Shown one piece after another: positions 1 to 64,000 of a DNA stretch of 64,000 nucleotides. How positions within the stretch are numbered: position 1 is the first letter of the stretch; each line of letters begins with the position of its first letter. The notes below the pieces were generated by a model. That model saw nothing but the letters and a program-made list of their open reading frames with translations. It was not told the DNA's origin and ran no database searches. Source of the DNA: Candidatus Aminicenantes bacterium. Lineage in GTDB: Bacteria > Acidobacteriota > Aminicenantia > Aminicenantales > JAFGAV01. The DNA lies in the NCBI GenBank assembly GCA_963705895.1, contig OY970122.1:1634774-1698773 (forward strand), read 5' to 3'. Both the position numbers and the translations under genes were made by a program.

Positions 1-36
1 TAAAATAGGCTGGCCTGCGGCAGTCGAGAATCCGGG

Positions 37-1464
37 ATGAAACCAAGACACTCTTTCCTCTCTGAAGCGGAGCTTGAAAAAAGAACCGCGGCTCGCAACT
101 CCGTTTTCGCCGCGCTCTTCCTGGTCGGCCTGAAGCTCGTGGTGGGGATCATCAGCGGAAGCCTGGGCATTCTGGCCGAGGCCGCCCACTCGGGTCTGGA
201 CCTCGTGGCGGCCTTCGTCACCTTCATGGCCGTGCGCATCTCGGACAAGCCGGCCGACCACGAGCACACTTATGGCCACGGCAAGGTCGAGAACTTCTCG
301 GCCCTGATCGAAACCGTCCTGCTCTTCGTGACCTGCGCCTGGATCATTTACGAAGCCGTCAACCGCATGTTCTTCCACACGAGAGAGATCGATCCCAGCT
401 TATGGGCCTTCCTGGTGATGGCGGTATCGATCGGCGTGGACTACAGCCGGTCCCGCATGCTCTACCGCGCAGCCCAAAAGCATTACAGCCAGGCCCTGGA
501 AGCCGACGCTCTCCATTTCTCGACCGATATCTGGAGCTCGTCGGTGGTCATCATCGGCCTGCTCCTGGTCTGGCTCGGAAAGCACATCTTTCCCGGCCTG
601 AACCGGCTCCTGGCGAAGGCCGACGCCGCGGCCGCGCTGGGCGTAGCTTTCATCGTCCTCTTCATCAGCTACAAGCTGGGCAAAAGGACGATAGAAGTCC
701 TTCTCGACCGCGCACCCGAGGGCACTCTCCTCGAATTCAGCCAGGCGGCGGCGCGGGTGGACGGTGTCCTGAACGTGGGCAAGGTGAGGGTTCGGCGTTC
801 GGGAGCGCGGGTCTTCGTGGACATGAACGTCGAGGTCGACCGCAACCTGTCCATCGAGCGGACGCACGCCATCGCCGAGGCGGTCGAAGCCGAGGTCCAG
901 AAACTTTCGCCCGGAGCCGACGTCGTCGTTCACACCGACCCGCGCGAGGCGGAGCGGGAGAGCGTGGCCAACCGCATCCGCGGCATCGCCAACCGCAACC
1001 AGATGGCCGTTCACAACATCGGACTACACGAGGACAAGGGCCAGGTCATCATTGACCTGCATCTCGAGGTCGACGATCACCTCTCCCTCGAGCAGGCCCA
1101 TGAGATGGCCAGCCGTATCGAGAAGGACATCCGGGCCGACATGCCGGAGATCTCCGAGATCAACACCCACATCGAATCCCGGGGCACGAGCCTGGCCGAC
1201 GGGCCGATCGTCACGGGCCGGAAGGGCGGGCTCGTCCGAAAGATCAAGAAGATCGCGGACCAGGAGGTGGGCCGGAACGCCTGCCACGAGGTCATCCTCC
1301 GCCGCCAGGGCCGCAAGTACTCGGTCGCACTCCACTGCACGTTCGGGGAAAAGACGCCCATCATCAAGGTCCATGACATCACCACCCGGATCGAGGAGCG
1401 GTTGAGGAGCGAGATCCCCTCCCTCGACCGGATCATCATCCACGCCGAGCCCGATAGCATGTAA
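37..1464 (+). CDS. Cation diffusion facilitator (CDF) family metal efflux transporter with an extended, triplicated C-terminal cytoplasmic domain
   Basis: N-terminal TM core with a CDF signature (HSGLDLVAAFV...HTYGHGKVE). It is followed by three tandem segments, each resembling the CDF C-terminal dimerisation fold (VGKVRVRRSG..., VHNIGLHEDKGQVIIDLHLEVD..., CHEVILRRQGRKYSVALHCTF...). ATG at 37. Confidence 0.85.
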   Translation: MKPRHSFLSEAELEKRTAARNSVFAALFLVGLKLVVGIISGSLGILAEAAHSGLDLVAAFVTFMAVRISDKPADHEHTYGHGKVENFSALIETVLLFVTCAWIIYEAVNRMFFHTREIDPSLWAFLVMAVSIGVDYSRSRMLYRAAQKHYSQALEADALHFSTDIWSSSVVIIGLLLVWLGKHIFPGLNRLLAKADAAAALGVAFIVLFISYKLGKRTIEVLLDRAPEGTLLEFSQAAARVDGVLNVGKVRVRRSGARVFVDMNVEVDRNLSIERTHAIAEAVEAEVQKLSPGADVVVHTDPREAERESVANRIRGIANRNQMAVHNIGLHEDKGQVIIDLHLEVDDHLSLEQAHEMASRIEKDIRADMPEISEINTHIESRGTSLADGPIVTGRKGGLVRKIKKIADQEVGRNACHEVILRRQGRKYSVALHCTFGEKTPIIKVHDITTRIEERLRSEIPSLDRIIIHAEPDSM

Positions 1465-1719
1465 GCCCCCCGGGGCAAACACTCCTCCTTAACCAAAGGC
1501 CAATTTTCGGTCCCAACGTGTTTATCCCCGGCGACATCCGCCGGCGCAGGATTCCTGGCTTGGGGGCAGTCGTCCCCAAGGTCTCCTTAACCCGCCCAGT
1601 CCATTCCCTAGAGTGGCCGGAGATTCCGGTCGAGGCCGCGGCCCGGGCCGGGAATTTGAAGGAAAAGCTCTTCGGAGTGGGCTGGATTTCGCAATTGGAA
1701 GATCTATATAATAGCCGTA

Positions 1720-2721
1720 GTGAATTTTTCCATCGAGGGCCGGTCGAATCGTGTCCCCGATTTTCTGCTCGCCGGCGCGCCTCGCTGCGGGACCTCGACG
1801 CTCTATAGTTATTTGAGCCGCGCTGCCGGCATCTTCATGTCCAGGGAAAAAGAGCCCGAGTTCTTCCTAGCCTGGGACGAACAGCCCTATTATATAGATG
1901 ATAGGCGGCGCTATGCGGCAGACTACATATCCTACACTCGCGAAGATTATCTCAGGCTTTTCAAACCCGCCCGCCAGACCGACGTAATCGGAGAAGCTTC
2001 GTCTTGGTACCTTTATGGAGGGGAGAAGACGATCGCCAACATTCGCCGGCTCTATGGGCAACAAGCACGCCGGGTGAAGATCATCTTCATTCTGCGGAGC
2101 CCCGTAGAGCGGGCCTGGTCCCATTACTGGCTGAAAAGAAACCAGGGGGAAGAGCATCTGCCGTTCGCCGAGGCCATTCGACCCAAGGTCGTGCAGGATC
2201 GTATGGCCCGGCGCTGCTCCCTCGGGTTCGATTATCTGGGTCAGAGCCTCTACAGCCGCAATGTCGAAACATTTCTGGAGAGCTTCGACGCGGTCAAAGT
2301 CCTCCTGTTCGATGATTTTCGCCGGGACGCCGTCGAGACCTTGACCGGCCTGTTTGAATTTCTCGGGCTCAAGCCCCCTGTCCTATCTCCGAAAACGAAG
2401 CGCTTGAACACCAGCGGCGTCTCCCGCAGCCGAGCGGCCGAGGGCCTGTCGCGTCTGACCTTTCAACCTAATGCCCTAAAATCCCTGATCAAACATCTTA
2501 TCCCGCGCGCCCTCCGTTATAACCTGAAAAACCGTGTGGGCGCCCGCCTCTTCCAACAACCAATCCTTGTCGACTCACTGCGCCGCGAGCTTGCCGGTTT
2601 CTTCCGCGAGGATATCGTCCGCCTGGAGAGAGTTATCGGCCGTGACCTGGGCGTCTGGCTCAGCGAACCCTCTTCCCAGAACTGTCGTCTGCCGAGTCAG
2701 GCCGGGGAAGGCCAGTCATGA
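1720..2721 (+). CDS. Sulfotransferase family protein (PAPS-dependent)
   Basis: 5'-PSB-like P-loop (LLAGAPRCGTSTL) and 3'-PB-like motif (ILRSPVERAWSHYW). GTG start. Its stop overlaps the next gene's start (ATGA). Confidence 0.7.
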   Translation: MNFSIEGRSNRVPDFLLAGAPRCGTSTLYSYLSRAAGIFMSREKEPEFFLAWDEQPYYIDDRRRYAADYISYTREDYLRLFKPARQTDVIGEASSWYLYGGEKTIANIRRLYGQQARRVKIIFILRSPVERAWSHYWLKRNQGEEHLPFAEAIRPKVVQDRMARRCSLGFDYLGQSLYSRNVETFLESFDAVKVLLFDDFRRDAVETLTGLFEFLGLKPPVLSPKTKRLNTSGVSRSRAAEGLSRLTFQPNALKSLIKHLIPRALRYNLKNRVGARLFQQPILVDSLRRELAGFFREDIVRLERVIGRDLGVWLSEPSSQNCRLPSQAGEGQS

Positions 2722-3860
2722 ACGACTCGCGAACCCCGCCCGCCGCTGGGGTTCTTTCCTGGCATTTCGTGCTCCGAAACGCCTACAACATGCTGATCCG
2801 ACGCCAGTTCGACTTCACCTTTGACCGCATGCCGCTCCGGGCCGAACACCTTTCGCTCCGGAAAATCCTCAACCTCCTCAGGATCGGCTTCAACCGCATC
2901 TTTGATGTGGCGCCGGCGCTGGGCCATCCCTACATGGCCCATATCTCGCCCTCGGGACTCTGCGACTTGCGATGTGTCTTGTGTCCCGCGAACGATAAAA
3001 GGAACCGCGGCCGGAGCCTTCTTCCGCTGTCCACGTTCAAGAGGTTCATCGACGAGGCTGGAGACGATCTGCTCTACATCATTCTCTGGGGGTGGGGTGA
3101 GCCGCTCCTGAACCGCGATTTCGTCCGGATGTGCGCCTACGCCCGCGACCGAAACATTCTCACTGTAGCGAGCACGAACCTGAATCGGCTCACGCGCCAA
3201 ACGGCGGCCGACCTCGTCCGCTCCGGGCCCGACGCCCTGATCATTGCCCTGGACGGCCTGACCGACAAGACCTACAGCCGGCTTCGCCCCGGCGGGAGCG
3301 CTTCGCGGGTCATCGCTAATACCCGCCTCTTTGTCGAGGAAAGGGTCCGGGCGGACGCACGCCGGCCTTTCCTCAATCTGCGCATGGTCGTTTCGCGCGA
3401 GAACGAGGACGAAGTCGAGGCCTTCCGCCGTCTGGCTCGTGACCTGGGCGTCGACATGGTCAGCTTCAAGTCCTTCTCGACGCGCCAGCCGGGCTACGCC
3501 AACCCCGCCCATGATCGGGCATTCGCCTCCCGGGATGAACATTTCCGTTGGTACGATTATGGTCCCGGGTACGTGGCCGACCCACGGGCCGGCCGCTATG
3601 CCTGCAAGTTTCCCTGGACGAAGCCGACGCTTTTCCCCGACGGGGAGGTCCTCATCTGCGAGTTCGACCTCCGCTACGAACGCCCACTCGGCAACATCAA
3701 TCGGCAGAGCTTCGGAGATATCTGGTTCGGACCCGAGGCGAGGGCGGTGCGAAGGCGGTTCCACCGGGACCGGGCCGGGCTGGGCTTTTGCCGTGACTGT
3801 GTCTACGATTATAAAAAGATCCCCGGCTGTGTCGTCGATTGGGAAGTTTTTCGCCGATGA
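2718..3860 (+). CDS. Radical SAM enzyme with C-terminal SPASM/twitch-like Cys-rich domain
   Basis: CxxxCxxC motif (CDLRCVLCP) and a glycine-rich SAM motif (ILWGWGEPLL). C-terminal cysteine cluster (CKFPW...CEFD...CRDCVYDY). ATGA overlaps with both neighbours. Confidence 0.8.
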   Translation: MNDSRTPPAAGVLSWHFVLRNAYNMLIRRQFDFTFDRMPLRAEHLSLRKILNLLRIGFNRIFDVAPALGHPYMAHISPSGLCDLRCVLCPANDKRNRGRSLLPLSTFKRFIDEAGDDLLYIILWGWGEPLLNRDFVRMCAYARDRNILTVASTNLNRLTRQTAADLVRSGPDALIIALDGLTDKTYSRLRPGGSASRVIANTRLFVEERVRADARRPFLNLRMVVSRENEDEVEAFRRLARDLGVDMVSFKSFSTRQPGYANPAHDRAFASRDEHFRWYDYGPGYVADPRAGRYACKFPWTKPTLFPDGEVLICEFDLRYERPLGNINRQSFGDIWFGPEARAVRRRFHRDRAGLGFCRDCVYDYKKIPGCVVDWEVFRR

Positions 3861-4891
3861 AACAGGCAGTTCGTCAGGTCCAGCCCATCTCGGTCATCGT
3901 CATCACCTGCGATGAGCAACACAACATCCGAGGCTGCCTGGAATCACTCCTGGCCCAGGACTTTCCCAGGGACCGTTTTGAAGTCCTCGTCGTGGACTCC
4001 TCCTCGGACGCCACTCCGGAGATCGCCGCCTCCATCGATGGGGTTCGGGTCCTTCATTCGGCCAAGGGCATCAGCACGCAGAAGAACTTGGGGGTCGCCG
4101 AAGCCCGCTTCGACATTCTGGCCTTCACTGACGCCGATTGCATCATCCCCCCGGACTGGCTCCGTATTATCGAGCGGTCTTTCCGCCGCCCGGCACTGGC
4201 CGCGGCCGGCGGAAACGCCTACCCACCCCCGGGGACATCGAAGTTCGGGCTCTGGTCGTCCTGCGTCGGACACCCGGGCGGCGGGGCCATCGGCCTCGAC
4301 GCCAACGTGACGGAGGGAAAGGGTGGCATCGAGTTCGCCCCCGGCTGCAACGCCGTCTATCGCCGGATGGCGATTAAGGCCGTCCAAGGATTCAGCCCTG
4401 ATTTTCAGGACGGCGGTGAGGACGTTGACATCTCACGTCGGTTGAGGGCCAAGGGCTTTCTGATCGATTATATCCCCGACCTCACTATCTATCATAAGCC
4501 GCGGGCGACGCTGGGGTCCTACTTCCGTTGGAACATCGGCGTAGGAGTCACCAAATGGAACCTGTGGAGGCCAGGACCGGTCCGGATCGTCCTCAACCCC
4601 TTTTTCCCCGTCTGGTCCATTGTGCTCCTGGCGGGACTTTTCGCTTTGCCCCTGTTTCCCTGGCTGATGATTGGAGCACTGGCCGGACTGTGGGCAGTTT
4701 TTCTCTTCGGATTGGCCCTGGCGACCAAACCCTACCCGTTGCTCTGGAAGCGGCGCCGCAAGATCGGCGTTTCAATTCCAGCCGCCCTGACAATCGTTCC
4801 GGCGCTGATCTACGTCCGGCAGGTCGGCATCAGCCTGGGGGAATGGAAAAAATGGCGCGTCAGCCGCCTTTCGCGGCCAGCTCGGCAATAA
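3857..4891 (+). CDS. Family 2 glycosyltransferase with C-terminal transmembrane segments
   Basis: GT2 N-terminal signature (ISVIVITCDEQHNIRGCLESLLAQDF...FTDADC). Hydrophobic C-terminal helices. ATG at 3857 overlaps the rSAM stop. Confidence 0.75.
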   Translation: MKQAVRQVQPISVIVITCDEQHNIRGCLESLLAQDFPRDRFEVLVVDSSSDATPEIAASIDGVRVLHSAKGISTQKNLGVAEARFDILAFTDADCIIPPDWLRIIERSFRRPALAAAGGNAYPPPGTSKFGLWSSCVGHPGGGAIGLDANVTEGKGGIEFAPGCNAVYRRMAIKAVQGFSPDFQDGGEDVDISRRLRAKGFLIDYIPDLTIYHKPRATLGSYFRWNIGVGVTKWNLWRPGPVRIVLNPFFPVWSIVLLAGLFALPLFPWLMIGALAGLWAVFLFGLALATKPYPLLWKRRRKIGVSIPAALTIVPALIYVRQVGISLGEWKKWRVSRLSRPARQ

Positions 4892-5366
4892 TTGAACTCA
4901 AGTATTGAACCAGAGTCGAGGAGCCCGCAGTCCGGTCGTTCCGGGAGGGGCGAGGGATTCGTCCCGGAGGGGTTTGGAAGATCTTGTACAGGTCCTGGGC
5001 GTCATGGGCGACCCTGGCCCGTCCAATCTCTTCCAGCCGGGCGGCCAGCTCGACCTGATGATCGTCGACCTGCTCCTTGAACGCTGAGCGCCTCGGGACG
5101 ATAATAGGGATTTTCCGGGCGTTCAGGCTCATGAGAATCGAGCCCACGCCCGCGTGGCTGATGATCCTGTCAGATTCCCGGACGATCGTTTCCAGGCGTT
5201 CGGGCGGGAAGAAGGGCTGGCCGTCCATGTACCTCGATACATAGCGAGACGATCCTGTTTGGGCGAGTACGGGGCCGTGGATGATCCCCCGTCTGATCCC
5301 CTCGTCCACCATGGCCAGGAGCCGGTCGAAAGGGAAACGTTCTTGTCCGGTGAGAACGAGGATCAT
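4860..5366 (-). CDS. Alg13-like glycosyltransferase subunit (GT28 C-terminal domain; Cps14G/EpsF-like)
   Basis: MILVLTGQERFPFDRLL...ISHAGVGSI is typical of the Alg13/PssE family. Its start overlaps the Alg14-like stop (ATGA). Its 3' end is convergent with, and overlaps, the GT2 3' end. Confidence 0.7.
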   Translation of the reverse strand: MILVLTGQERFPFDRLLAMVDEGIRRGIIHGPVLAQTGSSRYVSRYMDGQPFFPPERLETIVRESDRIISHAGVGSILMSLNARKIPIIVPRRSAFKEQVDDHQVELAARLEEIGRARVAHDAQDLYKIFQTPPGRIPRPSRNDRTAGSSTLVQYLSSIIAELAAKGG

Positions 5367-5830
5367 CCGATACTCCCCCTAAACTCCGCCTTTCCATATT
5401 TTTTGGCCAAGTCGGGCCATTGGACCAAGAAACGCTTGACGAACGGATAGACGAGCTTCCCTGAAAGAGAGAGGTCGCGGATCCGGGTCAATGATTCGAT
5501 ATAGATCGAAGGGATGCCCAGAAGACATCCCGCATAGATGAACGAGACCGAGACGCCTGCCCCGGCGGAAACGATGAGACCGGGCCTCTCGCGGCGGAGG
5601 ACCTTAAAGGCCAGGACGAGGTTGCGCAGGAAGTTAGGGATGTTTCTGTTCGTCGGAGAGAAGGCCCAGACGACCGTTTCACCCTTCAGTGCAAACTCCG
5701 TATCCGGCGACCGGAAAGTGGCCCAGGTCCGGGTAAATTTCCTCCAAAGGGGGAAGAGCGCCATCATCTCAAAGAAATGCCCGCCGCTTGAGCAGACGAG
5801 GAGGAGTCTGAACTCAGGATTAGATTCCAT
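5363..5830 (-). CDS. Alg14-like oligosaccharide biosynthesis protein (Cps14F/PssD-like membrane anchor subunit)
   Basis: RLLLVCSSGGHFFEMMAL... matches the Alg14 family. The start was chosen at MESNPEF (ATG at 5830) rather than the upstream ORF start. Confidence 0.7.
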   Translation of the reverse strand: MESNPEFRLLLVCSSGGHFFEMMALFPLWRKFTRTWATFRSPDTEFALKGETVVWAFSPTNRNIPNFLRNLVLAFKVLRRERPGLIVSAGAGVSVSFIYAGCLLGIPSIYIESLTRIRDLSLSGKLVYPFVKRFLVQWPDLAKKYGKAEFRGSIG

Positions 5831-6150
5831 AACCCTATGGCGAGGCATACCCACCCTTTGAAAGCGGCGCCCTCCAAATCGTATGTGAAAAAATATAGCG
5901 CCGAGCTCTCAGTCTGTCAACAGGATTAGTTTAGGAAAGCGGGAGCCTGAGCGCAAATCGGAGGGCTCCCCGGCCCCCCCCCGGGCCAAAAACCGGCGAA
6001 AGTGAACGACGGTCAACAAGCTTTGGCCGGCTCAGCCTTGTATTTTTCGAGAACCATCGTCGGGCCAGCGCCCTCATGCTTCCTGCTCAGAGCTTGCCGA
6101 AATTTCGCTCCTTCCCAAATCTTGTTTTTTTCTGATTCGCCTTATTTTTA

Positions 6151-6180
6151 TTGACAAGGGCGCGGGCGGTGCGCTAAGCA
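6151..6180 (+). promoter_or_regulatory. Candidate sigma70-like promoter upstream of the aminotransferase gene
   Basis: TTGACA at 6151-6156, followed at ~17-18 nt by a weak -10 (TAAGCA). AGGAGAG RBS at 6215-6222. Confidence 0.25.
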
Positions 6181-6229
6181 TAGAGAGTGTATGCCTTCAT
6201 AAATTCCGCAATCATCAAGGAGAGACACC

Positions 6230-7318
6230 ATGGCCGGTTTTGAGGGAATCCAGTGGGCCCCGCGCCAGATGCGCTACACGCTCGTGGACAAACAGTTCGA
6301 GCTCACGGGGGTCGAGGACAAGGTCTTCGCCGTGTCGCGATCGATCCACTACGGAGCCTTCCTCGCCTTCGAGGGCATTCGCTTCTTCTGTAAAAAAACC
6401 GCCGACGGCCGGCCCGAGGTCATCTTCCTCAATTGGGACAAGAACCTGGAGCGGTTCCGGCGAGGGATCTCGTTTAACCTCGGGCGGAATCAGCAGGACC
6501 TCGTCCCCGAAGCCGAGGAGCTCGAGAACCTTTTCATCCGCCTCTACTTCGAGGACCCGGCCCTGAAGGCCTTCCTCCTGGAGATGGCCGGGCTGGAGGC
6601 CCAGGGCTACCTGCGCCCCTTTACCGTGGACGAGGAGCAATCGATCGGGGTCACATTCCCTGCCCAGCCCTCGATCCGGGCCGTCGTCTGCCGCTACGAC
6701 CGCTACCTGGGCGAGCCGTTTTGCGGAGTCGTCATCCCCCATGTCGTGCGGGCCCTGGGTGTCAACAAGACGGGTTGCTTGAAGCTCGGGGTCAATTACC
6801 TGATGAGCGTCAAGGCCGTGGACGAGGCCAAGAGGATCTCTCCCGATGCGGCTTCGGCCCTGTTCCTCGACGACAACACCTCGGCCCGGCTCGAGGACCG
6901 GCTCATCACCGAATGGGACTCCTCCTGCTGTCTGTTCGGCTTCCGCGACGGGACGGTGGTCAAGATCCCGGAGAGCAATCTGATCCTGCCCTCGGTCACG
7001 ATCCGGGGCATCGTGACCATTCTCAACAGCATGGGGGTCAAGACCGAGGAGCGGCATCTGTCCTACGGCGAGCTCGTGAAGCGGGCCACGGCCGGCGAGC
7101 TGGTGGCCGCCTGCAGTGTGGGCACGGCCGGCATCCTCAACCGCTGTGCCAAGCTCGTCCTGGTGAATGAGTCCGGCGGGGCGGCCTTCACCCATCATCC
7201 CGACAAAAGCCATGAGCTTTATCGCCTTCTCGGACAAGCCCGCGCCCGGTACTGGGACATTTACAAGGAAAAGGTTCTGGCCCCGGCAGGACTGAGGCTT
7301 TTCAAATACGGGCTGTAA
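6230..7318 (+). CDS. Branched-chain amino acid aminotransferase-like (PLP fold type IV)
   Basis: Motifs align with IlvE-type BCAT (SRSIHYGAFLAFEGIRFF vs HALHYGTSVFEGIR; KLGVNYLMSVKA; SVGTAGIL). Good RBS. Confidence 0.7.
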   Translation: MAGFEGIQWAPRQMRYTLVDKQFELTGVEDKVFAVSRSIHYGAFLAFEGIRFFCKKTADGRPEVIFLNWDKNLERFRRGISFNLGRNQQDLVPEAEELENLFIRLYFEDPALKAFLLEMAGLEAQGYLRPFTVDEEQSIGVTFPAQPSIRAVVCRYDRYLGEPFCGVVIPHVVRALGVNKTGCLKLGVNYLMSVKAVDEAKRISPDAASALFLDDNTSARLEDRLITEWDSSCCLFGFRDGTVVKIPESNLILPSVTIRGIVTILNSMGVKTEERHLSYGELVKRATAGELVAACSVGTAGILNRCAKLVLVNESGGAAFTHHPDKSHELYRLLGQARARYWDIYKEKVLAPAGLRLFKYGL

Positions 7319-7433
7319 CGCGCGGCCCGTTGAAAGCGGGTCGCCGCATTCACCGTGACCTGACGGGACAGGCCTTCGTCCCTTGCCTCGAGCCAAAACT
7401 CATATGATAATAAGAACAAAAGGAGGGAAAGGC

Positions 7434-7916
7434 ATGGACATCACGACCGTCAAGATCGATAAGCCCGAGGACATGAACTTCATCCTGGGTCAATCGCACT
7501 TCATCAAGACCGTCGAGGACATCCACGAGGCCATCATCGCCACGGCGCCTCAGATGAAGTTCGGGCTGGCCTTCTGCGAATCGTCGGGGCCCGCGCTCGT
7601 CCGCCATTCGGGAAACGACCCGAAGCTCATCGAGCTGGCCGCGAGAAACGCGCTCGCGATCGGGGCCGGCCACTCGTTCATCATCTTCATGGAGAACGGC
7701 TACCCCATCAACATCCTGAACACGATCAAGGCCGTGCCCGAAGTCTGCCGGGTCTTTTGCGCGACGGCCAACCCGGTCGAGGTAGTGATCGCCGAGACCG
7801 AGGGAGGCCGGGGGATCCTGGGCGTCGTTGACGGGACGAAGACGAAGGGCGTCGAGACCGAGTCCGATATCAAGTGGCGCAAGGACTTTCTGCGCAAGAT
7901 CGGCTATAAGCTCTGA
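7434..7916 (+). CDS. Small conserved protein, possibly adenosine-specific kinase family
   Basis: 161 aa. Strong RBS AAAGGAGGG 6 nt upstream of ATG 7434. The family assignment is from memory and uncertain. Confidence 0.45.
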   Translation: MDITTVKIDKPEDMNFILGQSHFIKTVEDIHEAIIATAPQMKFGLAFCESSGPALVRHSGNDPKLIELAARNALAIGAGHSFIIFMENGYPINILNTIKAVPEVCRVFCATANPVEVVIAETEGGRGILGVVDGTKTKGVETESDIKWRKDFLRKIGYKL

Positions 7917-7982
7917 CGGGAAGCGTTGACAGCGCGGCCCGGCCAAGGCCTGGCCGGCCAGCTGTGACGACAAGACCCGTAG

Positions 7983-8375
7983 TCAGGTGCCGGCTTTCTT
8001 TTCCTTGATCTCAAAGAGGTTGTTGTCGGCGTCCCGGACGAAGATCAGAAAAGAATCCCCTCGCGGAATCCGGCTGACGGCCATGCCTTCAAGGCGGCAA
8101 CGCTCGAGGAAGGCCGGCAGGTCATCGACCTCCAAACAGACATGCTCGACCAGCCGCGTTTTGCCGGGATGATTGCCGTCGATGAAGGCTTCGACCTGAA
8201 GCGAGTCGCTCGTGTAGTTGATCATCAGAAGCTCTCGGTTCAGAGCAAAAATAGCCTGGGAAAGTTCCCGGGAAAGCGTTTTAGGCTCTGATTTCTTGAG
8301 TTCAAGAACGCCGCCGAGAAATCTGTCGGCGTTTCGCTCGGCACTGTACACAAGGGCCACGTGACGCAAATTCAT
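7983..8375 (-). CDS. VOC/glyoxalase-bleomycin resistance family protein
   Basis: ~130 aa. LRHVALVY...HVCLEVDD pattern of the glyoxalase fold. GGAGGG RBS before MNLRH. Confidence 0.55.
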   Translation of the reverse strand: MNLRHVALVYSAERNADRFLGGVLELKKSEPKTLSRELSQAIFALNRELLMINYTSDSLQVEAFIDGNHPGKTRLVEHVCLEVDDLPAFLERCRLEGMAVSRIPRGDSFLIFVRDADNNLFEIKEKKAGT

Positions 8376-8491
8376 CGAACCCTCCGCGGGCATGGAAATG
8401 ATCCTCTAATCAAGAGTAACCCCCTGGGCAAAGAGGAGATTGCCGCACGCCCTTGGGTCGCTCGGCATAGCAGTCCATCGAACTCTCAGAG

Positions 8492-9505
8492 TCATTCTTG
8501 AGGCTTGATGATGACCTTGATCGATTCCCGGCCGTCGATTACGAGCTGGAAACCCCGGGCGATTTCCGAAAGGGGCAGGCGATGGGTGATCATGTCCTCG
8601 ATTTCGATCGTTTTCGTCTCGAGAAGCTTCATGGCTTCGACAATGTCCGGCGGGCCGCAATAATAAGACGTGAGTATCCTCATCTCCTGCGTCCAAAACT
8701 CATTAAGCGGCACGGTGACCTGCTTGTCGGGGCCGGGGACGGCAAAGAAAACGACGGCCCCGCCCCTGTCGACGCTTCTCCAGGCCTGGGCGATCGCGGA
8801 CAGAGCCGAGGTGCAAAGGACGACGACGTCCGCCTTTCGGCCCAGTTCAGCCGCCATCCGTTCCGAAACGTCCCCGGCGGCGTCGAGGACGAGGTCGGCC
8901 CCGTTCTTTTTGGCCAAGGCCAGCCGCGCCGGGTTCACATCCGTCGCCGCGACACGGCAGTCCTTGGCCTTGGCCAGCTTCACCTGCAAGAGTCCGGACA
9001 TCCCGCAGCCCATGACCAGGACCGTTTGGCCTTTCTTGATCCCGGCCAGGTTCTGGGCGCGGACGACACAGGCCAGGGGTTCGATAAACGTGCTCTGGTC
9101 ATAGCTAATGGCCTCGGGCAGGTGATACATCCCTTTGTCAACAAGGGCTTCCGGTACAAGAATGTATTCGGCGAAGCCGCCCGGAAGACGGACTTTGACG
9201 TTCGGACAGACGGGGTAGTGCCCCTCTCGGCAGTAGTGACAATCGAGGCACGGAACCTTGGGAGCGACCATGACCCTGTCTCCGGGTTTGCAGGCCGCTA
9301 CGGCCCGGCCCGCCTCGACGACCTCCGCGCCGATTTCATGCCCTTGGACAAGAGGCGCCCTGGGAAGCCTGTACCATTCCACAATATCACTGCCGCAAAT
9401 GCCGCAGGATATGACTTTGATCAGGATTTCCTTCGGCCCGGGTTTTGGGGTGGGCACATCTTCGAGGCGGATATCCCGGTTGTTATACCAAAGGGCGACT
9501 CTCAT
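8492..9505 (-). CDS. Zinc-dependent medium-chain alcohol/polyol dehydrogenase (threonine/sorbitol DH-like)
   Basis: GICGSD, GHEIGAEVVEAG, structural-zinc Cys cluster and a GxGxxG Rossmann motif (VLVMGCGMSGL). Confidence 0.85.
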   Translation of the reverse strand: MRVALWYNNRDIRLEDVPTPKPGPKEILIKVISCGICGSDIVEWYRLPRAPLVQGHEIGAEVVEAGRAVAACKPGDRVMVAPKVPCLDCHYCREGHYPVCPNVKVRLPGGFAEYILVPEALVDKGMYHLPEAISYDQSTFIEPLACVVRAQNLAGIKKGQTVLVMGCGMSGLLQVKLAKAKDCRVAATDVNPARLALAKKNGADLVLDAAGDVSERMAAELGRKADVVVLCTSALSAIAQAWRSVDRGGAVVFFAVPGPDKQVTVPLNEFWTQEMRILTSYYCGPPDIVEAMKLLETKTIEIEDMITHRLPLSEIARGFQLVIDGRESIKVIIKPQE

Positions 9506-9563
9506 CCTGAAACCCGCTTCAAAATCGAAAAGCGATGTCCGGAGAACGGTCGCTTCGGCTGTC

Positions 9564-10454
9564 TCAAGGTTTCCCCTGCCGTTTCAGGGTTTGATAGAGT
9601 TCATAGGCTTTGGCCGGAGTCTCATTCTTATGGACCACGGCCCGGACCGCCTGGATCATGGCCGTGGGCGCGTCGGATTGGAAGATGTTCCGGCCCATGT
9701 CCACGCCGGCGGCGCCCTCTTGGACCGCTTTATGGGCCATGGTCAGGGCGTCGAGTTCCGGGATCTTCTTCCCGCCGGCCATGACGATGGGCACCGGGCA
9801 GGCGGCGCAGACCGTATCAAAGTCGCGCTCGACATAATATGTCTTGATGTAGTGGGCCCCCAGCTCGGCGCAGATCCGGGTGGCCAGCCTGAAGTAGCGC
9901 GCGTCGCGGGCCATGTCCTTGCCCACGGCGGTCACGGCCAGTGTCGGGAGGCCGTAGCGCGTACCGAGGTTGACCATGTTGGTCATATTGATGATCGACT
10001 GCCGTTCGAATTCGCCGCCGATGAAGACCTGGACGGCCACGGCGCAGACGTTCAGGCGGAGGCTGTCCTCGATATCGACCGCGATCTCTTCGTTGGACAG
10101 CTCCTTGAGGATGCTCGCCCCGCCCGAGACCCGCAGGACGATGGATTTGAGAGTGGATGAGGGAATGATCGTCCGGAGGATCCCCCGGGTGAGCATGAGG
10201 GTGTCGGCAAAGGGCACCAGGGGAAGGATGGTCAGGTCGACACGCTCCAGGCCCGTGGTCGGGCCCTGAAAATACCCGTGGTCGATGGCCAGCATGACCG
10301 TCCGGCCCGATTCCGGGTTGAAGATCCGGGCTAGCCTGTTCTGCAGGCCCCAATCAAGTGAGCCGCAGCCTTTCAGGAAAAAGGCCGGCGACTTCTGGGG
10401 AATATCCGAGCGGTAGTTCTTGGCTTCCTTGAGGTCATCGACATCGGGCATCAT
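9564..10454 (-). CDS. DhnA-type class I aldolase (fructose-bisphosphate aldolase / ADH synthase / LsrF family)
   Basis: LAIDHG motif with a TIM-barrel aldolase-like pattern. It lies adjacent to the MDR dehydrogenase. Confidence 0.6.
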
Positions 10455-10598
10455 TTTTCTCCTTTTTGACGTTGACCGTCAGGTATTTTATACGAAATCA
10501 GCGGTCGATGCACTCCCGTAAATGGCTGGAAGGCCCGGTTCTAAATCCGGATATCCTAACGGAAGAATTCAGGGTTTGGCTGAACGGGGTTATTTAGG

Positions 10599-10648
10599 TG
10601 GTGGAGCTGACCAGGATCGAACTGGCGACCTCTTGAATGCTAATCAAG
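10599..10648 (-). repeat. Partial 3' copy of tRNA-Ala (anticodon stem to CCA, 2 mismatches); att-like direct repeat
   Basis: tggtggagctgaccaggatcgaactggcgacctcttgaatgc... is identical to the 3' portion of the intact tRNA-Ala at 29297-29372. It diverges 5' of the anticodon stem. Confidence 0.8.
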
Positions 10649-11021
10649 CAGGCCCAGCAGAAAAGGAATTTCTGGCGACCTCCTCTTTCTCGAAGCCTTC
10701 GGGAACGTCTGCCGGCTTGAAGCGAAGCGTGAGGGTCGCCGGCCTTAGGAATTTCAGGCCGTCAGGCCTCAGCTTGTAGGTCGGCCCGATGACCGGACCT
10801 TCGCCAGAAGCCAACTCCTCGATGGTGATGCTGGTGTCCTTTTCCAAAGCGCCGGGTAGGATGGTGAGGGTCATGGCTCCGGAAGGCGATGTAACCGTGC
10901 CGCCTTGAGCGGCGGAAACCCGCTTAGTGATCATATTCACGCCGGGCGCGGCGCCGACCGCCGCCAGCTGGAAGCACATAAGTCCGACGAGAATTCCCAG
11001 GGAAGTGCGGTGGAGCATCAA
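10644..11021 (-). CDS. Truncated paralog of the secreted protein at 11142-12371 (signal peptide plus shared N-domain only)
   Basis: Signal peptide, then ~100 aa at ~65% identity to the N-domain of the neighbouring 409-aa protein. The ORF stops exactly at the tRNA-fragment repeat. Confidence 0.5.
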   Translation of the reverse strand: MMLHRTSLGILVGLMCFQLAAVGAAPGVNMITKRVSAAQGGTVTSPSGAMTLTILPGALEKDTSITIEELASGEGPVIGPTYKLRPDGLKFLRPATLTLRFKPADVPEGFEKEEVARNSFSAGPA

Positions 11022-11141
11022 GGAAGCAGGATGCAGCCTTATTGTTCCTCCTTATGGCCTGGGCGGTTGTTCGAGAGGGAATCGGGTCATAACTTTCCCC
11101 CCTTCGTTGATACACAAAATATAGCTCCGGCTGCGCGGCCG

Positions 11142-12371
11142 TTACCCTTCGATCCGGAACGCCTTAGCCATGCAGTGTCCCGGCTCGGTCGCTCCAGTCC
11201 AGCGCACTTCGCCTCCGCTGGGAGGGCAATGGCCATACTCACTCTTGGGTAGGCCACACACTACGGTATCCAGAAAGATGAAGACAGCATAAAACCGGCC
11301 TGCTTGCCACTCGCCCTGGTCGAACCATACCGTAAAAGTGCCCGGTTTATAAGGGAAGCCGGCCATCTCTTTCATCGCCTTAGGGTTGGGAAATGGGTCA
11401 TCATGGAAGTACAGGCTGGCGTGTCCGGGCAAGACGATCAATCTGGAGTTAGGATCCTGTACGGGTAAGTAAGCTCTTCCGCCAGGCTGGCCGCTGAAAT
11501 CTATGAAGGATACACCCATGACGATTGAATAGTTGTTGGCGGATAGCACAGCGTCATGGTCGATACCGATAATGAGCTGGCCGCGACTGGTGGACCGCTC
11601 TCCTTTTTTGCCGGCTTTCACTCGGAAAAATTTCCCAAAACAAATGGTGGCGACTCCACTGCCTGAGACACCCATCTTAGCCCCGACCTTCTCGTAAAAC
11701 TGGCCGCCCGTTTTGACCGAGGCCTGCACTTCCGCGTAACCGGAGCCATTCGACTTCGCGGCTTTTATCAAGTAGTCGTAGGCGCGGATAATTTCAGCCT
11801 TCCCGCTGCCCAGGGTGTAGGAGGAGTAGGCGCGGGCCGAGTAGCGGGAAAAATGCTCGATCCGGGCTGAGACAGTGCCGGCGGCAAGGTTCACCTCGCT
11901 ATCAAGGAAATTGAGGCCGGTGGTCGCGAGCGGGTTGATCCCGGGGGCGCCAGTGGCGGTCTGAGGGCCCCTCGCGGCGCCCTGGGACCGTGTGGCCAGG
12001 TCTTGAGGCTTCTCTTCGGTGATGGCGATGTCTTCTCTCTCGAAGCCTTGAGGAATGTCCGCCGGCTTGAAGCGCAGAGTGAGCGTCGCCGGCTTTTTGA
12101 ATTTCAGGCCGTTCGGCCCGAGCTCGTAAGCCGGCCCGACGACCGAACCTTCGCCCGGGGCAAGCTCATCGATGGTGATGACGGTGTCCTTTTCCAGCCC
12201 GCCAGGCGGAATGGAAAGAGTCAAGCTGCCGGACGGAGAGGTGATCGTGCCGCCTTTCGCAGCGGAAACCTGCGCCGTACTAGTTTTCGCACCGGCCTCT
12301 ACGCCGATCGCCACAATATTAAGGCACAACACTCCGATGAGCGCTCTCCAAGAAAAGCGGTGAAGCCTCAT
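11142..12371 (-). CDS. Secreted hypothetical protein (N-terminal beta-rich domain plus ~280-aa C-terminal domain of unknown function)
   Basis: Signal peptide MRLHRFSWRALIGVLCLNIVAIGVEA. Not repetitive. No family recognised. Confidence 0.55.
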   Translation of the reverse strand: MRLHRFSWRALIGVLCLNIVAIGVEAGAKTSTAQVSAAKGGTITSPSGSLTLSIPPGGLEKDTVITIDELAPGEGSVVGPAYELGPNGLKFKKPATLTLRFKPADIPQGFEREDIAITEEKPQDLATRSQGAARGPQTATGAPGINPLATTGLNFLDSEVNLAAGTVSARIEHFSRYSARAYSSYTLGSGKAEIIRAYDYLIKAAKSNGSGYAEVQASVKTGGQFYEKVGAKMGVSGSGVATICFGKFFRVKAGKKGERSTSRGQLIIGIDHDAVLSANNYSIVMGVSFIDFSGQPGGRAYLPVQDPNSRLIVLPGHASLYFHDDPFPNPKAMKEMAGFPYKPGTFTVWFDQGEWQAGRFYAVFIFLDTVVCGLPKSEYGHCPPSGGEVRWTGATEPGHCMAKAFRIEG

Positions 12372-12592
12372 GATACCTCCTTATGGCCTAGGGCGGCTGC
12401 CGAAAGGGAATCGAGCCATAACCTTCCCTCGCGATAATGAAATAGATTTAACTCCGGCTGCGCGGCACTGTCAAGGCGGTGATCCCGTTCACTACATCCG
12501 AGACGTCGGCTGAGACCATGAGGTCCTTTCGAGGTCGCAAATTATAAAATAGATCGAGTTGCGTTAGTTTAACCTTTGTTGATTTTTTGACT

Positions 12593-13111
12593 TCACCGGA
12601 AGCGCTCGACCACCCTCCGCTCGGCCGCGATCTCGGGCTTGATGAGCTTGAGAGCGACTTCCTCGTTCAGCTTCTTGTCCAGGGCCCGCAGCTGCTCTTC
12701 GGTGTAGACGATGCCCTCCTTAGCCGCCTTTTCTTCCAGGACCCTAAGCCTCTTCTTCACTGTCTCGAGGTTGTGCCGCATCCAGATCGATCTCACCCCG
12801 CCCCCCGAGACCACGATCCCCTTCCTCTTCAGCTCGTTGGCGGCTCGCACCTGGCCATAGGCTGGATATTCGATGGCCATCTGGACCACGGCCTCTTCGA
12901 CCTCGGGTGCCACTCGGTTCTTCAGGCAGGGGTTCCGCCGGCTCTTCTCCTTTAGCCCTTCCATGCCATGCTCTTCATAGGCCTGCTTAACATCGTAGAA
13001 GTGCTGGCGGGAGCAGCCGTTGATCCGGCAGGCTTGGGAGACGTTGGTCAGGAACTCAGCCAGCTCTAGTAGCGAGAGCTTCCTTCTGATAAGCTTCTCT
13101 TGGGTGGTCAT
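12593..13111 (-). pseudogene. Chimeric remnant: IS481/IS3-like transposase N-terminal HTH fused to a fragment of a Ser/Thr kinase gene
   Basis: The N-terminal ~140 aa resemble a transposase HTH/homeodomain-like region (CRINGCSRQHFYDVKQAYEEHG...). The last ~25 codons (ALDKKLNEEVALKLIKPEIA) share a ~60-nt near-identical stretch with the kinase at 16020-16090. There is no DDE domain. Confidence 0.6.
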
Positions 13112-13243
13112 TTGATCCTCCTCTTTCTGATTTACCTGATTCTTTCGGAGGTAATTTGACCACCTGTCTTCTCATAGTGTCAACTCAAGTCAATCCTTGA
13201 GCAGCTAAGCCCTTGTTAGCGGTTCGTGCTTTCAATAATTTAA

Positions 13244-13576
13244 TCAAGTCCAAGTAAAGCTTTCATATTTTATATTATTTGCTTTCATAAAGTCGCCAAA
13301 TAATGAATAAGCTTCATTAACACTGAAACGCTCTTTCAATGATTGTAATAGAGCAGATTTATCTCCAGTTTTTAAATTAAAAATTTGATAGAACTTATTG
13401 ACTTCCTCTGGTTCTATAGTATAAGTATATTCATAATCAGAGTCCCCCCAAGCTTCTTCAACAGATTTACCAATATCATATCCGTCAAAGAATAACTGGT
13501 CTTTATCATTAAAATAAATCTCCATTGATATTTTAATATCAGGTCTTTCTAAATAAAATAGTGTTACCTTATCCAT
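13244..13576 (-). CDS. Low-GC orphan hypothetical protein (110 aa, acidic)
   Basis: Clean ORF in a markedly AT-rich ~380-nt patch that contrasts with the high-GC flanks. No signal peptide. D/E/Y-rich. Confidence 0.5.
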   Translation of the reverse strand: MDKVTLFYLERPDIKISMEIYFNDKDQLFFDGYDIGKSVEEAWGDSDYEYTYTIEPEEVNKFYQIFNLKTGDKSALLQSLKERFSVNEAYSLFGDFMKANNIKYESFTWT

Positions 13577-13723
13577 TTTGTTTTTTAGATTATTTGGGTA
13601 TCTTATAGCATGATTGCTAACTCGTTCCTAATTGCACCTTTGTCACAGCTCCCAAGAGAAAACAGCACCCGAACAAAGACATCCGGTTCGAGTAATGCTG
13701 CAGGCAGACCCGGCATTGGTCGT

Positions 13724-14308
13724 CTACTTAGGGGGAGGGTACGGCGCGAGCCAGCCATCCCCGTGAAAGCGCAATAGCTCCGAGACCGCCTCTTCGAGCG
13801 GTTTGCGGCCGTCGACAACCCCGACGCGAGGCGAAATCGGTACCTGCTCAGGCAGACCAAGCCAGAGGAGCCTCACCTTCAGGTCTCCATCCGGCTCATA
13901 CGAGAGACCGAATGCTGCATCAAGTGGTTTCCGAGCAGCTGGAGCTTTCCAGTAGAATTGAAAGGTCAGGGATGGCTTGTGCTTGTGGGCTTTCTCCAGG
14001 AGCCCCGCCAGCGACAGGCCGCCCGGCTCCCCTAAGATCCCGGCGTTGGAGCGAGCAGCAAGGCTTTCGTCCATGGCCTCCATGGAGAAGTTGCTTGGCG
14101 TCACACCGAGTTTTGCCACGTCCCGGTTGGTCTTCAGCAGCGCATAGCGCACGAGATTGCGAAAGGTGTCAACCAGCACCTGCTTATTGCCAGCATCCAG
14201 GTCATCATCAGATTGGGTTCCCTTGCCCTCGGCGTCCGAGATACCCATACCGCAGGCTCCAAACAAGATAAACCCGCAGGTCGCAAACAAAAAGAAACTT
14301 AAATTCAT
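13724..14308 (-). CDS. Putative lipoprotein, hypothetical
   Basis: N-terminus MNLSFFLFATCGFILFGACG has a lipobox-like LFGAC. No family recognised. Confidence 0.5.
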   Translation of the reverse strand: MNLSFFLFATCGFILFGACGMGISDAEGKGTQSDDDLDAGNKQVLVDTFRNLVRYALLKTNRDVAKLGVTPSNFSMEAMDESLAARSNAGILGEPGGLSLAGLLEKAHKHKPSLTFQFYWKAPAARKPLDAAFGLSYEPDGDLKVRLLWLGLPEQVPISPRVGVVDGRKPLEEAVSELLRFHGDGWLAPYPPPK

Positions 14309-14362
14309 AAACTCACCATCTTTTCACTCATAATCAAGGCATTTAAACTTTTTACGGCTCCA

Positions 14363-14770
14363 TCACCTATGCTTTGCTCTATATTGTTCAACGGGGCCGG
14401 AGGAGAACTTAATTACTTTCCTGATCAATAGGCGCTTCTCGTATTGATTTAAATGGCCAAAGGAGCCTCCTGATTCCATTTCTCCCTCGATCTGAACCCA
14501 TACTGCAAGGGTCACCTTGTTTAGCTTGATCATCTTTTTATTAATCGCCTCCTCATTTATGTCCGGTCCATAGTCGACCCAGCAAAACTCCTTCTTGTCC
14601 AAATCGCTTTTGAAGACCCTGCTCTCAAGTCCTGGCTGAATGAGGATAAATCCCTCATATTGCTGATTTCTCTGCTGACTGACCTGCCCCATCGCACTGC
14701 CTCCGACCCAAAACGTACCAACCGTTGCCAACAGGCATCCTGCAATCCTTAGTCTCGACCAATTTGTCAC
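14363..14770 (-). CDS. Small secreted hypothetical protein (GTG start) hidden inside the long kinase ORF
   Basis: RBS GAGGGAG 6 nt upstream of GTG at 14770. The product begins (M)TNWSRLRIAGCLLATVGTFWVGGSAMGQ, a signal peptide. The region is lower in GC than the kinase body and its codon usage differs. Confidence 0.45.
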   Translation of the reverse strand: MTNWSRLRIAGCLLATVGTFWVGGSAMGQVSQQRNQQYEGFILIQPGLESRVFKSDLDKKEFCWVDYGPDINEEAINKKMIKLNKVTLAVWVQIEGEMESGGSFGHLNQYEKRLLIRKVIKFSSGPVEQYRAKHR

Positions 14771-16312
14771 CAATTGCTCCCTCTCTGCTGATCTACTTAC
14801 AAAGCATCTGGGCTTGCCGCCCAGCAGCGCAGTCGCGACTCCCGACGATTCGAACCCACGTCCCTCCTGACAACAACCTTTGACATGTCCGTCACGAGCG
14901 CCGTTCGCGCCACTCCCAAAGATCCGCGGGCGAGCATGGGCAAATGATCCAGAGATATTGCGCGGGAGGGCTCGGACTCGATGGCAACGGCTCGACGGCA
15001 TAAGCCAGAACATCGCCACTGCGACCAATGGCCGCCCCGGCGGGACTGTCACGACTTCAACCAGTCCTGTTTTGGACAGTCCCTCGGTAATCCAGTCAGA
15101 GGCAATTCGGCCGATGGGGTCAAGGGATTTGTCCCCCGTCTGGTTCTCAAAAGAGGAAACGATGATCCGTTTTGGGTCGTAGCGAGGGCCGTGGCTCTTG
15201 AGGAGAAAGAACAAGCCTGAGGCGACGGCCAATAATGCGACCGCGGCAGGAACAAAGAGTTTTTTCAGTCGAAATTTTGCCGTAATTTCTCGCGAGGTAA
15301 GGGGCTTTCTCTCAGGAACGACGCGCTCCGTGGTGGGAAGGCCTTTTTCGATGCGGTCGAGGTCGGCGATAAGCGCTTCGGCGCTCTGGTATCTCTTGGC
15401 CTTGTCTTTTTCTAGACATTTTAAAATCAACCGGTCGAGGTCGAACGGGATCTGAGCATTAGTCGCTCTGGGATCTTTCGGCGTCTCGCTCTTGTGCTTG
15501 ACGCCGACCGTGAAGGGTGTATCCCCCTCGAACGGAACACGGCCTGTCACCATCTCGTAGAGAATGACGCCCAGCGAATAGATATCCGACCGCTGGTCGA
15601 CGTCTTTCCCTTCGACCTGCTCTGGGCTCATATACTCGGGGGTACCGATCATTACCCCGGCGCCGGTGATTCCTTTGGCCTTGATGGAACGGGCGATGCC
15701 GAAATCCATTATCCGGGCGTTCCCGTCCTTGTCGATAATGATGTTGGACGGCTTCAAGTCCCGATGAACGACTCCCAGGCGATGGGCTTCCGCCAGCCCC
15801 GCGCAGGCTTCCTTGGCGATGGCCACGGCCGTGCCCACAGTCAGCTGCTTGGTCCGGTGGAGAAAGCTCCTCAGGTCCTCACCCGGGACGTATTCCATGG
15901 TGATGAAGTGGAGGCCCTGGTCCTCCATCAGCTCATACATTCGGCCGACGTTCCGGTGGCCAATCTTGCGAGCGACTTTCAGCTCGTTCTGGAAGCGCTC
16001 CAGGGTGCCTTTGTCCAGGGCAATCTCGGGCTTGATGAGCTTGAGGGCGACTTCCTCGTTGAGCTTCTTGTCCAAGGCCCGATAAACCTTGCCCATGCCC
16101 CCGTGGCCCAGCTCCTCGATGATTTGGTAGCGGCCGGCGAAGGTCGTGCCGCGGGTAAGCTCATCCGTGCCGGTCTCGAGCGTCCGGGTAAGGGATGCCC
16201 GGTCTTCAGGGCCTAGGGGATGGCCAGGGGCTGAAGCGTCCAGCTTGGTCCCGCACTTGCCGCAGAAGAACGTGTCGGATGGATTCTCAAAGCGGCATTG
16301 AGGGCATTTCAT
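14771..16312 (-). CDS. Ser/Thr protein kinase with N-terminal zinc ribbon and one TM; C-terminal sensor region degenerate (possible pseudogene)
   Basis: CPQCRFEN...CGKCG zinc ribbon. Hanks kinase motifs (VALK, HRDLKPSN, DFG, GTPEYMSPE). A TM helix. After ~40 aa of TolB-like sequence the translation becomes R/G/S/C-rich low-complexity, unlike paralog 16423-18936. Confidence 0.65.
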
Positions 16313-16422
16313 AGATCAAAGTTCCTAAAGACCGGCCAGTCTCCGCTTAGCATCCGCGACTTCGGGCAGGCCGGGGTCGGTGTCCTTAATAGGAGCGAGA
16401 AGTCCCGCGTGGTCTCTAATTC

Positions 16423-18936
16423 TCATTTCTCCAGGCCGACCCTGCGCAGCAGCGCAGCGAAACGCGGGTCGGAGCGTACCGGGTCAAAGGCGTGTGAAGG
16501 TTTCACGAACATCAAGAAAAATGGGTCGCGCTCGCGGACGGCTTTCTCCAGCCAGGCAAAAGTCCGGTCCTTCTCTCCAAGAGCCGAATAGATCCATGCG
16601 ATCCCCACCGGGGGCACATAATTCCCTTTGGAATACTCGATGAGATCGTCCAGTATCTTCTGCGCCTCTTCTCGTTTGCCCATAAACGCGTAGCAGCCCG
16701 CGAGAAAGGCACTTGGGCGCATGGGAATGGCTGTCAACTCCATGCTTCGATGATAATTCCTGACGGCTTCCTCATATTTGCCCATCGCTTCATAGGCCCA
16801 TCCCAGATACATGTAAGTCATCGCGTGAGTAGGGTCCACCTCGAGCGCCCTTTTCAGCTGCTCAACGGCCTCCCCATATCGACGCTCAAAATAAAGGAAA
16901 AGTCCCACATTGGCGCTGATCCGCGGCGACAGAGGGTCAAGGTCCCTGGCGATCTTGATCTCCCTCATAGCCTCCTCGAATCGGCCTTGCATGACCAAAT
17001 GGTACGCATAAAAGTGGCGGCCCGTCGCGTAGCTGGGATTGAGTTCAAGAGCTAGCTTTAATTCTTTCTCGGCACCGGCGAAATCCCATTCATAATCACC
17101 GATGACGCTCCCCAAACAGGCGTGAGCCTCAGCGAGGTTGCTGTCGATCTCCAATGCCCTCAATACTGCCGCCTTAGCTTGAGGAAACGCCTTTTCAGCT
17201 GGCCAGAAGCCGTTATTCCCGAGAATGTAATAGGCATCCCCTAGGCCTGCATAGGCCAGCGCATAATTCGGATCAACTTCAATCGCCTTCTTGTAGTATT
17301 CGACGGATCTTATAAGGTCTGCCTCCTCCCTCCTATTCCAAGCACTGAGGCCCTGCAAATAGAGTCTGTAAGCCTCGAGATTCTCGGTATAATTCTTGAC
17401 GAGAGGGGCGCCCTTCTCCCCAAGCAGCTTGATCTTTAGTTCAGTTACGATAGCTTTGGCGATGTCGTCTTGGATGGAGAACAAATCGGCCATTTTTCGG
17501 TTGTAGATCTCCGACCAGACTTGGCGGCCGTCTTGAACGTTGCTGATCCGTGCCGTGACCCGGAGATTATCCCCGGCGACCTGGACGCTGCCTTCAAGAA
17601 CGTTGTCCACGCCAAGCTTCCGGCCGATTTCATGGATGTCCTGGGTTTTCCCCTTGAAGAAAAAGGCCGATGTCCTGGCCGGAACCCAAAGTCCCTCGAT
17701 GTGGGTCAGGGCATCAATCAGCGTTTCCGACAGGCCATCGCAAAGGTATTCGTACTGCTTGGCCTGGCTCAAGTCCGCAAAGGGGAGAACGGCGATCGAA
17801 CGTCTCTGCGTCGGAGCGAGCGGAGCGTGTTTCTTCGGGATAAACAGCCAATATGCCACGGCGGCAAGGACGATGACGGCGACAATCAGGACCGGCGCCA
17901 TGAGCTTCTTTAGGCTGAATTTGACCGTAATCTCTCTCGAAGTTATCGGCTTCTGCTCAGGGATTACCCGCTCCGTTGTCGGGATGCCTTTTTCGATTTT
18001 CTCCAACTCGGAACGGACTTCGGCGGCGCTCTGGTATCGTTTGGTTTTGTCCTTTTCCAGGCACTTCAAAATAACGCCGCTGAGATCGTCTGGGATAAGA
18101 TGGTTCAGCTGCTTTGGATTTTTGGGGACTTCCCCCTTGTGCTTCATCGCGATGCTTAGGGCGGTCTCCCCTGTGAAGGGCACGTGGCTTGTCGCCATCT
18201 CATAAAGAATGACGCCCAGGGAATAGATATCAGAGAGATGGTCGACATCTTTGGCTTCGGCCTGCTCCGGGCTCATGTTCTCGGGCGTCCCGATCAACAC
18301 CCCCGCGCCCGTTAACCCCTTATCTTTGACCGACCGGGCAATCCCAAAATCCATGATCTTGGCATTCCCGTGCTTGTCGATCATGATGTTCTGGGGTTTC
18401 AGGTCGCGGTGGACGACGCCAAGACTGTGGGCTTCGGCCAGCCCATCACAGACCTGCTTCCCGACGCTCAGCAACATCCCTAGGCTCAGGCTCCCGGTCA
18501 TCTCGATCATGCTTTTCAGGTCTTCGCCATGGACGTATTCCATAGTGATGAAATGGGTCCCCTCCGCCTCGCCGATATCGAACATCTTGCAGACGTTCCG
18601 GTGTCCGATTCGGCGCGACAGCCGAATCTCATTGCTGAAACGTTCGATCGTCTCTTTATCGAAGGCGACCTCAGGCTTGATGAGCTTCAGGGCGACCTTC
18701 TCCTTGATCTTCGTGTCATAGACTTTGTATACCCGGCCCATGCCGCCATGTCCCAGCTCCTCGATGATTTGGTAGCGCCCAGCGAAGGTCGTGCCAGTGG
18801 TGAGTTCTTTGAGTGGCGTGTTTACAGTTTCGGTTCTGGAGTCAGGAATATCCCTGGAAGGAGGAAGGGGCGTGGCGCACCTGCCGCAATAATAGGTATC
18901 GGCAGGATTGTCAAAGTGGCACTTGGGGCATTCCAT
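16423..18936 (-). CDS. Ser/Thr protein kinase: zinc ribbon, kinase, TM, TolB-N-like periplasmic domain and TPR repeats
   Basis: CPKCHFDN...CGRC ribbon. Full Hanks motifs. A TM helix. A TolB/LpoB-like segment (IAVLPFADLS...). Multiple TPR-like repeats (AYAGLGDAYY, AEAHACLG...). Confidence 0.85.
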   Translation of the reverse strand: MECPKCHFDNPADTYYCGRCATPLPPSRDIPDSRTETVNTPLKELTTGTTFAGRYQIIEELGHGGMGRVYKVYDTKIKEKVALKLIKPEVAFDKETIERFSNEIRLSRRIGHRNVCKMFDIGEAEGTHFITMEYVHGEDLKSMIEMTGSLSLGMLLSVGKQVCDGLAEAHSLGVVHRDLKPQNIMIDKHGNAKIMDFGIARSVKDKGLTGAGVLIGTPENMSPEQAEAKDVDHLSDIYSLGVILYEMATSHVPFTGETALSIAMKHKGEVPKNPKQLNHLIPDDLSGVILKCLEKDKTKRYQSAAEVRSELEKIEKGIPTTERVIPEQKPITSREITVKFSLKKLMAPVLIVAVIVLAAVAYWLFIPKKHAPLAPTQRRSIAVLPFADLSQAKQYEYLCDGLSETLIDALTHIEGLWVPARTSAFFFKGKTQDIHEIGRKLGVDNVLEGSVQVAGDNLRVTARISNVQDGRQVWSEIYNRKMADLFSIQDDIAKAIVTELKIKLLGEKGAPLVKNYTENLEAYRLYLQGLSAWNRREEADLIRSVEYYKKAIEVDPNYALAYAGLGDAYYILGNNGFWPAEKAFPQAKAAVLRALEIDSNLAEAHACLGSVIGDYEWDFAGAEKELKLALELNPSYATGRHFYAYHLVMQGRFEEAMREIKIARDLDPLSPRISANVGLFLYFERRYGEAVEQLKRALEVDPTHAMTYMYLGWAYEAMGKYEEAVRNYHRSMELTAIPMRPSAFLAGCYAFMGKREEAQKILDDLIEYSKGNYVPPVGIAWIYSALGEKDRTFAWLEKAVRERDPFFLMFVKPSHAFDPVRSDPRFAALLRRVGLEK

Positions 18937-19249
18937 CTGCGAACCCCTTGAAGGTTTGATTAATTGATATCAACAAATAGGAAAAGAGTCAATCATCCGT
19001 TGTGCTCAATATAGAGGACTTACCTTTTTCCGCGACGTGGTGAATGGCTATTCCGTAAGCCTTTGAATAGGATCGGTCTCTTTGTCCCTCGAGAAAGACA
19101 GAATCGGAAACTGTGACCAAATTGTGACTATCCCAGGCATACTTCGGCATACTTTCGCATACCTACAGATACCTCGGACTAAATTGTAAACCCCTGATAA
19201 ATCAGGCTATTACTTCAGAATGTGGAGGTTAGGAAACTCGGTATCTTGC

Positions 19250-19288
19250 ATCCGGAGTCCGCCGCTCTATCCACTGAGCTACAGGCGC
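19250..19288 (-). pseudogene. tRNA-Arg-like 5' fragment (acceptor, D-arm and anticodon loop only)
   Basis: The reverse complement reads GCGCCTGTAGCTCAGTGGATAGAGCGGCGGACTCCGGA (loop CTCCGGA, anticodon CCG). No matching 3' half was found within 300 nt. Confidence 0.4.
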
Positions 19289-19388
19289 ATTCGTCCTCGG
19301 TCGGGAAGACGGGCCAGGCGGTAGGGATTCCGCTTTTCGGGGGCGACCCTAGGCCCGAATTTTATTTTCAAGCATAGGATCCAATTTA

Positions 19389-20600
19389 TTAATTTGCTCC
19401 ATGCTTTTTGAGCAACTCGGCCATTTCTTTGTGGCCGTTCATCAGAGCAATGCCCAGTGGACTTGTACCTCGTGGATCTACACCATCATAGCGCCTAGCG
19501 TTTATATCGGCTCCCATGCCGATTAGCAACTCGACCATCCCTATGCGGTTATTTGCAGCTGCGCCGTATAATGGAGTCGTGCCATACTTGTCTTTGTCGT
19601 TAATATTCGCGCCCCTGGCAGTTAATAGCGCAATCACATCTATGCTGCCGCCAGAGGCGGCCCAGTGCATGGCTGTATTGCCGGCAAAGCCCCTACAGTT
19701 AATATCTGCACCCTTCGCGATCAGCAGTTCGGCTATATCTTTTTGATTACGAAAGGCCGCTTCATGCAGAGGCGTCATCTCATTGTTATCCTTGGCGTTC
19801 ACATCTGCTCCCTTGCCGATAAGGAACTGCGCCACATCGTTGCGGCCTCCCACAATCGCCAAATGCAGCGGCGTGCACCTGGACTTATTTTTGGCGTCCA
19901 GTTCCGCCCCATTGGCAATTAGTAGCTCGGCACCTTTCCTGCTTCGACTGTGCAGAGGTGTCCAGTCATTGTTATCCTTGGCATTCACATCTGCACCCTT
20001 TCTTATTAGAAGCCCTACCACTTCATCGCTCGCAAAAACCGTCGCCCAATGCAGTGGCGTCCAACCCCAGTTATCCGCGCCGTTAATATCGGCTCCCCGG
20101 CGTATTAATACTTGGGCTATTTCCTTTGCCGCTTCTTGTGTGCTGTCGTTCGAGGGCTTAAAGCCTGACGTATTTCCTCGGGCCATTATTGACAAAACTT
20201 TGTCCCCGCTCCTATCATGAAGGAGTGTCCTCCCCTCCTTATCTTTGGCATTTAAATCCGCGCCCTTTTCAATCAATAACTCGACGATTTTTTCCTTGGC
20301 TTCCCTCGCTGCCTCGATGAGCGGCGTCCTGCCCCAACCGTCCTTTGCATTAATATCAGCCCCGGCGGCAATAAGTAGCTTTGCCATATCTAGATTGTTT
20401 TTCCGGGTGGCCAATTGCAGCGGCGTTTGCCCAACAGAATCTTTTGCGTTTACGTCCGCGCCTTTGGCGAGCAACATCTTGACCGCTTCTTCGTTCTCCT
20501 GGTGGATGGCCTCATGAAGTGGAGTAGGCCGAAGAATGTCTTCAAACGAAATCCTTTTGCGTCCTTTAAAGAAAGCCAGGAATCTTTTTAAGCCCATCAT
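19389..20600 (-). CDS. Ankyrin repeat protein (~11 ANK repeats)
   Basis: Repeated TPLHxAxxxxxxxxxxLLxxGADxNAKD units throughout. No signal peptide. Confidence 0.85.
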   Translation of the reverse strand: MMGLKRFLAFFKGRKRISFEDILRPTPLHEAIHQENEEAVKMLLAKGADVNAKDSVGQTPLQLATRKNNLDMAKLLIAAGADINAKDGWGRTPLIEAAREAKEKIVELLIEKGADLNAKDKEGRTLLHDRSGDKVLSIMARGNTSGFKPSNDSTQEAAKEIAQVLIRRGADINGADNWGWTPLHWATVFASDEVVGLLIRKGADVNAKDNNDWTPLHSRSRKGAELLIANGAELDAKNKSRCTPLHLAIVGGRNDVAQFLIGKGADVNAKDNNEMTPLHEAAFRNQKDIAELLIAKGADINCRGFAGNTAMHWAASGGSIDVIALLTARGANINDKDKYGTTPLYGAAANNRIGMVELLIGMGADINARRYDGVDPRGTSPLGIALMNGHKEMAELLKKHGAN

Positions 20601-20829
20601 ACTTTCCTAATCAAAGCGAACGTTTCATTCTTCGGATCTTTTATCATAATCAGTAATTTTATTTGATACTCCGATGACGGAGTTGTCAATGACCCGTGGA
20701 GGCCAATTCTAGTTTCTTGCCTAAACCTAGACCGAAATGAGGTGAAAATGAGCGAAGGTAGAGGATTGGTTAGAAATTGGGACCGAAGCGCATTTGCTTG
20801 GTCTATCGGGGTTTTCTTAGTAATTGAAT

Positions 20830-20877
20830 TGGTGGAGCTGACCAGGATCGAACTGGCGACCTCTTGAATGCCATTCA
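20830..20877 (-). repeat. Partial 3' copy of tRNA-Ala (48 nt, exact); att-like direct repeat adjacent to the integrase
   Basis: Identical to tRNA-Ala positions ~29-76. It diverges 5' of the anticodon loop. Confidence 0.85.
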
Positions 20878-20892
20878 CCTTGTTCATTTCGG

Positions 20893-21969
20893 TTAATTGT
20901 ATGCGGACGAGCGAGTTGCGGGAGTTTCCGCTTTCGGTTTATCGACCCGAATGACGGGATTTATGCCAGCATAGAGCGCCTCGAACTTCTCCATCCCGGC
21001 TTGCATATCCTCGAAGGTCTCATGGACATAGCGCATCGTCATCTCGGTCTTGGAGTGACCGAGGATCTTCTGGAGGGCCACGACGTCGTGCGTCGCCCGG
21101 TAGTACCAGGTGGCGAAGGTATGTCTCAGGTCATGGAAGCGCAGCCCTTTGATCTCCGCCCGCCGGCAAGCCGTATGGAATGAGGTCTTGACGTCCTTCA
21201 CGCCGAACACAAACGCATCCCGGCGAGGGATCGCCTTCAGGATCTCGACCACCACAGAATCCATCGGGACCTCTCTCGGTTTTTTACTCTTCGCCTCCGC
21301 GGCTAGGATGGTGATGAACCTTTCTCTAAACCTCACGTTCTCCCACCTCAGCCCCAGGACCTCGCCCTTCCTCATCCCGGTGTGCAGGGCGACAAGCAGG
21401 ATGGGTTTCAGGCTGGCGCTGGCGCACTCCACTAATCGTCCCCGCTCCCCGCTGGTAAGGATGCGCTCCGGTTTCGGTTCATCATCCTTCTCTATATCCG
21501 CGGTGGGGTCGTCGGTGATCTTCTTCCAGCGGAGAGCCTTCTGGCAGATCGCCCGCAAACAACTAAGCTCCCGGTTGACCGAGCATGGAGAGGCTTTTGT
21601 TGCTTTCCTAGCAGCCTGATACCTTTCCACAAACTCGGGCGTAATATCCTGAAGCGACTTCCCCTTGAGTGCCGGGACCAAGTGAACGCGGATCGAGTTC
21701 TCATAGCTCGCCATCGTGTTGGGGCGGATCTTTCCCTTCTCTGCGAGGAGTTTGAGGTAGTCCTCGGCGAAGTCCTCAAACAGGACCGGCTTCATGGCCG
21801 GCGCAGGGTTCTCAAAAATGCCGTGCTTTTCTTTTTTAAGATGTTCGAGCTTCTCATACATCGCCCGCTCTGTGTCCGCCCTGGAAAGCCCGGTGATGAC
21901 CCGATAGCGACGATAATCGAAGGTTAAGTCATAGAACCATTGGCCTTTATCGTTTTTGCTGACTTTCAT
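20893..21969 (-). CDS. Tyrosine recombinase / phage integrase
   Basis: C-terminal catalytic motifs (HDLRHTFAT...LGHSKTEMTMRYVH) and an N-terminal SAM-like domain. ATG at 21969 overlaps the stop of the upstream small ORF. Confidence 0.85.
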   Translation of the reverse strand: MKVSKNDKGQWFYDLTFDYRRYRVITGLSRADTERAMYEKLEHLKKEKHGIFENPAPAMKPVLFEDFAEDYLKLLAEKGKIRPNTMASYENSIRVHLVPALKGKSLQDITPEFVERYQAARKATKASPCSVNRELSCLRAICQKALRWKKITDDPTADIEKDDEPKPERILTSGERGRLVECASASLKPILLVALHTGMRKGEVLGLRWENVRFRERFITILAAEAKSKKPREVPMDSVVVEILKAIPRRDAFVFGVKDVKTSFHTACRRAEIKGLRFHDLRHTFATWYYRATHDVVALQKILGHSKTEMTMRYVHETFEDMQAGMEKFEALYAGINPVIRVDKPKAETPATRSSAYN

Positions 21970-22175
21970 TCTTCCCTCCAATCATCTGTGAAGAACCTCA
22001 GCTTATTCAATATCGAGCGCCATCTGCGCTGGATCTTTTTAAAATCTGCCTCTGATAAATTCTTGGGCGGTTCGGCCGGGATTTCACGAAGAGCATCTTC
22101 CAGTTTAAAATAATAGAGGAGCGCTCGACCCCGCATTATGAAGTTCTCCAGATTATCGTTCTTGCTGACCTTCAT
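21966..22175 (-). CDS. Small hypothetical protein, translationally coupled to int
   Basis: 69 aa. ATGA overlaps at both ends. The N-terminus MKVSKND duplicates the integrase N-terminus through a ~20-nt direct repeat. Confidence 0.35.
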   Translation of the reverse strand: MKVSKNDNLENFIMRGRALLYYFKLEDALREIPAEPPKNLSEADFKKIQRRWRSILNKLRFFTDDWREE

Positions 22176-22441
22176 CGTTTCCTCACCTCACCGCATTTGA
22201 ACCACGGCAGACTCGGCCCATCCTCTTCGCCCCCGCGCAAATAATCTTCGACAACCTCAATCGTGAACTCGGGAAGCAGTTGCCCCCAAATCCATTTAGA
22301 GAGGGTTTCAAGCTCAGCCCTGGACGGGGCATAGAGGATATGTTCGGTATCTCCCAGCGCCCTGAGCAGACGCATGGCCTCGCTTGCCGAGAACGTGCGC
22401 AGCCTGGTCATGTGTCGCCTCCTGCGTCCACTAGTAGCCAT
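22172..22441 (-). CDS. Small hypothetical protein
   Basis: 89 aa. Overlaps the downstream ORF start. Sits in the integrase module. Confidence 0.3.
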   Translation of the reverse strand: MATSGRRRRHMTRLRTFSASEAMRLLRALGDTEHILYAPSRAELETLSKWIWGQLLPEFTIEVVEDYLRGGEEDGPSLPWFKCGEVRKR

Positions 22442-22524
22442 AGGATACTAATATATTCTTTTATAGGCTGATGTCAAGGAAATTCTTTTCTTTTCTTGCT
22501 ATCCCTGGGCGATAGTGGTAGGCT

Positions 22525-22746
22525 TTGGATGTGGACGAATATCTGACCAAGAAGCAGCTAGAGGTCTATCTACATATCAGCCATGGGACCGTCCAGGCGT
22601 TGATGAAGCAAATCCCCTACGTGAAGCTCGGGAAACGGGTCTTATTTCGCCGGCAGGACGTGGACGCCTTCATGGAGGGGAAATTGGTCAGGAAACCCCT
22701 GCGCAAATCCCGGAGCAGGGCTAAACAGGCCCCTAGGATGCTCTAG
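22525..22746 (+). CDS. AlpA/excisionase-like HTH DNA-binding protein
   Basis: LTKKQLEVYLHISHGTVQALMKQIPYVKLGKRVLFRRQDVDAFM resembles a MerR/AlpA-type winged HTH. Transcribed divergently from the int side. Confidence 0.6.
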   Translation: MDVDEYLTKKQLEVYLHISHGTVQALMKQIPYVKLGKRVLFRRQDVDAFMEGKLVRKPLRKSRSRAKQAPRML

Positions 22747-22790
22747 GACGGGCTTTCAGGCGCAGCCGGGGCCGATGGGACGCGGGTTTT

Positions 22791-22979
22791 CTAGTCGGCC
22801 TTTCCCGAGGCCGTCGTTTTCCTTAGTCTGGCCCTGAGCCGTTTCCAGAAGTCGCGCTTCTGCACCTTGTCCATGCCGTCCGTCGCCATGTCAAGAAGGG
22901 CCGTGATGACGCCCTGAACCTCAAATTGATCGAAGCTAATGACGTGGTCCTTCTTCCCCAGGTTCTTGATGGTCGCCAT
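22791..22979 (-). CDS. Hypothetical small protein
   Basis: 62 aa. Tightly packed with the next gene. Confidence 0.3.
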   Translation of the reverse strand: MATIKNLGKKDHVISFDQFEVQGVITALLDMATDGMDKVQKRDFWKRLRARLRKTTASGKAD

Positions 22980-22981
22980 TT

Positions 22982-23383
22982 TTAGTCCTCGAAAGCCTTG
23001 TCCAGGGACGCAAGGTGCGACTTGACCCGCTCCAAAAATGCGCGTCCTTCATGGCTTAGAATGTGCCCTTGATACTTCAGGATAACCTCATTCCTCACAG
23101 GAAAATATTTCGCACCAAGATCCTTGATGGTTTTTTTATTCTTTTCGCCCCGGCCGAATTCATGCCAACAGGCTGCATTGTTCCCCGCCTTGTAGGTCAT
23201 CGCCTTCGCCGCGATTTGGGACAGGCCGTCCACCTCTGCCGTAAGGTCCGCAACCGCCTTGTCCTCGTTCGCCTTGAACCCGGCATTGATCTTCTCCTCC
23301 GGGGTGAGCTCGGGTTCTCCCGCCGCCTTCCTCGCACTTTCCGCGAGTTCCGCGTGGATCGCGTCTAGTTGTCGATTACTCAT
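22982..23383 (-). CDS. Hypothetical protein (element core)
   Basis: 133 aa. No recognised family. Confidence 0.4.
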   Translation of the reverse strand: MSNRQLDAIHAELAESARKAAGEPELTPEEKINAGFKANEDKAVADLTAEVDGLSQIAAKAMTYKAGNNAACWHEFGRGEKNKKTIKDLGAKYFPVRNEVILKYQGHILSHEGRAFLERVKSHLASLDKAFED

Positions 23384-23388
23384 TGTTT

Positions 23389-23551
23389 TCCTCCATAATT
23401 TTCTTTAGGTCGTCCGCTGAAAGTAGCGGCTCATGTTTCGCCTTTTCGTTAGCCGCAAGTCCGGCCTGGATCTTCTCTATCGTCTTTTCCTCGGGCTTGA
23501 GCTGCCGTTTATAGACCGGCTTGTCTTTCGGTTCTTCTGTCATTGTTTCCT
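23389..23551 (-). CDS. Inferred small ORF (~53 aa) not in the ORF track
   Basis: The reverse strand reads ATG ACA GAA GAA CCG AAA... through to a TGA that overlaps the next start at 23383. It fills an otherwise empty gap with ATGA coupling. Confidence 0.3.
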
Positions 23552-23926
23552 CACTTTTATCTGTCTCGCCTTCCGTTCTCGCCGTCCGATATAAGTTCCG
23601 TGGCCGTGGAATTCCTGCGCGTCTTTGACCTTCTTGGCCTGACGCGCCGCCTCTCGGTCGGGTGTGAATGGATTTCCCGGATTCCGATTGATTGCATCCT
23701 CCGCCCTGTGCATCGCTTCAACCTCCTCCCGACTCTTTGCCCTCGCAAGAATATGGCCCTTGACGATCGCCCGCGCGGCCTCATCCTCAATCGTGCAGCC
23801 TTTTAACAAAAGTTTCCCCGCGTCCTCAACGTTCGACGTCGAACCTTTGCCCTGATAAAAGTCCACGGCCCCAAAATAGCCCGTGAAGTCCGCCCTCCAA
23901 TGTTGGATGATAAAAATATTGCTCAT
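23540..23926 (-). CDS. Hypothetical protein
   Basis: 128 aa. Overlaps both neighbours. Confidence 0.4.
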   Translation of the reverse strand: MSNIFIIQHWRADFTGYFGAVDFYQGKGSTSNVEDAGKLLLKGCTIEDEAARAIVKGHILARAKSREEVEAMHRAEDAINRNPGNPFTPDREAARQAKKVKDAQEFHGHGTYIGRRERKARQIKVRKQ

Positions 23927-24195
23927 CGCTTCGGCACCCCCAAGGTTTCAAAATCGACGGGCGGGTTTCGATATCCGCACCCGAGATTCGACATAATGAG
24001 CGCGTCCTTTACGGCCCGGTCCAGCAATTCCGTGATGAACGTGAAGGCCGCCTGTTCGCCGAGAGTCTTGATGAGCTGCACCCGCTTCAGGTTCATCTCG
24101 TACTCACGGCCCTGAAAGTCTGTCAAGATCGCTTCGCCTCCCTCTAAGCTGACGCCCATCGTCGCCTGATACTTGGTCGGCTTTTCTTTTTCCAT
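23923..24195 (-). CDS. Hypothetical protein
   Basis: 90 aa. Lies upstream of terL. Confidence 0.4.
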   Translation of the reverse strand: MEKEKPTKYQATMGVSLEGGEAILTDFQGREYEMNLKRVQLIKTLGEQAAFTFITELLDRAVKDALIMSNLGCGYRNPPVDFETLGVPKR

Positions 24196-24304
24196 CTTTC
24201 CTCCTATCGAAGTTAGTGGGGGCGAGCTCAGGCCCCGCCCCCTTCTTCCTTAAAAGATTTCCAAGAGCCATAGGACGTCATGGAAACCGCCCCGGCCCTT
24301 TTTA

Positions 24305-25747
24305 TCAGTACCATTTGCCCGTCACCGCGTTAAACTTGCCTTGGTACGCTGTCCAAGTAACCCCCTGCGGCTTCCCGGCCAGGGTGAGGGCTCCGGCAAC
24401 CGCGTTGCCTACATCGTCATGTTTCCCGGAAAGGTGGACCACCATGTCATGCCCGCCGCTGCGGACCCGCCGGTCAAGATTGGCCAACTGACCGATGAGT
24501 GTCTTATTGTCGAGAAGTTCACACGAGCGCGACGTGATGATGGGGAGCAAATCGAGATAGAGTTCGTTCGCCGAGCGCTCGGAAAACCTAACCCGAATCC
24601 CCCGAAGTTCAAATGCGTTTTTTATCCATTCCCGACTGAACCTGTCGGACGTGACCTCCAGGCAACCATAGCCCATGAGGATGGCAGCGTATTCGGCAAC
24701 CACCTGGGCAGGATCAAAACCCGGTTTCCGTTCCTTCACCAAGTCCAGGATCTTGAACCGCCCCTCCGTTTCTGCATGAGCGATAGCCAAGGTAAAACTA
24801 TCCTGCCCGCCCATGCTCGGGTCGATAAAGGCCGTGTACTTCAAGCCGCGAAGGGCAGGCAACTCGAAGCGGTCAGGCACCACACACGCCTGGAGCGCCT
24901 CGAAGGACAGGAATGATTCGATATCGGCCCGCCATTGGCTGAGCCATTCGGCGCTCGCCTGCTGAGGGTCATCCACCAGCGCCTCCTTGATGATCTCCGC
25001 GTCAAGCGTCGGGTTCATGGTCATGCTCGGCGCAAGCCACACAAACGCCCGGCCCTCATGCCCGAAGTTCTTTTTGTAGCTTTGCCATAAAATTCCCCTC
25101 CGCGCATAGGCCGTCGAAATACTCAAAAGCAGGCTCTCGGGAATTGTCGCCAACGCCGGCCTGATAGCCCCCAGGACTTCCTCATCCGGGTTCGCACTGT
25201 CCTCTGCTCGCCAGAAAGAAACTTCTTCCAAAATCGCCCCGATCAACGTATAGCCCCGGACACTCCTGAAGCTCGCCGTCTTAACCGATATCGTAATGCC
25301 GTTCTTCAGGTCAATGCTCTCGACGGTCTCCTTGTCGATCATCTTTCGCAAAATGGGCGAACCGCGCAATAACCCGCCGATATAGCGACGAATTATTTTC
25401 GCCTGGTCCTTATCGCAGGCCAGGATGAAGAAGTAACCTCGTTCACCGGGACTCAGGAAGGGAGTCCAGTCCTTAAAACAGCTTAGATAAACAGCGATGA
25501 CCGAGCTGATATAGCTCTTGCCCGATCTACGGCCAGCTATCGCCGAACACTCCCGGATCTTCTCTTTGGGGGGCATGGCAAGGTCAGTACAGTCCCGGAG
25601 CAACTTCAAGTCATCGGAGTCCTGAATCTCCAGCCCAAAGAGCGCTTTCAAAAACACCATCCAGGGACGCCATGTCGAAAGGTCCTTGAACGCGCCGCCC
25701 AAAAGGTTCTTGTCCTCTATGGCCTGGATGATATTGAGATCGTTCAT
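24305..25747 (-). CDS. Terminase large subunit-like protein
   Basis: Walker A AGRRSGKSY, Walker B-like LIGAILEEVSFW and a C-terminal RNaseH-like nuclease pattern (FIDPSMGGQDSFTLAIAH). Confidence 0.7.
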   Translation of the reverse strand: MNDLNIIQAIEDKNLLGGAFKDLSTWRPWMVFLKALFGLEIQDSDDLKLLRDCTDLAMPPKEKIRECSAIAGRRSGKSYISSVIAVYLSCFKDWTPFLSPGERGYFFILACDKDQAKIIRRYIGGLLRGSPILRKMIDKETVESIDLKNGITISVKTASFRSVRGYTLIGAILEEVSFWRAEDSANPDEEVLGAIRPALATIPESLLLSISTAYARRGILWQSYKKNFGHEGRAFVWLAPSMTMNPTLDAEIIKEALVDDPQQASAEWLSQWRADIESFLSFEALQACVVPDRFELPALRGLKYTAFIDPSMGGQDSFTLAIAHAETEGRFKILDLVKERKPGFDPAQVVAEYAAILMGYGCLEVTSDRFSREWIKNAFELRGIRVRFSERSANELYLDLLPIITSRSCELLDNKTLIGQLANLDRRVRSGGHDMVVHLSGKHDDVGNAVAGALTLAGKPQGVTWTAYQGKFNAVTGKWY

Positions 25748-26262
25748 TCCTTGCCGTCCTTATCGCTCACATTTGCCCCAGGTTGAACGATCTCCGAGCC
25801 GCCCTTGTCCGAGGACGCGGGTTTTGCCTTGCCGTACTTCGTCTCAACATACCGGCCAAGGTCAAGTGTCTCATCCGCCCGCTTCCTATCTATGCCTAGA
25901 GTCTGAAGGTCACGACGCAGGGCCTCGGCATAAGTGACGTATGATCGGGCAAGGACCGGGCTTAATTCATGGCCTCGAAATACGCCTTCCTCTCTGACCT
26001 GTTCCTCTATGCAGCGAAGGACTGAGAGTTTCCCGATGAGGGAATTGATGATGATTCTCTGTGCAGTCGTGAGGTCCGCCTCTGTCGGCCCCAGGTCCCG
26101 GATGAGGCCGTCCCGGACCTCAGTTAAATAAGCCCTGAGATACGTCCGGCGCTTTGGCAATTCGCCTGCCCTAATCATGAGCGAATAGGCACCATGTCGG
26201 GGCGGCCGGCCTATCCTCACTTTCGGCTTTTGCAGATTGTCTTTAATCATCGTTATTTTCAC
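25744..26262 (-). CDS. Putative terminase small subunit
   Basis: 172-aa basic protein immediately upstream of terL and overlapping it. Assignment rests on position and composition. Confidence 0.4.
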   Translation of the reverse strand: MKITMIKDNLQKPKVRIGRPPRHGAYSLMIRAGELPKRRTYLRAYLTEVRDGLIRDLGPTEADLTTAQRIIINSLIGKLSVLRCIEEQVREEGVFRGHELSPVLARSYVTYAEALRRDLQTLGIDRKRADETLDLGRYVETKYGKAKPASSDKGGSEIVQPGANVSDKDGKE

Positions 26263-26605
26263 TTTAAGCCATATTTCAAATAGGTTTCAAAATGGCAGCG
26301 GACCCGGCAACGACCACTTCCACCGCTTCCCGATGTTTCCCGATTTCCTCTATTGACAAGACAATATGACTTGCCGAGAGCATGACAGGCAATCAGAAGG
26401 CCGGGCAGCTCTCTCAGGCTTTCTATAAGCACAGAACGGGCAAAAGGGTGCCTGTCTCCGGCGATGTTTTTCGGCGATGGGCTGGATTGCCCTAGGCTCT
26501 CTAGGCTGTACTCATTGGTATTCTTTGGACTTTTTCCAATGAATACACACAACCCCCATATTTCCCAAAGAATACTAAAGAATACATAAAAAGAGTCTAA
26601 GGGTT
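26263..26605. promoter_or_regulatory. Putative replication origin of the element (iterons plus inverted repeat)
   Basis: Lower-GC stretch directly downstream of the primase-helicase gene. Direct repeats CTAGGCT x2 at 26492-26507 and AAAGAATAC x2. A 12-nt inverted repeat GGTATTCTTTGG / CCAAAGAATACC spans 26515-26575. Confidence 0.35.
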
Positions 26606-27889
26606 TCATGGCTTTCCCTTGGGCAGATACCAGAACCAGCGGCCTTGATACTTGGGCTCCTTATCGGCTATAAGGCCGAGCTTGACCCGTGCCCTTTTGA
26701 TCGTCCATTCGGCGAGACCTTCCTCCCTTGCCTCGGCGATAACGTCGTCGCTGAAGATAACGCCTCCCTCTTTGACTACTTTGAGCTTGGGCTTGATGAA
26801 TTCGACGGCTCGGGTGACCTCGATATTTTCGAGCGGGGGGCAGATCAGGACGTTGGGATCCACGTCGATCAGGTTTGAATATTCGATTTTGGCCGTTTCG
26901 ATGTCGTCTCCGTTTGGGGCTTTGAACGTGATGGGCTGAATGATAAAGGATAGGCTTTTAGTGCCGCCCGTGATATTGCTTTTTTGTGGGACAAGCAGGC
27001 GGACATTCCGGGGATCCTCGGGCCGTCTTATGACGGACCAAGACATTTTAACGCCGGCCATGAATTGAGCGCTGCCCGAGGTTCGGTTGATTGCCTTCGG
27101 GTCTTGGGCCTTGGCGAAGTGCATCACGGCAACTACTGCAACCCCGACCCGATAGGCAAGGGTGCTGAGTAGGTCCATCGCTCGCCGTACCTGGTTTTGC
27201 TGATTCGTATTAATTCGCTCCGGGAGAAAAGAGGCTATGGGGTCAATGACGATGAGTTTGAGTTCTGGGCAGGTCCGAGCGTCATTTTCAAGTTTCGGAA
27301 GGTGCTGCGTAATGTCGAAAATATCGAACTCGCCCTCTTTGTTATAAACGCCTTCGATGAGGTCCACCTTGCTAAGATCGGCGCCGGCCGCGATAAGCCG
27401 AGGGACCAGAATCATCTCCGGGACACCTTCGCTGCTGACATAGAACACCCGGCCTTGGACAACTTCGCCGGGTTTGTCATAGAGGGGGAACGCAACGCCT
27501 TTCGAGACGCGGGCGGTTGCGTCCAGGGTGACTAAGGTTTTCCCCTCCCCGGCGTCGCCCGTGATTGCCGTTGCCATATAAGACGGGATCACGCCGCGCC
27601 ATAGATAGGGAATTTTTCTGATTCCGACGTTCTTCGTATTTCGCCGGGCGATGATGACCTCGTCGTCAGCCTTTTTTGCGGCCGGCTTATAAAACCTTAT
27701 TGCTTCAGGGCCGGGTTTTGTATCTCTTGGAAGCGGAGTCGAGCCCGGATTATTCTTTTGATGAACGAGTTCGGCTGCATCGTCGAGTTCTTGGCGCTCT
27801 ATTTCATTTTCGGATTCATGTTTTATCATCGCCGTTCCCTGTATAAGAAGCGCAAGGGCCGGCGGCCAGGGAACCAACCAACCGGACAC
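26606..27889 (-). CDS. AAA_25/RecA-like ATPase, primase-helicase/RepA-like replication protein
   Basis: Walker A GDAGEGKT in a RecA-like context (YVSSEGVPEM...). The architecture is typical of satellite/PICI pri-rep proteins. Confidence 0.6.
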   Translation of the reverse strand: MSGWLVPWPPALALLIQGTAMIKHESENEIERQELDDAAELVHQKNNPGSTPLPRDTKPGPEAIRFYKPAAKKADDEVIIARRNTKNVGIRKIPYLWRGVIPSYMATAITGDAGEGKTLVTLDATARVSKGVAFPLYDKPGEVVQGRVFYVSSEGVPEMILVPRLIAAGADLSKVDLIEGVYNKEGEFDIFDITQHLPKLENDARTCPELKLIVIDPIASFLPERINTNQQNQVRRAMDLLSTLAYRVGVAVVAVMHFAKAQDPKAINRTSGSAQFMAGVKMSWSVIRRPEDPRNVRLLVPQKSNITGGTKSLSFIIQPITFKAPNGDDIETAKIEYSNLIDVDPNVLICPPLENIEVTRAVEFIKPKLKVVKEGGVIFSDDVIAEAREEGLAEWTIKRARVKLGLIADKEPKYQGRWFWYLPKGKP

Positions 27890-27910
27890 CTTGCGCCTTG
27901 ATTTTCTTCG

Positions 27911-28219
27911 TCACCGCTTCCCGCTGCGTCCGCGCTTGGGCTTCGCGGGTTCCAGGTGTTTCAACTCTGGGATTGGCGCTGTGCCTTCGAGGAGCGCGTC
28001 GAGTTTCAGTTTATCGACCCGGCAACCAATTCCCTTGATCTTGGTGCCCGGCACGCGGCCACATCTCAAGGACCGATACAGAGATTTTTCCGATAGATGG
28101 TAAAGCTGACATGTTTCCCGAATTGTCAACCACCGGCGCTTTTCCAGGTTTTCCAGATTTTTTAATGCCATTTTATACCTCACGCGGAAAAATATGCGCT
28201 TCTTCTCTTCCCTTGTCAA
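27911..28219 (-). CDS. HTH transcriptional regulator (AlpA/excisionase-like)
   Basis: LTIRETCQLYHLSEKSLYRSLRCGRVPGTKIKG. Confidence 0.5.
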   Translation of the reverse strand: MTREEKKRIFFRVRYKMALKNLENLEKRRWLTIRETCQLYHLSEKSLYRSLRCGRVPGTKIKGIGCRVDKLKLDALLEGTAPIPELKHLEPAKPKRGRSGKR

Positions 28220-28306
28220 GGCTAAGTAATTGATTCTAAAAGAATTAATGAGACATTAAGGGTAGTGCTTAATGTCTCTTTTTGGGGGCTTTTCGGGGGC
28301 CGGATA

Positions 28307-29056
28307 TCAGCGGCCGAGTGCTTTGATGCTGGCCGCGATGCGCTCGCGGGCTTTCGTGATTGTCTTTAGCGGGACTTTCTCGCCGGTGTAATGCTCCCAA
28401 GCGCTTGCAATTCTACGATCATTCAGCTTGCCGTATCGCTTCTCCTTGTGGAGATCGTAAAAGCACAGGTCCCGCTCGAAGGTCCGCTTCTCGCGCCCGG
28501 TGAGGGCAAAGCCGAAGGTCTTTTTCTGTTCATACTTGAGCGCAAGCCAAATGTATTTTAGTTCCTGAAGCGCAGTCCAGGGAAAAATCTTCACGAAGAT
28601 TTCGCCGCCGGGATAGGGTTTGTTTTTGCGGTCAAACATAGTGCTTTGGAGATCATTGAGCACAGGATTCACACAGCGCAAGAAATCGCCGCTTTTGAGT
28701 TTGCCGGTTCCGATCCCCATAGCGTAGCCATAGGCTTTTAGCTGCGGACCTTGCCTCTTATTCTTCTTGGCTGTCTCTATTACCCTATCATCCCTGTTGA
28801 CGTAGATCCAGGGCAGAGATGAAGCGTGATCGGCGAGTGCTTCTAAATCCCCGTTCCATTGTTCCGCGATTCCCCATTGTCGGCAGAATTCGAGCCAGCG
28901 GTCATCCGTGCTAGCGAACCTTATAACCTGATTCAAGTGCCTCTTGAATTTAGGATTCCTTTTTAAAAGCTCGCCTCGTATCTCGCCCGACCTATATTTT
29001 CTTTTCCCTTCCTCGATCCGCTCTTTAATGTTTTTGAGAATGTCGTGCGTTAACAT
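28307..29056 (-). CDS. Hypothetical cargo protein (249 aa) in the att-proximal accessory slot
   Basis: Clean ORF with no recognisable domain. It lies between the HTH/rep module and the tRNA. Confidence 0.5.
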   Translation of the reverse strand: MLTHDILKNIKERIEEGKRKYRSGEIRGELLKRNPKFKRHLNQVIRFASTDDRWLEFCRQWGIAEQWNGDLEALADHASSLPWIYVNRDDRVIETAKKNKRQGPQLKAYGYAMGIGTGKLKSGDFLRCVNPVLNDLQSTMFDRKNKPYPGGEIFVKIFPWTALQELKYIWLALKYEQKKTFGFALTGREKRTFERDLCFYDLHKEKRYGKLNDRRIASAWEHYTGEKVPLKTITKARERIAASIKALGR

Positions 29057-29296
29057 ATCTGCCTCCCTTCGCAGTCCTAAAAGAAAGGCCGGGGCAAGCG
29101 GCTAGGGAGGACCGCCTTTCGCTGATCAAGCTAGCCCCGGATTTAATTTGACGCTCGCATGCCGGCGTTGTCAATGACGGGATTTTTGCCATAAATTGGA
29201 AATTGAGCGGAAAACAGGCGAAATTGATAGAGTGTTGATAGGCAGGGGTCGAGGTCGTTATTACTCGATACGACGTGGTTTTCTTAGCAAAGTGGT

Positions 29297-29372
<76 letters not shown>

Positions 29373-29505
29373 ACAGAGGTGGGGTTATATTACAAGAAGG
29401 CGCGATTTCCGTCAAGGAGACGGGAGAGATGGCCGCGTCGCCTCCTCCACCAAGGGGAAGCAGTGAGGACGCCGCCAAGGCCAGGCCCCTCGGGACGCAT
29501 TAAAA

Positions 29506-30156
29506 CTATCTAACGGCCTCGAGCGAAGCGACTTTCTGCTGAGCCTCGTAGCCAAAATATGTCTGGGCGTAGTCGACCTGGAGCTTCCTGTAAAGGGCCA
29601 GGGCCTCAGCCTTCTGGCCTTTCTTCTCGAGCGCCTCGGCCTGGTGATAGATCACGCCGTCGAGAGGATAATCCTTGGGGTTCTCCGCTACGATCCCTTT
29701 ATAGATCTCGATCGCCTTGTCATAGTTCTTGCGCCAGAAGTAAATCCGGGCCAGCAGGTCCTGGGCCTGAAAATAAGCGTTGTCCTTGGGGCTTTCCTTG
29801 ACCTTGGTCACGGAAGCCTCGGCCTTATCGAGGTCGCCCTGCTCGACCCAGTAAGTGCCGACGAGCACGTCGGCCAGACGGCCGGCGTTGCCCTTGTAGC
29901 CCTCTAGCTTTGACAGATTGCCCGGATTCTTGGGCAGGTCGGCGCGGAGCTGGAGGATTTCGGCGATGGCCCGACTTTCCTTCTGCCGGCTCTGGCCCCG
30001 CAGAACTTGAAGGCCAAGATAAACCAGGACCAGGGCGACGAGAACGATACCCAGCACGGCCAACTGACGGCCAAACGTCCGGCCAAAATTCACCAGCTTG
30101 TGGATTCCGAAAGCAAAATCGTCCTGTTTCAGACGGTGTCGTTCTTGCTGTTTCAT
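29506..30156 (-). CDS. Membrane-anchored TPR protein (YfgM-like)
   Basis: Short cytoplasmic N-terminus, one TM (LAVLGIVLVALVLVYLGL), then TPR-like repeats. Confidence 0.6.
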   Translation of the reverse strand: MKQQERHRLKQDDFAFGIHKLVNFGRTFGRQLAVLGIVLVALVLVYLGLQVLRGQSRQKESRAIAEILQLRADLPKNPGNLSKLEGYKGNAGRLADVLVGTYWVEQGDLDKAEASVTKVKESPKDNAYFQAQDLLARIYFWRKNYDKAIEIYKGIVAENPKDYPLDGVIYHQAEALEKKGQKAEALALYRKLQVDYAQTYFGYEAQQKVASLEAVR

Positions 30157-30624
30157 TCTTCTCTCCTGGCTTTTGGATATCCCTCAAAGCCCAAGGAATG
30201 TCAGCCCCCTTATTTACCACATAAACAGAAAAAATCCAAGACCGCCAGCGGACCGGATCGATGCCCGACCCGTGGAACACCACGGCCGAGGCGATGGGGC
30301 TCAGGATTTCCGCCCGCGATCCGCCTGAAACTCGATACCGGAGAGCCGGGGATTTGACATCGTCTGGCGCATGGCTTATAATTTCCGCCATGTTAGGCCT
30401 TGAACACATCGCGCTTCTCACAGTGAACCGCGCGTCGTTCTCCGCCTCTGCTCCCCTTTTCTGGTGGGCGGCTCCCCCCGCCCGATAAGCCTACCCGTCT
30501 ACCTGTATTTTCCCAAGGGTAACCCCTGAGGGATCGCCGTGCGCGTTCGGGCGCCTTCGATGACGGCCTCCTCCCGGCGACCCCGCGAATTCAGCGACTT
30601 TAAAACCAGAAAAGGAGAATTCCC

Positions 30625-31935
30625 ATGGATGCTTATGCACGATTCAGTTCGAGGGACCAGGACCTTCTGCCGGAGAATATCTATAACATCAAGGCGGACC
30701 TGCCCGTGCTGCCCCGGCCGCCTCTCCATCCCGGGACGAAACAGCCGCTCCGGCCCGAAGACCTGGAGCCTGTCTTCCCCAAGAGCTTCATCGCCCAGAA
30801 CGGTTTCTCAAACGCCCTCGTTCCCATCCCGGCCGAGGTCCGAAACGTCTATCGCCTCTATCGGCCCACACCGCTCATTTATGCCGCGGGCCTGAAGAAG
30901 GCGCTGGATACACCTGCCCACATTTTCTACAAGTACGAAGGCGTGGGCCCGGCCGGGAGTCATAAAAGCAACACGGCCCTGATGCAGGCCTATCTCGCGG
31001 CCAAGGACGGCGTCACGACGCTGTGCACGGAAACGGGCGCGGGTCAATGGGGCAGCGCCCTGGCCCATGCCGGAGCGCTGTTCGGCGTGGGCGTCCGCGT
31101 CTTCATGGTCAGGGTCAGCTACCGCCAGAAGCCCGGCCGACGCATCCTGATGGAGCTGTGCGGGGCCAAGGTCGAGGAGAGCCCGAGCCCTTCGACCGAA
31201 TCCGGACGCCGCTACCTGGCCGCCGACCCGGAGCATCCCGGCAGTCTCGGCATCGCCATCTCCGAGGCGATGGAAACTGCCGTCACCGGCAAGGGAACCA
31301 AGTATTCGCTCGGGTCGGTCCTGGACGCGGTGCTCATGCACCAGACGGTCATCGGCCTGGAGGCCGACAAGCAGATGCGGGCCGCCGGCGCCCGGCCGGA
31401 CACGGTCATCGGCTGTGTGGGCGGCGGTTCCAATTTCGGAGGAGTCGCCTTCCCCTTCGTCCGCCAGAATCTCAAGGACAAGGCCGCGATCCGCTTCATC
31501 GCCTGCGAGCCGGATTCCTGTCCCAGCCTGACCGCGGGCGAACTGCGCTATGACCACGGCGACTCGGCCGGCTTGACTCCCCTGCTCTTCATGCACACCC
31601 TGGGCAAGGACTTCATTCCCGCGCCCATTCATGCCGGAGGCCTGCGCTACCACGGCATGGCCCCGCTCGTCAGCCACCTGGTCAAGATGGGCATGGTCGA
31701 ACCGCGAGCCTTCAGTCAGGAGAGAGTCTTCGACGCCGGCCGGGTCTTCTTCCAGACCGAGGGCATCCTCCCCGCGCCCGAGTCCGCCCACGCCATCGCG
31801 GCGGTGATTGACGAGGCCCTCGAAGCCCGGAGACAGAAAAAAGAGCGGACGATCCTGTTTAACCTGTCAGGGCACGGCTTCCTGGATATCAACGCCTATG
31901 CCTTGAACGGAAGCGGAAAGGGGAAAAAAGCCTAA
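30625..31935 (+). CDS. TrpB2-type tryptophan synthase beta-like PLP enzyme
   Basis: 436 aa. PLP lysine context HKSNTAL plus GAGQWGSALA and GCVGGGSNFGG motifs. AGGAG RBS. Confidence 0.8.
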   Translation: MDAYARFSSRDQDLLPENIYNIKADLPVLPRPPLHPGTKQPLRPEDLEPVFPKSFIAQNGFSNALVPIPAEVRNVYRLYRPTPLIYAAGLKKALDTPAHIFYKYEGVGPAGSHKSNTALMQAYLAAKDGVTTLCTETGAGQWGSALAHAGALFGVGVRVFMVRVSYRQKPGRRILMELCGAKVEESPSPSTESGRRYLAADPEHPGSLGIAISEAMETAVTGKGTKYSLGSVLDAVLMHQTVIGLEADKQMRAAGARPDTVIGCVGGGSNFGGVAFPFVRQNLKDKAAIRFIACEPDSCPSLTAGELRYDHGDSAGLTPLLFMHTLGKDFIPAPIHAGGLRYHGMAPLVSHLVKMGMVEPRAFSQERVFDAGRVFFQTEGILPAPESAHAIAAVIDEALEARRQKKERTILFNLSGHGFLDINAYALNGSGKGKKA

Positions 31936-31938
31936 GGA

Positions 31939-32421
31939 TCAGGTGACGGGAAAGAGCTTCTTGACCAGCCCGGCCAGACGCTCGCCGTAGCGCTCGCACG
32001 ATTTGAGCGAGCGCTGGTCGGGCCGGCCTACGGCCGCCGGTCCGTAGTGGTCCCCGTGCTCGCTCCCCTGGACGATCATGCCGTGGATCATGAGCGCCTT
32101 GAGGATGTCGAGCACGGTGGTCTCGTTGCCCCCGGCGATGTTCCCGGACGAGGTGAAGGCCCCGCCCACCCGGCCGCGGAGCTTGCCGTGGAACTTGACG
32201 CTCTCGTCCAGGAGCTTCTTGACTTCCCAAGACATGGTCCCGTAATAGGTCGGCGAGCCGATGACGACGGCTTCGTATCCGAGCAGATCGGATGCGGCCA
32301 CCGTTTCAACCTTGCGCAGGTCGGTTTCGAGACCGTGCTTCTCCAGGGCCTCGGCGATCTTTTCGGCCATCCTTTTGGTGTTGCCGGTCCGGGAGTAATA
32401 GATCACGAGCGCTTTAGCCAT
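31939..32421 (-). CDS. Flavodoxin family protein
   Basis: MAKALVIYYSRTGNTKRMAE... FMN-binding flavodoxin fold. Strong AAGGAGG RBS. Confidence 0.75.
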   Translation of the reverse strand: MAKALVIYYSRTGNTKRMAEKIAEALEKHGLETDLRKVETVAASDLLGYEAVVIGSPTYYGTMSWEVKKLLDESVKFHGKLRGRVGGAFTSSGNIAGGNETTVLDILKALMIHGMIVQGSEHGDHYGPAAVGRPDQRSLKSCERYGERLAGLVKKLFPVT

Positions 32422-32605
32422 GGGTCGTCCTCCTTGAATTCACGCCCGGCTTGGCCAGCATTCGCCGTCGAGGAAGGCTAGGGGCGGGAATTCGTATCGG
32501 TTCATTCTTTTTATCATAGAACGCCGGTACGGAAAAGAAAATCCCCGGCCCCTTTCGTCTTGACAAGGCTCATCCGTTTCGAAGAAGATGGGCCGGGAGG
32601 ACAGG

Positions 32606-33082
32606 ATGACCCAAACCCACGGATTGCTCTATTTTATAGTTCCCGCCCCGATTCTCTACATTTCCTCGGTCGTGGTGGCCGGCACGATCCTGTGGCGGAT
32701 CCTCAAGGGGGAAAAATCGAGGAAGCCCTCTCTCCTCGCCGCCTGGCTGGGGGCTACTCTGGCGGCCCTTGTTCCCCAGGTCCTGGCGGCATTCGTGTTC
32801 ATGCTTCAGCCCGAGGATTACGGGTTCTACTATCCGAGCCTGGCGATCATTCCGGGCGCGGCGCTCGTCGTGATCTGCCTCAGACGCATCTTCGACACCC
32901 GAACGCGCAAGGCGGTCCTCATCTACGGCGTCTGTCTTTCCCTCCAGGCCCTGGCCGCCGTTCCCCTATTCATCGCCTACGGCCGCCGCTTCTTCATGCC
33001 GTCCTTCTATATCTACTGCTTGATGCTGATCGTCTCCCTGCCGATCTTCATGGCCTTCCGCAACTTTAAGATCCCCGATTAG
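32606..33082 (+). CDS. Hypothetical integral membrane protein
   Basis: Four predicted hydrophobic helices. No family recognised. Confidence 0.4.
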   Translation: MTQTHGLLYFIVPAPILYISSVVVAGTILWRILKGEKSRKPSLLAAWLGATLAALVPQVLAAFVFMLQPEDYGFYYPSLAIIPGAALVVICLRRIFDTRTRKAVLIYGVCLSLQALAAVPLFIAYGRRFFMPSFYIYCLMLIVSLPIFMAFRNFKIPD

Positions 33083-33111
33083 GACCGCGGGGAGCGCCTT
33101 CCCCGACCGGG

Positions 33112-33546
33112 CTATTTCATCAAGCTGCCGCTGTCGGCCACGGTCCAGGCGCCCTCGACATAGACATACAGGACGGTGCGCAGGACTTCCTGCTTCTTTT
33201 CGTTCTTGTATTTCAGGTCCACGAGCTTCCAGTCGCTAAGGCCTTTGAAGAACATCTCGAGAACGGCAGCGTTTGGGCCGGCAAAGCGAGATCCCTTGAA
33301 CCGGCGGAGGATGGACGCGTCGTGGCCGTAGTTCTTGATCGACACGGGCAGGAGCCCCCTCATCGCTGAGTCGTTCTTGATAAAGGTCTCGACGCTGTCG
33401 GCCGGCTGGTAGTTCGCGTCGACGGTCATCCAGGGGTAGCTCCCTGCGCCGCCCGTTCCCTTAGAGCTCTTGCAGGCAGTGGAGCCGGCTGACACGGCGA
33501 TGCTGAAAACAAGAAACAGAACACCGAGGCGAATGGTCTTGGTCAT
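33112..33546 (-). CDS. Secreted/lipoprotein hypothetical
   Basis: Signal peptide MTKTIRLGVLFLVFSIAVSAGSTAC. Confidence 0.45.
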   Translation of the reverse strand: MTKTIRLGVLFLVFSIAVSAGSTACKSSKGTGGAGSYPWMTVDANYQPADSVETFIKNDSAMRGLLPVSIKNYGHDASILRRFKGSRFAGPNAAVLEMFFKGLSDWKLVDLKYKNEKKQEVLRTVLYVYVEGAWTVADSGSLMK

Positions 33547-33644
33547 GAAGCTTTCTCCTTTCCTGTCCCGGCCAAGCGGAAATGATCGCGGCCCGGCGCC
33601 GGCATTGAGATTGTAGCCGGTTCATACCGGGGACACAATATCAT

Positions 33645-34985
33645 TCACTTTTCTTTACAGAGTTGCGGGTCATCCTCGTACATCGAGTTGACCAGCGAGC
33701 GCCGCACCCAGAATTTCCCACCCGGCGTCAGCTCGATCTCGGGCACGATCTCGATCGCGAGTTCAACGCGCTCGCCCAGCATCGGGCGGATCAGTCCCCT
33801 GAGCCGTTCGAGCTCTTCGTCTGACGGCAGGGCGGCGGCTTCGGCCTGCATGACGACGCGATCCACTCTCTCCTGGACCAGCTGGAACTGCAGGATCCAG
33901 GGCGCCTCGTCGATCAGCAGGAGGCAGATGGCCCAGGGATAGAACTCCCGGCCGCCGGGCAGACGAAAATAGTCCTGCTTCTTGGCCTCGATGAACTTGA
34001 ACGTGCGAAAGGGCTCTCCGCAAGGGCACTGGGTGGGCCCGACCGTGACAAGATCATCGAGCCGGTAGCGGATGAAGGGCATGGCCCGCAAGTGAAGGCT
34101 CGTCACAACGAGTTCGCCCTGTTCGCCCTCCGCCGCCGGCCGGCCATCCTTAAGGACCTCGATGATCACATTGTCGTCGCAAACATGATAGAGCCCGCTT
34201 TCACGGCATTCCCAGGCCAGGAGACCGACTTCCTGACATTCATAGGTGTCATAGATTCTGGTTTGGAATGCTTCCTGAATTTGCTTGCGCATCAGGGGAG
34301 TCAGCATATCCGCGCCGCCCACGACGATCCGGAGGGGGAGGGTTGTTCCGAGATCGGCCGTGATGATTCGGGCGAGCCGAGCCAGGGTGCTGTTGTAGCC
34401 GGCCAAAACATGAGGTCGCAGCGCGAGGAGGTCGGCAGCGTTCTTTTGAGGAGTGTCCGTTGTGTTGAGGATCGACTGGCGGAAAAGCCCCAAGGCCTGG
34501 ACCAGTCGCCAGGACAACGGGCGATAATCGAGGTTGCCGCTCCGTGTGCGAACGACATGATCCAGGCTCCGAAGGCCGTAAGAACGGATCGCTCTCATCC
34601 GGAGAAGATGGAAAAGAAAATCCTCGGCCGCGGAGCGTTTGAGGATCAGCGGGACACCCGTCGAGCCGGTCGTCTTGAAGGTCTTCAACCGGGAGCCGTC
34701 CGCATCCTCGTCGAGGTAGAAGGCGAGCACTTCCCTCTTGAGGTCCTTCTTCGAGGTCAGCGGAATCCGGGTGATATCGGCGACGCCGCGGATATCGCCG
34801 GGCTTTAATCCGGCCTGGGTCAAAAGCTGGCGATAGTAGGGGACGTGAAGAAAGGCATGCTCGATGATCTGCCGCAGTTTTTTATTTTGATAGCGGAGAA
34901 TATCGCCTTGGGAAAGGCTTACGCGCCGCATGATGCGCGAAAAATCCATGGCGCGGTTGAGATATTCCAACACGCTTGACACCAT
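33645..34985 (-). CDS. Phenylacetate-CoA ligase-like adenylate-forming enzyme (PaaK/CapK/F390 synthetase family)
   Basis: N-terminal region typical of the PaaK family (QNKKLRQIIEHAFLHVPYYRQLL...DIRGVADITRIPLTSKKDL). Start is uncertain (MVSSV at 34985 vs MDFSR at 34946). The upstream TTG start is not preferred. Confidence 0.6.
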   Translation of the reverse strand: MVSSVLEYLNRAMDFSRIMRRVSLSQGDILRYQNKKLRQIIEHAFLHVPYYRQLLTQAGLKPGDIRGVADITRIPLTSKKDLKREVLAFYLDEDADGSRLKTFKTTGSTGVPLILKRSAAEDFLFHLLRMRAIRSYGLRSLDHVVRTRSGNLDYRPLSWRLVQALGLFRQSILNTTDTPQKNAADLLALRPHVLAGYNSTLARLARIITADLGTTLPLRIVVGGADMLTPLMRKQIQEAFQTRIYDTYECQEVGLLAWECRESGLYHVCDDNVIIEVLKDGRPAAEGEQGELVVTSLHLRAMPFIRYRLDDLVTVGPTQCPCGEPFRTFKFIEAKKQDYFRLPGGREFYPWAICLLLIDEAPWILQFQLVQERVDRVVMQAEAAALPSDEELERLRGLIRPMLGERVELAIEIVPEIELTPGGKFWVRRSLVNSMYEDDPQLCKEK

Positions 34986-35136
34986 CCCTGGACGTGCCGA
35001 GGCCTTGATTATAGGCAAAACCGTTGCGGGCGGCAATGATTTTGAAACAGGCCCGGCAGGTATCAAGTGCAGGCCGGAAGGACGATAAACGACTTGGGCG
35101 GCCGAGGTTAATTCCTTAGATTGGCAAAGCCGGGAA

Positions 35137-35168
35137 GAACGCGGTGGTGGGCCTGGCCAGACTCGAAC
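35137..35168 (-). repeat. Partial 3' copy of tRNA-Arg(CCU) (T-arm plus acceptor, 32 nt, with CCA)
   Basis: gggcctggccagactcgaactggcgacctcc is identical to the 3' end of the tRNA at 63054-63128. Confidence 0.7.
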
Positions 35169-35337
35169 TGGCGACCTCCAGCTAAAACGAGATTAGTGAC
35201 TGTTCCTGTCCCAGAGCCGGAGCCGGATTTGATGACCGACCTCGAATGAGTGGCGCTCGCGGGCTAAGATCAGGCTCCATACCCAGAGGGCGATTCGTGC
35301 CTCATTTGGGGATATTTAAGAATTTTCTTTCGTCCTG

Positions 35338-36492
35338 TTATTTCAAGTTGTAGGAGAAGATAGCGCCTAAGTCTGAAGCACCTCCAAAAATCGTCATTCC
35401 ATACAATGTAGAGCCTTTTATTATTAGTGAACCCAATGGATAGGCTCCATCCGATGGATAGCCGGCAAACCAGTGAAGCAGCGCGAATCCCGTGCCGTTC
35501 GTATTGGTTTTGAATATCGTGCCATAACCGCTGGTGCCGCCCTGATACGTCATTCCGTACAACGTGGAGCCTTTGAGTATCAGTGAAGCCCATGGAAACG
35601 CTCCATCTATTGTGCCGCCGGCAAACGAATGAAGCAGCGCGAACCCGGTGCCTTTCGTATTGATCTTGAATATCGTGCCATCATCACTGGTGCCGCCATA
35701 AGCAGTCATTCCGTACAACGTGGAGCCTTTTAATATCACAGAGACATCTGGATAGGCTCCATCCGATGGATAGCCGGCAAATGAGTGAAGCAGCGCGAAC
35801 CCCGAGCCGTTCGTATTAATCTTGAATATCGTGCCTGCATCACTAGTGCCGCCGTTATGAGTCAATCCGTACAGCGTGGAGCCTTTTAATATCAGCGACC
35901 CATTTGGCGCCAGCCCATCCGATGGATAGCCGGCAAATGAGTGAAGCAGCGCGAACCCCGTGCCGTTCGTATTAATCTTGAATATCGTGCCTGCATCACT
36001 AGTGCCGCCGTTATGAGTCAATCCATACAACGTGGAGCCTTTGACTATCAGCGACCCACGTGGATATCCCCCATCCGATGGGCCGCCGGCAAACGAGTGA
36101 AGCAGCTCGAATTCCGTCCCGTTCGTATTGATTTTAAATATCGTGCCTTCGCCGTAAGCGCCGCCCTCATTCGTCATTCCATATAGCGTGGAGCCTTTGA
36201 GTATCAGTGAACCCCATGGATACGCTCCATCCGTTGTGCCGCCGGCAAAGAAGTGAAGGACAGCGAATCCCGTGCCGTTCGTATTAATCTTGAATATCGT
36301 GCCGTTGTTGCTGGCGCCGCCGAATTCGGTCATTCCATACAACTTGGAGCCTTTTAAGGTCAGTGAGCCTATTGGATCTTCTCCATCCGTTGTGTCGCCG
36401 GCAAACGAGTGAAGCAAGTTGAATTGTGCTTGAAGAGATGTAGCCAGGAAAAACATGAAAAGAAATACCCAACCAAATCGCTTTTTCGACAT
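35338..36492 (-). CDS. Secreted tandem-repeat protein, 7 x ~52-aa repeats (Gloeo_Verruco/'GloVer'-like beta-propeller), paralog A
   Basis: Signal peptide MSKKRFGWVFLFMFFLATSLQAQ, then 7 repeats of LLHSFAGGxSDGxxPxGSLILKGSTLYGMTxxGGTSDxGTIFKINTNGTGF. Confidence 0.8.
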   Translation of the reverse strand: MSKKRFGWVFLFMFFLATSLQAQFNLLHSFAGDTTDGEDPIGSLTLKGSKLYGMTEFGGASNNGTIFKINTNGTGFAVLHFFAGGTTDGAYPWGSLILKGSTLYGMTNEGGAYGEGTIFKINTNGTEFELLHSFAGGPSDGGYPRGSLIVKGSTLYGLTHNGGTSDAGTIFKINTNGTGFALLHSFAGYPSDGLAPNGSLILKGSTLYGLTHNGGTSDAGTIFKINTNGSGFALLHSFAGYPSDGAYPDVSVILKGSTLYGMTAYGGTSDDGTIFKINTKGTGFALLHSFAGGTIDGAFPWASLILKGSTLYGMTYQGGTSGYGTIFKTNTNGTGFALLHWFAGYPSDGAYPLGSLIIKGSTLYGMTIFGGASDLGAIFSYNLK

Positions 36493-36744
36493 TTTTTGTC
36501 CCTCCCTTATGCCCGAACCAGAGGATTTGCTGACCTATTGAAAATAATAATATAGCGGACCGCAAAATAATGTCAAGGCCGGTGGGATTGCAGATTTCAG
36601 AATTTGCAGACGTTTCCCGAACTCAAAATCAGCATGCGAATTCGCAACTTGTTTGTGAACCCGCGAACTCCATCTGCGGACTTCAGCCCCTAAAGTGAAT
36701 CCGTCACAATATGATCTTCTTATGGAATCCTATTGCGGAGGCCT

Positions 36745-37902
36745 TTATTTCAGGCTGTAGGCGAAGATAGCGCCTAAGTCTGAAGCACCTCCATGGATCG
36801 TCATTCCGTACAATGTGGAGCCCTTGAGAATCAGTGACTCATATGGATATTCCCCATCCGATGGGCCGCCGGTAAAGGAGTGAAGCAGCGCGTATCCCGT
36901 GCTGTTCGTATTGATCTTGAATATCGTGCCTAAGTCGCTGCTGCCGCCCCCAAAAGTTATTCCGTAAAACACGGAGCCCTTGAGAATCAGTGACCCCCTT
37001 GGCCCTTCCCCATCCAATGGGCCGCCAGCAAACGAATAAAGCAGCACGAACCCGCTGGCGTTCGTTTTTATCTTGAATAGCGTACCACCGCCGTAGGCGC
37101 CGCTTGAGTAAGTCATTCCGTACAACGCGGAGCCTTTTAATATCAGTGATCCATATGGGATTGCTCCATCCGTAACGCCGCCGGCAAACGAATGAAGCAA
37201 CACGAACCCGCTGCCGTTCGTATTGATCTTGAATATCGTGCCCCAGTTGCTGGTGCCGCCCCCAGAAGTCATTCCGTACAACACAGAGCCCTTGAGAATC
37301 AGTGACTCAAAATATGGATATTTCCCATCTGATGCGCCGCCGGCAAACGAATGAAGCACCGCGAACCCGCTGCCGTTCGTATTGATCTTGAATATCGTAC
37401 CGTTACCAAGAGTGCCGCCGAATTCGGTCATTCCATACAGCGCGGAGCCTTTTAATATCAGTGAGCCTTCTGGACTTGCTCCATCCGACGCGCCGCCGGC
37501 AAACGAATGAAGCAACACGAACCCGCTGCCGTTCGTATTGACCTTGAATATCGTACCACCGCCGTAGGCGCCGCCTGAGTAAGTCATTCCGTACAATGTG
37601 GAGCCCTTGAGAATAAGTGACCCATATGGCTCGCTCCCATCCGATGCGCCCCCGGCAAACGAATGAAGCAGCACGAACCCGGTGCCGTTCGTATTGACCT
37701 TGAATATCGTACCACCGCCGTAGGTGCCGCCATGATATGTCATTCCGTACATTGTGGAGCCCTTAAGAATCAGTGACCCGAACGGATATTGCCCATCCGC
37801 TGTGGCGCCGGCAAACGAGTGAAGCAAGTTGATTTGTGCCTGAAGAGATGCAGCCAGGAAAAACAGGAAAAGAAATACCCAGCCAAATTGCTTTTTCAAC
37901 AT
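36745..37902 (-). CDS. Secreted 7-repeat GloVer-like protein, paralog B
   Basis: Same architecture (MLKKQFGWVFLFLFFLAASLQAQ plus 7 repeats). Confidence 0.8.
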   Translation of the reverse strand: MLKKQFGWVFLFLFFLAASLQAQINLLHSFAGATADGQYPFGSLILKGSTMYGMTYHGGTYGGGTIFKVNTNGTGFVLLHSFAGGASDGSEPYGSLILKGSTLYGMTYSGGAYGGGTIFKVNTNGSGFVLLHSFAGGASDGASPEGSLILKGSALYGMTEFGGTLGNGTIFKINTNGSGFAVLHSFAGGASDGKYPYFESLILKGSVLYGMTSGGGTSNWGTIFKINTNGSGFVLLHSFAGGVTDGAIPYGSLILKGSALYGMTYSSGAYGGGTLFKIKTNASGFVLLYSFAGGPLDGEGPRGSLILKGSVFYGITFGGGSSDLGTIFKINTNSTGYALLHSFTGGPSDGEYPYESLILKGSTLYGMTIHGGASDLGAIFAYSLK

Positions 37903-38272
37903 TTTTTGTCCCTCCCTTATGCCCGAATTATGGGCTTTGCCATTAGTAATACAGCCGACCGCAAAACAATGTCAAGGCCGGGGGAAGGCCCGGGACGTGC
38001 CAGGTTCAGACTCCTCCCTCAGTTGAGCGGGCCGGGTTACCCTTGAAAAGTTGGCTTCATTTAAGAGGACCTTAGGCCTCCTGACCTTTTCTCATGGAAG
38101 GCGCCACGATAAGAGAATTGAATTTCCTACCATTCCGATAGACCGCTCAAAAAACGCTTTCCGCTTTCTTTCGGCTTTCATGCTGAAAACGACCTAAAAC
38201 GGCTTAATGCCATTTTGGAGGGGAAAGTCTCCAAGCTATTGATATCAGAAGGAATTAAAGGGAAAAGCGGAT

Positions 38273-38315
38273 TGGGCCTGGCCAGACTCGAACTGGCGAC
38301 CTCCGGATTAGGAAT
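38273..38315 (-). repeat. Partial 3' copy of tRNA-Arg(CCU) (from anticodon loop to 3' end, 43 nt)
   Basis: tgggcctggccagactcgaactggcgacctccggattaggaat is identical to the 3' portion of tRNA-Arg(CCU). Confidence 0.75.
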
Positions 38316-38535
38316 GCACTGCATCAATTCCCTGAAAATACGCTAACTATTTATTTATCATTGAGTTATTCTATTGGACCGTAAGCCTATTTTGGTTCAG
38401 GTGTCAACTTTTTGTCGTGTTGGATCCGGGATTTCTTGCGTTTTTCATTGGAAGCCAAACAGCCAAGAAACTCACATTATGCCTGGACCATTATTTAGGG
38501 ATGAAGTCCTGCTTGGGGCAAACGGTGGTGTCTGT

Positions 38536-40236
38536 TCAGACAATGGCCGGCTTTTGTTCTTTGAGGAGAGGGTTCATGGCATTGGCCAGAACAACAAGAA
38601 TGACACAGCCGATGACGTTAAACCATAAGTAGGGAATTTTCGTGAAAAAATAGCAGGTCAGCACAGCTAGTTCGGCAATGATCGCGGCGATAAATGTTGC
38701 GTTTCCGCCGATCTTCTTAAAATAAAACGCGATGAGAAATATCCCGAGAATCGTCCCGTAGAATAGGGACCCCATGATGTTCACGGCTTCGATCAATGAG
38801 CCGAGGTGGTTCGCGAATTGGGCGAAACCGATGGCGTACAGCCCCCAAAAAATCGTGGCGGCTTTTGACACATGAACATAGTGCCGGTCCGGCGCGTTTC
38901 GCCGGACAAGGCGCTTGTAAATATCGATGACGGTGACGGAGGCCAGGGCATTGAGCTCGGCGGAGGACGCCGACATCGACGCCGAGAGAATCGCGGCCAG
39001 GATCAATCCGACCAGCCCGACTGGCAGATAGCGGGTCACGAAACTCAGGAAGATATAATTCGTGTCGTTCGTCTCAGCCAGGGGATTGTTCTTCTTGATC
39101 AGGCCGATGGCCTCCTGCCGGATACCGGCTTCCGATGCCTTGGTGAGCCGGAGCTTTTCCATGGTGTCGGCCACGTCCTGGTCATTGCGGTTTTCGATGG
39201 CCCCCAGCATCTGCCTCAGTTGGCCCTGCTTCTCCCCGTTCAGCCGCTGGTAGTCCGTCTCGAGTTTGGTGTACGCTCCCGCATAGGCGCCGTTCTTGAC
39301 GTGGGACGTTTCGATCGGGTTGAAGAACAGCGGCGGCGTCACGAACTGATAAAAGACGAAGATCATGGCGCCGATGAAAAGGATGATGAACTGCATGGGG
39401 ACCTTGAACACGCCGTTGGCCAGGAGTCCCAGCCGGCTTTGGGCGACGGACCGCCCTGAAATGTAGCGCTGGACCTGCGACTGGTCCGTCCCGAAGTAGG
39501 ACAGGGCCAGGAAGCCCCCTCCGATGAGGCCCGACCAAAAATTGTAACGGTCGGTCCAGTTGAACGCGAAATTGACGACATTGAGCTTGCCCAGTTTTCC
39601 GGCTAGATGGACGGCGCTCGAAAAGGAAATGTCGGGCGGCAGCCGGCGGAAGATCATGACAAACGCGGCGCCCATTCCCACGGTCACGATGGCCATCTGC
39701 AGGAGATGCGTTTTGCTGACGGCCTCCGTGCCGCCAGAGGCCGTGTAGAGGATAACTAGGCCGCCGATTATGAAAATCGTCAGGCGGAAATCCCAGCCGA
39801 GGATGACGGAGATGATCAGGGCCGGGGCCAAAATCGTGAACCCGGCGGCCAGCCCTCGTTGGATGAGGAAGAGGAGGCTCCCCAGGGCCCGGTTCTTCAG
39901 GTCGAACCGCTGTTCCAGAAGCTCGTAAGCCGTGTAGACCTTGAGTTTATGGAACAAGGGAACGGCCGTGATCGAGAGGATGACCATGGCGATGGGCAAG
40001 CCGAAGTAGAACTGGACAAACCGCATGCCGTCGACGTAGGCCTGGCCGGGCATGGAGAGGAAGGTGATGCCGCTGGCCTGAGTGGCCATGATTGAGATCG
40101 CGACGCCGTACCAGGGGGTCGATTTATTGGCCAGGAAATAGCCGTGCATGTCCTTTTTGCCCCGGGTCTTCCAAACGCCGTAGACGGCCACGAACAGGAG
40201 GAACGAACTCAGGACGACCCAGTCCAGGGGATGCAT
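38536..40236 (-). CDS. Sodium:solute symporter (SSS family)
   Basis: Thirteen-plus hydrophobic segments with SSS-family N-terminal motifs (GYFLANKSTPWYGVAISIMATQASGITFLSMPGQAY). Confidence 0.85.
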   Translation of the reverse strand: MHPLDWVVLSSFLLFVAVYGVWKTRGKKDMHGYFLANKSTPWYGVAISIMATQASGITFLSMPGQAYVDGMRFVQFYFGLPIAMVILSITAVPLFHKLKVYTAYELLEQRFDLKNRALGSLLFLIQRGLAAGFTILAPALIISVILGWDFRLTIFIIGGLVILYTASGGTEAVSKTHLLQMAIVTVGMGAAFVMIFRRLPPDISFSSAVHLAGKLGKLNVVNFAFNWTDRYNFWSGLIGGGFLALSYFGTDQSQVQRYISGRSVAQSRLGLLANGVFKVPMQFIILFIGAMIFVFYQFVTPPLFFNPIETSHVKNGAYAGAYTKLETDYQRLNGEKQGQLRQMLGAIENRNDQDVADTMEKLRLTKASEAGIRQEAIGLIKKNNPLAETNDTNYIFLSFVTRYLPVGLVGLILAAILSASMSASSAELNALASVTVIDIYKRLVRRNAPDRHYVHVSKAATIFWGLYAIGFAQFANHLGSLIEAVNIMGSLFYGTILGIFLIAFYFKKIGGNATFIAAIIAELAVLTCYFFTKIPYLWFNVIGCVILVVLANAMNPLLKEQKPAIV

Positions 40237-40239
40237 GGG

Positions 40240-41361
40240 CTATGATTTCAGGATTTCTTCATAAAAGGATTCATACAGCGGAATGATCTGGTCGGCGTCG
40301 AAGAATTCCTCGGCGCGTTTCCGGGCCTGCGCCCTAAAAAGGGCGTGCCGGGCCGGGTCGCCGAGCAGGGCCACGGCGCTGGCCGCCATGTCCGCGACGT
40401 CGCCGACGGGAAACAGATACCCCGTCTCCCCGTGCGTGATGACCTCGGGCAGGCCGCCGATCGCGGTGGCGATCACCGGGACGCCGCAGTTCATGGCCTC
40501 GAGGGCAGTCAGTCCGAAGCTCTCCTGCTCGCTCGGCAGGAGAAACAGGTCGGCGCAGAGAAAGAGCGGCTCGAGCTGGTCCTGTTCTCCCATGAACTGG
40601 ACGTCGGCGTTGAGCTTCAGTTCACGGACGAGCTGCTGGATGAACAGCCGCTCCGGCCCGTCGCCGATCAGAATGAGCTTGGCCGGGAGGCGTTCGCGGA
40701 CCTGGGCGAAAATGCGCACGACATCGGCGATCCGTTTCACCGGGCGGAAATTGGAGGCGTGCATCAGGATCTTCTCGCCCCGCGGCGCCAGCGCCTCCCT
40801 CGAGCACAGGTCGTGATTCTGCGTGGGCCGAGCGATTTCGACAAAGTTGGGGATGACCCGGATCTCGCGCCGGATGTCGAATTCCTCGACGGTGCGTTGC
40901 ATGAGGTAGCGGGAGACGGCCGTCACGCCGTCGGACTGCTCGATGGCGAACTTGACGACCCGTTGGAAGGACGGGTCGGCGCCGACCAGGGTGATATCCG
41001 TGCCGTGAAGGGTCGTGATCGTTTTCAGACGCTCGGAATTGAGGATCTGCTTGGCCAGGTAGGCGCTCGCGGCGTGGGGCACAGCGTAATGGGCATGGAT
41101 GATGTCCAGGCCGCGGGTCTCCGCGAGCTCGACGAGTTTGGTGACCAGGCTCAACTCGTACGGCGGGTACTTAAACAGCGGATACGTGGAAACCTCGATC
41201 TCGTGGATGAAAATGTTCTGGTAAAACGTGCGCAGGCGAAACGGGGGGGCATAACTGATGATATGGAGCTCGTGACCCTTTTTCGCGAGACCGATGGCCA
41301 ATTCCGAGGCCACGACCCCACTGCCGCCGTGGGTCGGATAGCAGACGATGCCGATTTTCAT
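40240..41361 (-). CDS. bshA: GT4 glycosyltransferase, N-acetyl-alpha-D-glucosaminyl L-malate synthase (BshA)-like
   Basis: The N-terminus MKIGIVCYPTHGGSGVVASELAIGLAKKGHELHIIS closely matches the BshA start. GT4 EX7E region. GAGG RBS before MKIGI. Confidence 0.7.
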   Translation of the reverse strand: MKIGIVCYPTHGGSGVVASELAIGLAKKGHELHIISYAPPFRLRTFYQNIFIHEIEVSTYPLFKYPPYELSLVTKLVELAETRGLDIIHAHYAVPHAASAYLAKQILNSERLKTITTLHGTDITLVGADPSFQRVVKFAIEQSDGVTAVSRYLMQRTVEEFDIRREIRVIPNFVEIARPTQNHDLCSREALAPRGEKILMHASNFRPVKRIADVVRIFAQVRERLPAKLILIGDGPERLFIQQLVRELKLNADVQFMGEQDQLEPLFLCADLFLLPSEQESFGLTALEAMNCGVPVIATAIGGLPEVITHGETGYLFPVGDVADMAASAVALLGDPARHALFRAQARKRAEEFFDADQIIPLYESFYEEILKS

Positions 41362-41369
41362 GCCGGACC

Positions 41370-42107
41370 TCATGGGATTGTCCACAGGTATTCGGGCCCG
41401 AAAAATCCGACGGGGTCCTCCACCCGGATGGCCTCCCGAACCAGGAAGGGCTCGCCGAACTTCGCGCCGATATGGGCGCCGTAGTGCCTGGCCCGGGTCT
41501 CGACGGTGTCGAGAAATTCGGGCCGGCCGATGAGCGTTTCCTCTCCCCCGGATTCGCCCCGGCCCGGGCGGTGGAATTGGGATTCATAGGCCCTGACCGC
41601 CTTCATTTTTTGTTCGTGCGCGTTGGAGATGTCCACGATAAAGGAGGGCGTGAACTCGAACCGGGTCTGGTAATAAATGACCTTGCGGGGCCGGAAGGGA
41701 GGCTCGCCCGTCTCGAGCTTCTTCAGCCCGGCCAGGTAGGCCGCCTGGCGCACGAGATGGGATGTTTGCTCATGGTCCGGGTGACGGTCGACCCAGTAAG
41801 GCGCAAAAACGATTTTCGGCCTGAGGGCGCGCAGGACACCGATGATCTTGAGCTTGTTCTCCCAGGTCCCCTCGACCCGCCCGTCGGGGATGTCCAGCAT
41901 CTCGTGGGCCGTCAAACCCAGGACCTTCGAGGCGTTCGTGAATTCCCGGGCCCGAATCGCGGCGCTGCCCCGAGTCGCCATCTCCCCCTGGGTCAGCACG
42001 ACGACCCCTGTTTTATAGCCCAACCCCGCCAGTTTGACCAACGTGCCGCCGCAGCCGAGCTCGACGTCGTCGGCGTGAGCCCCAAACGCTAAGGCATCCA
42101 AGTCCAT
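41370..42107 (-). CDS. bshB1: LmbE/PIG-L family deacetylase (BshB1-like)
   Basis: LAFGAHADDVELGCGGTL signature of the LmbE deacetylase family. Positioned between bshC and bshA. Confidence 0.65.
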   Translation of the reverse strand: MDLDALAFGAHADDVELGCGGTLVKLAGLGYKTGVVVLTQGEMATRGSAAIRAREFTNASKVLGLTAHEMLDIPDGRVEGTWENKLKIIGVLRALRPKIVFAPYWVDRHPDHEQTSHLVRQAAYLAGLKKLETGEPPFRPRKVIYYQTRFEFTPSFIVDISNAHEQKMKAVRAYESQFHRPGRGESGGEETLIGRPEFLDTVETRARHYGAHIGAKFGEPFLVREAIRVEDPVGFFGPEYLWTIP

Positions 42108-42134
42108 GGCAGTCTCCTTGTCGTGCAATATCCC

Positions 42135-43751
42135 TCACAGGACCAGATACTGATGATCGACGACATCGATCGCGATGGCCTGGTCGAGCTGATCGATGAA
42201 AGCGGCGCCGTACTTTATCAAATACGGCACGATATTGAAAACCCTTTCCTGGAGGTGCCGGTTCGGGAAGAGGTTGTCGACGGCCTTGTGGAGCTGCTGG
42301 ACCGCGATGTCGTTCCGCTTCGTGGCCGCCTGCCCCACTTTTTTTTCCAGAAAGTTCAACTGCAGGTTCATCTTCCCCTTGGCCAGGTCGACGGATTCTG
42401 CGAGCCCGGGATCGAAGGTCAGGATTTCCGACTTCAGGGCGGCGTAGTCCCTCTCGAGTTGATCGCGGACACGGGATAGGGCCCGGCCTACGGAGTCGGG
42501 GATGTCTTCCTTGGTGATGTTCCCGATCGCCCCGCCCGCGTTGCGCCAGAGGTCCGGGACGCTCAGATGATATTTCTTCAGGATGTGGTCGACCTTCCTT
42601 TCGACGATGGTCAGGCTCTTGCGCGGATAGATCACGGGCATCGGCAGTCCGAACGCTTCGTAGACGCCTTTCAGCTGGGCAAAATACGCGATTTCGGAAG
42701 GACCGCCGACATAGGCGACAGTGGGCAAAACGGCATCCTGATAGAGCGGGCGCAGAAGAACATTTGGACTGAACAGGAAGGGCTTTTCTTTGGCCAGCCT
42801 GAGAAGGTCCTCTTTCGTGGCCAAGGACGGAAGGCCTTTGATGTCGAAGGCACCATCTTTCCATTGGATGGCGTGGCGTTCCCGCTCCACGTAGAACTGG
42901 TTGAGGATTCCCGCGTGGAGGGGAATCTGCGCCTCGTATCCGGTCTGGCGCAGCCGCTCCGACGCGGCCAAGGCCTGCCGGGTCGATGGGGAATCTTCGG
43001 CAATCTCGCGATAGAAGACGTCGCGCCCCATCTCTTTCAGGCGAGGATGGCCGGCGTCGATCAGGATCAACCCGCGAGACCTGAACAGCCGCGTCATCCA
43101 GCGGCCGAACGCTTCGACATAGGAGCGGCCGGGCGCGTAGGCCTCGCTCAGGGAGCCCATGATGTCCGCTTTGAATTCCGTGTCCAGGGTCATGCCTTTG
43201 AGTTGCTCGAGGCAATCGGCGACGTCCGGGGGCAACGCGATATTCGAGACGGGGACCTTCGATTCGCGCGGCGGCGACGGACACTGGATTTCCCGGAGCT
43301 GATTGTCCTTGTCCATGAGGGCGATGTGATCGATCTCGGCCAGGTCGTGATCGTCCGAAGCCAGCCAGAATACCGGCACGAAACTTCCGAAACCGCGACG
43401 GTTGAGCACGTCCGCAAGTTTGGTCGCAGTCAGCGCTTTATAGATTGTGTAGAGCGGGCCGGAAAAAAGCCCGGTCTGCTGCCCGGTGACCACGGCGCAG
43501 GCCTCTTCCCGGACGATTCTTTCGATCGCGCCCAGAGTCTCGGGCCCGCAGCCGTAACTTCTATTTTGTTCGGTCAGGACCTCGGCCAGATCTTCCCGGG
43601 CGATTTGGCGCGACCGGACTCTTTCGGCTTGGCGCTCATAGGCGCCGGGGTCCCGAAAGTCGCCGTTATAGAACTCGCGCACCTTGCCGTGGTCATAGAC
43701 ATAGTCATCAGCCAGAGGCGGCAGAGGCGGATGCCGGATCGTCTCCGTCAT
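42135..43751 (-). CDS. bshC: Bacillithiol biosynthesis cysteine-adding enzyme BshC-like
   Basis: 538-aa protein of the BshC/YllA family, judged from length and N-terminal pattern (AREDLAEVLTEQNRSYGCG). Cotranscribed with the bshB1/bshA-like genes. Confidence 0.65.
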   Translation of the reverse strand: MTETIRHPPLPPLADDYVYDHGKVREFYNGDFRDPGAYERQAERVRSRQIAREDLAEVLTEQNRSYGCGPETLGAIERIVREEACAVVTGQQTGLFSGPLYTIYKALTATKLADVLNRRGFGSFVPVFWLASDDHDLAEIDHIALMDKDNQLREIQCPSPPRESKVPVSNIALPPDVADCLEQLKGMTLDTEFKADIMGSLSEAYAPGRSYVEAFGRWMTRLFRSRGLILIDAGHPRLKEMGRDVFYREIAEDSPSTRQALAASERLRQTGYEAQIPLHAGILNQFYVERERHAIQWKDGAFDIKGLPSLATKEDLLRLAKEKPFLFSPNVLLRPLYQDAVLPTVAYVGGPSEIAYFAQLKGVYEAFGLPMPVIYPRKSLTIVERKVDHILKKYHLSVPDLWRNAGGAIGNITKEDIPDSVGRALSRVRDQLERDYAALKSEILTFDPGLAESVDLAKGKMNLQLNFLEKKVGQAATKRNDIAVQQLHKAVDNLFPNRHLQERVFNIVPYLIKYGAAFIDQLDQAIAIDVVDHQYLVL

Positions 43752-43868
43752 TTGCTAAAAACCTTGGTGAAAATGTAGAAGAGCAGGATCTGGAACGCCA
43801 GATTCAGCAGGACAGCGGCGTACAAGCCGCGCCATGACGAGAACAAGGGAGGCCGCCCCCGCTCGTCC

Positions 43869-46388
43869 TCACCTTTTTCCGTTGGGTGCTTTTCCAGTGG
43901 TTTTCCCCGCCGAGATGATATTGGCAAAAAGCCGAAACGCGCCCGGGACACCGGCCGGCAGCTCCCGGAACCAGGAATAGGCGGTGTAGATGAAAACTCC
44001 CTTCCCATAGCGGGCGTAAAGCAGTCCGCCCTTTCGATCCGGCTCGCCGGGGTCATGGCAGGCCAGGACCGTCTCGTACTTCTCGTCCCATTGGGAAGCG
44101 AAATTCAGGCCCCGCTCCTGGATCCAGCCCTCGAAATCCTGGGGCGTGATCTTGTTGGGAACGTTCAGGAGCGGGTGGCCGGGAGCCAGAAAGGCGACCG
44201 GCGCGTTCTCGACGCTGACCCTGTCCCTTCCGATGGTGAAGGGATAGGGCCCGATGCGGTCGGCCAAAGACGCCGAGGCTGCATTATACTGGACGACGAG
44301 CGTCCCGCCCCGCTCGACGTACTGGAGGAGCCTCTCCTTCACGAGCTTGAGGACATCCCGCGTATCATAAGCCCGGACCCCGGTGATGATCGCGTCGAAG
44401 CCGGAGAGGTCCGCGTTTTCGAGCATCTCGTCACCGAGCTCGACGACGTCGTAGCCGAGGTTTTGGAGGGCTTCGGGGACTTCATCCCCCGCGCCCATGA
44501 TGTAGCCGATCCTTTTCCCGTTTGTTTTGATGTCGAGCTTCACGACCTTGAACCGGCTCTCCGGGAAATAGACCTGGCGGCGAATGTGGGGGTAGGAGAT
44601 TTCGACCAGTTCCCGGCTGAATCTTTCGCCCCCGATGTCGGCTTCTGCGGTCAGGTCGGTTTCGCCGGCGGCTTTCGGCGGAGCCACGTCAAAAGTGACC
44701 TCGACCTTTTCATACTTGCCTGCCAGGGAAAAAGGCCGGCTGGCCGGGCTGACCTTCCAGGCCTCCGGCCCTTTGAGCCGGACCTCGCCGGCGACATTCG
44801 GGGAGTGGCTCTTCAGCTGGAGCTTGATCTTTTTGGAATTTGCGTCCGCGAAGATTTGGACCTTGTCTTCAACCTGGATGGTCAGGCGAGGCCGGACCTC
44901 GAAGGGACGCAGGAGTTCGCCGTTCACCTGGTCCGTCCAGCGGAAGGCCACGGGGATGGAGTATTCCAGGAGACGTCCGCCGGCGTTCAGTCTGATTCTG
45001 GCGCAGATCGCCGGAGGGTTTTCCGCGAGCCCGATGAGGTTCTGGTCCTCGATCGAATAGAAGCCTTCCTGGTGCGCGGTGTCCAGCCAATAGGGCTGGG
45101 ACAGCGGATAATCCTTGGGGATACGAAGGGTCGTTTCGATGACGGCGGGCTCATTGTTATTGAGGGGCCGGTCGAGGACTGCGTCAGGCGCCACTTTCGG
45201 GAAGCCCAGGCTGTGAAGGGTGAACGGCTGGTCGGAGCGGTTGATGATCGTCGTTTTGACCAGAATGTCGTCCCCTGGCGCGGCCGCAAAATCCCCGGCC
45301 ATGGCCTCCATCCAGATCCCGCCGCAGGCCTGGATGACGCGGAGGAGCTCTTGTTTTTTAAGCCGAACCCAGTTTTCATCGGGGAGCTTGGCTAATTCGT
45401 CGTGAACAGCCAGCAGGCCGGGGATGGATTTTGAGGGATTCTCCGGGTCGAACGACCGTAAACTCTCGGCCAAGAGGAGTCCCGTTTTGTGTCTGCCGGG
45501 GACGCGGTCCCAGGTGACGTCGATCCCGTCGAAGAGATCCTCCTTCGCCGGATCGCCGGCCAGAAGGTCGAAGGACTCGTATTGGTTCCCGCGGCGCGCG
45601 GAAGAACCGAATCCCTGGCTCTTGTGCATGGACCGGCCCTCCGCGGCCAGCTCGTTATAGGATTTCCCGAGCAGCGGATTATATTCGCCCGTGTTGAGCC
45701 GCAACATGTTCCCGGTTTCGTCCTTGGCCTGGGGAAAACCGTTCCAGAATAGCCGCCTGGCCTTCCAAGGCGACACAGACTTCAGCTGTTCCGGAAATCT
45801 CGACGAGTCGGCGGCGGCCGTAAAAGCCTCTTGGGCCAATATCGCAGACGCCCCGTGGTGGCCGTGCCCGCCGGCGTTATCAGAGGTGAACCGGGTGATG
45901 ATCACGTCGGGCCGGAATTTCCGGATCACCCAGACGATGTCCGCCAGGACTTTTTCCTTCCCCCAGAACTCGAATGTCTCCTCGGCGGTCTTGGAGTAGC
46001 CGAAATCGACGGCCCGCGTGAAATACTGTTCGGCCCCGTCGATCCGGCGCGCCGAGAGGAGCTCCTGCGTCCGGATGAGGCCGATTTCGGCGCCCTGCTC
46101 CGGGCCGATCAGGTTCTGTCCGCCCTCGCCGCGCGTAAGCGACAAGTAGGCCGCCCGGAATTTTCGTCCCTTCGAGAAATAGGACAGGACGGCCGTGTTT
46201 TCGTCATCCGGATGGGCGCCCACATAGAGGACGCTGCCGAGGACGTTGAGCTTGTGAAGGGCGATATCTAAATCCGCGGAACTCGCAATCCCGGCCGGCT
46301 GGGCGTGGACGTGAATGCTCGGGAACAGGGCCATTCCCACGGCCATCGTTATGAGCTTTTTTAGGATAGTCCCGTTCATCGGCCGCAA
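43869..46388 (-). CDS. Secreted two-domain protein: N-terminal PIG-L/LmbE deacetylase plus C-terminal class I glutamine amidotransferase-like (ThuA/DJ-1-like) domain
   Basis: Signal peptide, then YVGAHPDDENTAVLS (LmbE motif). The C-terminal segment resembles a GATase1-like fold (DAIITGVRAYD...GGTLVVQY). Confidence 0.6.
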   Translation of the reverse strand: MRPMNGTILKKLITMAVGMALFPSIHVHAQPAGIASSADLDIALHKLNVLGSVLYVGAHPDDENTAVLSYFSKGRKFRAAYLSLTRGEGGQNLIGPEQGAEIGLIRTQELLSARRIDGAEQYFTRAVDFGYSKTAEETFEFWGKEKVLADIVWVIRKFRPDVIITRFTSDNAGGHGHHGASAILAQEAFTAAADSSRFPEQLKSVSPWKARRLFWNGFPQAKDETGNMLRLNTGEYNPLLGKSYNELAAEGRSMHKSQGFGSSARRGNQYESFDLLAGDPAKEDLFDGIDVTWDRVPGRHKTGLLLAESLRSFDPENPSKSIPGLLAVHDELAKLPDENWVRLKKQELLRVIQACGGIWMEAMAGDFAAAPGDDILVKTTIINRSDQPFTLHSLGFPKVAPDAVLDRPLNNNEPAVIETTLRIPKDYPLSQPYWLDTAHQEGFYSIEDQNLIGLAENPPAICARIRLNAGGRLLEYSIPVAFRWTDQVNGELLRPFEVRPRLTIQVEDKVQIFADANSKKIKLQLKSHSPNVAGEVRLKGPEAWKVSPASRPFSLAGKYEKVEVTFDVAPPKAAGETDLTAEADIGGERFSRELVEISYPHIRRQVYFPESRFKVVKLDIKTNGKRIGYIMGAGDEVPEALQNLGYDVVELGDEMLENADLSGFDAIITGVRAYDTRDVLKLVKERLLQYVERGGTLVVQYNAASASLADRIGPYPFTIGRDRVSVENAPVAFLAPGHPLLNVPNKITPQDFEGWIQERGLNFASQWDEKYETVLACHDPGEPDRKGGLLYARYGKGVFIYTAYSWFRELPAGVPGAFRLFANIISAGKTTGKAPNGKR

Positions 46389-46434
46389 CGCGTCTGCGCC
46401 TCAGGAACGCCGTCCCGGGAATCCTGCCCGCGGG

Positions 46435-47019
46435 TTATTGCGCCACCTGGATTTTGAAGGGGACTTTCAGCTGTTCCCAGTGGAGGTAGGCGATCGCCGA
46501 TGTCCCGGCCAGGTCATCGAACCCGAACATCAACCACTCCTCGTGGGGGGCCTTCACGGGCATAACCGTGACCCGGAGGGCATCCTCGGCCTCGTTGTAG
46601 GTGAAGCTACCCCAGGCGGCGTTGTTCTTGCTGAAGATGATGACCCAGTCTTTTTCGCCCGGGATCATATGGAGGCCGTACTTTCCGGCCGGCAGGGGCT
46701 TGCCCTCGACGAGGACGTCCTTCTTGAATTCAATGGTCGTGTTCTCGTTGGCGCCAGCCCTCCAAGGATAGGGTTTATTCTTGGAATATTGATTTCCGGG
46801 ATTCATGCCGTACGGTACTAGGCCCCCCCATATTTTCCGTCCCTTAACGCCCGGCCGGCCGTAGTCGATGGTGATATCGCAATCCGTTCCCAATCTTTGC
46901 ATCACACTGGCTCTGAGGCTCGCCGGGACCTTAGCCCCCTGGGCGAGGGACGGGGAAGGGATCGCCAGGACGAACGCCAGGACCAGGACAAGACCGATTG
47001 TCAGGCCAAAACGCTTCAT
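46435..47019 (-). CDS. DUF2911-like secreted protein
   Basis: Signal peptide MKRFGLTIGLVLVLAFVLAIPSPSLA. GGAGG RBS. The family is recalled from memory. Confidence 0.5.
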   Translation of the reverse strand: MKRFGLTIGLVLVLAFVLAIPSPSLAQGAKVPASLRASVMQRLGTDCDITIDYGRPGVKGRKIWGGLVPYGMNPGNQYSKNKPYPWRAGANENTTIEFKKDVLVEGKPLPAGKYGLHMIPGEKDWVIIFSKNNAAWGSFTYNEAEDALRVTVMPVKAPHEEWLMFGFDDLAGTSAIAYLHWEQLKVPFKIQVAQ

Positions 47020-47105
47020 GATTTCCTCCCTTAAATTTTGCGAAGTCTTTTGTCTATTATAACCGAATGGGGGCTCCAAGACAATTCCGTGAGTTTCCAT
47101 GGCGG

Positions 47106-49580
<2,475 letters not shown>

Positions 49581-49685
49581 ATTCCATCCCCTAACCCGGC
49601 TGGTCTAAGCATACTGAAATGAATAAATGAGGTCAAGGTGAGAATTGGACTGTAAGTCCAGAGTGCGGAACATCGTGGACTTCGA

Positions 49686-49958
49686 TTATCGCCTTGACCC
49701 TATTGAGGCTTCGGGCGTCAGTTCAATAACGGCACGTTGGTGAGTGTCAACTTTTTGACGGGACGGGTCCAGAATCTCGCCCAATCTGAGGACAGCGAGC
49801 CTCATGTTCTCGGGTGTCGGGTGAGCATAGCGCATCGTCATTTGGATTGAGGCATGGCCGAGGATCTTCGAGACCGTTACAAGGTCAACCCCGGCTTTCA
49901 ACTCTCCCAGATGTTTCTCATTATACCTGGACCGATTTAAGGGGGGCAAGTCAGACAT
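49686..49958 (-). pseudogene. Tyrosine recombinase C-terminal fragment fused to a repeat-element sequence
   Basis: Contains only the extreme C-terminal integrase motif (ILGHASIQMTMRYAHPTPENM). The 5' ~90 nt of the ORF (49858-49945) is a copy of the tail-repeat 3' end. Confidence 0.6.
49858..49945 (+). repeat. Tail-repeat copy W (3' ~88 nt of the ~370-nt tail element)
   Basis: ccccggctttcaactctcccagatgtttctcattatacctggaccgatttaagggggg aligns with 58975-59045 and 60700-60775. Confidence 0.6.
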
Positions 49959-50072
49959 TCCTATCCCTTAAGCCCTCCCTTTTCCTTTTATTGATATCTC
50001 TCATGTGCCGGTGATATATATTTGCATGATGGGAAGTCAGAATTCCCTTTCCTGAAGAGAGAGGCCGGGTCA

Positions 50073-52049
50073 ATGCCGGAAGAGATACAAAACAAAGTCC
50101 GCCGGAATAACAAATTCCTTTTAGTCGCCCTTGTCGCGATGTTAGGTCTGTCCACGGCATTTTTTAGGCTGGGCTCCAAAGGCTTATGGGGCGATGAAGT
50201 CTGGCAGGTCTATTGGTCTCAACAACAATCTTTTTGGCAGACGCTCGCACGCTTTACGATATTTAACGAAGCGAATAGCCTTCGCCATCTAAGCGATAGC
50301 AAGCTCCCCGTCCTGGTGACGAGCGTCGATAACTATCCGCTGCATTTTCTTTGGACGCATCTCACCACCAAGCTCGGGACAAGTGAATTCTGGGCCCGGT
50401 TCCCTTCGGCGTTTCTCGGCGCAGCCAGCGTTCTAATTATGTTCCTGCTCGGCCGCAAGCTGTTCGGGCAAAGAGCCGGGCTCACGGCGGCCGTGCTTAT
50501 GGCTCTTGCACCTTATCATGTCTGGTATGCCCAAGATGCCCGGCCCTATTCCGCGCTAGTCTTTTATTCGTTGCTATCCCTTTATTTTTTTGCGGAGATT
50601 CTGGAGCGGCCTTCGTGGAAAGCCTGGCTGGGTTTTGTGCTGGCGACAACCCTGAACTTCTATAATCATATGCTGGCATCTTTGCCTTTTATTACGGAAT
50701 TGATGGTCAGCGCAGGGATAGGAATAATCTGGTGGCTACGAGCTCGATCTACAAAGCTGCAGACTGATGTTTCAGAACGCCACAAGATCCGGAGGTCCTT
50801 GTGGATGGCTTGGAGCGGCCTTTTCGTTGCGGCCGTCATCGCTCTTCCCGTCCTCGCAAAAGCGATTATTCTCATCAAACTCCAGGGCCTTGTGCCGGGC
50901 CAAAACACGCGTTTTCAGTTGACATCTCAGTTCCTGGGAAGTCTGTTTAGTTCCTTCGGGGCAGGGAACGGGACACTTTTATGGGCGTTCATTTTGTTGT
51001 CGATTATTGGATTGGGAACGGCGTTGTTCCGCCGTCCTTGGTTTGGGATCTTGACCTTAGTTTGGATAGCATTTCCATTAGTCTCTCTCGGGATAATGCA
51101 GCCGCGCCGCGTCGTTCCCTTGCGCTACCTTCTTTTTATCCAACCGCTTTATCTTCTGACGATTGCTTTGGGATGTCACAGGGTCATAGAAGCATTGGGC
51201 CGTCTCAAGGATATTGTGTTGCCCAAGATGTCCTTGGGGAGCAAGGTCTGGAGTTGGATGCCGACCGGCATTGTCGTGAGCGTTATTTTTTTCACCGTGT
51301 TCCCCCTGACATGGAAAGGTTACAGGGTCGAGAAGATCAACGATTGGAGCGGGCTATGTTCTTACTTGCACTGCCGGGTTGAACAGGGCGACATCATTGT
51401 CGGAGAAGATTATGCATCTTACGTTATGGACTGGAGCTACAGAAAAAGAAACGGCGTCGCCCTTGTTAGACCGGACCGCTATTCTCTGGATGAATTGAGA
51501 GACATGGGCCGGAATGTCTGGTATCTCGCTTTAGATGACCATCCCCCGTATACGCGGGCCGCTTTCTTGCAGAGGAACTTCGAGGAAACTCCTAAGTCCG
51601 CCTATGCCAAATCGGACTTGCTGCCTCCCGATTATAACTGCGGCGGCCGGATATTTTTCCCCAATTTCGAACTACCGGTGAGACTTTACAGTCACAAAGC
51701 GGCATTTGCACCATCACTGATAGAATTCAAGGACTGGCCCGGTTCCAAGAATTGGCCGAATTACGTCCTAATCGAACCCAGGGATCACTATGACGTTGTC
51801 CTTCGTCTGCCGGCAGCCGCTTCCAGAATCCTATTGATCACTATGTGGGATTTTGTGGAAAGAGATCTAGTCCTGTATCTCAATGACAGGCTGATCGGCG
51901 CGATCAAGGCGGGCAAGAGCGGCGGCCGATGGGTTACTTTTCGCTTTCCGCTTTCCCCCTCCGACCCCGATACGTTTCTGCTGAAAATGATGAATCCCGG
52001 TTCGAAGGTTTCCTGCGTCAGCAGGGTCGAAGTCCAATATGCCCAGTGA
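50073..52049 (+). CDS. Polytopic membrane glycosyltransferase of the GT39/GT83 (PMT/ArnT-like) superfamily
   Basis: N-terminal ~400 aa with 10+ TM segments in a PMT_2/ArnT-like pattern (LGSKGLWGDEVWQVYWS...), then a soluble C-terminal domain. Start chosen at ATG 50073 (the upstream start in the track is TTG). Confidence 0.6.
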   Translation: MPEEIQNKVRRNNKFLLVALVAMLGLSTAFFRLGSKGLWGDEVWQVYWSQQQSFWQTLARFTIFNEANSLRHLSDSKLPVLVTSVDNYPLHFLWTHLTTKLGTSEFWARFPSAFLGAASVLIMFLLGRKLFGQRAGLTAAVLMALAPYHVWYAQDARPYSALVFYSLLSLYFFAEILERPSWKAWLGFVLATTLNFYNHMLASLPFITELMVSAGIGIIWWLRARSTKLQTDVSERHKIRRSLWMAWSGLFVAAVIALPVLAKAIILIKLQGLVPGQNTRFQLTSQFLGSLFSSFGAGNGTLLWAFILLSIIGLGTALFRRPWFGILTLVWIAFPLVSLGIMQPRRVVPLRYLLFIQPLYLLTIALGCHRVIEALGRLKDIVLPKMSLGSKVWSWMPTGIVVSVIFFTVFPLTWKGYRVEKINDWSGLCSYLHCRVEQGDIIVGEDYASYVMDWSYRKRNGVALVRPDRYSLDELRDMGRNVWYLALDDHPPYTRAAFLQRNFEETPKSAYAKSDLLPPDYNCGGRIFFPNFELPVRLYSHKAAFAPSLIEFKDWPGSKNWPNYVLIEPRDHYDVVLRLPAAASRILLITMWDFVERDLVLYLNDRLIGAIKAGKSGGRWVTFRFPLSPSDPDTFLLKMMNPGSKVSCVSRVEVQYAQ

Positions 52050-52145
52050 TCGCTCGGCTACCCCCTTATCGTCTCAATTCCCGCCACTCTTGGCCTGCAT
52101 CGAATTATTTACAGGCATGGCCTTTGGACTAGCAATCCGGGGGCC
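52050..52145 (+). repeat. Tail-repeat copy X (internal ~95-nt portion)
   Basis: cgtctcaattcccgccact...ttacaggcatggcctttggact matches 60625-60700. Confidence 0.55.
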
Positions 52146-52227
52146 GCTTGAATTGCTACAAAACGACACCATGGACATGCTATGGTAAAGATATGGTCAA
52201 TTTAGGGAATTCGAGATATGCCAGGTC

Positions 52228-52256
52228 TTGACATTTTCTTGTGGCCCGGCATATTA
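52228..52256 (+). promoter_or_regulatory. Conserved sigma70-like promoter of the repeat-protein cassette (also at ~54679, ~56045, ~57462, ~59170, and on the minus strand upstream of 36492 and 37902)
   Basis: TTGACA, 17 nt, ATATTA/TATTAT. Followed by a ~50-nt conserved 5'UTR (aatcaatagggcgatcaagctt...) and a GGGGAGGG RBS before ATG. Confidence 0.45.
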
Positions 52257-52311
52257 TTTTAATCAATAGGGCGATCAAGCTTATAATTTAAGCAAAGGGG
52301 AGGGAAAATCA

Positions 52312-53484
52312 ATGTCGAAAAAGCGATTTGGGTGGGTATTTCTTTTGCTGTTCTTCCTGGCTGCATCTCTTCAAGCACAAATCAACTTGCTTCATTCGTT
52401 TGCCGGGGCCACATCGGATGGAGCACATCCATGGGGTTCACTGATATTCAAAGGCTCCACGTTGTACGGAATGACTTCGCATGGCGGCACGAGCGACAAC
52501 GGCACGATATTCAAGACCAACACGAACGGCACGAAGTTCGCCGTGCTTCACGCGTTTGCCGGCGGCGCTGCTGATGGAGCAATTCCATGCGACTCATTGA
52601 TTCTCAAAGGCTCCACATTGTACGGGATGACTGAACGTGGCGGCCCCAGCGACCTAGGTACGATATTCAAGGTCAATACAAACGGCGCAGGGTTCGCGCT
52701 GCTTCATTCCTTTGCTGGGGGCGCATCCGATGGATCCCTTCCATCTATGGCGAATCTGATTCTCAAAGGCTCCACATTGTACGGAATGACCCCGTATGGC
52801 GGCACGAACGGCAACGGAACAATATTTAGGATTAATACGAATGGCAAGGGATTTGAGCTGCTTCACTCGTTTGCCGGGGGCGTAACAGACGGACAATTTC
52901 CAGAAGGTTCACTGATATTAAGCCGCTCCACATTGTACGGCACGACTCATAACGGCGGCTCCTCTTACAACGGCACGATATTCAAGGTCAATACGGACGG
53001 CAGTGGGTTCATGCTGCTTCACTCGTTTACCGGGGCCACATCGGATGGAGCGTATCCATGGCGTTCACTGCTACTTAAAGGCTCCACGTTGTATGGAATA
53101 ACAATGGACGGCGGCATCAATGATCTCGGCACGGTATTCAAGGTCAATACGAACGGCACTGGGTTCGTGCTGCTTCATTCGTTTGCTGGCGGCGCATCAG
53201 ATGGGAAATATCCATTAGGATCACTGATTCTTAGAGGCTCGATATTGTACGGAATGACCCCGGACGGCGGTACCAATGATATGGGCACGATATTTATTAT
53301 CAACACGGACGGCACGGGATTCGATTTAATTTATTCCTTCGCCGGCTATCCATCGGATGGAGCCTATCCTTATGGGTCACTGATAGAAAAGGGCGTCAAG
53401 TTCTACGGAATAACTTATGGGGGAGGCGCTTCAGATAATGGCGTCATCTTCTCCTATAGCCTGAAATATGGACCTGCGAAATAG
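52312..53484 (+). CDS. Secreted 7-repeat GloVer-like protein, paralog C
   Basis: MSKKRFGWVFLLLFFLAASLQAQ plus 7 repeats. Ends with a short extension (SYSLKYGPAK). Confidence 0.8.
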   Translation: MSKKRFGWVFLLLFFLAASLQAQINLLHSFAGATSDGAHPWGSLIFKGSTLYGMTSHGGTSDNGTIFKTNTNGTKFAVLHAFAGGAADGAIPCDSLILKGSTLYGMTERGGPSDLGTIFKVNTNGAGFALLHSFAGGASDGSLPSMANLILKGSTLYGMTPYGGTNGNGTIFRINTNGKGFELLHSFAGGVTDGQFPEGSLILSRSTLYGTTHNGGSSYNGTIFKVNTDGSGFMLLHSFTGATSDGAYPWRSLLLKGSTLYGITMDGGINDLGTVFKVNTNGTGFVLLHSFAGGASDGKYPLGSLILRGSILYGMTPDGGTNDMGTIFIINTDGTGFDLIYSFAGYPSDGAYPYGSLIEKGVKFYGITYGGGASDNGVIFSYSLKYGPAK

Positions 53485-53639
53485 GATTTCCTAAGAGAAT
53501 CCTATCGTGACGAACTCGGCCCCAGGGGTATAGCCCGCAGAGGCAGTTCGTAGATAGAACGAATTTACAGACCGAATTAGAGTTTGGCAAGTGTCCGCAA
53601 ATTCAGAATTCTGAAATTTCACCACCAACCCCTCTCTTC

Positions 53640-54672
53640 TAAAACTGACAGACATGGTTTACACGTTGGGCTTTCTTTTATAGGCTTATTTCGATTAGCA
53701 AAGGAGAAGCCCCATGGTCAGCTACGATCCCGTCAAAAATCAAAGATGGCGTCTGGGTATCATGCGTCATTATGAGGAGCTGGGTCATAATGCTTCGAAG
53801 ACATGTCGATACTTTGGGATCAGTCGATGCGCTTTTTATAGATGGCGGAGGAGATATCTTGAGCTCGGAGAGCAGGGTCTCTTGGACCGTTCTCGTAGAC
53901 CTATCCGTAGCCCCAGGGCAACGAGACCCGAGATCATCGGCAAGATTATCTATCTGAGGCAAACCTATCATTTTGGACCATGGAAGATCATGGTTTATCT
54001 TGAACGCTATCACGATATGCATGTCAGCAGCTCCGGGATCTGGAGGATCCTTAAGAAACTTCAGATGAATCGCCTACCTTCAAATCAGCGCTATGCAAGG
54101 CACTCGGAACGCTGGAAGAGATACGAGAAGCCCATGCCCGGGCACAGAGTTCAGGTAGATGTTAAATTTTTGGAGAAGATACCGGGCGCCAGGAAACGGT
54201 ACTACCAATATACAGCGATTGACGATTGCACCAGGCTCCGCGTTTTAAGGATTTATGAAAATAATACCCAGAAATCTGCGATTCAGTTTATTGATTATGC
54301 CCTGTCGCGCTTACCCTTTAGGACCGAAGTGGTCCAAACAGATAATGGCTCCGAGTTTCAAGGGCAGTTCCATTGGCATGTTCTCGATAAGGGGATAAAT
54401 CATGTATATATAAAACCACGTCGACCTAGATTGAATGGGAAGGTTGAACGAAGTCATCGGATTGACGAGGAGGAGTTTTATCGAATGCTGAATGGGGTCG
54501 TCATCGACGATTCGGGTCTATTCAACGAGAAGCTGAGGGAATGGGAAGACTTCTACAACTACGATCGGCCCCATTCGGCACTAGGGGGAAAGACCCCTTA
54601 TGAACGCTTTCGCGAAAGAGTCGGGCTCGAGTGTAACCAATCATGATCAGTCCTACACAACCTTGACATTAT
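53640..54672 (+). mobile_element. IS481-family insertion sequence (approximate ends)
   Basis: Single transposase ORF with imperfect terminal inverted repeats (GACAGACATGGTTTACAC / rc GATCATGATTGGTTACAC). Inserted in the conserved spacer between paralogs C and D. A possible short target duplication (CAACC) lies at both junctions. Confidence 0.55.
53714..54646 (+). CDS. IS481-family transposase (HTH plus DDE integrase core)
   Basis: N-terminal HTH (CRYFGISRCAFYRWRRRY), then the rve core with D...D...E (QVDVKF...QTDNGSEF...RSHRIDEEEF). Confidence 0.85.
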   Translation: MVSYDPVKNQRWRLGIMRHYEELGHNASKTCRYFGISRCAFYRWRRRYLELGEQGLLDRSRRPIRSPRATRPEIIGKIIYLRQTYHFGPWKIMVYLERYHDMHVSSSGIWRILKKLQMNRLPSNQRYARHSERWKRYEKPMPGHRVQVDVKFLEKIPGARKRYYQYTAIDDCTRLRVLRIYENNTQKSAIQFIDYALSRLPFRTEVVQTDNGSEFQGQFHWHVLDKGINHVYIKPRRPRLNGKVERSHRIDEEEFYRMLNGVVIDDSGLFNEKLREWEDFYNYDRPHSALGGKTPYERFRERVGLECNQS

Positions 54673-54745
54673 TATGCGGCCCAACATATTATTTTTATCA
54701 ATAGGGCGATAAAGCTTATTATTTAGGCCTTAAGGAGGGGAATCG

Positions 54746-55891
54746 ATGTCGAAAAAGCGATTTGGCTGGGTTTTTCTTTTCCTGTTTTTCCTGGTTACAT
54801 CTCTTCAGGCACAAATCAACCTACTTCACTCGTTTGCCGGCGGCGCTACGGATGGAGCCTACCCAGCAGGCTCACTGATATTAAAGGGCTCCACGTTATA
54901 CGGAATGACATCTAATGGCGGCACCAGCAACTTTGGCATGATATTCAAGATCAACACGAACGGCACCGGGTTCGCACTGCTTCACTCGTTTGCCGGCGGC
55001 GCTACGGATGGAGACTACCCAGAAGGCTCACTGATATTAAAAGGCTCCACATTGTATGGAATGACCGTAGGAGGCGGTCCCTATGACTACGGTACGATAT
55101 TCAAGATCAATACGAACGGCACCGGGTTCGTGCTGCTTCACTCGTTTGCCGGCGGCGCTACGGATGGAGAGTACCCAAAAGGCTCACTGATATTAAAAGG
55201 CTCCGTGTTGTACGGAATGACGAATGGCGGCGGCAGCAGCGATGTAGGCACGTTATTCAAGATCAATAGGAACGGCAGCGAGTTTGTGCTGCTTCATTCG
55301 TTTGCCGGCGCAGCAGACGGAGCAAGTCCATGTGATTCACTGATATTAAAAGGCTCCGCGTTGTACGGAATGACTGAAATCGGTGGCACCAGCAACTGGG
55401 GCACGATATTCAAGATCAATACGAACGGCAGCGGGTTCGCGCTGCTTCACACGTTTACCGGGACCGCATCCGATGGGCAAATGCCATATGGGTCGCTAAT
55501 TCTCAAAGGCTCTGCGATGTACGGAATCACCCAATACGGCGGCGCCTCTGGGGATGGCGCGATATTCAAGATCAATACAAACGGCACGGGGTTCGTGCTG
55601 CTTCACTCCTTTATCGGCACGGATGGACTGTATCCATTTGGATCACCGATTATCAAAGGCTCCACGTTGTACGGGATGGCATGGAACGGCGGCGCCAGCA
55701 GCTTTGGCACGATATTCAAGATGAACAAAGACGGCACGGGATTCGTGCTGCTTCACTCATTTGCCGGGGCCACATCGGATGGAGCGTATCCCCATGGATC
55801 ACTGATACTCAAGGGTTCCACGTTGTACGGAATGACGAATGTGGGAGGGGCTTCAAATAAAGGCGCTATCCTCTCCTACAACCTGAAATAA
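54746..55891 (+). CDS. Secreted 7-repeat GloVer-like protein, paralog D
   Basis: Same signal peptide and repeat architecture. Confidence 0.8.
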   Translation: MSKKRFGWVFLFLFFLVTSLQAQINLLHSFAGGATDGAYPAGSLILKGSTLYGMTSNGGTSNFGMIFKINTNGTGFALLHSFAGGATDGDYPEGSLILKGSTLYGMTVGGGPYDYGTIFKINTNGTGFVLLHSFAGGATDGEYPKGSLILKGSVLYGMTNGGGSSDVGTLFKINRNGSEFVLLHSFAGAADGASPCDSLILKGSALYGMTEIGGTSNWGTIFKINTNGSGFALLHTFTGTASDGQMPYGSLILKGSAMYGITQYGGASGDGAIFKINTNGTGFVLLHSFIGTDGLYPFGSPIIKGSTLYGMAWNGGASSFGTIFKMNKDGTGFVLLHSFAGATSDGAYPHGSLILKGSTLYGMTNVGGASNKGAILSYNLK

Positions 55892-56134
55892 AGGCGCACG
55901 AAATAGCATTCCATAGAAAATCATATTGTGGCAAATTCGCCCTTGGGGCTATAGTCCGCAGAGGTAGTTAATAGACAGAACGAACTTGCAGACCGAATTC
56001 AAGTCCGGGATGCGTTTGCAAATTCAGCATTCTGCAATTTCCCCACCAGCCTTGACATTATTTTTCGGGCCGACATATTATTTCAATCAATAGGGCGATA
56101 AAGCTTATTATTTAAGCATTAAGGAGGGGAATAG

Positions 56135-57292
56135 ATGTTAAAAAAGCAATTTGGGTGGGTTTTTCTTTTCTTGTTTTCCCTGGCCGTATCTCTTCAAGCA
56201 CAAATGATTGTTCTTCACTCGTTCGCTGGCGCCACAGCGGATGGGGGATATCCAAGTGGATCACTGATTTCAAGCGGCTCCACGTTGTACGGAATGACGG
56301 ATTGGGGCGGCGCCGACAGTGATGGCACGATATTCAAGATCAATAAGGACGGCACGGGATACGCTGTGCTTCATTCGTTTGCCGGCGGCGCATCGGATGG
56401 GAGAGCTCCATATTTGGCGTCACTGATTCTCAAAGGCTCCACATTATACGGAACGACACTTAATGGCGGCACTGGGGATGGCGGCACGATATTCAAGATC
56501 AATAGGAACGGCACGGGATTCGCGGTGCTTCACTCTTTTGTCGGCGGAGCATCGGATGGGGTTCTTCCCATTGGGTCACTGATTATAAAAGGCTCCGCGT
56601 TGTACGGAATGACTCAATACGGCGGCACCGCCAATATGGGCACGATATTCAAGATCAATAAGGACGGCAGCGGGTTCGTGCTGCTTCACTCTTTTGCCGG
56701 AGGTGCCTCGGATGGGGATTACCCATATGGGTCGCTGATTCTCAAAGGCTCCGCGTTTTACGGAATGACTCAATACGGCGGCACCAGCAACTGGGGTACG
56801 ATATTCAAGATCAATACAAACGGCACAGGATTCGCCCTGCTTCACTGGTTTGCCGGCGGCGCATCGGATGGAAGATACCCACAGGGGTCTCTAATAGCCA
56901 AAGGCATGACGTTGTACGGGATGACGAATGGGGGCGGCACCAGCGATATCGGCACGATATTCAAAATCAATAAGGATGGCACAGGATTCGCCCTGCTTCA
57001 CTCGTTTGCCGGCCCCACATTGGATGGGCAATGGCCAGCTGGAGCACTGGTAGTAAAAGGCGCCACGCTGTACGGATTGACTCAAAACGGCGGCAGCACT
57101 GGATTAGGTGTGCTATTCAAGATCAACACGAACGGCACAGGATTCGCCCTGCTTCACTCGTTTGCCGGCCCCACATTGGATGGGTCATGGCCAGATGGGG
57201 CGCTGATTTTGAAAGGCTTCATGTCATACGGGCTGACGTATCGGGGAGGTGCTTCAGACATGGGCACTATCTTCTCTTTCAGCCTGAAATAA
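56135..57292 (+). CDS. Secreted 7-repeat GloVer-like protein, paralog E
   Basis: MLKKQFGWVFLFLFSLAVSLQAQ plus 7 repeats. Confidence 0.8.
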   Translation: MLKKQFGWVFLFLFSLAVSLQAQMIVLHSFAGATADGGYPSGSLISSGSTLYGMTDWGGADSDGTIFKINKDGTGYAVLHSFAGGASDGRAPYLASLILKGSTLYGTTLNGGTGDGGTIFKINRNGTGFAVLHSFVGGASDGVLPIGSLIIKGSALYGMTQYGGTANMGTIFKINKDGSGFVLLHSFAGGASDGDYPYGSLILKGSAFYGMTQYGGTSNWGTIFKINTNGTGFALLHWFAGGASDGRYPQGSLIAKGMTLYGMTNGGGTSDIGTIFKINKDGTGFALLHSFAGPTLDGQWPAGALVVKGATLYGLTQNGGSTGLGVLFKINTNGTGFALLHSFAGPTLDGSWPDGALILKGFMSYGLTYRGGASDMGTIFSFSLK

Positions 57293-57418
57293 AGGCGCAC
57301 GAAATAGCATTCCATTAGAAAATCATATTGTGACAAATTCGCCCCTTGGGCTATAGTCCGCAGAGGCAGTTCGCAGACAGAACGAACTTGCAGACCGAAT
57401 TCGAGTTTGGCAAGTATC

Positions 57419-57436
57419 CGCAAATTCTGAAGTTTG
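57419..57436 (+). promoter_or_regulatory. Palindromic operator-like site GCAAATTCTGAAGTTTGC upstream of the cassette promoter (variants at ~53600 and ~56020, and on the minus strand at ~36570)
   Basis: Imperfect 18-nt inverted repeat ~25 nt upstream of the -35. The 53600 copy carries the perfect palindrome TCAGAATTCTGA. Confidence 0.35.
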
Positions 57437-57535
57437 CAATCTCCCCCGGCCTTGACATTATTTTGCGGCCCGGCATATTATTTTAATCAATAGGGCGATC
57501 AAGCTAATAATTTAAGCAAAGGGGAGGGAAAATCA

Positions 57536-58693
57536 ATGTCGAAAAAGCGATTTGGGTGGGTATTTCTTTTCCTGTTTTTTCTGGCCGTATCTCTTCAGGC
57601 ACAAATCAACTTGCTTCACTCGTTTGCCGGCGGAGCATCGGATGGGGAATGGCCATGCGGGTCGCCGATATTAAAAGGCTACACGTTGTACGGAATGACG
57701 TCTGGGGGCGGCACCAGCGACCTAGGCACGATATTCAAGATCAATAGGGACGGCTCGGGATTCGCGCTGCTTCATTCGTTTGCCGGCGGCGCATCGGATG
57801 GAGCAGGTCCAAGTAGATCACTGATATTAAAAGGCTCCACATTGTACGGGATGACGTATGGGGGCGGCGGCAGCGATCTTGGAACGATATTCAAGATCAA
57901 TAGGGACGGCACGGGATTCGCGCTGCTTCATTCTTTTGGCGGTGGCGCATTGGATGGAGAATATCCCTGGGGGTCCCTGATATTAAAAGGCTCCGCGTTG
58001 TACGGAATGACGAATTATGGCAATTCCAGTGATGGCGGCACGATATTCAAGATCAATACAAACGGCGCGGGATACATGTTGCTACATTCGTTTGCCGGTG
58101 CGCCAACGGATGGGATGCATCCCCGGGGGTCACTGATTCTCAAAAGCACCTCGTTGTACGGAATGACTGTGGGCGGCGGCTCCAGCCTTGGTGGCACGAT
58201 ATTCAAGATCAATACGAACGGGACAGGATTCGCGCTGCTTCATTCGTTTTCCGGCGGCGCGTCGGATGGGGAAGGTCCGTGGGATTCTCTGATAGTAAAA
58301 GGCTCCACGCTATACGGAATGGTATATTGGGGCGGCACTAGCGATAAAGGTACGATATTCAAGATCAATGCGAACGGCACGGGGTTCACGCTGCTTCATT
58401 CATTTTCCGGCGACGCAACAGATGGAGCGTATCCAAATGGCTCACTGATATTAAAAAGCTCCACGTCCTACGGAATGACGTATGGGGGCGGCGCCAGCAA
58501 CTATGGCACGATATTCAAGGTCAACACGAACGGCACGGGATTCGAGCTGCTTCACTCGTTTCAAGGCGGTGCTACGGATGGGGCATATCCATATTTTGGG
58601 TCACTGATAGCCAAAGGCTCCACGTTGTACGGGATGACGAATGGTGGAGGGGCTTCAGACTTAGGCGTTATCTTCTCCTTCAACTTGAAATAA
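57536..58693 (+). CDS. Secreted 7-repeat GloVer-like protein, paralog F
   Basis: Same architecture. Confidence 0.8.
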   Translation: MSKKRFGWVFLFLFFLAVSLQAQINLLHSFAGGASDGEWPCGSPILKGYTLYGMTSGGGTSDLGTIFKINRDGSGFALLHSFAGGASDGAGPSRSLILKGSTLYGMTYGGGGSDLGTIFKINRDGTGFALLHSFGGGALDGEYPWGSLILKGSALYGMTNYGNSSDGGTIFKINTNGAGYMLLHSFAGAPTDGMHPRGSLILKSTSLYGMTVGGGSSLGGTIFKINTNGTGFALLHSFSGGASDGEGPWDSLIVKGSTLYGMVYWGGTSDKGTIFKINANGTGFTLLHSFSGDATDGAYPNGSLILKSSTSYGMTYGGGASNYGTIFKVNTNGTGFELLHSFQGGATDGAYPYFGSLIAKGSTLYGMTNGGGASDLGVIFSFNLK

Positions 58694-59045
58694 AGGCCAT
58701 CGAAATAGGATTCCATAAGAGAATCATATCGTGACGGATTCGCCCCCGGAGTTGTAGTTCGTAACTAGAGCTCGTCCCCTTTTTTAGGGCGATCAAAATT
58801 CTGTGCCCGCTTGATAGATAGAATAGGGCCGTCCCGCCTCACCTGGCGGTCTCCCCCAGGCCTCAAATGATGAGCAGAACGGAACGGCCCCAGATAGGCC
58901 CCGGCCCGTCTCATTTCCCGCCATTTTCGCTATTTACCAGCCTTTTTACAGGCTTGCCCCGCGGACTAGCTATCCGCCGGCCAGCGGAAAATTGCCCCCG
59001 GTCTTTAACTCTTCCTGGTTTTTCTCATAATATCTGGACCGATTT
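58694..59045 (+). repeat. Tail-repeat copy Y (~350 nt, full)
   Basis: Aligns along its length with 60412-60775. Ends ...ctggaccgatttgaagtagggg. Confidence 0.65.
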
Positions 59046-59253
59046 GAAGTAGGGGCAATCACTTGTCAAGGACAGCTCGGGGGCGATTTGATAGAGGCCC
59101 GGCTAAACTTCCGCCCGTTTTGTTGTCTATAGATGGCAAATGATTATCCCGCCCGTCGAGCAAAGCCTGAAGCGCTTGACATCGTCTTCTTTTTGGCATA
59201 TTAATTCAGCCAAAGAGCGGCAAAACTCAACCAAAACAAAGGAGAAAAACGAA

Positions 59254-60411
59254 ATGTCGAAAAAGCGATTTGGGTGGATATTTCTTTTCATGTTTTTCCT
59301 GGCTGCATCTCTTCAAGCACAAATCAACTTGCTTCACTCGTTTGCCGGCGGCGCTACGGATGGGAAGTACCCATATGCGGCGCCAGTATTAAAAGGTTCC
59401 ATGCTGTATGGAGTGACAATTAATGGCGGCACCAGCGACCTAGGCACGATATTTGCGATTAATACGAACGGCACGGGATTCGTTGTGCTTCACTCATTCG
59501 CCGGCGGGGCATCAGATGGCGCAGATCCGTTGGGCTCGTTGATATTAAAAGGCTCCACGTTGTATGGGATGACTTCGGGGGGCGGCACCTACAGCTATGG
59601 CACGATATTCAAGGTCAATACGAACGGCACGGGATTCGCGCTGCTTCACACGTTTACCGGCGGCGCATCGGATGGAGCAGGTCCATATGGCTCGCTGATA
59701 TTAAAAGGCTCCGCGTTGTACGGGATGACTTATATCGGCGGCAGCGCTGCATATGGCACGATATTTAAGATCAATACGAACGGTACGGGATTCGCGCTGC
59801 TTCACACGTTTATCGGCGGCGCATCGGATGGGAAATACCCATTTTTTGCGTCATTGATTCTCAAAGGCTCCGTGTTGTACGGAATGACGCAAAAGGGCGG
59901 CAGCAGTGATGATGGCACGATATTTAAGATCAATACGAACGGCACGGGATTCGCGCTGCTTCACACGTTTATCGGCGGCGCATCGGATGGGAAATACCCG
60001 TACGGGTCACTGAGAGCCAAAGGCTCTGCCTTGTACGGAATGACATTCGGGGGCGGCACCAGCGACTCAGGTACGATATTCAAGGTCAACACGAGCGGGA
60101 CGTTATTCGCGCTGCTCCACTCGTTCGCCGGCGGTGCATCGGATGGGAAATCTCCAATTGGGTCACTGGTCCTTAAAGGCTCCAAAATATACGGAATGAC
60201 CGAAAAAGGCGGCAATAGCGACCTAGGCACGATATTCACGATCACGACGGTCGGCACGGGATTCGAGCTCATTCATTCGTTTGCCGGTGGCGCATCGGAT
60301 GGAGCGGTTCCAAATGGCTCGCTGATATTAAAAGGCTCCGCGTTGTTCGGAACGGCGAATGGGGGAGGGGCTTCAAACTACGGCGTGATATTCTCCCTCA
60401 GCTTGAAATAA
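59254..60411 (+). CDS. Secreted 7-repeat GloVer-like protein, paralog G
   Basis: Start at ATG 59254 (MSKKRFGWIFLF), with an AAGGAG RBS. The upstream in-frame extension in the ORF track is rejected. Confidence 0.8.
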   Translation: MSKKRFGWIFLFMFFLAASLQAQINLLHSFAGGATDGKYPYAAPVLKGSMLYGVTINGGTSDLGTIFAINTNGTGFVVLHSFAGGASDGADPLGSLILKGSTLYGMTSGGGTYSYGTIFKVNTNGTGFALLHTFTGGASDGAGPYGSLILKGSALYGMTYIGGSAAYGTIFKINTNGTGFALLHTFIGGASDGKYPFFASLILKGSVLYGMTQKGGSSDDGTIFKINTNGTGFALLHTFIGGASDGKYPYGSLRAKGSALYGMTFGGGTSDSGTIFKVNTSGTLFALLHSFAGGASDGKSPIGSLVLKGSKIYGMTEKGGNSDLGTIFTITTVGTGFELIHSFAGGASDGAVPNGSLILKGSALFGTANGGGASNYGVIFSLSLK

Positions 60412-60775
60412 AGGCCTGCAAAATAGGATTCCATAAGAGAATTATATCGTGACGAACTCGCCCCGGGGTTGTAGTTCTTAACTAGAGTTCTTCCCCTTTT
60501 TTAGGGCGGTCAAAATTCTGTGCAAGCTTGATAGAATAGGGCCGCCCCACCTCTCCGGGTCGGTCTGGGCCCAGAGCTCAAATTGAGCAGGACGGAGCGG
60601 CCCTAAATAGGCTCCGGCCCGTCTCAATTCCCGCCACTATCGGCCCGCGCCGAGTTTTTTACAGGCATGGCCTTTGGACTCCTCATCCGCCGGCCGGCGG
60701 AAAATAGCCCCGGCCTCTAACTCTCCTAGGTTTTTCCCGATTAGACCTGGACCGATTTAAGGGGGGCTGGTCACG
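60412..60775 (+). repeat. Tail-repeat copy Z (~365 nt, full)
   Basis: Contains the GC palindrome CCGCCGGCCGGCGG. Ends ...ctggaccgatttaagggggg. Confidence 0.65.
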
Positions 60776-61153
60776 CGTCCTCCAGGCCACTTGGAAAGAG
60801 CTAGACGAGCGGCGGCCACCAGTTGAGGGAAAGGACGTGGAGGAAAAACCGAACGGGTTCCGCGAAATGGAATTCCCTGGCCAGCCTCACGGCCTCAGCG
60901 GCGCGTGAGGCCTGGTCGTACGAGATCAGGTCGGCTTCCAGATGGGCAATAAAGCCTGACCGAGGCGCACCGCCACAATCACGGACAGGACGAATGCGGC
61001 CGCATACAACCATCGTCGGAGGGGATTGGGGTCGGGCCGGGTTATTTGTTTTTTTATCAACGGCTAAGTCCGTCCTCCCGTTCTTGCGCTCCGGCCGAAG
61101 GACTGAGCCGACGCATCCCATTGATAAAGAAAACCTGGTTCGACCCCAGACTT

Positions 61154-62560
61154 TCACCCGAGCTTCTTGAGCGTTATCCGATAGGTCAGCCACTTGCCGA
61201 GTCCGCCCGTCCTTACCGCGCCGTCCCTCAACGGGAGCGACTCTCCGCTGACCTGTGTGGTGAATTCCTTGCTGCCCAGCTCCTTTCGATAAACGGCCTT
61301 ACCCGCGGACGACTTGTTGGGTATGCCGAGAATGCAAGCCCGCGCTGGGAGGAAAGGCCATTTGATGTTGATGTTCTCGCCCTGAACGCTTCCCTCTGTG
61401 GGAAGGCCTACGAACTTCTGGGCCTGCTCGTAGGTCAGCTGGCCTCCGCAAGCCACAAAGTCATAGTGAAAAGGATCGCCAGGGCTGAAGATGAGCTTCG
61501 GGGACTGGTCGAATCGGGTGATATCGGCTTCCACCAAGGTCCGGACCCCCTTGCGTTTCCGGGTCGTGATCTTTGCCCCGAGCGACCAGCTGAATTCGAC
61601 CGCGAGCGGGCCGGGCTTGACCGAAGTCCCGACGTCCAGCGGACCCAGGATGCTGCTGGTTTCGTCCTTTTCCTTGCCCTCGACGCTCATCTGCCATTCC
61701 TCTTCCTCTTCCTCGCTGAAATCGACCTCGACCGCGACCGTGCCCCGGAGGGCGTAGAACTCGGACAGGGAGCTGGGGCTCATGGGCCAATCCACCCGCT
61801 CCTCGAAATCGTACTGCTTGCGCCAGACTTCCTGCTTGTCATAGACAGGTTTGAGCTCCTCCCAGGAGGGCGGCTCAACGGGTTTTTCCAGATGATAGTT
61901 GTGATGGTCCATTATCCACGCGGGCCCCCCGAAGGAGTAAGGCTTCGGGACCGCGCCCCGGGCGAGGCCGATGGCTGGTCCGCTCAGCTCGGTCTTCCGT
62001 TCGAGCCCGTCCCGGCGCCATTTGAGAGAAAAGAAGCCGGCCTTGTCGGTCCGGGTGAGGATATCGGCCCCGCCGCTGAACTCGAACATCTTGAACTCCT
62101 GGCTCGAGAACCCCTTCGGCCTCCAGCCGAGGACGGAAGCCTGGAGGCTCGTCGGGTCGACCTGGGCCATGCCCGGACAGCATGGCGCCGGACCGAGGAT
62201 GAGGTAATCGTCCAGCTGGCTGCGTTTCTGCTGGTTATAGTTGAGCTGGATGTAACCCCGGAACGAAACCCGGATCTTGGCCCTGAGACGGTCATCGCCG
62301 AGGTCGCTATGATGATGGAAGGTTTCGTCGATGTCCCAGTCCATGTTGATCCTGAGGGGTTTGCACTTCAGATAATCGGCCGTGACGCCGTAGCTGGCCT
62401 TGATCTGGGCCTTGAACTGCGTGTTCGGCCAGCACGGGTCCCCCGACTTGATCCATGCCTTTTCGCGCTCGTCCTGGGCCGGGCCCCGAAAAGGCAGGAC
62501 GGCCAGGAACACGATCGTCGAGAACGCCCCTAAAAGCGCGATCCTGAGTGCTTTGGTCAT
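61154..62560 (-). CDS. Secreted hypothetical protein (468 aa)
   Basis: Signal peptide MTKALRIALLGAFSTIVFLAVLPF. Balanced composition. The antisense 495-aa ORF is a GC artefact. Confidence 0.6.
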   Translation of the reverse strand: MTKALRIALLGAFSTIVFLAVLPFRGPAQDEREKAWIKSGDPCWPNTQFKAQIKASYGVTADYLKCKPLRINMDWDIDETFHHHSDLGDDRLRAKIRVSFRGYIQLNYNQQKRSQLDDYLILGPAPCCPGMAQVDPTSLQASVLGWRPKGFSSQEFKMFEFSGGADILTRTDKAGFFSLKWRRDGLERKTELSGPAIGLARGAVPKPYSFGGPAWIMDHHNYHLEKPVEPPSWEELKPVYDKQEVWRKQYDFEERVDWPMSPSSLSEFYALRGTVAVEVDFSEEEEEEWQMSVEGKEKDETSSILGPLDVGTSVKPGPLAVEFSWSLGAKITTRKRKGVRTLVEADITRFDQSPKLIFSPGDPFHYDFVACGGQLTYEQAQKFVGLPTEGSVQGENINIKWPFLPARACILGIPNKSSAGKAVYRKELGSKEFTTQVSGESLPLRDGAVRTGGLGKWLTYRITLKKLG

Positions 62561-63053
62561 GATAGCCCCCCTTCCGTCTTAGACTGACCCACTTATAGCA
62601 CAACTCCGAACGCGCTCAAAGAGCGAAGGCCTGATTTCTGGAATCGGGCCTGTCGGGAGAATGCTCGTTCTGACCTGCCCCCCCAAAAATCGGTCCAGGT
62701 ATAATGTTAGGAAAGTACCTGGAAGAAGGGAGTCGATATGGGCTGACCTGCCCTTTTTTATTGTACCAACTGTGAAGTTAGTATTCTAGTCTCCTGACCT
62801 TCTGGGGCGGGCATTTGGGAACCACACCCTCTCCTAATTTCTAAATAGCCAGGCTTTGCAAATTTTTTTCGCACATTTTGCGGAGATTGGGAACTTAAAA
62901 CAGAGCACCTCAGCCACTCTTGTTCCCATACCCCCCTGCCCCTTTTGCTTCCGCCATATTTGTGCCAAAACAAGATAGAAAATTGCGGACTTCTGTGGAA
63001 TAGGATTGAATCTAGCTTTTGCCTATCTGAAGGCAATATAAGGGAATCTTAAA

Positions 63054-63128
63054 TGGGCCTGGCCAGACTCGAACTGGCGACCTCCGGATTAGGAATCCAT
63101 TGCTCTATCCGTACTGAGCTACAGGCCC
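63054..63128 (-). tRNA. tRNA-Arg (anticodon CCU)
   Basis: The reverse complement is GGGCCTGTAGCTCAGTACGGATAGAGCAATGGATTCCTAATCCGGAGGTCGCCAGTTCGAGTCTGGCCAGGCCCA. Canonical anticodon loop TTCCTAA (U33, A37). CCA is not encoded. One A.G mismatch at the top of the anticodon stem. Confidence 0.8.
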
Positions 63129-63318
63129 ACAAGCGAAGCCAATATAGCGCAAAGGCCGGCATTTATCAATTTGGAACGGACCAAGCGCACGCGCGGCTGA
63201 TATGTGGGATAAATTTCGGGTGATCCTGCGCTCCCCTTTCGTGAAGCATTGGATGACTCGATCAGCCGCATTGACAGCACTTCATGCTGGGGACTATATT
63301 GCCTGAAGGGGTCAGAGC

Positions 63319-64000
63319 ATGTCCGCCGAATCAAATCCGCCCAAAAATGTTCGGCTTCCCGAAATCGGAGTCGCCATTCCTCTCAACATCCTCGTCGTGG
63401 ACGACGAGATCAACATCCGCAAAACTCTGGCTGTGTCCCTCGAGACCGAGGGCCATCGGGTCATGGCAGTCAGCAATTTCCAGGACGCCCTGTCCGAGGC
63501 GTCGCGGCGCTCGTTCGAGCTGGCCTTTGTCGACCTCCGCCTGGGCGCCGATGACGGGCTAGACCTCATCCCGGCTCTCCTTGCCGCCGCCCCCTGGCTC
63601 AAGATCGTCGTGATCACGGCTTACGCCTCGATCGACACCGCCGTCGAAGCCATGCGGCGAGGGGCCACGGACTACATTCCCAAGCCCTTCACCCCGGCCC
63701 AGATCCAGCTCGCCGTCCGCAAGGTCTTCGAGATGAGGAGCCTTGAGCAAAAGATCGCCGCCCTCCAGGAAGACCTCGGCCGGATGCATCCCCAAGTCGA
63801 TTTTTCGAGCGTCAGCCCGGCCATGCAGAGGGCCGTGAACCTGGCCCGCCAGGCGGCCGCCGCCGAAGCGACCATCCTTCTCCGGGGCGAGAGCGGCACG
63901 GGCAAGACCGCCCTCGGGCGGGCTATCCATTCCTGGAGCCGGCGCGCGTCGCGGCCTATGGCCATCATGTCCTGCGCGGCTTTTCCGTCCGAGCTCCTGG
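63319..64000 (+). CDS. Sigma-54-dependent response regulator (NtrC/Fis family), 5' partial at window end
   Basis: Receiver domain (ILVVDDE...D...K), then an AAA+ sigma-54 activator domain (Walker A GESGTGKT). Runs off the window. Confidence 0.85.
   Translation, partial: MSAESNPPKNVRLPEIGVAIPLNILVVDDEINIRKTLAVSLETEGHRVMAVSNFQDALSEASRRSFELAFVDLRLGADDGLDLIPALLAAAPWLKIVVITAYASIDTAVEAMRRGATDYIPKPFTPAQIQLAVRKVFEMRSLEQKIAALQEDLGRMHPQVDFSSVSPAMQRAVNLARQAAAAEATILLRGESGTGKTALGRAIHSWSRRASRPMAIMSCAAFPSELL

Follow-up and report, generated by a model that had tools for sequence, protein, structure and literature searches.

The question raised by this locus is what a bacterium might do with a set of apparently exported proteins that are built of nearly uniform repeats and vary strongly at a few fixed positions of each repeat. 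The window, the whole stretch of 64,000 nucleotides analysed here, comes from a 3.3 Mb, Aminicenantales-like genome and contains seven paralogous open reading frames between positions 35338 and 60411, two on the minus strand and five on the plus strand:

35338-36492, minus strand: G1m, GloVer paralog, 384 aa, signal peptide and seven blades, 274 bits against TIGR03803
36745-37902, minus strand: G2m, GloVer paralog, 385 aa
52312-53484, plus strand: G3, GloVer paralog, 390 aa, 268 bits against TIGR03803
54746-55891, plus strand: G4, GloVer paralog, 381 aa, 265 bits against TIGR03803, structure modelled
56135-57292, plus strand: G5, GloVer paralog, 385 aa
57536-58693, plus strand: G6, GloVer paralog, 385 aa
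59254-60411, plus strand: G7, GloVer paralog, 385 aa (P0029 is this 385-aa form)

The start of G7 is the conserved ATG at 59254 (the mechanical reading frame opens upstream, at 59140), and G3 carries a C-terminal extension of 5 aa (YGPAK). All seven proteins share the N-terminus MSKKRFGW...SLQAQ and seven repeats with a period of 52 aa, occasionally 50-53, the last shortened to 47 aa. The frames and the repeat period confirmed the sequence-only reading, which had described seven paralogs with a signal peptide and seven repeats of about 52 aa. Its assignment to a GloVer-like family was borne out by the TIGR03803 profile, which matched all seven proteins at 265-274 bits (cut-off, 44 bits) in seven stretches each. 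The family is larger than the seven members first proposed: that number holds for the window, but at least 12 further paralogs, compared as protein sequences only, appear on the same 3,311,678-nt contig, giving at least 19 in all. One paralog, P0057, has six blades. Nor is the repeat rare, as had been stated, with TIGR03803-type matches in 50,650 representative clusters at E<=1e-3 and 14,628 at E<=1e-30. The names TIGR03803, Gloeo_Verruco and GloVer-containing had no occurrences in a literature search, which thus yielded no experimental work on the family.

The NCBIfam family TIGR03803 (Gloeo_Verruco, "choice-of-anchor tandem repeat GloVer-containing protein") shares with these proteins the repeat, an export signal at the N-terminus and the motif LLHSFxGGxxDGxxPxGSLxxxGxxLYGMTxxGGxxxxGTIFKI as consensus. 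Many of its members end in a domain for sorting or anchoring: PEP-CTERM (PF07589), a T9SS tail (PF18962), DUF11 or FG-GAP/VCBS. The seven proteins studied here differ in being minimal single propellers in tandem arrays; a C-terminal domain or tail was found in none of the seven, and the chains stop 0-5 aa past blade 7, in line with the sorting signal having been reported as missing. We consider, with a probability of about 0.55, that the seven genes belong to a lineage-specific expansion of seven-bladed GloVer propellers that are Sec-exported and carry no anchor, and that the locus is a repertoire of exported binding propellers whose ligand-contact face was diversified by selection.

Structure prediction for G4 (pLDDT 91.8, pTM 0.88) supported a seven-bladed beta-propeller, the fold that the repeat count had suggested. 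Variation within the repeat is not uniform. As had been proposed, it is concentrated at the x positions, six per blade and 42 per protein, in the motifs DG-x-x-P-x, MT-x-x-GG and SD-x-G. Their codons are located in the strand4-to-strand1 and strand2-to-strand3 loops, and strand topology together with DSSP places the six positions of each blade on what is probably one face of the propeller. Tyrosine makes up 21% and tryptophan 5% of the residues at the hypervariable sites. Most of the invariant residues, identical in every blade, are Gly, Phe, Tyr, Leu or Pro; the Asp of the DG motif is another. Inspection of the N-terminus suggests that the propellers are exported, and the default destination of an exported protein in a diderm cell is the periplasm. 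The proteins are most likely periplasmic or extracellular binding proteins, perhaps lectin-, adhesin- or receptor-like.

The six positions have an entropy of 2.8-3.6 bits and a pN of 0.55-0.71, compared with 0.06 at scaffold positions; taken together, their pN is 0.63 vs. a scaffold pS of 0.36. The Jukes-Cantor-corrected ratio of hypervariable dN to scaffold dS was 2.8 (bootstrap 2.2-3.6; 1 or less in 0 of 2000 bootstraps), an excess that presumes that synonymous sites of the scaffold are neutral and not preferentially homogenised. Codon positions 1 and 2 of the hypervariable codons gave d = 1.47 vs. 0.37 at four-fold sites, about fourfold, and the hypervariable non-synonymous d of about 1.4 exceeded both the scaffold synonymous d (0.37-0.50) and the d of about 0.5-0.6 that corresponds to the intergenic identity of 59-64%. 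An independent, younger related array, L008, gave ratios of 1.2-2.1 in all six pairs of M2, M3, M4 and M6. The proposal of positive selection is thus upheld as far as accelerated change at the x positions is concerned, but dN/dS reaches no more than 0.74-0.9 when calculated for the hypervariable codons alone, since both kinds of change have saturated there, and positive selection is therefore inferred from the comparison across site classes and not from a site model.

The scaffold has a history of its own. Blades are 0.72-0.76 identical in nucleotide sequence, regardless of whether blade position or gene matches. At identical residues the same codon is used with a frequency of 0.69, where 0.38 is expected from the codon usage of the family; the same measure is 0.47 within L008, 0.46 within a second related array, L007, and 0.43-0.49 between those arrays and the window. 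Codon choice is specific to the column (ATA in 38 of 38 cases in the Ile column; CTT, CTG or TTG by column for Leu) and common to blades 1-6 of all genes. The related arrays do not have these column-specific codons, and in 10 of 25 columns their dominant codon is not that of the window. The shared codons point to lineage-specific homogenisation of the blades, to which the terminal blade 7 (codon identity 0.55) has been less subject. Exact tracts of 42-63 nt recur at offsets of 156, 159 and 315 nt within G1m, G2m, G5 and G7, and blades 3 and 4 of G1m share exact tracts of 63 nt and 46 nt at an offset of 156 nt. Together with the six-bladed P0057, these tracts suggest that blade exchange is ongoing. 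Blade units of 156 nt would be exchanged or re-amplified by unequal crossing-over or gene conversion, giving a near-uniform scaffold across blades 1-6, while six codons per blade have diverged to near saturation, probably under selection from variable targets of the ligand-contact face. L007 also has a distinct blade 7, with blade starts at 25, 77, 129, 181, 234, 286 and 338, and the 53-aa blade 4 of G2m and G7 is found in L007 as well. The shared blade 7 and blade-start pattern indicate that the seven-blade architecture is older than the homogenisation.

Much of this pattern could also arise by neutral drift on a recently re-amplified scaffold, which we regard as somewhat unlikely. In this lineage a single blade would have given rise to a new propeller whose gene was later copied many times, the six positions would be unconstrained surface loops, and the proteins would be structural or housekeeping exported proteins without a diversified binding role. 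In all lineages, single blades continuously give rise to new propellers by amplification (PMC9218822); all blades here are equidistant, and the dN/dS of about 0.74-0.9 within the hypervariable codons also speaks for drift. The same x positions vary across the whole TIGR03803 family, so part of the pattern is mere loop freedom. However, neutrality predicts that hypervariable non-synonymous divergence equals synonymous and intergenic divergence, and it was 2.8-4 times higher; the excess among the younger L008 paralogs, the seven-blade architecture, apparently older than the homogenisation, and the enrichment of Tyr and Trp, typical of binding surfaces, also argue against drift.

As a repertoire of binding propellers, the family may be best read as analogous to the fungal HNWD genes of Podospora anserina (het-d/het-e/het-r, nwd), a family of WD40-repeat recognition genes (Paoletti et al., 2007, PMC1805685; Dyrka et al., 2014, PMC4986451). 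Both are multigene families of seven-blade-type propeller repeats in concerted evolution, with repeats homogenised within and between paralogs, a few hypervariable or positively selected positions per repeat that map to the interaction face, and a variable repeat number. They differ in that the WD40 repeat is unrelated to the GloVer repeat, the present host is bacterial, and HNWD proteins are intracellular NLR/STAND proteins with NACHT and effector domains and not exported stand-alone propellers. In addition, internal nucleotide conservation is about 72-76% here and >85% in HNWD, the present family has no RIP, and its case for selection comes from cross-class rates instead of site models. Most of the highly repetitive bacterial beta-propellers that were amplified recently (Pereira and Lupas, 2022, PMC9218822; PDB 2ymu) come from single genes and have near-identical blades, unlike this paralog family with one homogenised blade type and defined hypervariable codons. 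Exported seven-bladed propellers from bacteria whose structures are known, such as E. coli YncE (3vgz), Leptospira Lp49 (3bws) and S. aureus Vgb (2z2n) are 13-15% identical, with no detectable sequence homology, and form neither multigene arrays nor internally repetitive blades.

It is improbable that the proteins are exported enzymes, propellers of the lyase, alkylase or hydrolase type whose variable face tunes substrate specificity. Sequence identity to such enzymes is only about 15%, no PDB homolog was found by sequence at E<=1, no enzyme family matched in Pfam or NCBIfam, and the blade-by-blade identity of the invariant residues is typical of a scaffold and not of a single catalytic center.

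Each gene is preceded by a promoter-like site, a leader and a ribosome-binding site, and G4 is followed by a 3' module:

36493-36576, minus strand: G1m, TTGACA-18-TATTAT, leader, Shine-Dalgarno
37903-37975, minus strand: G2m, TTGACA-18-TATTAC, shortened leader, Shine-Dalgarno
52228-52311, plus strand: G3, TTGACA-18-TATTAT, leader of about 45-55 nt, Shine-Dalgarno GGGGAGGG
54663-54745, plus strand: G4, promoter-like site, leader, Shine-Dalgarno
56052-56134, plus strand: G5, promoter-like site, leader, Shine-Dalgarno
57452-57535, plus strand: G6, promoter-like site, leader, Shine-Dalgarno
59176-59253, plus strand: G7, divergent TTGACA-N17-TATTAA, leader, weak Shine-Dalgarno AAGGAGAAA
55892-56050, plus strand: conserved 3' intergenic module of about 150 nt, after G4

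The site TTGACA-N17/18-TATTAT is matched at 11 of 12 positions upstream of five of the seven genes, with weaker -10 boxes before G2m (TATTAC) and G7 (TATTAA); the Shine-Dalgarno sequence is of the GGGAGGG type, degenerate in G7. These elements were correctly recognized ahead of all seven genes, but the modules are homologous and not near-identical, with a mean pairwise identity of 64% over 105 nt (range 45-88%). The 3' module recurs after G3 (53485-53629), G5 (57293-57450) and G2m (36586-36744), its first 45-60 nt also lie downstream of G6 and G7, and it contains no canonical terminator. The same gene-unit layout recurs in L008 and L007. With a promoter of the sigma-70 type, a short leader and a strong Shine-Dalgarno sequence, every gene would be transcribed as a separate unit, which makes the copies look like a co-expressed repertoire and not like one active gene with silent donors.

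Antigenic or phase variation, in which a surface antigen is switched by array inversion or by gene conversion among copies, is accordingly hard to accept and very improbable. The two arrays of homologous genes are inverted, intragenic blade exchange is seen, and the longest perfect tract between the opposed arrays, 55 nt, is above the usual RecA need. However, all seven copies have their own promoter and Shine-Dalgarno sequence, no promoterless donor cassettes or fragments were found in the window, neither an invertase nor an invertible-promoter architecture is located close to the arrays, the sole integrase found belongs to a tRNA-Ala island, and the proteins have no surface anchor. The paralogs are only 72-78% identical in DNA, long conversion tracts of recent origin are absent between the arrays, and an inversion would turn about 14 kb of genes conserved in relatives; inversion by homologous recombination, as suggested earlier, is only a formal possibility. 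Targeted hypermutation by a diversity-generating retroelement or a mutator would fit divergence so extremely localized to specific codons amid conserved sequence, but it is the least credible cause, as variation extends to all three positions of the codon and the consensus codons are other than AAY (a misfit with adenine-specific mutagenesis), neither a reverse transcriptase among the window frames scanned nor a template-repeat-like extra copy in the window was found, and no mechanism is known for 42 separate three-nucleotide targets per gene; selection is the more plausible cause.

The surroundings of the arrays contain the following features:

35148-35179, minus strand: exact 32-nt copy of the tRNA-Arg 3' end, then CCA
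38273-38315, minus strand: exact 43-nt copy of tRNA-Arg from its anticodon loop to its 3' end
50022-52049, plus strand: PMT_2/GT-C-type membrane glycosyltransferase, directly upstream of G3
53630-54656, plus strand: IS481-family insertion sequence, transposase frame 53714-54646 (NF033577, 264 bits; cut-off, 224)
63054-63129, minus strand: intact tRNA-Arg(CCT), 3' part repeated at 38273 and 35148

The 43-nt tRNA copy sits immediately upstream and the 32-nt copy immediately downstream of the minus-strand array, both as direct repeats of the tRNA-Arg 3' end, and GC content is 49-52% at the arrays vs. about 60%. The paralogs are not syntenic in all relatives; two of these, L009 (96.6% nucleotide identity) and L011 (86%), have no arrays next to the conserved kinase-to-SSF block. 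Together, these features show that the genomic location of the arrays is flexible. The glycosyltransferase lies in the same low-GC segment as G3, and any link to the array is hypothetical. The IS481-family element, which had gone unnoticed in the sequence-only reading, splits the G3-G4 spacer with a putative CAACC target duplication, and its right end directly adjoins the -35 box of G4.

Seven GloVer (TIGR03803) paralogs were located in the window, two on the minus strand and five on the plus strand:

35338-36492, minus strand: GloVer paralog ORF (G1m)
36745-37902, minus strand: GloVer paralog ORF (G2m)
52312-53484, plus strand: GloVer paralog ORF (G3)
54746-55891, plus strand: GloVer paralog ORF (G4)
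56135-57292, plus strand: GloVer paralog ORF (G5)
57536-58693, plus strand: GloVer paralog ORF (G6)
59254-60411, plus strand: GloVer paralog ORF (G7; the mechanical ORF start is 59140, and the start at 59254 is common to the paralogs and database protein P0029)

The proteins are 381-390 aa long, with an N-terminus (MSKKRFGWVFLF...SLQAQ) followed by seven repeats, or blades, with a period of 52 aa, the last of which is shortened to 47 aa. The likeness to the GloVer repeat proposed in the sequence-only reading was borne out by a profile search with NCBIfam TIGR03803, in which the three paralogs tested scored 265.2, 274.2, and 268 bits (curated cut-off, 44 bits) with seven matching stretches each. 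No Pfam model matched the proteins, and the GloVer repeats were the sole domain match. By inspection, the N-terminus has a K/R-rich n-region, a hydrophobic core of 14-15 residues, an LQA|Q c-region and no lipobox Cys; residues 2-18 form a helix of low pLDDT in the G4 model (putative signal peptide). The proposed lack of a C-terminal sorting signal also held, as the proteins end 0-5 aa past blade 7 and carry no C-terminal Pfam domain. Such a sorting or anchor ("choice-of-anchor") domain is typical of the TIGR03803 family and is not demanded by the model. Many homologs carry PEP-CTERM (PF07589), a T9SS tail (PF18962), DUF11 (PF01345) or FG-GAP/VCBS parts, and P0100, a paralog from the same genome, carries DUF11.

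The repeat had been described as rare and the family as seven-membered, and both statements need correction. The family comprises 50,650 representative clusters (50% identity) at E<=1e-3 and 14,628 at E<=1e-30, giant multi-propeller proteins included. Database protein P0001 is 100% identical to G4 and six others are the remaining window genes; the records of these seven and of another 12 paralogs all give the same longest contig, of 3,311,678 nt, and the genome therefore appears to hold at least 19 members. Pairs of the seven window genes are 64-74% identical in protein and 72-78% in DNA in a star-like pattern, and by these values they are not recent duplicates. The closest match in a metagenome scan was 59% identical, and a scan of genome contigs recovered relatives at 37-41% identity only. 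PADLOC gave no matches for the GloVer protein or its neighbours that would indicate a defence-system link. In the literature searched, TIGR03803, Gloeo_Verruco, and GloVer-containing had zero occurrences, and structural, functional, or evolutionary studies under these names were not found. The window proteins belong to a known but unstudied family; the novel part appears to be its evolutionary mode and array organisation. With these corrections the original observation was confirmed, and its interpretation was partly supported.

G4 was modelled with AlphaFold2 from an alignment of 48 sequences (pLDDT 91.8, pTM 0.88). The 28 strands of the model, four per repeat, form seven four-stranded antiparallel blades in a closed ring, in agreement with the seven-bladed beta-propeller that the repeat count had suggested. 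Each blade has six hypervariable positions (DG-x-x-P-x, MT-x-x-GG, and SD-x-G), which DSSP placed where strand 1 begins, where strand 2 ends, and immediately ahead of strand 3, and so in the strand 4-to-strand 1 and strand 2-to-strand 3 connections. In a four-stranded antiparallel meander these two connections share one face. The topology of the model thus predicts that the six hypervariable positions lie on one face, with the invariant KGS and NTNGTGF turns opposite.

Blades 1-6 were equally alike regardless of position or gene (mean nucleotide identity 0.72-0.76), and the truncated blade 7 was the only one standing apart. With all seven blades included, mean nucleotide identity between genes was 0.74 for blades at matching positions and 0.71 for blades at non-matching positions; blades of the same gene were 0.72 identical. 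Identical residues were encoded by identical codons in 69% of comparisons vs. the 38% expected from the family's own codon usage. Codon choice was specific to the alignment column: Leu was CTT (40/42), CTG (32/38) or TTG (28/36) depending on the column, Ile was ATA (38/38), Pro was CCA (35/42), and Gly was GGA (35/42) or GGC (38/39), again according to column. The corresponding codon identity was 0.47 within L008 and 0.46 within L007, two related metagenome contigs with GloVer genes, and comparisons of those arrays with the window gave 0.43-0.49; in 10 of 25 columns the dominant codon differed. L007 and the window have in common the seven-blade architecture, the putative signal peptide, a 53-aa blade 4, and a special last blade. 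The architecture is therefore older than the split, and the blades of the window genome were homogenised later.

Homogenisation could have been caused by exchange of blade units or by re-amplification from one blade. Signs of ongoing exchange were exact tracts of 42-63 nt that recur within G1m, G2m, G5, and G7, offset by 156, 159, and 315 nt, a six-bladed paralog (P0057), and the lower codon-identity share of the terminal blade (0.55), as expected for unequal crossing-over. Between genes the longest exact tract was at most 60 nt, and exchange was observed chiefly inside genes. An inverted repeat, ACGAAC-N8-GTTCG, lies over the T-N-G-x-G-F codons of about half of the blades (e.g., 37046-37065, 55112-55131, and 53149-53168), with 39 strand-matches where chance would give 1.2. 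The repeat may result from codon choice or may promote blade exchange.

Entropy at the six hypervariable sites was 2.8-3.6 bits and pN was 0.55-0.71; at the 29 conserved scaffold positions pN was 0.06 and pS 0.36. Across 18 paralogs of this genome, 21% of the hypervariable residues were Tyr and 5% were Trp, and Glu, Gln, and Asn were enriched. The positive selection proposed for these positions received divided support. Change is accelerated, with a hypervariable dN of 1.39 against a scaffold dS of 0.50 (ratio 2.8; bootstrap 2.2-3.6, none at or below 1), whereas dN/dS within the hypervariable codons was only ~0.74-0.9 because both classes of change are saturated there. Distances were 0.37 at four-fold sites vs. 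1.47 at positions 1+2 of the hypervariable codons, and intergenic identity of 59-64% corresponds to a distance of ~0.5-0.6. Neutral drift of loops on a recently amplified scaffold is a possible alternative, with which the within-codon values would be compatible. The main argument for diversifying selection is that the hypervariable codons are near saturation when synonymous sites have covered only about half the distance to equilibrium. The younger L008 paralogs M2, M3, M4, and M6 (72-82% amino acid identity) gave hypervariable dN to scaffold dS ratios of 1.2-2.1 in all six of six pairs. In the L008 array (3364-11516 of that contig) blades differ by position (e.g., SETNG in blade 2 and TYDLKTN in blade 6) and paralogs differ nearly solely at the six hypervariable positions, a balance opposite to that of the window genome; this array is the cleaner data set for tests of selection.

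The best-supported interpretation of these patterns is that the genes may encode a co-expressed repertoire of exported single-propeller binding proteins, in which repeat exchange would keep the propeller scaffold uniform and one face would be diversified among the members. An enzymatic role is unlikely. By analogy, the closest documented mechanism would be that of the fungal HNWD WD40 family, in which concerted evolution acts both inside each of ten paralogs and across them, and positive selection acts on four surface positions per repeat (PMC1805685; PMC4986451). A second precedent is that propellers are continuously amplified from single blades (PMC9218822). The window blades resemble those of HNWD in that their DNA has been homogenised both inside paralogs and among them (codon identity 0.69 vs. 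0.38 expected). As to the few selected codons per repeat on an interaction face, the window genes show the 2.8 ratio with a within-codon dN/dS of at most 1 and a face assigned by topology. In contrast to HNWD, where the WD40 repeats are joined to a STAND NTPase (NACHT/NB-ARC) and an effector, the window proteins are without such domains and are predicted to be stand-alone, exported propellers.

We assign a probability of roughly 0.3 to the wider reading that the family is the extracytoplasmic, bacterial equivalent of two recognition repertoires, HNWD in fungi and the VLR type in vertebrates. Dedicated repeat exchange would then keep the scaffold uniform over dozens of blades in ~20 genes, and selection would drive apart 42 paratope-like positions per protein. 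An uncultured Aminicenantes lineage would thereby possess a germline-encoded library of secreted binders, which would serve the recognition of non-self, prey, phage, or substrate. The locus provides a concrete, testable hypothesis for the very large GloVer family (>50,000 representative clusters), namely a propeller of seven blades, conserved on one face and hypervariable and Tyr/Trp-rich on the other, that is expanded into arrays and evolves by blade homogenisation and diversification. If true, repertoire building by "concerted evolution plus diversifying selection", to our knowledge documented so far for intracellular fungal and cyanobacterial NLR-type propellers, would extend to exported bacterial proteins, and the family would constitute a natural consensus-scaffold binder library.

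The GC content of the arrays (49-52%) differs from that of the surrounding DNA (~60%), and the whole 35.1-63.1 kb segment sits behind a tRNA-Arg gene:

63054-63129, minus strand: intact tRNA-Arg(CCT)
38273-38315, minus strand: exact 43-nt copy of the tRNA-Arg 3' end
35148-35179, minus strand: exact 32-nt copy of the tRNA-Arg 3' end

The 32-nt repeat occurs at exactly these three sites, all in direct orientation, and the first two copies are also followed by ~30 nt of similar sequence. The copies at 38273 and 35148 bracket the two-gene minus-strand array with att-like repeats. No integrase was found beside the tRNA-Arg among the ORFs at 60.4-63.05 kb. Between the plus-strand array and the tRNA-Arg lies a 468-aa ORF (61154-62560, minus strand), the N-terminus of which resembles a signal peptide and which matched nothing in Pfam or PADLOC; a 495-aa ORF overlapping it on the other strand is probably spurious.

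Between the arrays, a block at 38.5-49.6 kb that runs from a Ser/Thr kinase to an SSF transporter (bshA, bshB, bshC, PIG-L, and DUF2911) is conserved in relatives. Identity to the contig L009 is 96.6% (38493-47097) and to L011 86% (38569-49579); homology ends at 38493 and 49579 for the former and at 38569 and 49579 for the latter. Neither contig has GloVer arrays or tRNA fragments flanking the block, and both have unrelated genes on its two sides; the arrays therefore belong to the flexible genome and are located at synteny breakpoints. Since this conserved core lies inside the bracketed segment, the segment is not a simple tRNA-integrated island. By its BshC homologs the organism is Candidatus Aminicenantales-like, the best matches being 98, 93, and 89% identical. 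At the edge of the block, a Ser/Thr kinase-TPR gene (47106-49580, minus strand) has 75% DNA identity to L009 vs. 96.6% in the adjacent 8.6 kb and may have diverged sharply or be the product of allele replacement.

Inversion between the two arrays, proposed from their opposed orientation, was not supported. The two arrays could not be traced to one ancestral array split by a single inversion, as no such inversion simplifies the layout of the three tRNA-Arg repeats, and the present arrangement could not be derived from any single simple integration or inversion. The history of the repeats may have involved tandem accretion, a CIME-like remnant, or rearrangement.

Each gene is part of a larger unit. 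A TTGACA-18-TATTAT site (11/12 matches) precedes G1m, G3, G4, G5, and G6; the -10 box is TATTAC for G2m and TATTAA for G7. A leader of ~45-55 nt follows, ending in a GGGAGGG Shine-Dalgarno sequence that is degenerate in G7. These promoter and leader modules, first described as near-identical, are homologous, yet their mean identity over 105 nt is 64% (range 45-88%). A ~150-nt 3' module is also common to the genes, so that what is repeated in tandem, at intervals of ~1.4 kb, is the entire promoter-CDS-3' block. A canonical terminator was not found in the 3' intergenic module, where some stems were predicted with little covariation. The 5'UTR has a short hairpin 5-10 nt upstream of the Shine-Dalgarno sequence (52258-52311, 54693-54745, and equivalents; ~2600-2668 in L007), the stems of which differ (GCTTA/TAAGC and GCCC/GGGC; GTCC/GGAC in L007). 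Its RNAalifold signal was weak (4 pairs, -1.35 kcal/mol, weak covariation), and an Rfam search at gathering thresholds gave no matches within the arrays. The unit layout recurs in L007, which has a single GloVer gene copy, and in L008, which has at least seven tandem GloVer genes of 384-385 aa, each with TTGAC(T/A)-N17-TAnnnT and GGAGGGG, and a 383-aa copy ~1.8 kb upstream.

Cassette-based antigenic variation of the vls, pilS or msp2 type uses one expression site and promoterless silent donor copies. Antigenic variation had been suggested for these genes, and the cassette form is contradicted by the promoter-like site and Shine-Dalgarno sequence of 7/7 copies and by the absence of GloVer fragments or promoterless copies elsewhere in the window. 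Recent segmental conversion between copies was likewise not supported by the short shared tracts (at most 60 nt) and the 72-78% identity of gene pairs. An invertible-promoter model was rejected. Targets of diversity-generating retroelements are accompanied by a reverse transcriptase and a template repeat and vary at adenines; here all three positions of the hypervariable codons, which are not of the AAY type, change, which excludes adenine-specific mutagenesis, and no reverse transcriptase was found among the window ORFs scanned; a retroelement model was rejected on these grounds.

The plus-strand array contains an insertion that the sequence-only reading had overlooked:

~53630-54656: IS481-family element, transposase at 53714-54646 (NF033577, 264 bits, cut-off 224)

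The element splits the G3-G4 spacer, with a putative 5-nt CAACC target duplication. Its right end immediately adjoins the -35 hexamer of the promoter of G4, the expression of which it may alter. A 77-nt repeat, 69-83% identical among copies (52070-52146, 58907-58983, and 60620-60696; also 49889-49953 and 60708-60773), flags the left boundary of the plus-strand array, the long spacer between G6 and G7, and the sequence beyond G7. G6 and G7 have ~350 nt of 3' flank in common (80% identity), which suggests that the G7 unit was duplicated along with its flank.

The gene immediately upstream of G3 encodes a 675-aa PMT_2/GT-C-type membrane glycosyltransferase (50022-52049, plus strand); it shares the low-GC segment and the orientation of G3 and is absent from L007 and L008. 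Every GloVer blade has a conserved N-G-T/S motif; that this enzyme glycosylates the GloVer proteins is pure speculation.

A second mobile region (10597-29372; GC 51-56%) adjoins another tRNA gene:

29297-29372: tRNA-Ala(GGC)

Fragments resembling the tRNA-Ala 3' end lie at 20830-20863 and 10597-10632. The region contains two int-alpA RNA motifs (19295-19359 and 29075-29141), a tyrosine integrase (20893-21981), an AAA_25 protein, two Ser/Thr kinases, and a seven-repeat ankyrin protein matching the PADLOC candidate PDC-M72A, and it looks like tandem islands.

Follow-up and report, generated by a model that had tools for sequence, protein, structure and literature searches.

Probable scars of an IS3-family insertion sequence beside an integrase remnant and a GloVer-repeat gene array

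Repeated tails behind two genes of a GloVer-repeat array, and a truncated tyrosine-recombinase gene nearby, were analysed in a 64,000-nt stretch of DNA from a Candidatus Aminicenantes bacterium (the whole stretch is called the window). We interpret them as decayed insertion-sequence (IS) scars inside a horizontally acquired, low-GC gene block, with a probability of about 80%. The terminus of the tails, ...ATTATACCTGGACCGATTTAAGGGGGGCAAGTCA, corresponds to positions 1-52 of a 1207-bp IS3-family element, comprising the left terminal inverted repeat (IRL) and the promoter/leader. As the end that they have in common is the defunct left tip of a common IS3-family IS, the repeats would represent ordinary genome wreckage and not gene-cassette shuffling.

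The intact element encodes OrfA (92 aa, HTH) and OrfB (258 aa, DDE/rve) between IS407-like tips, TGACCTGCCCCC...GGGGGCAGGTCA. In the reference copies (L029-L035), orfA (HTH_Tnp_1) precedes orfB (rve), the IRL lies 63 nt upstream of orfA, with a promoter-like -10 box inside or adjoining the IRL. OrfB scored 225 bits against the NCBIfam IS3 model (cut-off 160), and OrfA has thousands of 92-aa PF01527 relatives. Intact 1207-bp copies, present in Aminicenantes as well as in other phyla, are 99.9-100% identical to one another and occupy different flanks. Scanning the GTDB species representatives with CCTGGACCGATTTNNGGGGGG returned 28 loci, about 21 of them with the full tip, the latter from Aminicenantes, Thermodesulfobacteriota, Chloroflexi, Nitrospinaceae and Acidobacteriota. 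At the scanned loci conservation stops directly after GGCAGGTCA; many matches are at contig ends, and several loci run on into the start of orfA (MGRVRFTPEQI...). Two shortened forms were also recovered: a locus from an unrelated metagenome (L048) holds an internally deleted derivative with an IRL(52)::orfB joint identical to that in the window, and another locus (L021) holds a 98-nt mini-element consisting of the IRL and the right inverted repeat (IRR). Target-site duplications were sought at four intact copies (L029, L030, L031 and L033), and no matching 3- or 4-mers flanked them. Several of these contigs agree in one flank and differ in the other, a sign that the joins may be recombinant or chimeric.

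An IRL profile from which window sequences had been left out detected the four main window copies with E-values from 1.7e-13 to 4.3e-6. The IS remnants and the adjoining integrase remnants are as follows.

49902-49953, minus strand: IS3-family left end, IS positions 1-52, tip at 49953 (86.5% identical to the intact IS; IRL profile E 1.7e-13)
49888-49901, minus strand: 14-nt joint GTTGAAAGCCGGGG, matching the orfB 3' segment TTGGAGGCCAGGG of the internally deleted IS
49686-49958, minus strand: 90-aa ORF, integrase C-terminus plus IS read-through (Pfam PF00589, family profile, nhmmer)
58996-59061, minus strand: F tail, part 3, IS3 left-end remnant plus 14-nt joint, tip at about 59061 (79.6% to the intact IS; IRL profile E 4.3e-6)
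60708-60773, minus strand: G tail, part 3, IS3 left-end remnant plus 14-nt joint, tip at 60773 (88.5% to IS positions 1-52; IRL profile E 1e-10)
62671-62743, plus strand (opposite in orientation to the other left ends): fourth IS3 left-end remnant, spanning IS positions 1 to about 72 (IRL profile E 8.3e-13)
62744-62811, minus strand: IS3 right-end (IRR) remnant of another copy (IS 3'-end profile positions 110-177, E 6.8e-5)
38399-38489, minus strand: decayed module of IS left end and integrase 3' end (nhmmer: IRL at 38468-38489, a fifth, decayed copy, found with the IRL profile at E 0.01; integrase at 38399-38435, E 0.009)

The window copies are 77-88% identical to intact IS positions 1-52 or 1-69. 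In every copy homology ends exactly at the IS tip, and the flanks beyond all four tips are unique. At 49.9 kb the left end consists of the IRL TGACTTGCCCCCCTTAAATCGGTCCAGG and a TATAAT box, the latter part of a promoter-like TTGCCC-18-TATAAT (10/12). The fourth left end reaches the orfA codons ATG GGC and is abutted by the IRR tip at 62744. The copies at 62671-62743 and 38468-38489 had escaped the earlier note. No IRR was found in the F tail, in the G tail or at the stub, the sole IRR remnant of the window belonging to a different copy of opposite orientation. Searching the window with OrfA and OrfB (tblastn) matched only an unrelated IS481-family gene (53714-54646), and no IS3 transposase remains there; with the transposase genes absent, the window copies are fragments and not elements. 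The copies at 49.9 kb, behind F and behind G have the 14-nt orfB joint in common. Both inner breakpoints, at IS position 52 and where the joint ends, are identical among them and are followed by differing DNA, which argues that the scar was copied as a 66-nt module.

It had been proposed from the sequence that a tyrosine-recombinase gene has lost its 5' part to a repeated piece, only a C-terminal stub being left, and our analysis confirmed this. Integrase homology begins only at 49898: the integrase family profile matches 49898-49719 (106 bits) and nhmmer aligns 49902-49687 (E 6.6e-60). Only residues 21-90 of the ORF (49686-49898), which include the catalytic-Tyr motif RYAH, are integrase, residues 1-20 being read-through of the IS remnant. 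Against Pfam Phage_integrase (PF00589), the match covers only positions 142-170 of 172 (residues 21-49; 29.8 bits, cut-off 27.1). The 14-nt joint overlaps the integrase codons L-K-A-G, a microhomology. The piece shared with the tails, put by the earlier note at 49858-49945 (88 nt), is a genuine repeat, but it spans 49889-49953 (65 nt, 83% identical to G, E 2e-13). Relatives of the stub read ...HDLRHTAASKMIEAGVDL..., and, judged by its sequence, the stub is a member of the integrase family that has a remnant beside the tRNA-Arg attachment repeat at 38.3 kb, not of the integron integrases. The module at 38399-38489 lies about 80 nt from that repeat, and both of the two remnants of this family in the window abut the 66-nt IS module.

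The tails themselves were divided as follows, their third parts being listed above.

58694-58779, plus strand: F tail, part 1, common GloVer 3' flank (aligned with the tails of A, C, D and the 36.7-kb paralog)
58780-58995, plus strand: F tail, part 2, middle segment (78% identical to G 60497-60707)
60412-60496, plus strand: G tail, part 1, common GloVer 3' flank (aligned with the paralog tails)
60497-60707, plus strand: G tail, part 2, middle segment, holding a palindrome, a terminator-like hairpin and a second hairpin
52070-52146, plus strand: 77-nt core of the middle segment (83% identical to G 60620-60696, 70% to F)

The duplication behind F and G is robust: 58694-59045 and 60412-60758 align at 80.0% identity over 355 columns (E 2.6e-83), and the homology continues to 59061 and 60773. 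What could not be upheld was its description as one element of about 370 nt. Each tail is a mosaic of about 85 nt of GloVer flank, about 200 nt of middle segment and about 66 nt of IS end, and as the first 85 nt or so form the 3' flank of all seven GloVer-repeat paralogs (including 36697-36744), the tail is not a single unit. The motif CTGGACCGATTTNNGGGGGG (three mismatches or fewer) occurs four times in the window against 0.08 expected. A GC palindrome, said to be contained in the element, is perfect in G alone (60686-60701), the F copy being imperfect and reading CCGCCGGCCAGCGG. The claim that small ORFs in the element are unconserved and that it is non-coding stands for the minus strand, the coding strand of the IS remnant and of the integrase: the three minus-strand frames were translated, and stops were found in all three in every copy, the F middle segment included. 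The central piece reported behind an ArnT-like gene was recovered as the 77-nt core, downstream of the PMT_2/ArnT-like glycosyltransferase gene (50022-52049). No convincing IS end follows this core, and a scan of JGI metagenome contigs yielded no further copy of it. The F middle segment gave no significant match to the integrase, the IS or Rfam.

Since repeats stand behind genes of a paralog array and one copy abuts a tyrosine-recombinase remnant, the earlier note had taken the tails for attC-like or hotspot sites at which a tyrosine recombinase shuffles GloVer cassettes. We consider this extremely improbable. The recombinase-adjacent piece is the end of a DDE transposon, and the stub scored 15.7 bits against the integron-integrase model TIGR02249 (cut-off 265). 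Inverted arms in the tails measure merely 10-15 nt, and folding, a check that the note had advised, gave no unusually stable structure (minimum free energy z-scores of -1.25, -1.92 and -1.22 against shuffles). The element follows only two of the seven paralogs, F and G, the others being separated by ordinary duplicated intergenic DNA. Moreover, paralogs A, C, D and F are preceded by strong promoter-like sites, TTGACA-18-TATTAT, at 52228, 54663, 56052 and 57452 (11/12, as consensus matches). Because the IS end occurs in many unrelated genomes and contexts, the shared piece is a common repeat, which the note itself had named as evidence that would count against its proposal. The presumed recombinase-linked cassette site is thus corrected to an IS3-family end, and following the locus up as a new integron-like system is not warranted.

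We also considered that the middle segment might be a functional cis element of GloVer transcripts under selection, for example a structure in the 3' UTR, a terminator or a template for antisense RNA. Consistent with this, the G-tail hairpin at 60537-60548 / 60594-60605 is kept in F (58826-58836 / 58880-58890) with one compensatory change from C-G to T-A, a terminator-like hairpin in G (60640-60653) is followed by a T run, and the F and G tails are 80% identical compared with about 73% for the coding regions. However, the terminator-like site is conserved neither in F nor in the copy behind the glycosyltransferase gene, the folding z-scores are unremarkable, and an Rfam search gave no match. 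The two to three sequences available are too few for covariation, and in all paralogs the flanks are better conserved than the repeat-rich interiors. A selected role for the segment is therefore very unlikely.

The F and G elements (about 265 nt; approximately 58791-59061 and 60508-60773) could alternatively be complete MITE-like mini-ISs. Each would then contain an IRL followed by a diverged IS 3' end and by a degenerate IRR, and would depend for its movement on an IS3 transposase supplied in trans from another part of the genome. The internally deleted derivative with the identical joint and the 98-nt mini-element described above would fit such a model, as would the exact stop of inter-copy homology at the IS tip and short collinear anchors (GGCGGGAAT, CCAGA.ACC and AGAGGTGG) at what was judged by eye to be roughly IS-like spacing. 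Against it, the IS 3'-end profile found no match in the tails, and tail alignments to IS 3' ends were no better than those of shuffles (p 0.08-0.63). No partner for the IRL was found at the inner end; the only candidate is a 15-nt, 73% complementary arm inside the flank common to all paralogs. Neither element has a target-site duplication, the sequence past the tip does not resume an interrupted paralog upstream region, and the 77-nt core is without additional metagenome copies. We consider complete mini-ISs unlikely. A bolder proposal, which we rate as quite improbable, sees in the 66-nt module the active end of a one-ended mini-IS mobilised in trans, which would have landed in or beside this integrase family repeatedly and carried adjacent DNA with it. 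If true, it would account for the inner breakpoints that the copies share, for their abrupt outer ends at the IS tip and for the 77-nt core behind the glycosyltransferase gene. An active mini-IS would disable the integrase, fix the GloVer/glycosyltransferase block in place and seed antisense promoters behind GloVer genes.

The setting of the scars is given by GC content and by tRNA-Arg sequences.

63053-63129, minus strand: intact tRNA-Arg(CCT) gene, anchor of the island array
38273-38315, minus strand: 43-nt exact copy of the tRNA-Arg 3' part (attachment-site repeat)
35148-35179: 32-nt exact copy of the tRNA-Arg 3' part

The GC profile dips to about 0.50, from about 0.60, over the stretch of roughly 49.65-60.8 kb. 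This block is situated between the tRNA-Arg repeats, and the G-tail IS tip at 60773 marks its right edge.

On the reading as decayed scars, an IS would have landed in or beside the integrase gene, and a deletion via the microhomology GARGCCNGGGT would have removed the remaining IS together with about 270 integrase codons; the 90-aa ORF, which runs through the inverted repeat, would have arisen by chance. The F and G tails may go back to a single scar which, with about 200 nt of non-coding DNA beside it, was copied once as the tandem GloVer array grew; growth of the array is otherwise by units of 1401 nt, each a gene with its promoter. The scars are presumably inert now; at most they would offer stretches of short homology to recombination and an inward-facing promoter (the TTGCCC-18-TATAAT) directed antisense into F and G, and a tyrosine-recombinase cassette mechanism would play no part. 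Against this reading weigh the middle segment with its 77-nt core, for which no source was found, the inner breakpoints common to three copies that run on into different DNA, and the absence of target-site duplications even at the intact copies. The present data document an IS407-like element and its internally deleted derivatives across Aminicenantes and several other uncultured phyla, and a single window in which one integrase family was cut short twice by the same IS. They also place a tandem GloVer-repeat array and a GT-C glycosyltransferase in a low-GC block by tRNA-Arg repeats, which bears on the spread and diversification of these surface-protein families.

Several known systems invite comparison. 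An attC site is an imperfect palindrome of 55-140 nt with a stable hairpin (R''-L'' / L'-R'), and cassette ORFs are mostly promoterless and read from a common promoter. The locus resembles an integron in having non-coding repeats behind some array genes, near a tyrosine-recombinase remnant; it differs in having no attC palindrome, boundary GTTRRRY core or integron integrase, in the promoter-like sites of A, C, D and F, and in that its repeat is a transposon end. A MITE has terminal inverted repeats at both ends and a target duplication, and it is present in many full-length copies at unrelated sites. The left end fused to the orfB 3' part by internal deletion, with the same joint in L048, and the mini-element of L021 recall MITEs and solo terminal repeats; the window copies, having neither a second inverted repeat nor target duplications, are not MITEs by this definition, and the full-length copies are only two and adjacent. 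As in a tRNA-linked genomic island, there are direct repeats of the tRNA-Arg 3' end, an integrase remnant by the 38.3-kb repeat, and low-GC cargo of deviant composition. Unlike in such islands, no attachment repeat was detected beside the 49.7-kb stub, and the GC of 40-49.6 kb is backbone-like, which makes the region a mosaic instead of a single clean island. The closest likeness is to IS3-family elements with IS407-type ends. Members of that family have a terminal inverted repeat that begins 5'-TG, an IRR at the far end, orfA and orfB in between, and a target-site duplication of 3-4 bp. The window holds left-end fragments of 52-72 nt and one right-end fragment of 68 nt, without transposase, and the flanks of the intact copies showed none of the 4-bp target duplications that IS407A is reported to make. 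The reference copies have the size (about 1.2 kb) and the orfA-orfB order of that group, and their tips, TGACCTGCCCCC... / ...GGGGGCAGGTCA, match those of IS407A of Burkholderia mallei and ISPa32 of Pseudomonas aeruginosa, whose ends read TGACCTGCCCCC (PMC2877748 Table 2; PMC7378034), the hosts here being Aminicenantes-like bacteria and other uncultured phyla.

The non-coding DNA 3' of F and G, two genes for GloVer-repeat proteins (TIGR03803), is duplicated, 58694-59045 matching 60412-60758 with 80% identity over 355 columns (E 2.6e-83), and a 77-nt core of it is found again at 52070-52146, 3' of the PMT_2/ArnT-like glycosyltransferase gene. Both observations had been made in the earlier note and were confirmed. 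The tails had also been described as one 370-nt element, which was not borne out by the alignments, as these show a mosaic of three parts. The first ~85 nt of each tail can be aligned with the 3' flanks of all the other GloVer paralogs, the one at 36.7 kb included, and the ~25 nt after this flank resemble the sequence that immediately precedes the ribosome-binding site of the next paralog. Specific to F and G is just the following stretch of ~200 nt (58780-58995 and 60497-60707), hereafter the tail middle, which contains the 77-nt core. The final ~66 nt are the part in common with the region of the integrase stub, a C-terminal remnant (ORF 49686-49958, minus strand). The reported recurrence of this piece beside the stub holds, but it extends over 49889-49953 (65 nt, 83% identical to G) and not over 88 nt.

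Against an expectation of 0.08, the window contains four occurrences of the motif CTGGACCGATTTNNGGGGGG; one of them (62679-62698, opposite strand) was overlooked in the first reading. Among GTDB species, each represented by one genome, CCTGGACCGATTTNNGGGGGG was located at 28 loci, most of them in Aminicenantes MAGs and the rest in Thermodesulfobacteriota, Chloroflexi, Nitrospinaceae and Acidobacteriota; many of the matches lay at contig ends, as expected of a repeated mobile element. When the loci were aligned on the motif, conservation was lost abruptly after ...GGGGGGCAGGTCA. Read on the opposite strand, the shared end is TGACCTGCCCCCC..AAATCGGTCCAGGTATAAT, and ~35 nt further on several of the loci have a ribosome-binding site and then an ORF beginning MGRVRFTPEQIIGKLREA. 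This ORF has thousands of 92-aa relatives bearing PF01527, whose contigs carry intact elements of 1207 bp that comprise orfA and orfB (rve) between the ends TGACCTGCCCCC...GGGGGTAGGTCA. Intact copies in differing flanks are 99.9-100% identical to one another. OrfB scored 225 bits against the NCBIfam IS3 model, whose cut-off is 160, and the published tip of IS407A and ISPa32 is identical to that of the 1207-bp IS (PMC2877748, PMC7378034). The shared end is thus the left end (IRL) of an IS3-family element. The right tip of this element is directly abutted by an IS110-family element (DEDD_Tnp_IS110) in several metagenome contigs (L032-L035, about 3600-4600). Contigs also agree in one IS flank and differ in the other, a pattern suggestive of recombination by the IS or of chimeric assembly.

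An IRL profile, from whose construction the window sequences were excluded, detected four clear left-end fragments, 77-88% identical to the intact IS, and a weak fifth copy.

Remnants of the 1207-bp IS, and an adjoining integrase remnant, in the window
49902-49953, minus strand, IS left-end fragment beside the integrase stub (IRL profile E 1.7e-13)
about 59010-59061, minus strand, IS left-end fragment in the F tail (IRL profile E 4.3e-6)
60722-60773, minus strand, IS left-end fragment in the G tail (IRL profile E 1e-10)
62671-62743, plus strand, IS left-end fragment near tRNA-Arg (IRL profile E 8.3e-13)
38468-38489, weak fifth IS left-end copy (IRL profile E 0.01)
62744-62811, IS right-end remnant (IS 3'-end profile E 6.8e-5)
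38399-38435, last codons of the stub's integrase family (E 0.009), ~80 nt from the 38.3-kb tRNA-Arg repeat and followed by the weak IS left end

The tip of the right-end remnant adjoins the fourth left-end fragment, in what looks like an IS-into-IS insertion. The DNA beyond each of the four IS tips is unique, and no transposase remnant of the 1207-bp IS is left within the window. The copies at the stub and in the F and G tails have TATAAT boxes at 49920-49925, 59029-59034 and 60740-60745, and antisense transcripts may begin ~7 nt beyond these. A simple tandem duplication that gave G from F, with end points falling anywhere, was rejected, the right end being an IS tip and 59062-59165 being unique.

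Homology to the IS stops at position 52 in three copies (49.9 kb, F and G), where it is followed by GTTRRAGVCCGGGG. A search of metagenomes for IRL followed by GGAGAGTT led to a JGI locus (L048, 4140-4310) at which an IRL(52)::orfB-3' joint identical to that of the window copies runs into the orfB 3' end (...GTTGAAGGCCCTGGTGGTGATAGAAAACTGG...), indicating that the 14 nt derive from orfB (TTGGAGGCCAGGG) of an internally deleted IS. Deletion derivatives of the 1207-bp IS do exist, as a Syntrophobacteraceae MAG has a mini-element of 98 nt made up of IRL and IRR (L021, 227-324). The identical 66-nt module, comprising IS positions 1-52 and the 14-nt joint, sits in the F and G tails before different DNA than at the stub. 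At the stub, the joint overlaps the integrase codons L-K-A-G, where relatives read GAA GCY GGY GTT; here the IS remnant may have been joined to the integrase through a microhomology-mediated deletion.

Of the Pfam Phage_integrase model, the stub ORF covers no more than the final 29 positions, with its residues 21-49; residues 1-20 are not integrase. All 120 closest relatives listed from a set of 5.8 billion proteins (P0121-P0240) are 42-130 aa long; one of them, P0173, lies on the window's probable source genome. The short ones begin at an internal Met (MIEAGVDL...), many being 64-72-aa ORFs on long contigs, and the relatives are pseudogenes or partial genes. Most of what survives of this integrase subfamily thus seems to be C-terminal pseudogene stubs. 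The DNA upstream of the short relatives is integrase coding sequence in decay, with no IS end (L037-L046), so that a recurrent IS::integrase junction in other genomes was rejected. Since the 38.3-kb integrase remnant adjoins the weak IS left end, both window remnants of this family abut the 1207-bp IS.

By eye, in-frame anchors (EAG...SK...GHA...RRA...LG) suggested that the tail middle is a decayed integrase 3' end, yet every test was negative: Smith-Waterman alignment against shuffles gave no significance and BLOSUM alignment against shuffles p 0.10-0.55, and neither a protein profile of the integrase family, run on translations in six frames, nor an nhmmer integrase DNA profile matched. An IS 3' end or mini-IS was likewise rejected, as alignments to three loci (L030, L011, L048) were not significant; the IS 3'-end profile matched only 62744-62811. 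The 77-nt core had no match in the scan of JGI metagenome contigs, and a degenerate IS end 3' of it (52147-52220) was discarded as a weak resemblance undetected by the IRL profile. A GC-rich 10-11-bp hairpin with a loop of 43-45 nt is kept in both tails (G, 60537-60548 / 60594-60605; F, 58826-58836 / 58880-58890), with a single compensatory change, C-G to T-A, and a terminator-like site is present in the G tail middle only. Neither feature suffices to claim a function.

Base composition drops from ~0.60 to ~0.50 GC over roughly 49.65-60.8 kb, the interval of the finding, its right edge being the G-tail IS tip. Further out lie copies of the 3' part of a tRNA gene, a hallmark of tandem islands inserted at tRNA-Arg.

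The tRNA-Arg gene and copies of its 3' part
63053-63129, tRNA-Arg(CCT) gene
38273-38315, exact 43-nt direct copy of the 3' part, 24.7 kb from the gene
35148-35179, exact 32-nt direct copy of the 3' part, 27.9 kb from the gene

Both segments hold GloVer paralogs (35338-36492 and 36745-37902, minus strand; 52312-60411, plus strand). No attachment-site repeats of at least 10 nt bound 49.6-60.8 kb, and none adjoin the 49.7-kb stub. A tRNA-like sequence at 49632-49702 was rejected, being uncalled by ARAGORN or Rfam and having, by eye, a central hairpin loop of only 3 nt. tRNA-Ala(GGC) is the site of a second island array (10599-10649, 20807-20877, 29297-29372; tRNA 3'-part copies 96% and 90% identical), and 12-30 kb is low in GC (0.51-0.56). 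An intact 362-aa tyrosine integrase (20893-21981, minus strand) ends 16 nt from the 20.8-kb tRNA-Ala copy; beside it, within the island segment, is a gene for a 403-aa ankyrin-repeat protein (19389-20600, minus strand). Two int-alpA RNA matches (RF02996) exceed the gathering score (19295-19359 and 29075-29141).

Between GloVer paralogs A and C, the array is interrupted by an IS481-family transposase gene (53714-54646, plus strand; NF033577, 264 bits), which has no relation to the IS3 scars. In paralog G the longest ORF has 38 extra codons (59140-59253) ahead of MSKKRFGW, the conserved start of the signal peptide (59254), and 59254 is probably the true start. Upstream of it lies a promoter-like CTTGACATCGTC...GGCATATAA.

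The earlier note had proposed a cassette-shuffling system with attC-like sites. This did not hold: the tails are an IS3-family end plus duplicated non-coding DNA, the tails have inverted arms of just 10-15 nt, tail folds were no more stable than those of shuffles (z -1.2 to -1.9), and nothing relevant matched in Rfam. There is no cassette-shuffling system at this locus, and the tail repeats are ordinary IS3-family scars together with non-coding DNA duplicated locally, within a block of low GC between tRNA-Arg repeats. The stub differs from integron integrases, scoring 15.7 bits on the integron-integrase model (cut-off 265). Unlike integron gene cassettes, paralogs A, C, D and F carry one promoter-like TTGACA-18-TATTAT site each, and what separates them is ordinary intergenic DNA, duplicated in units of 1401 nt.
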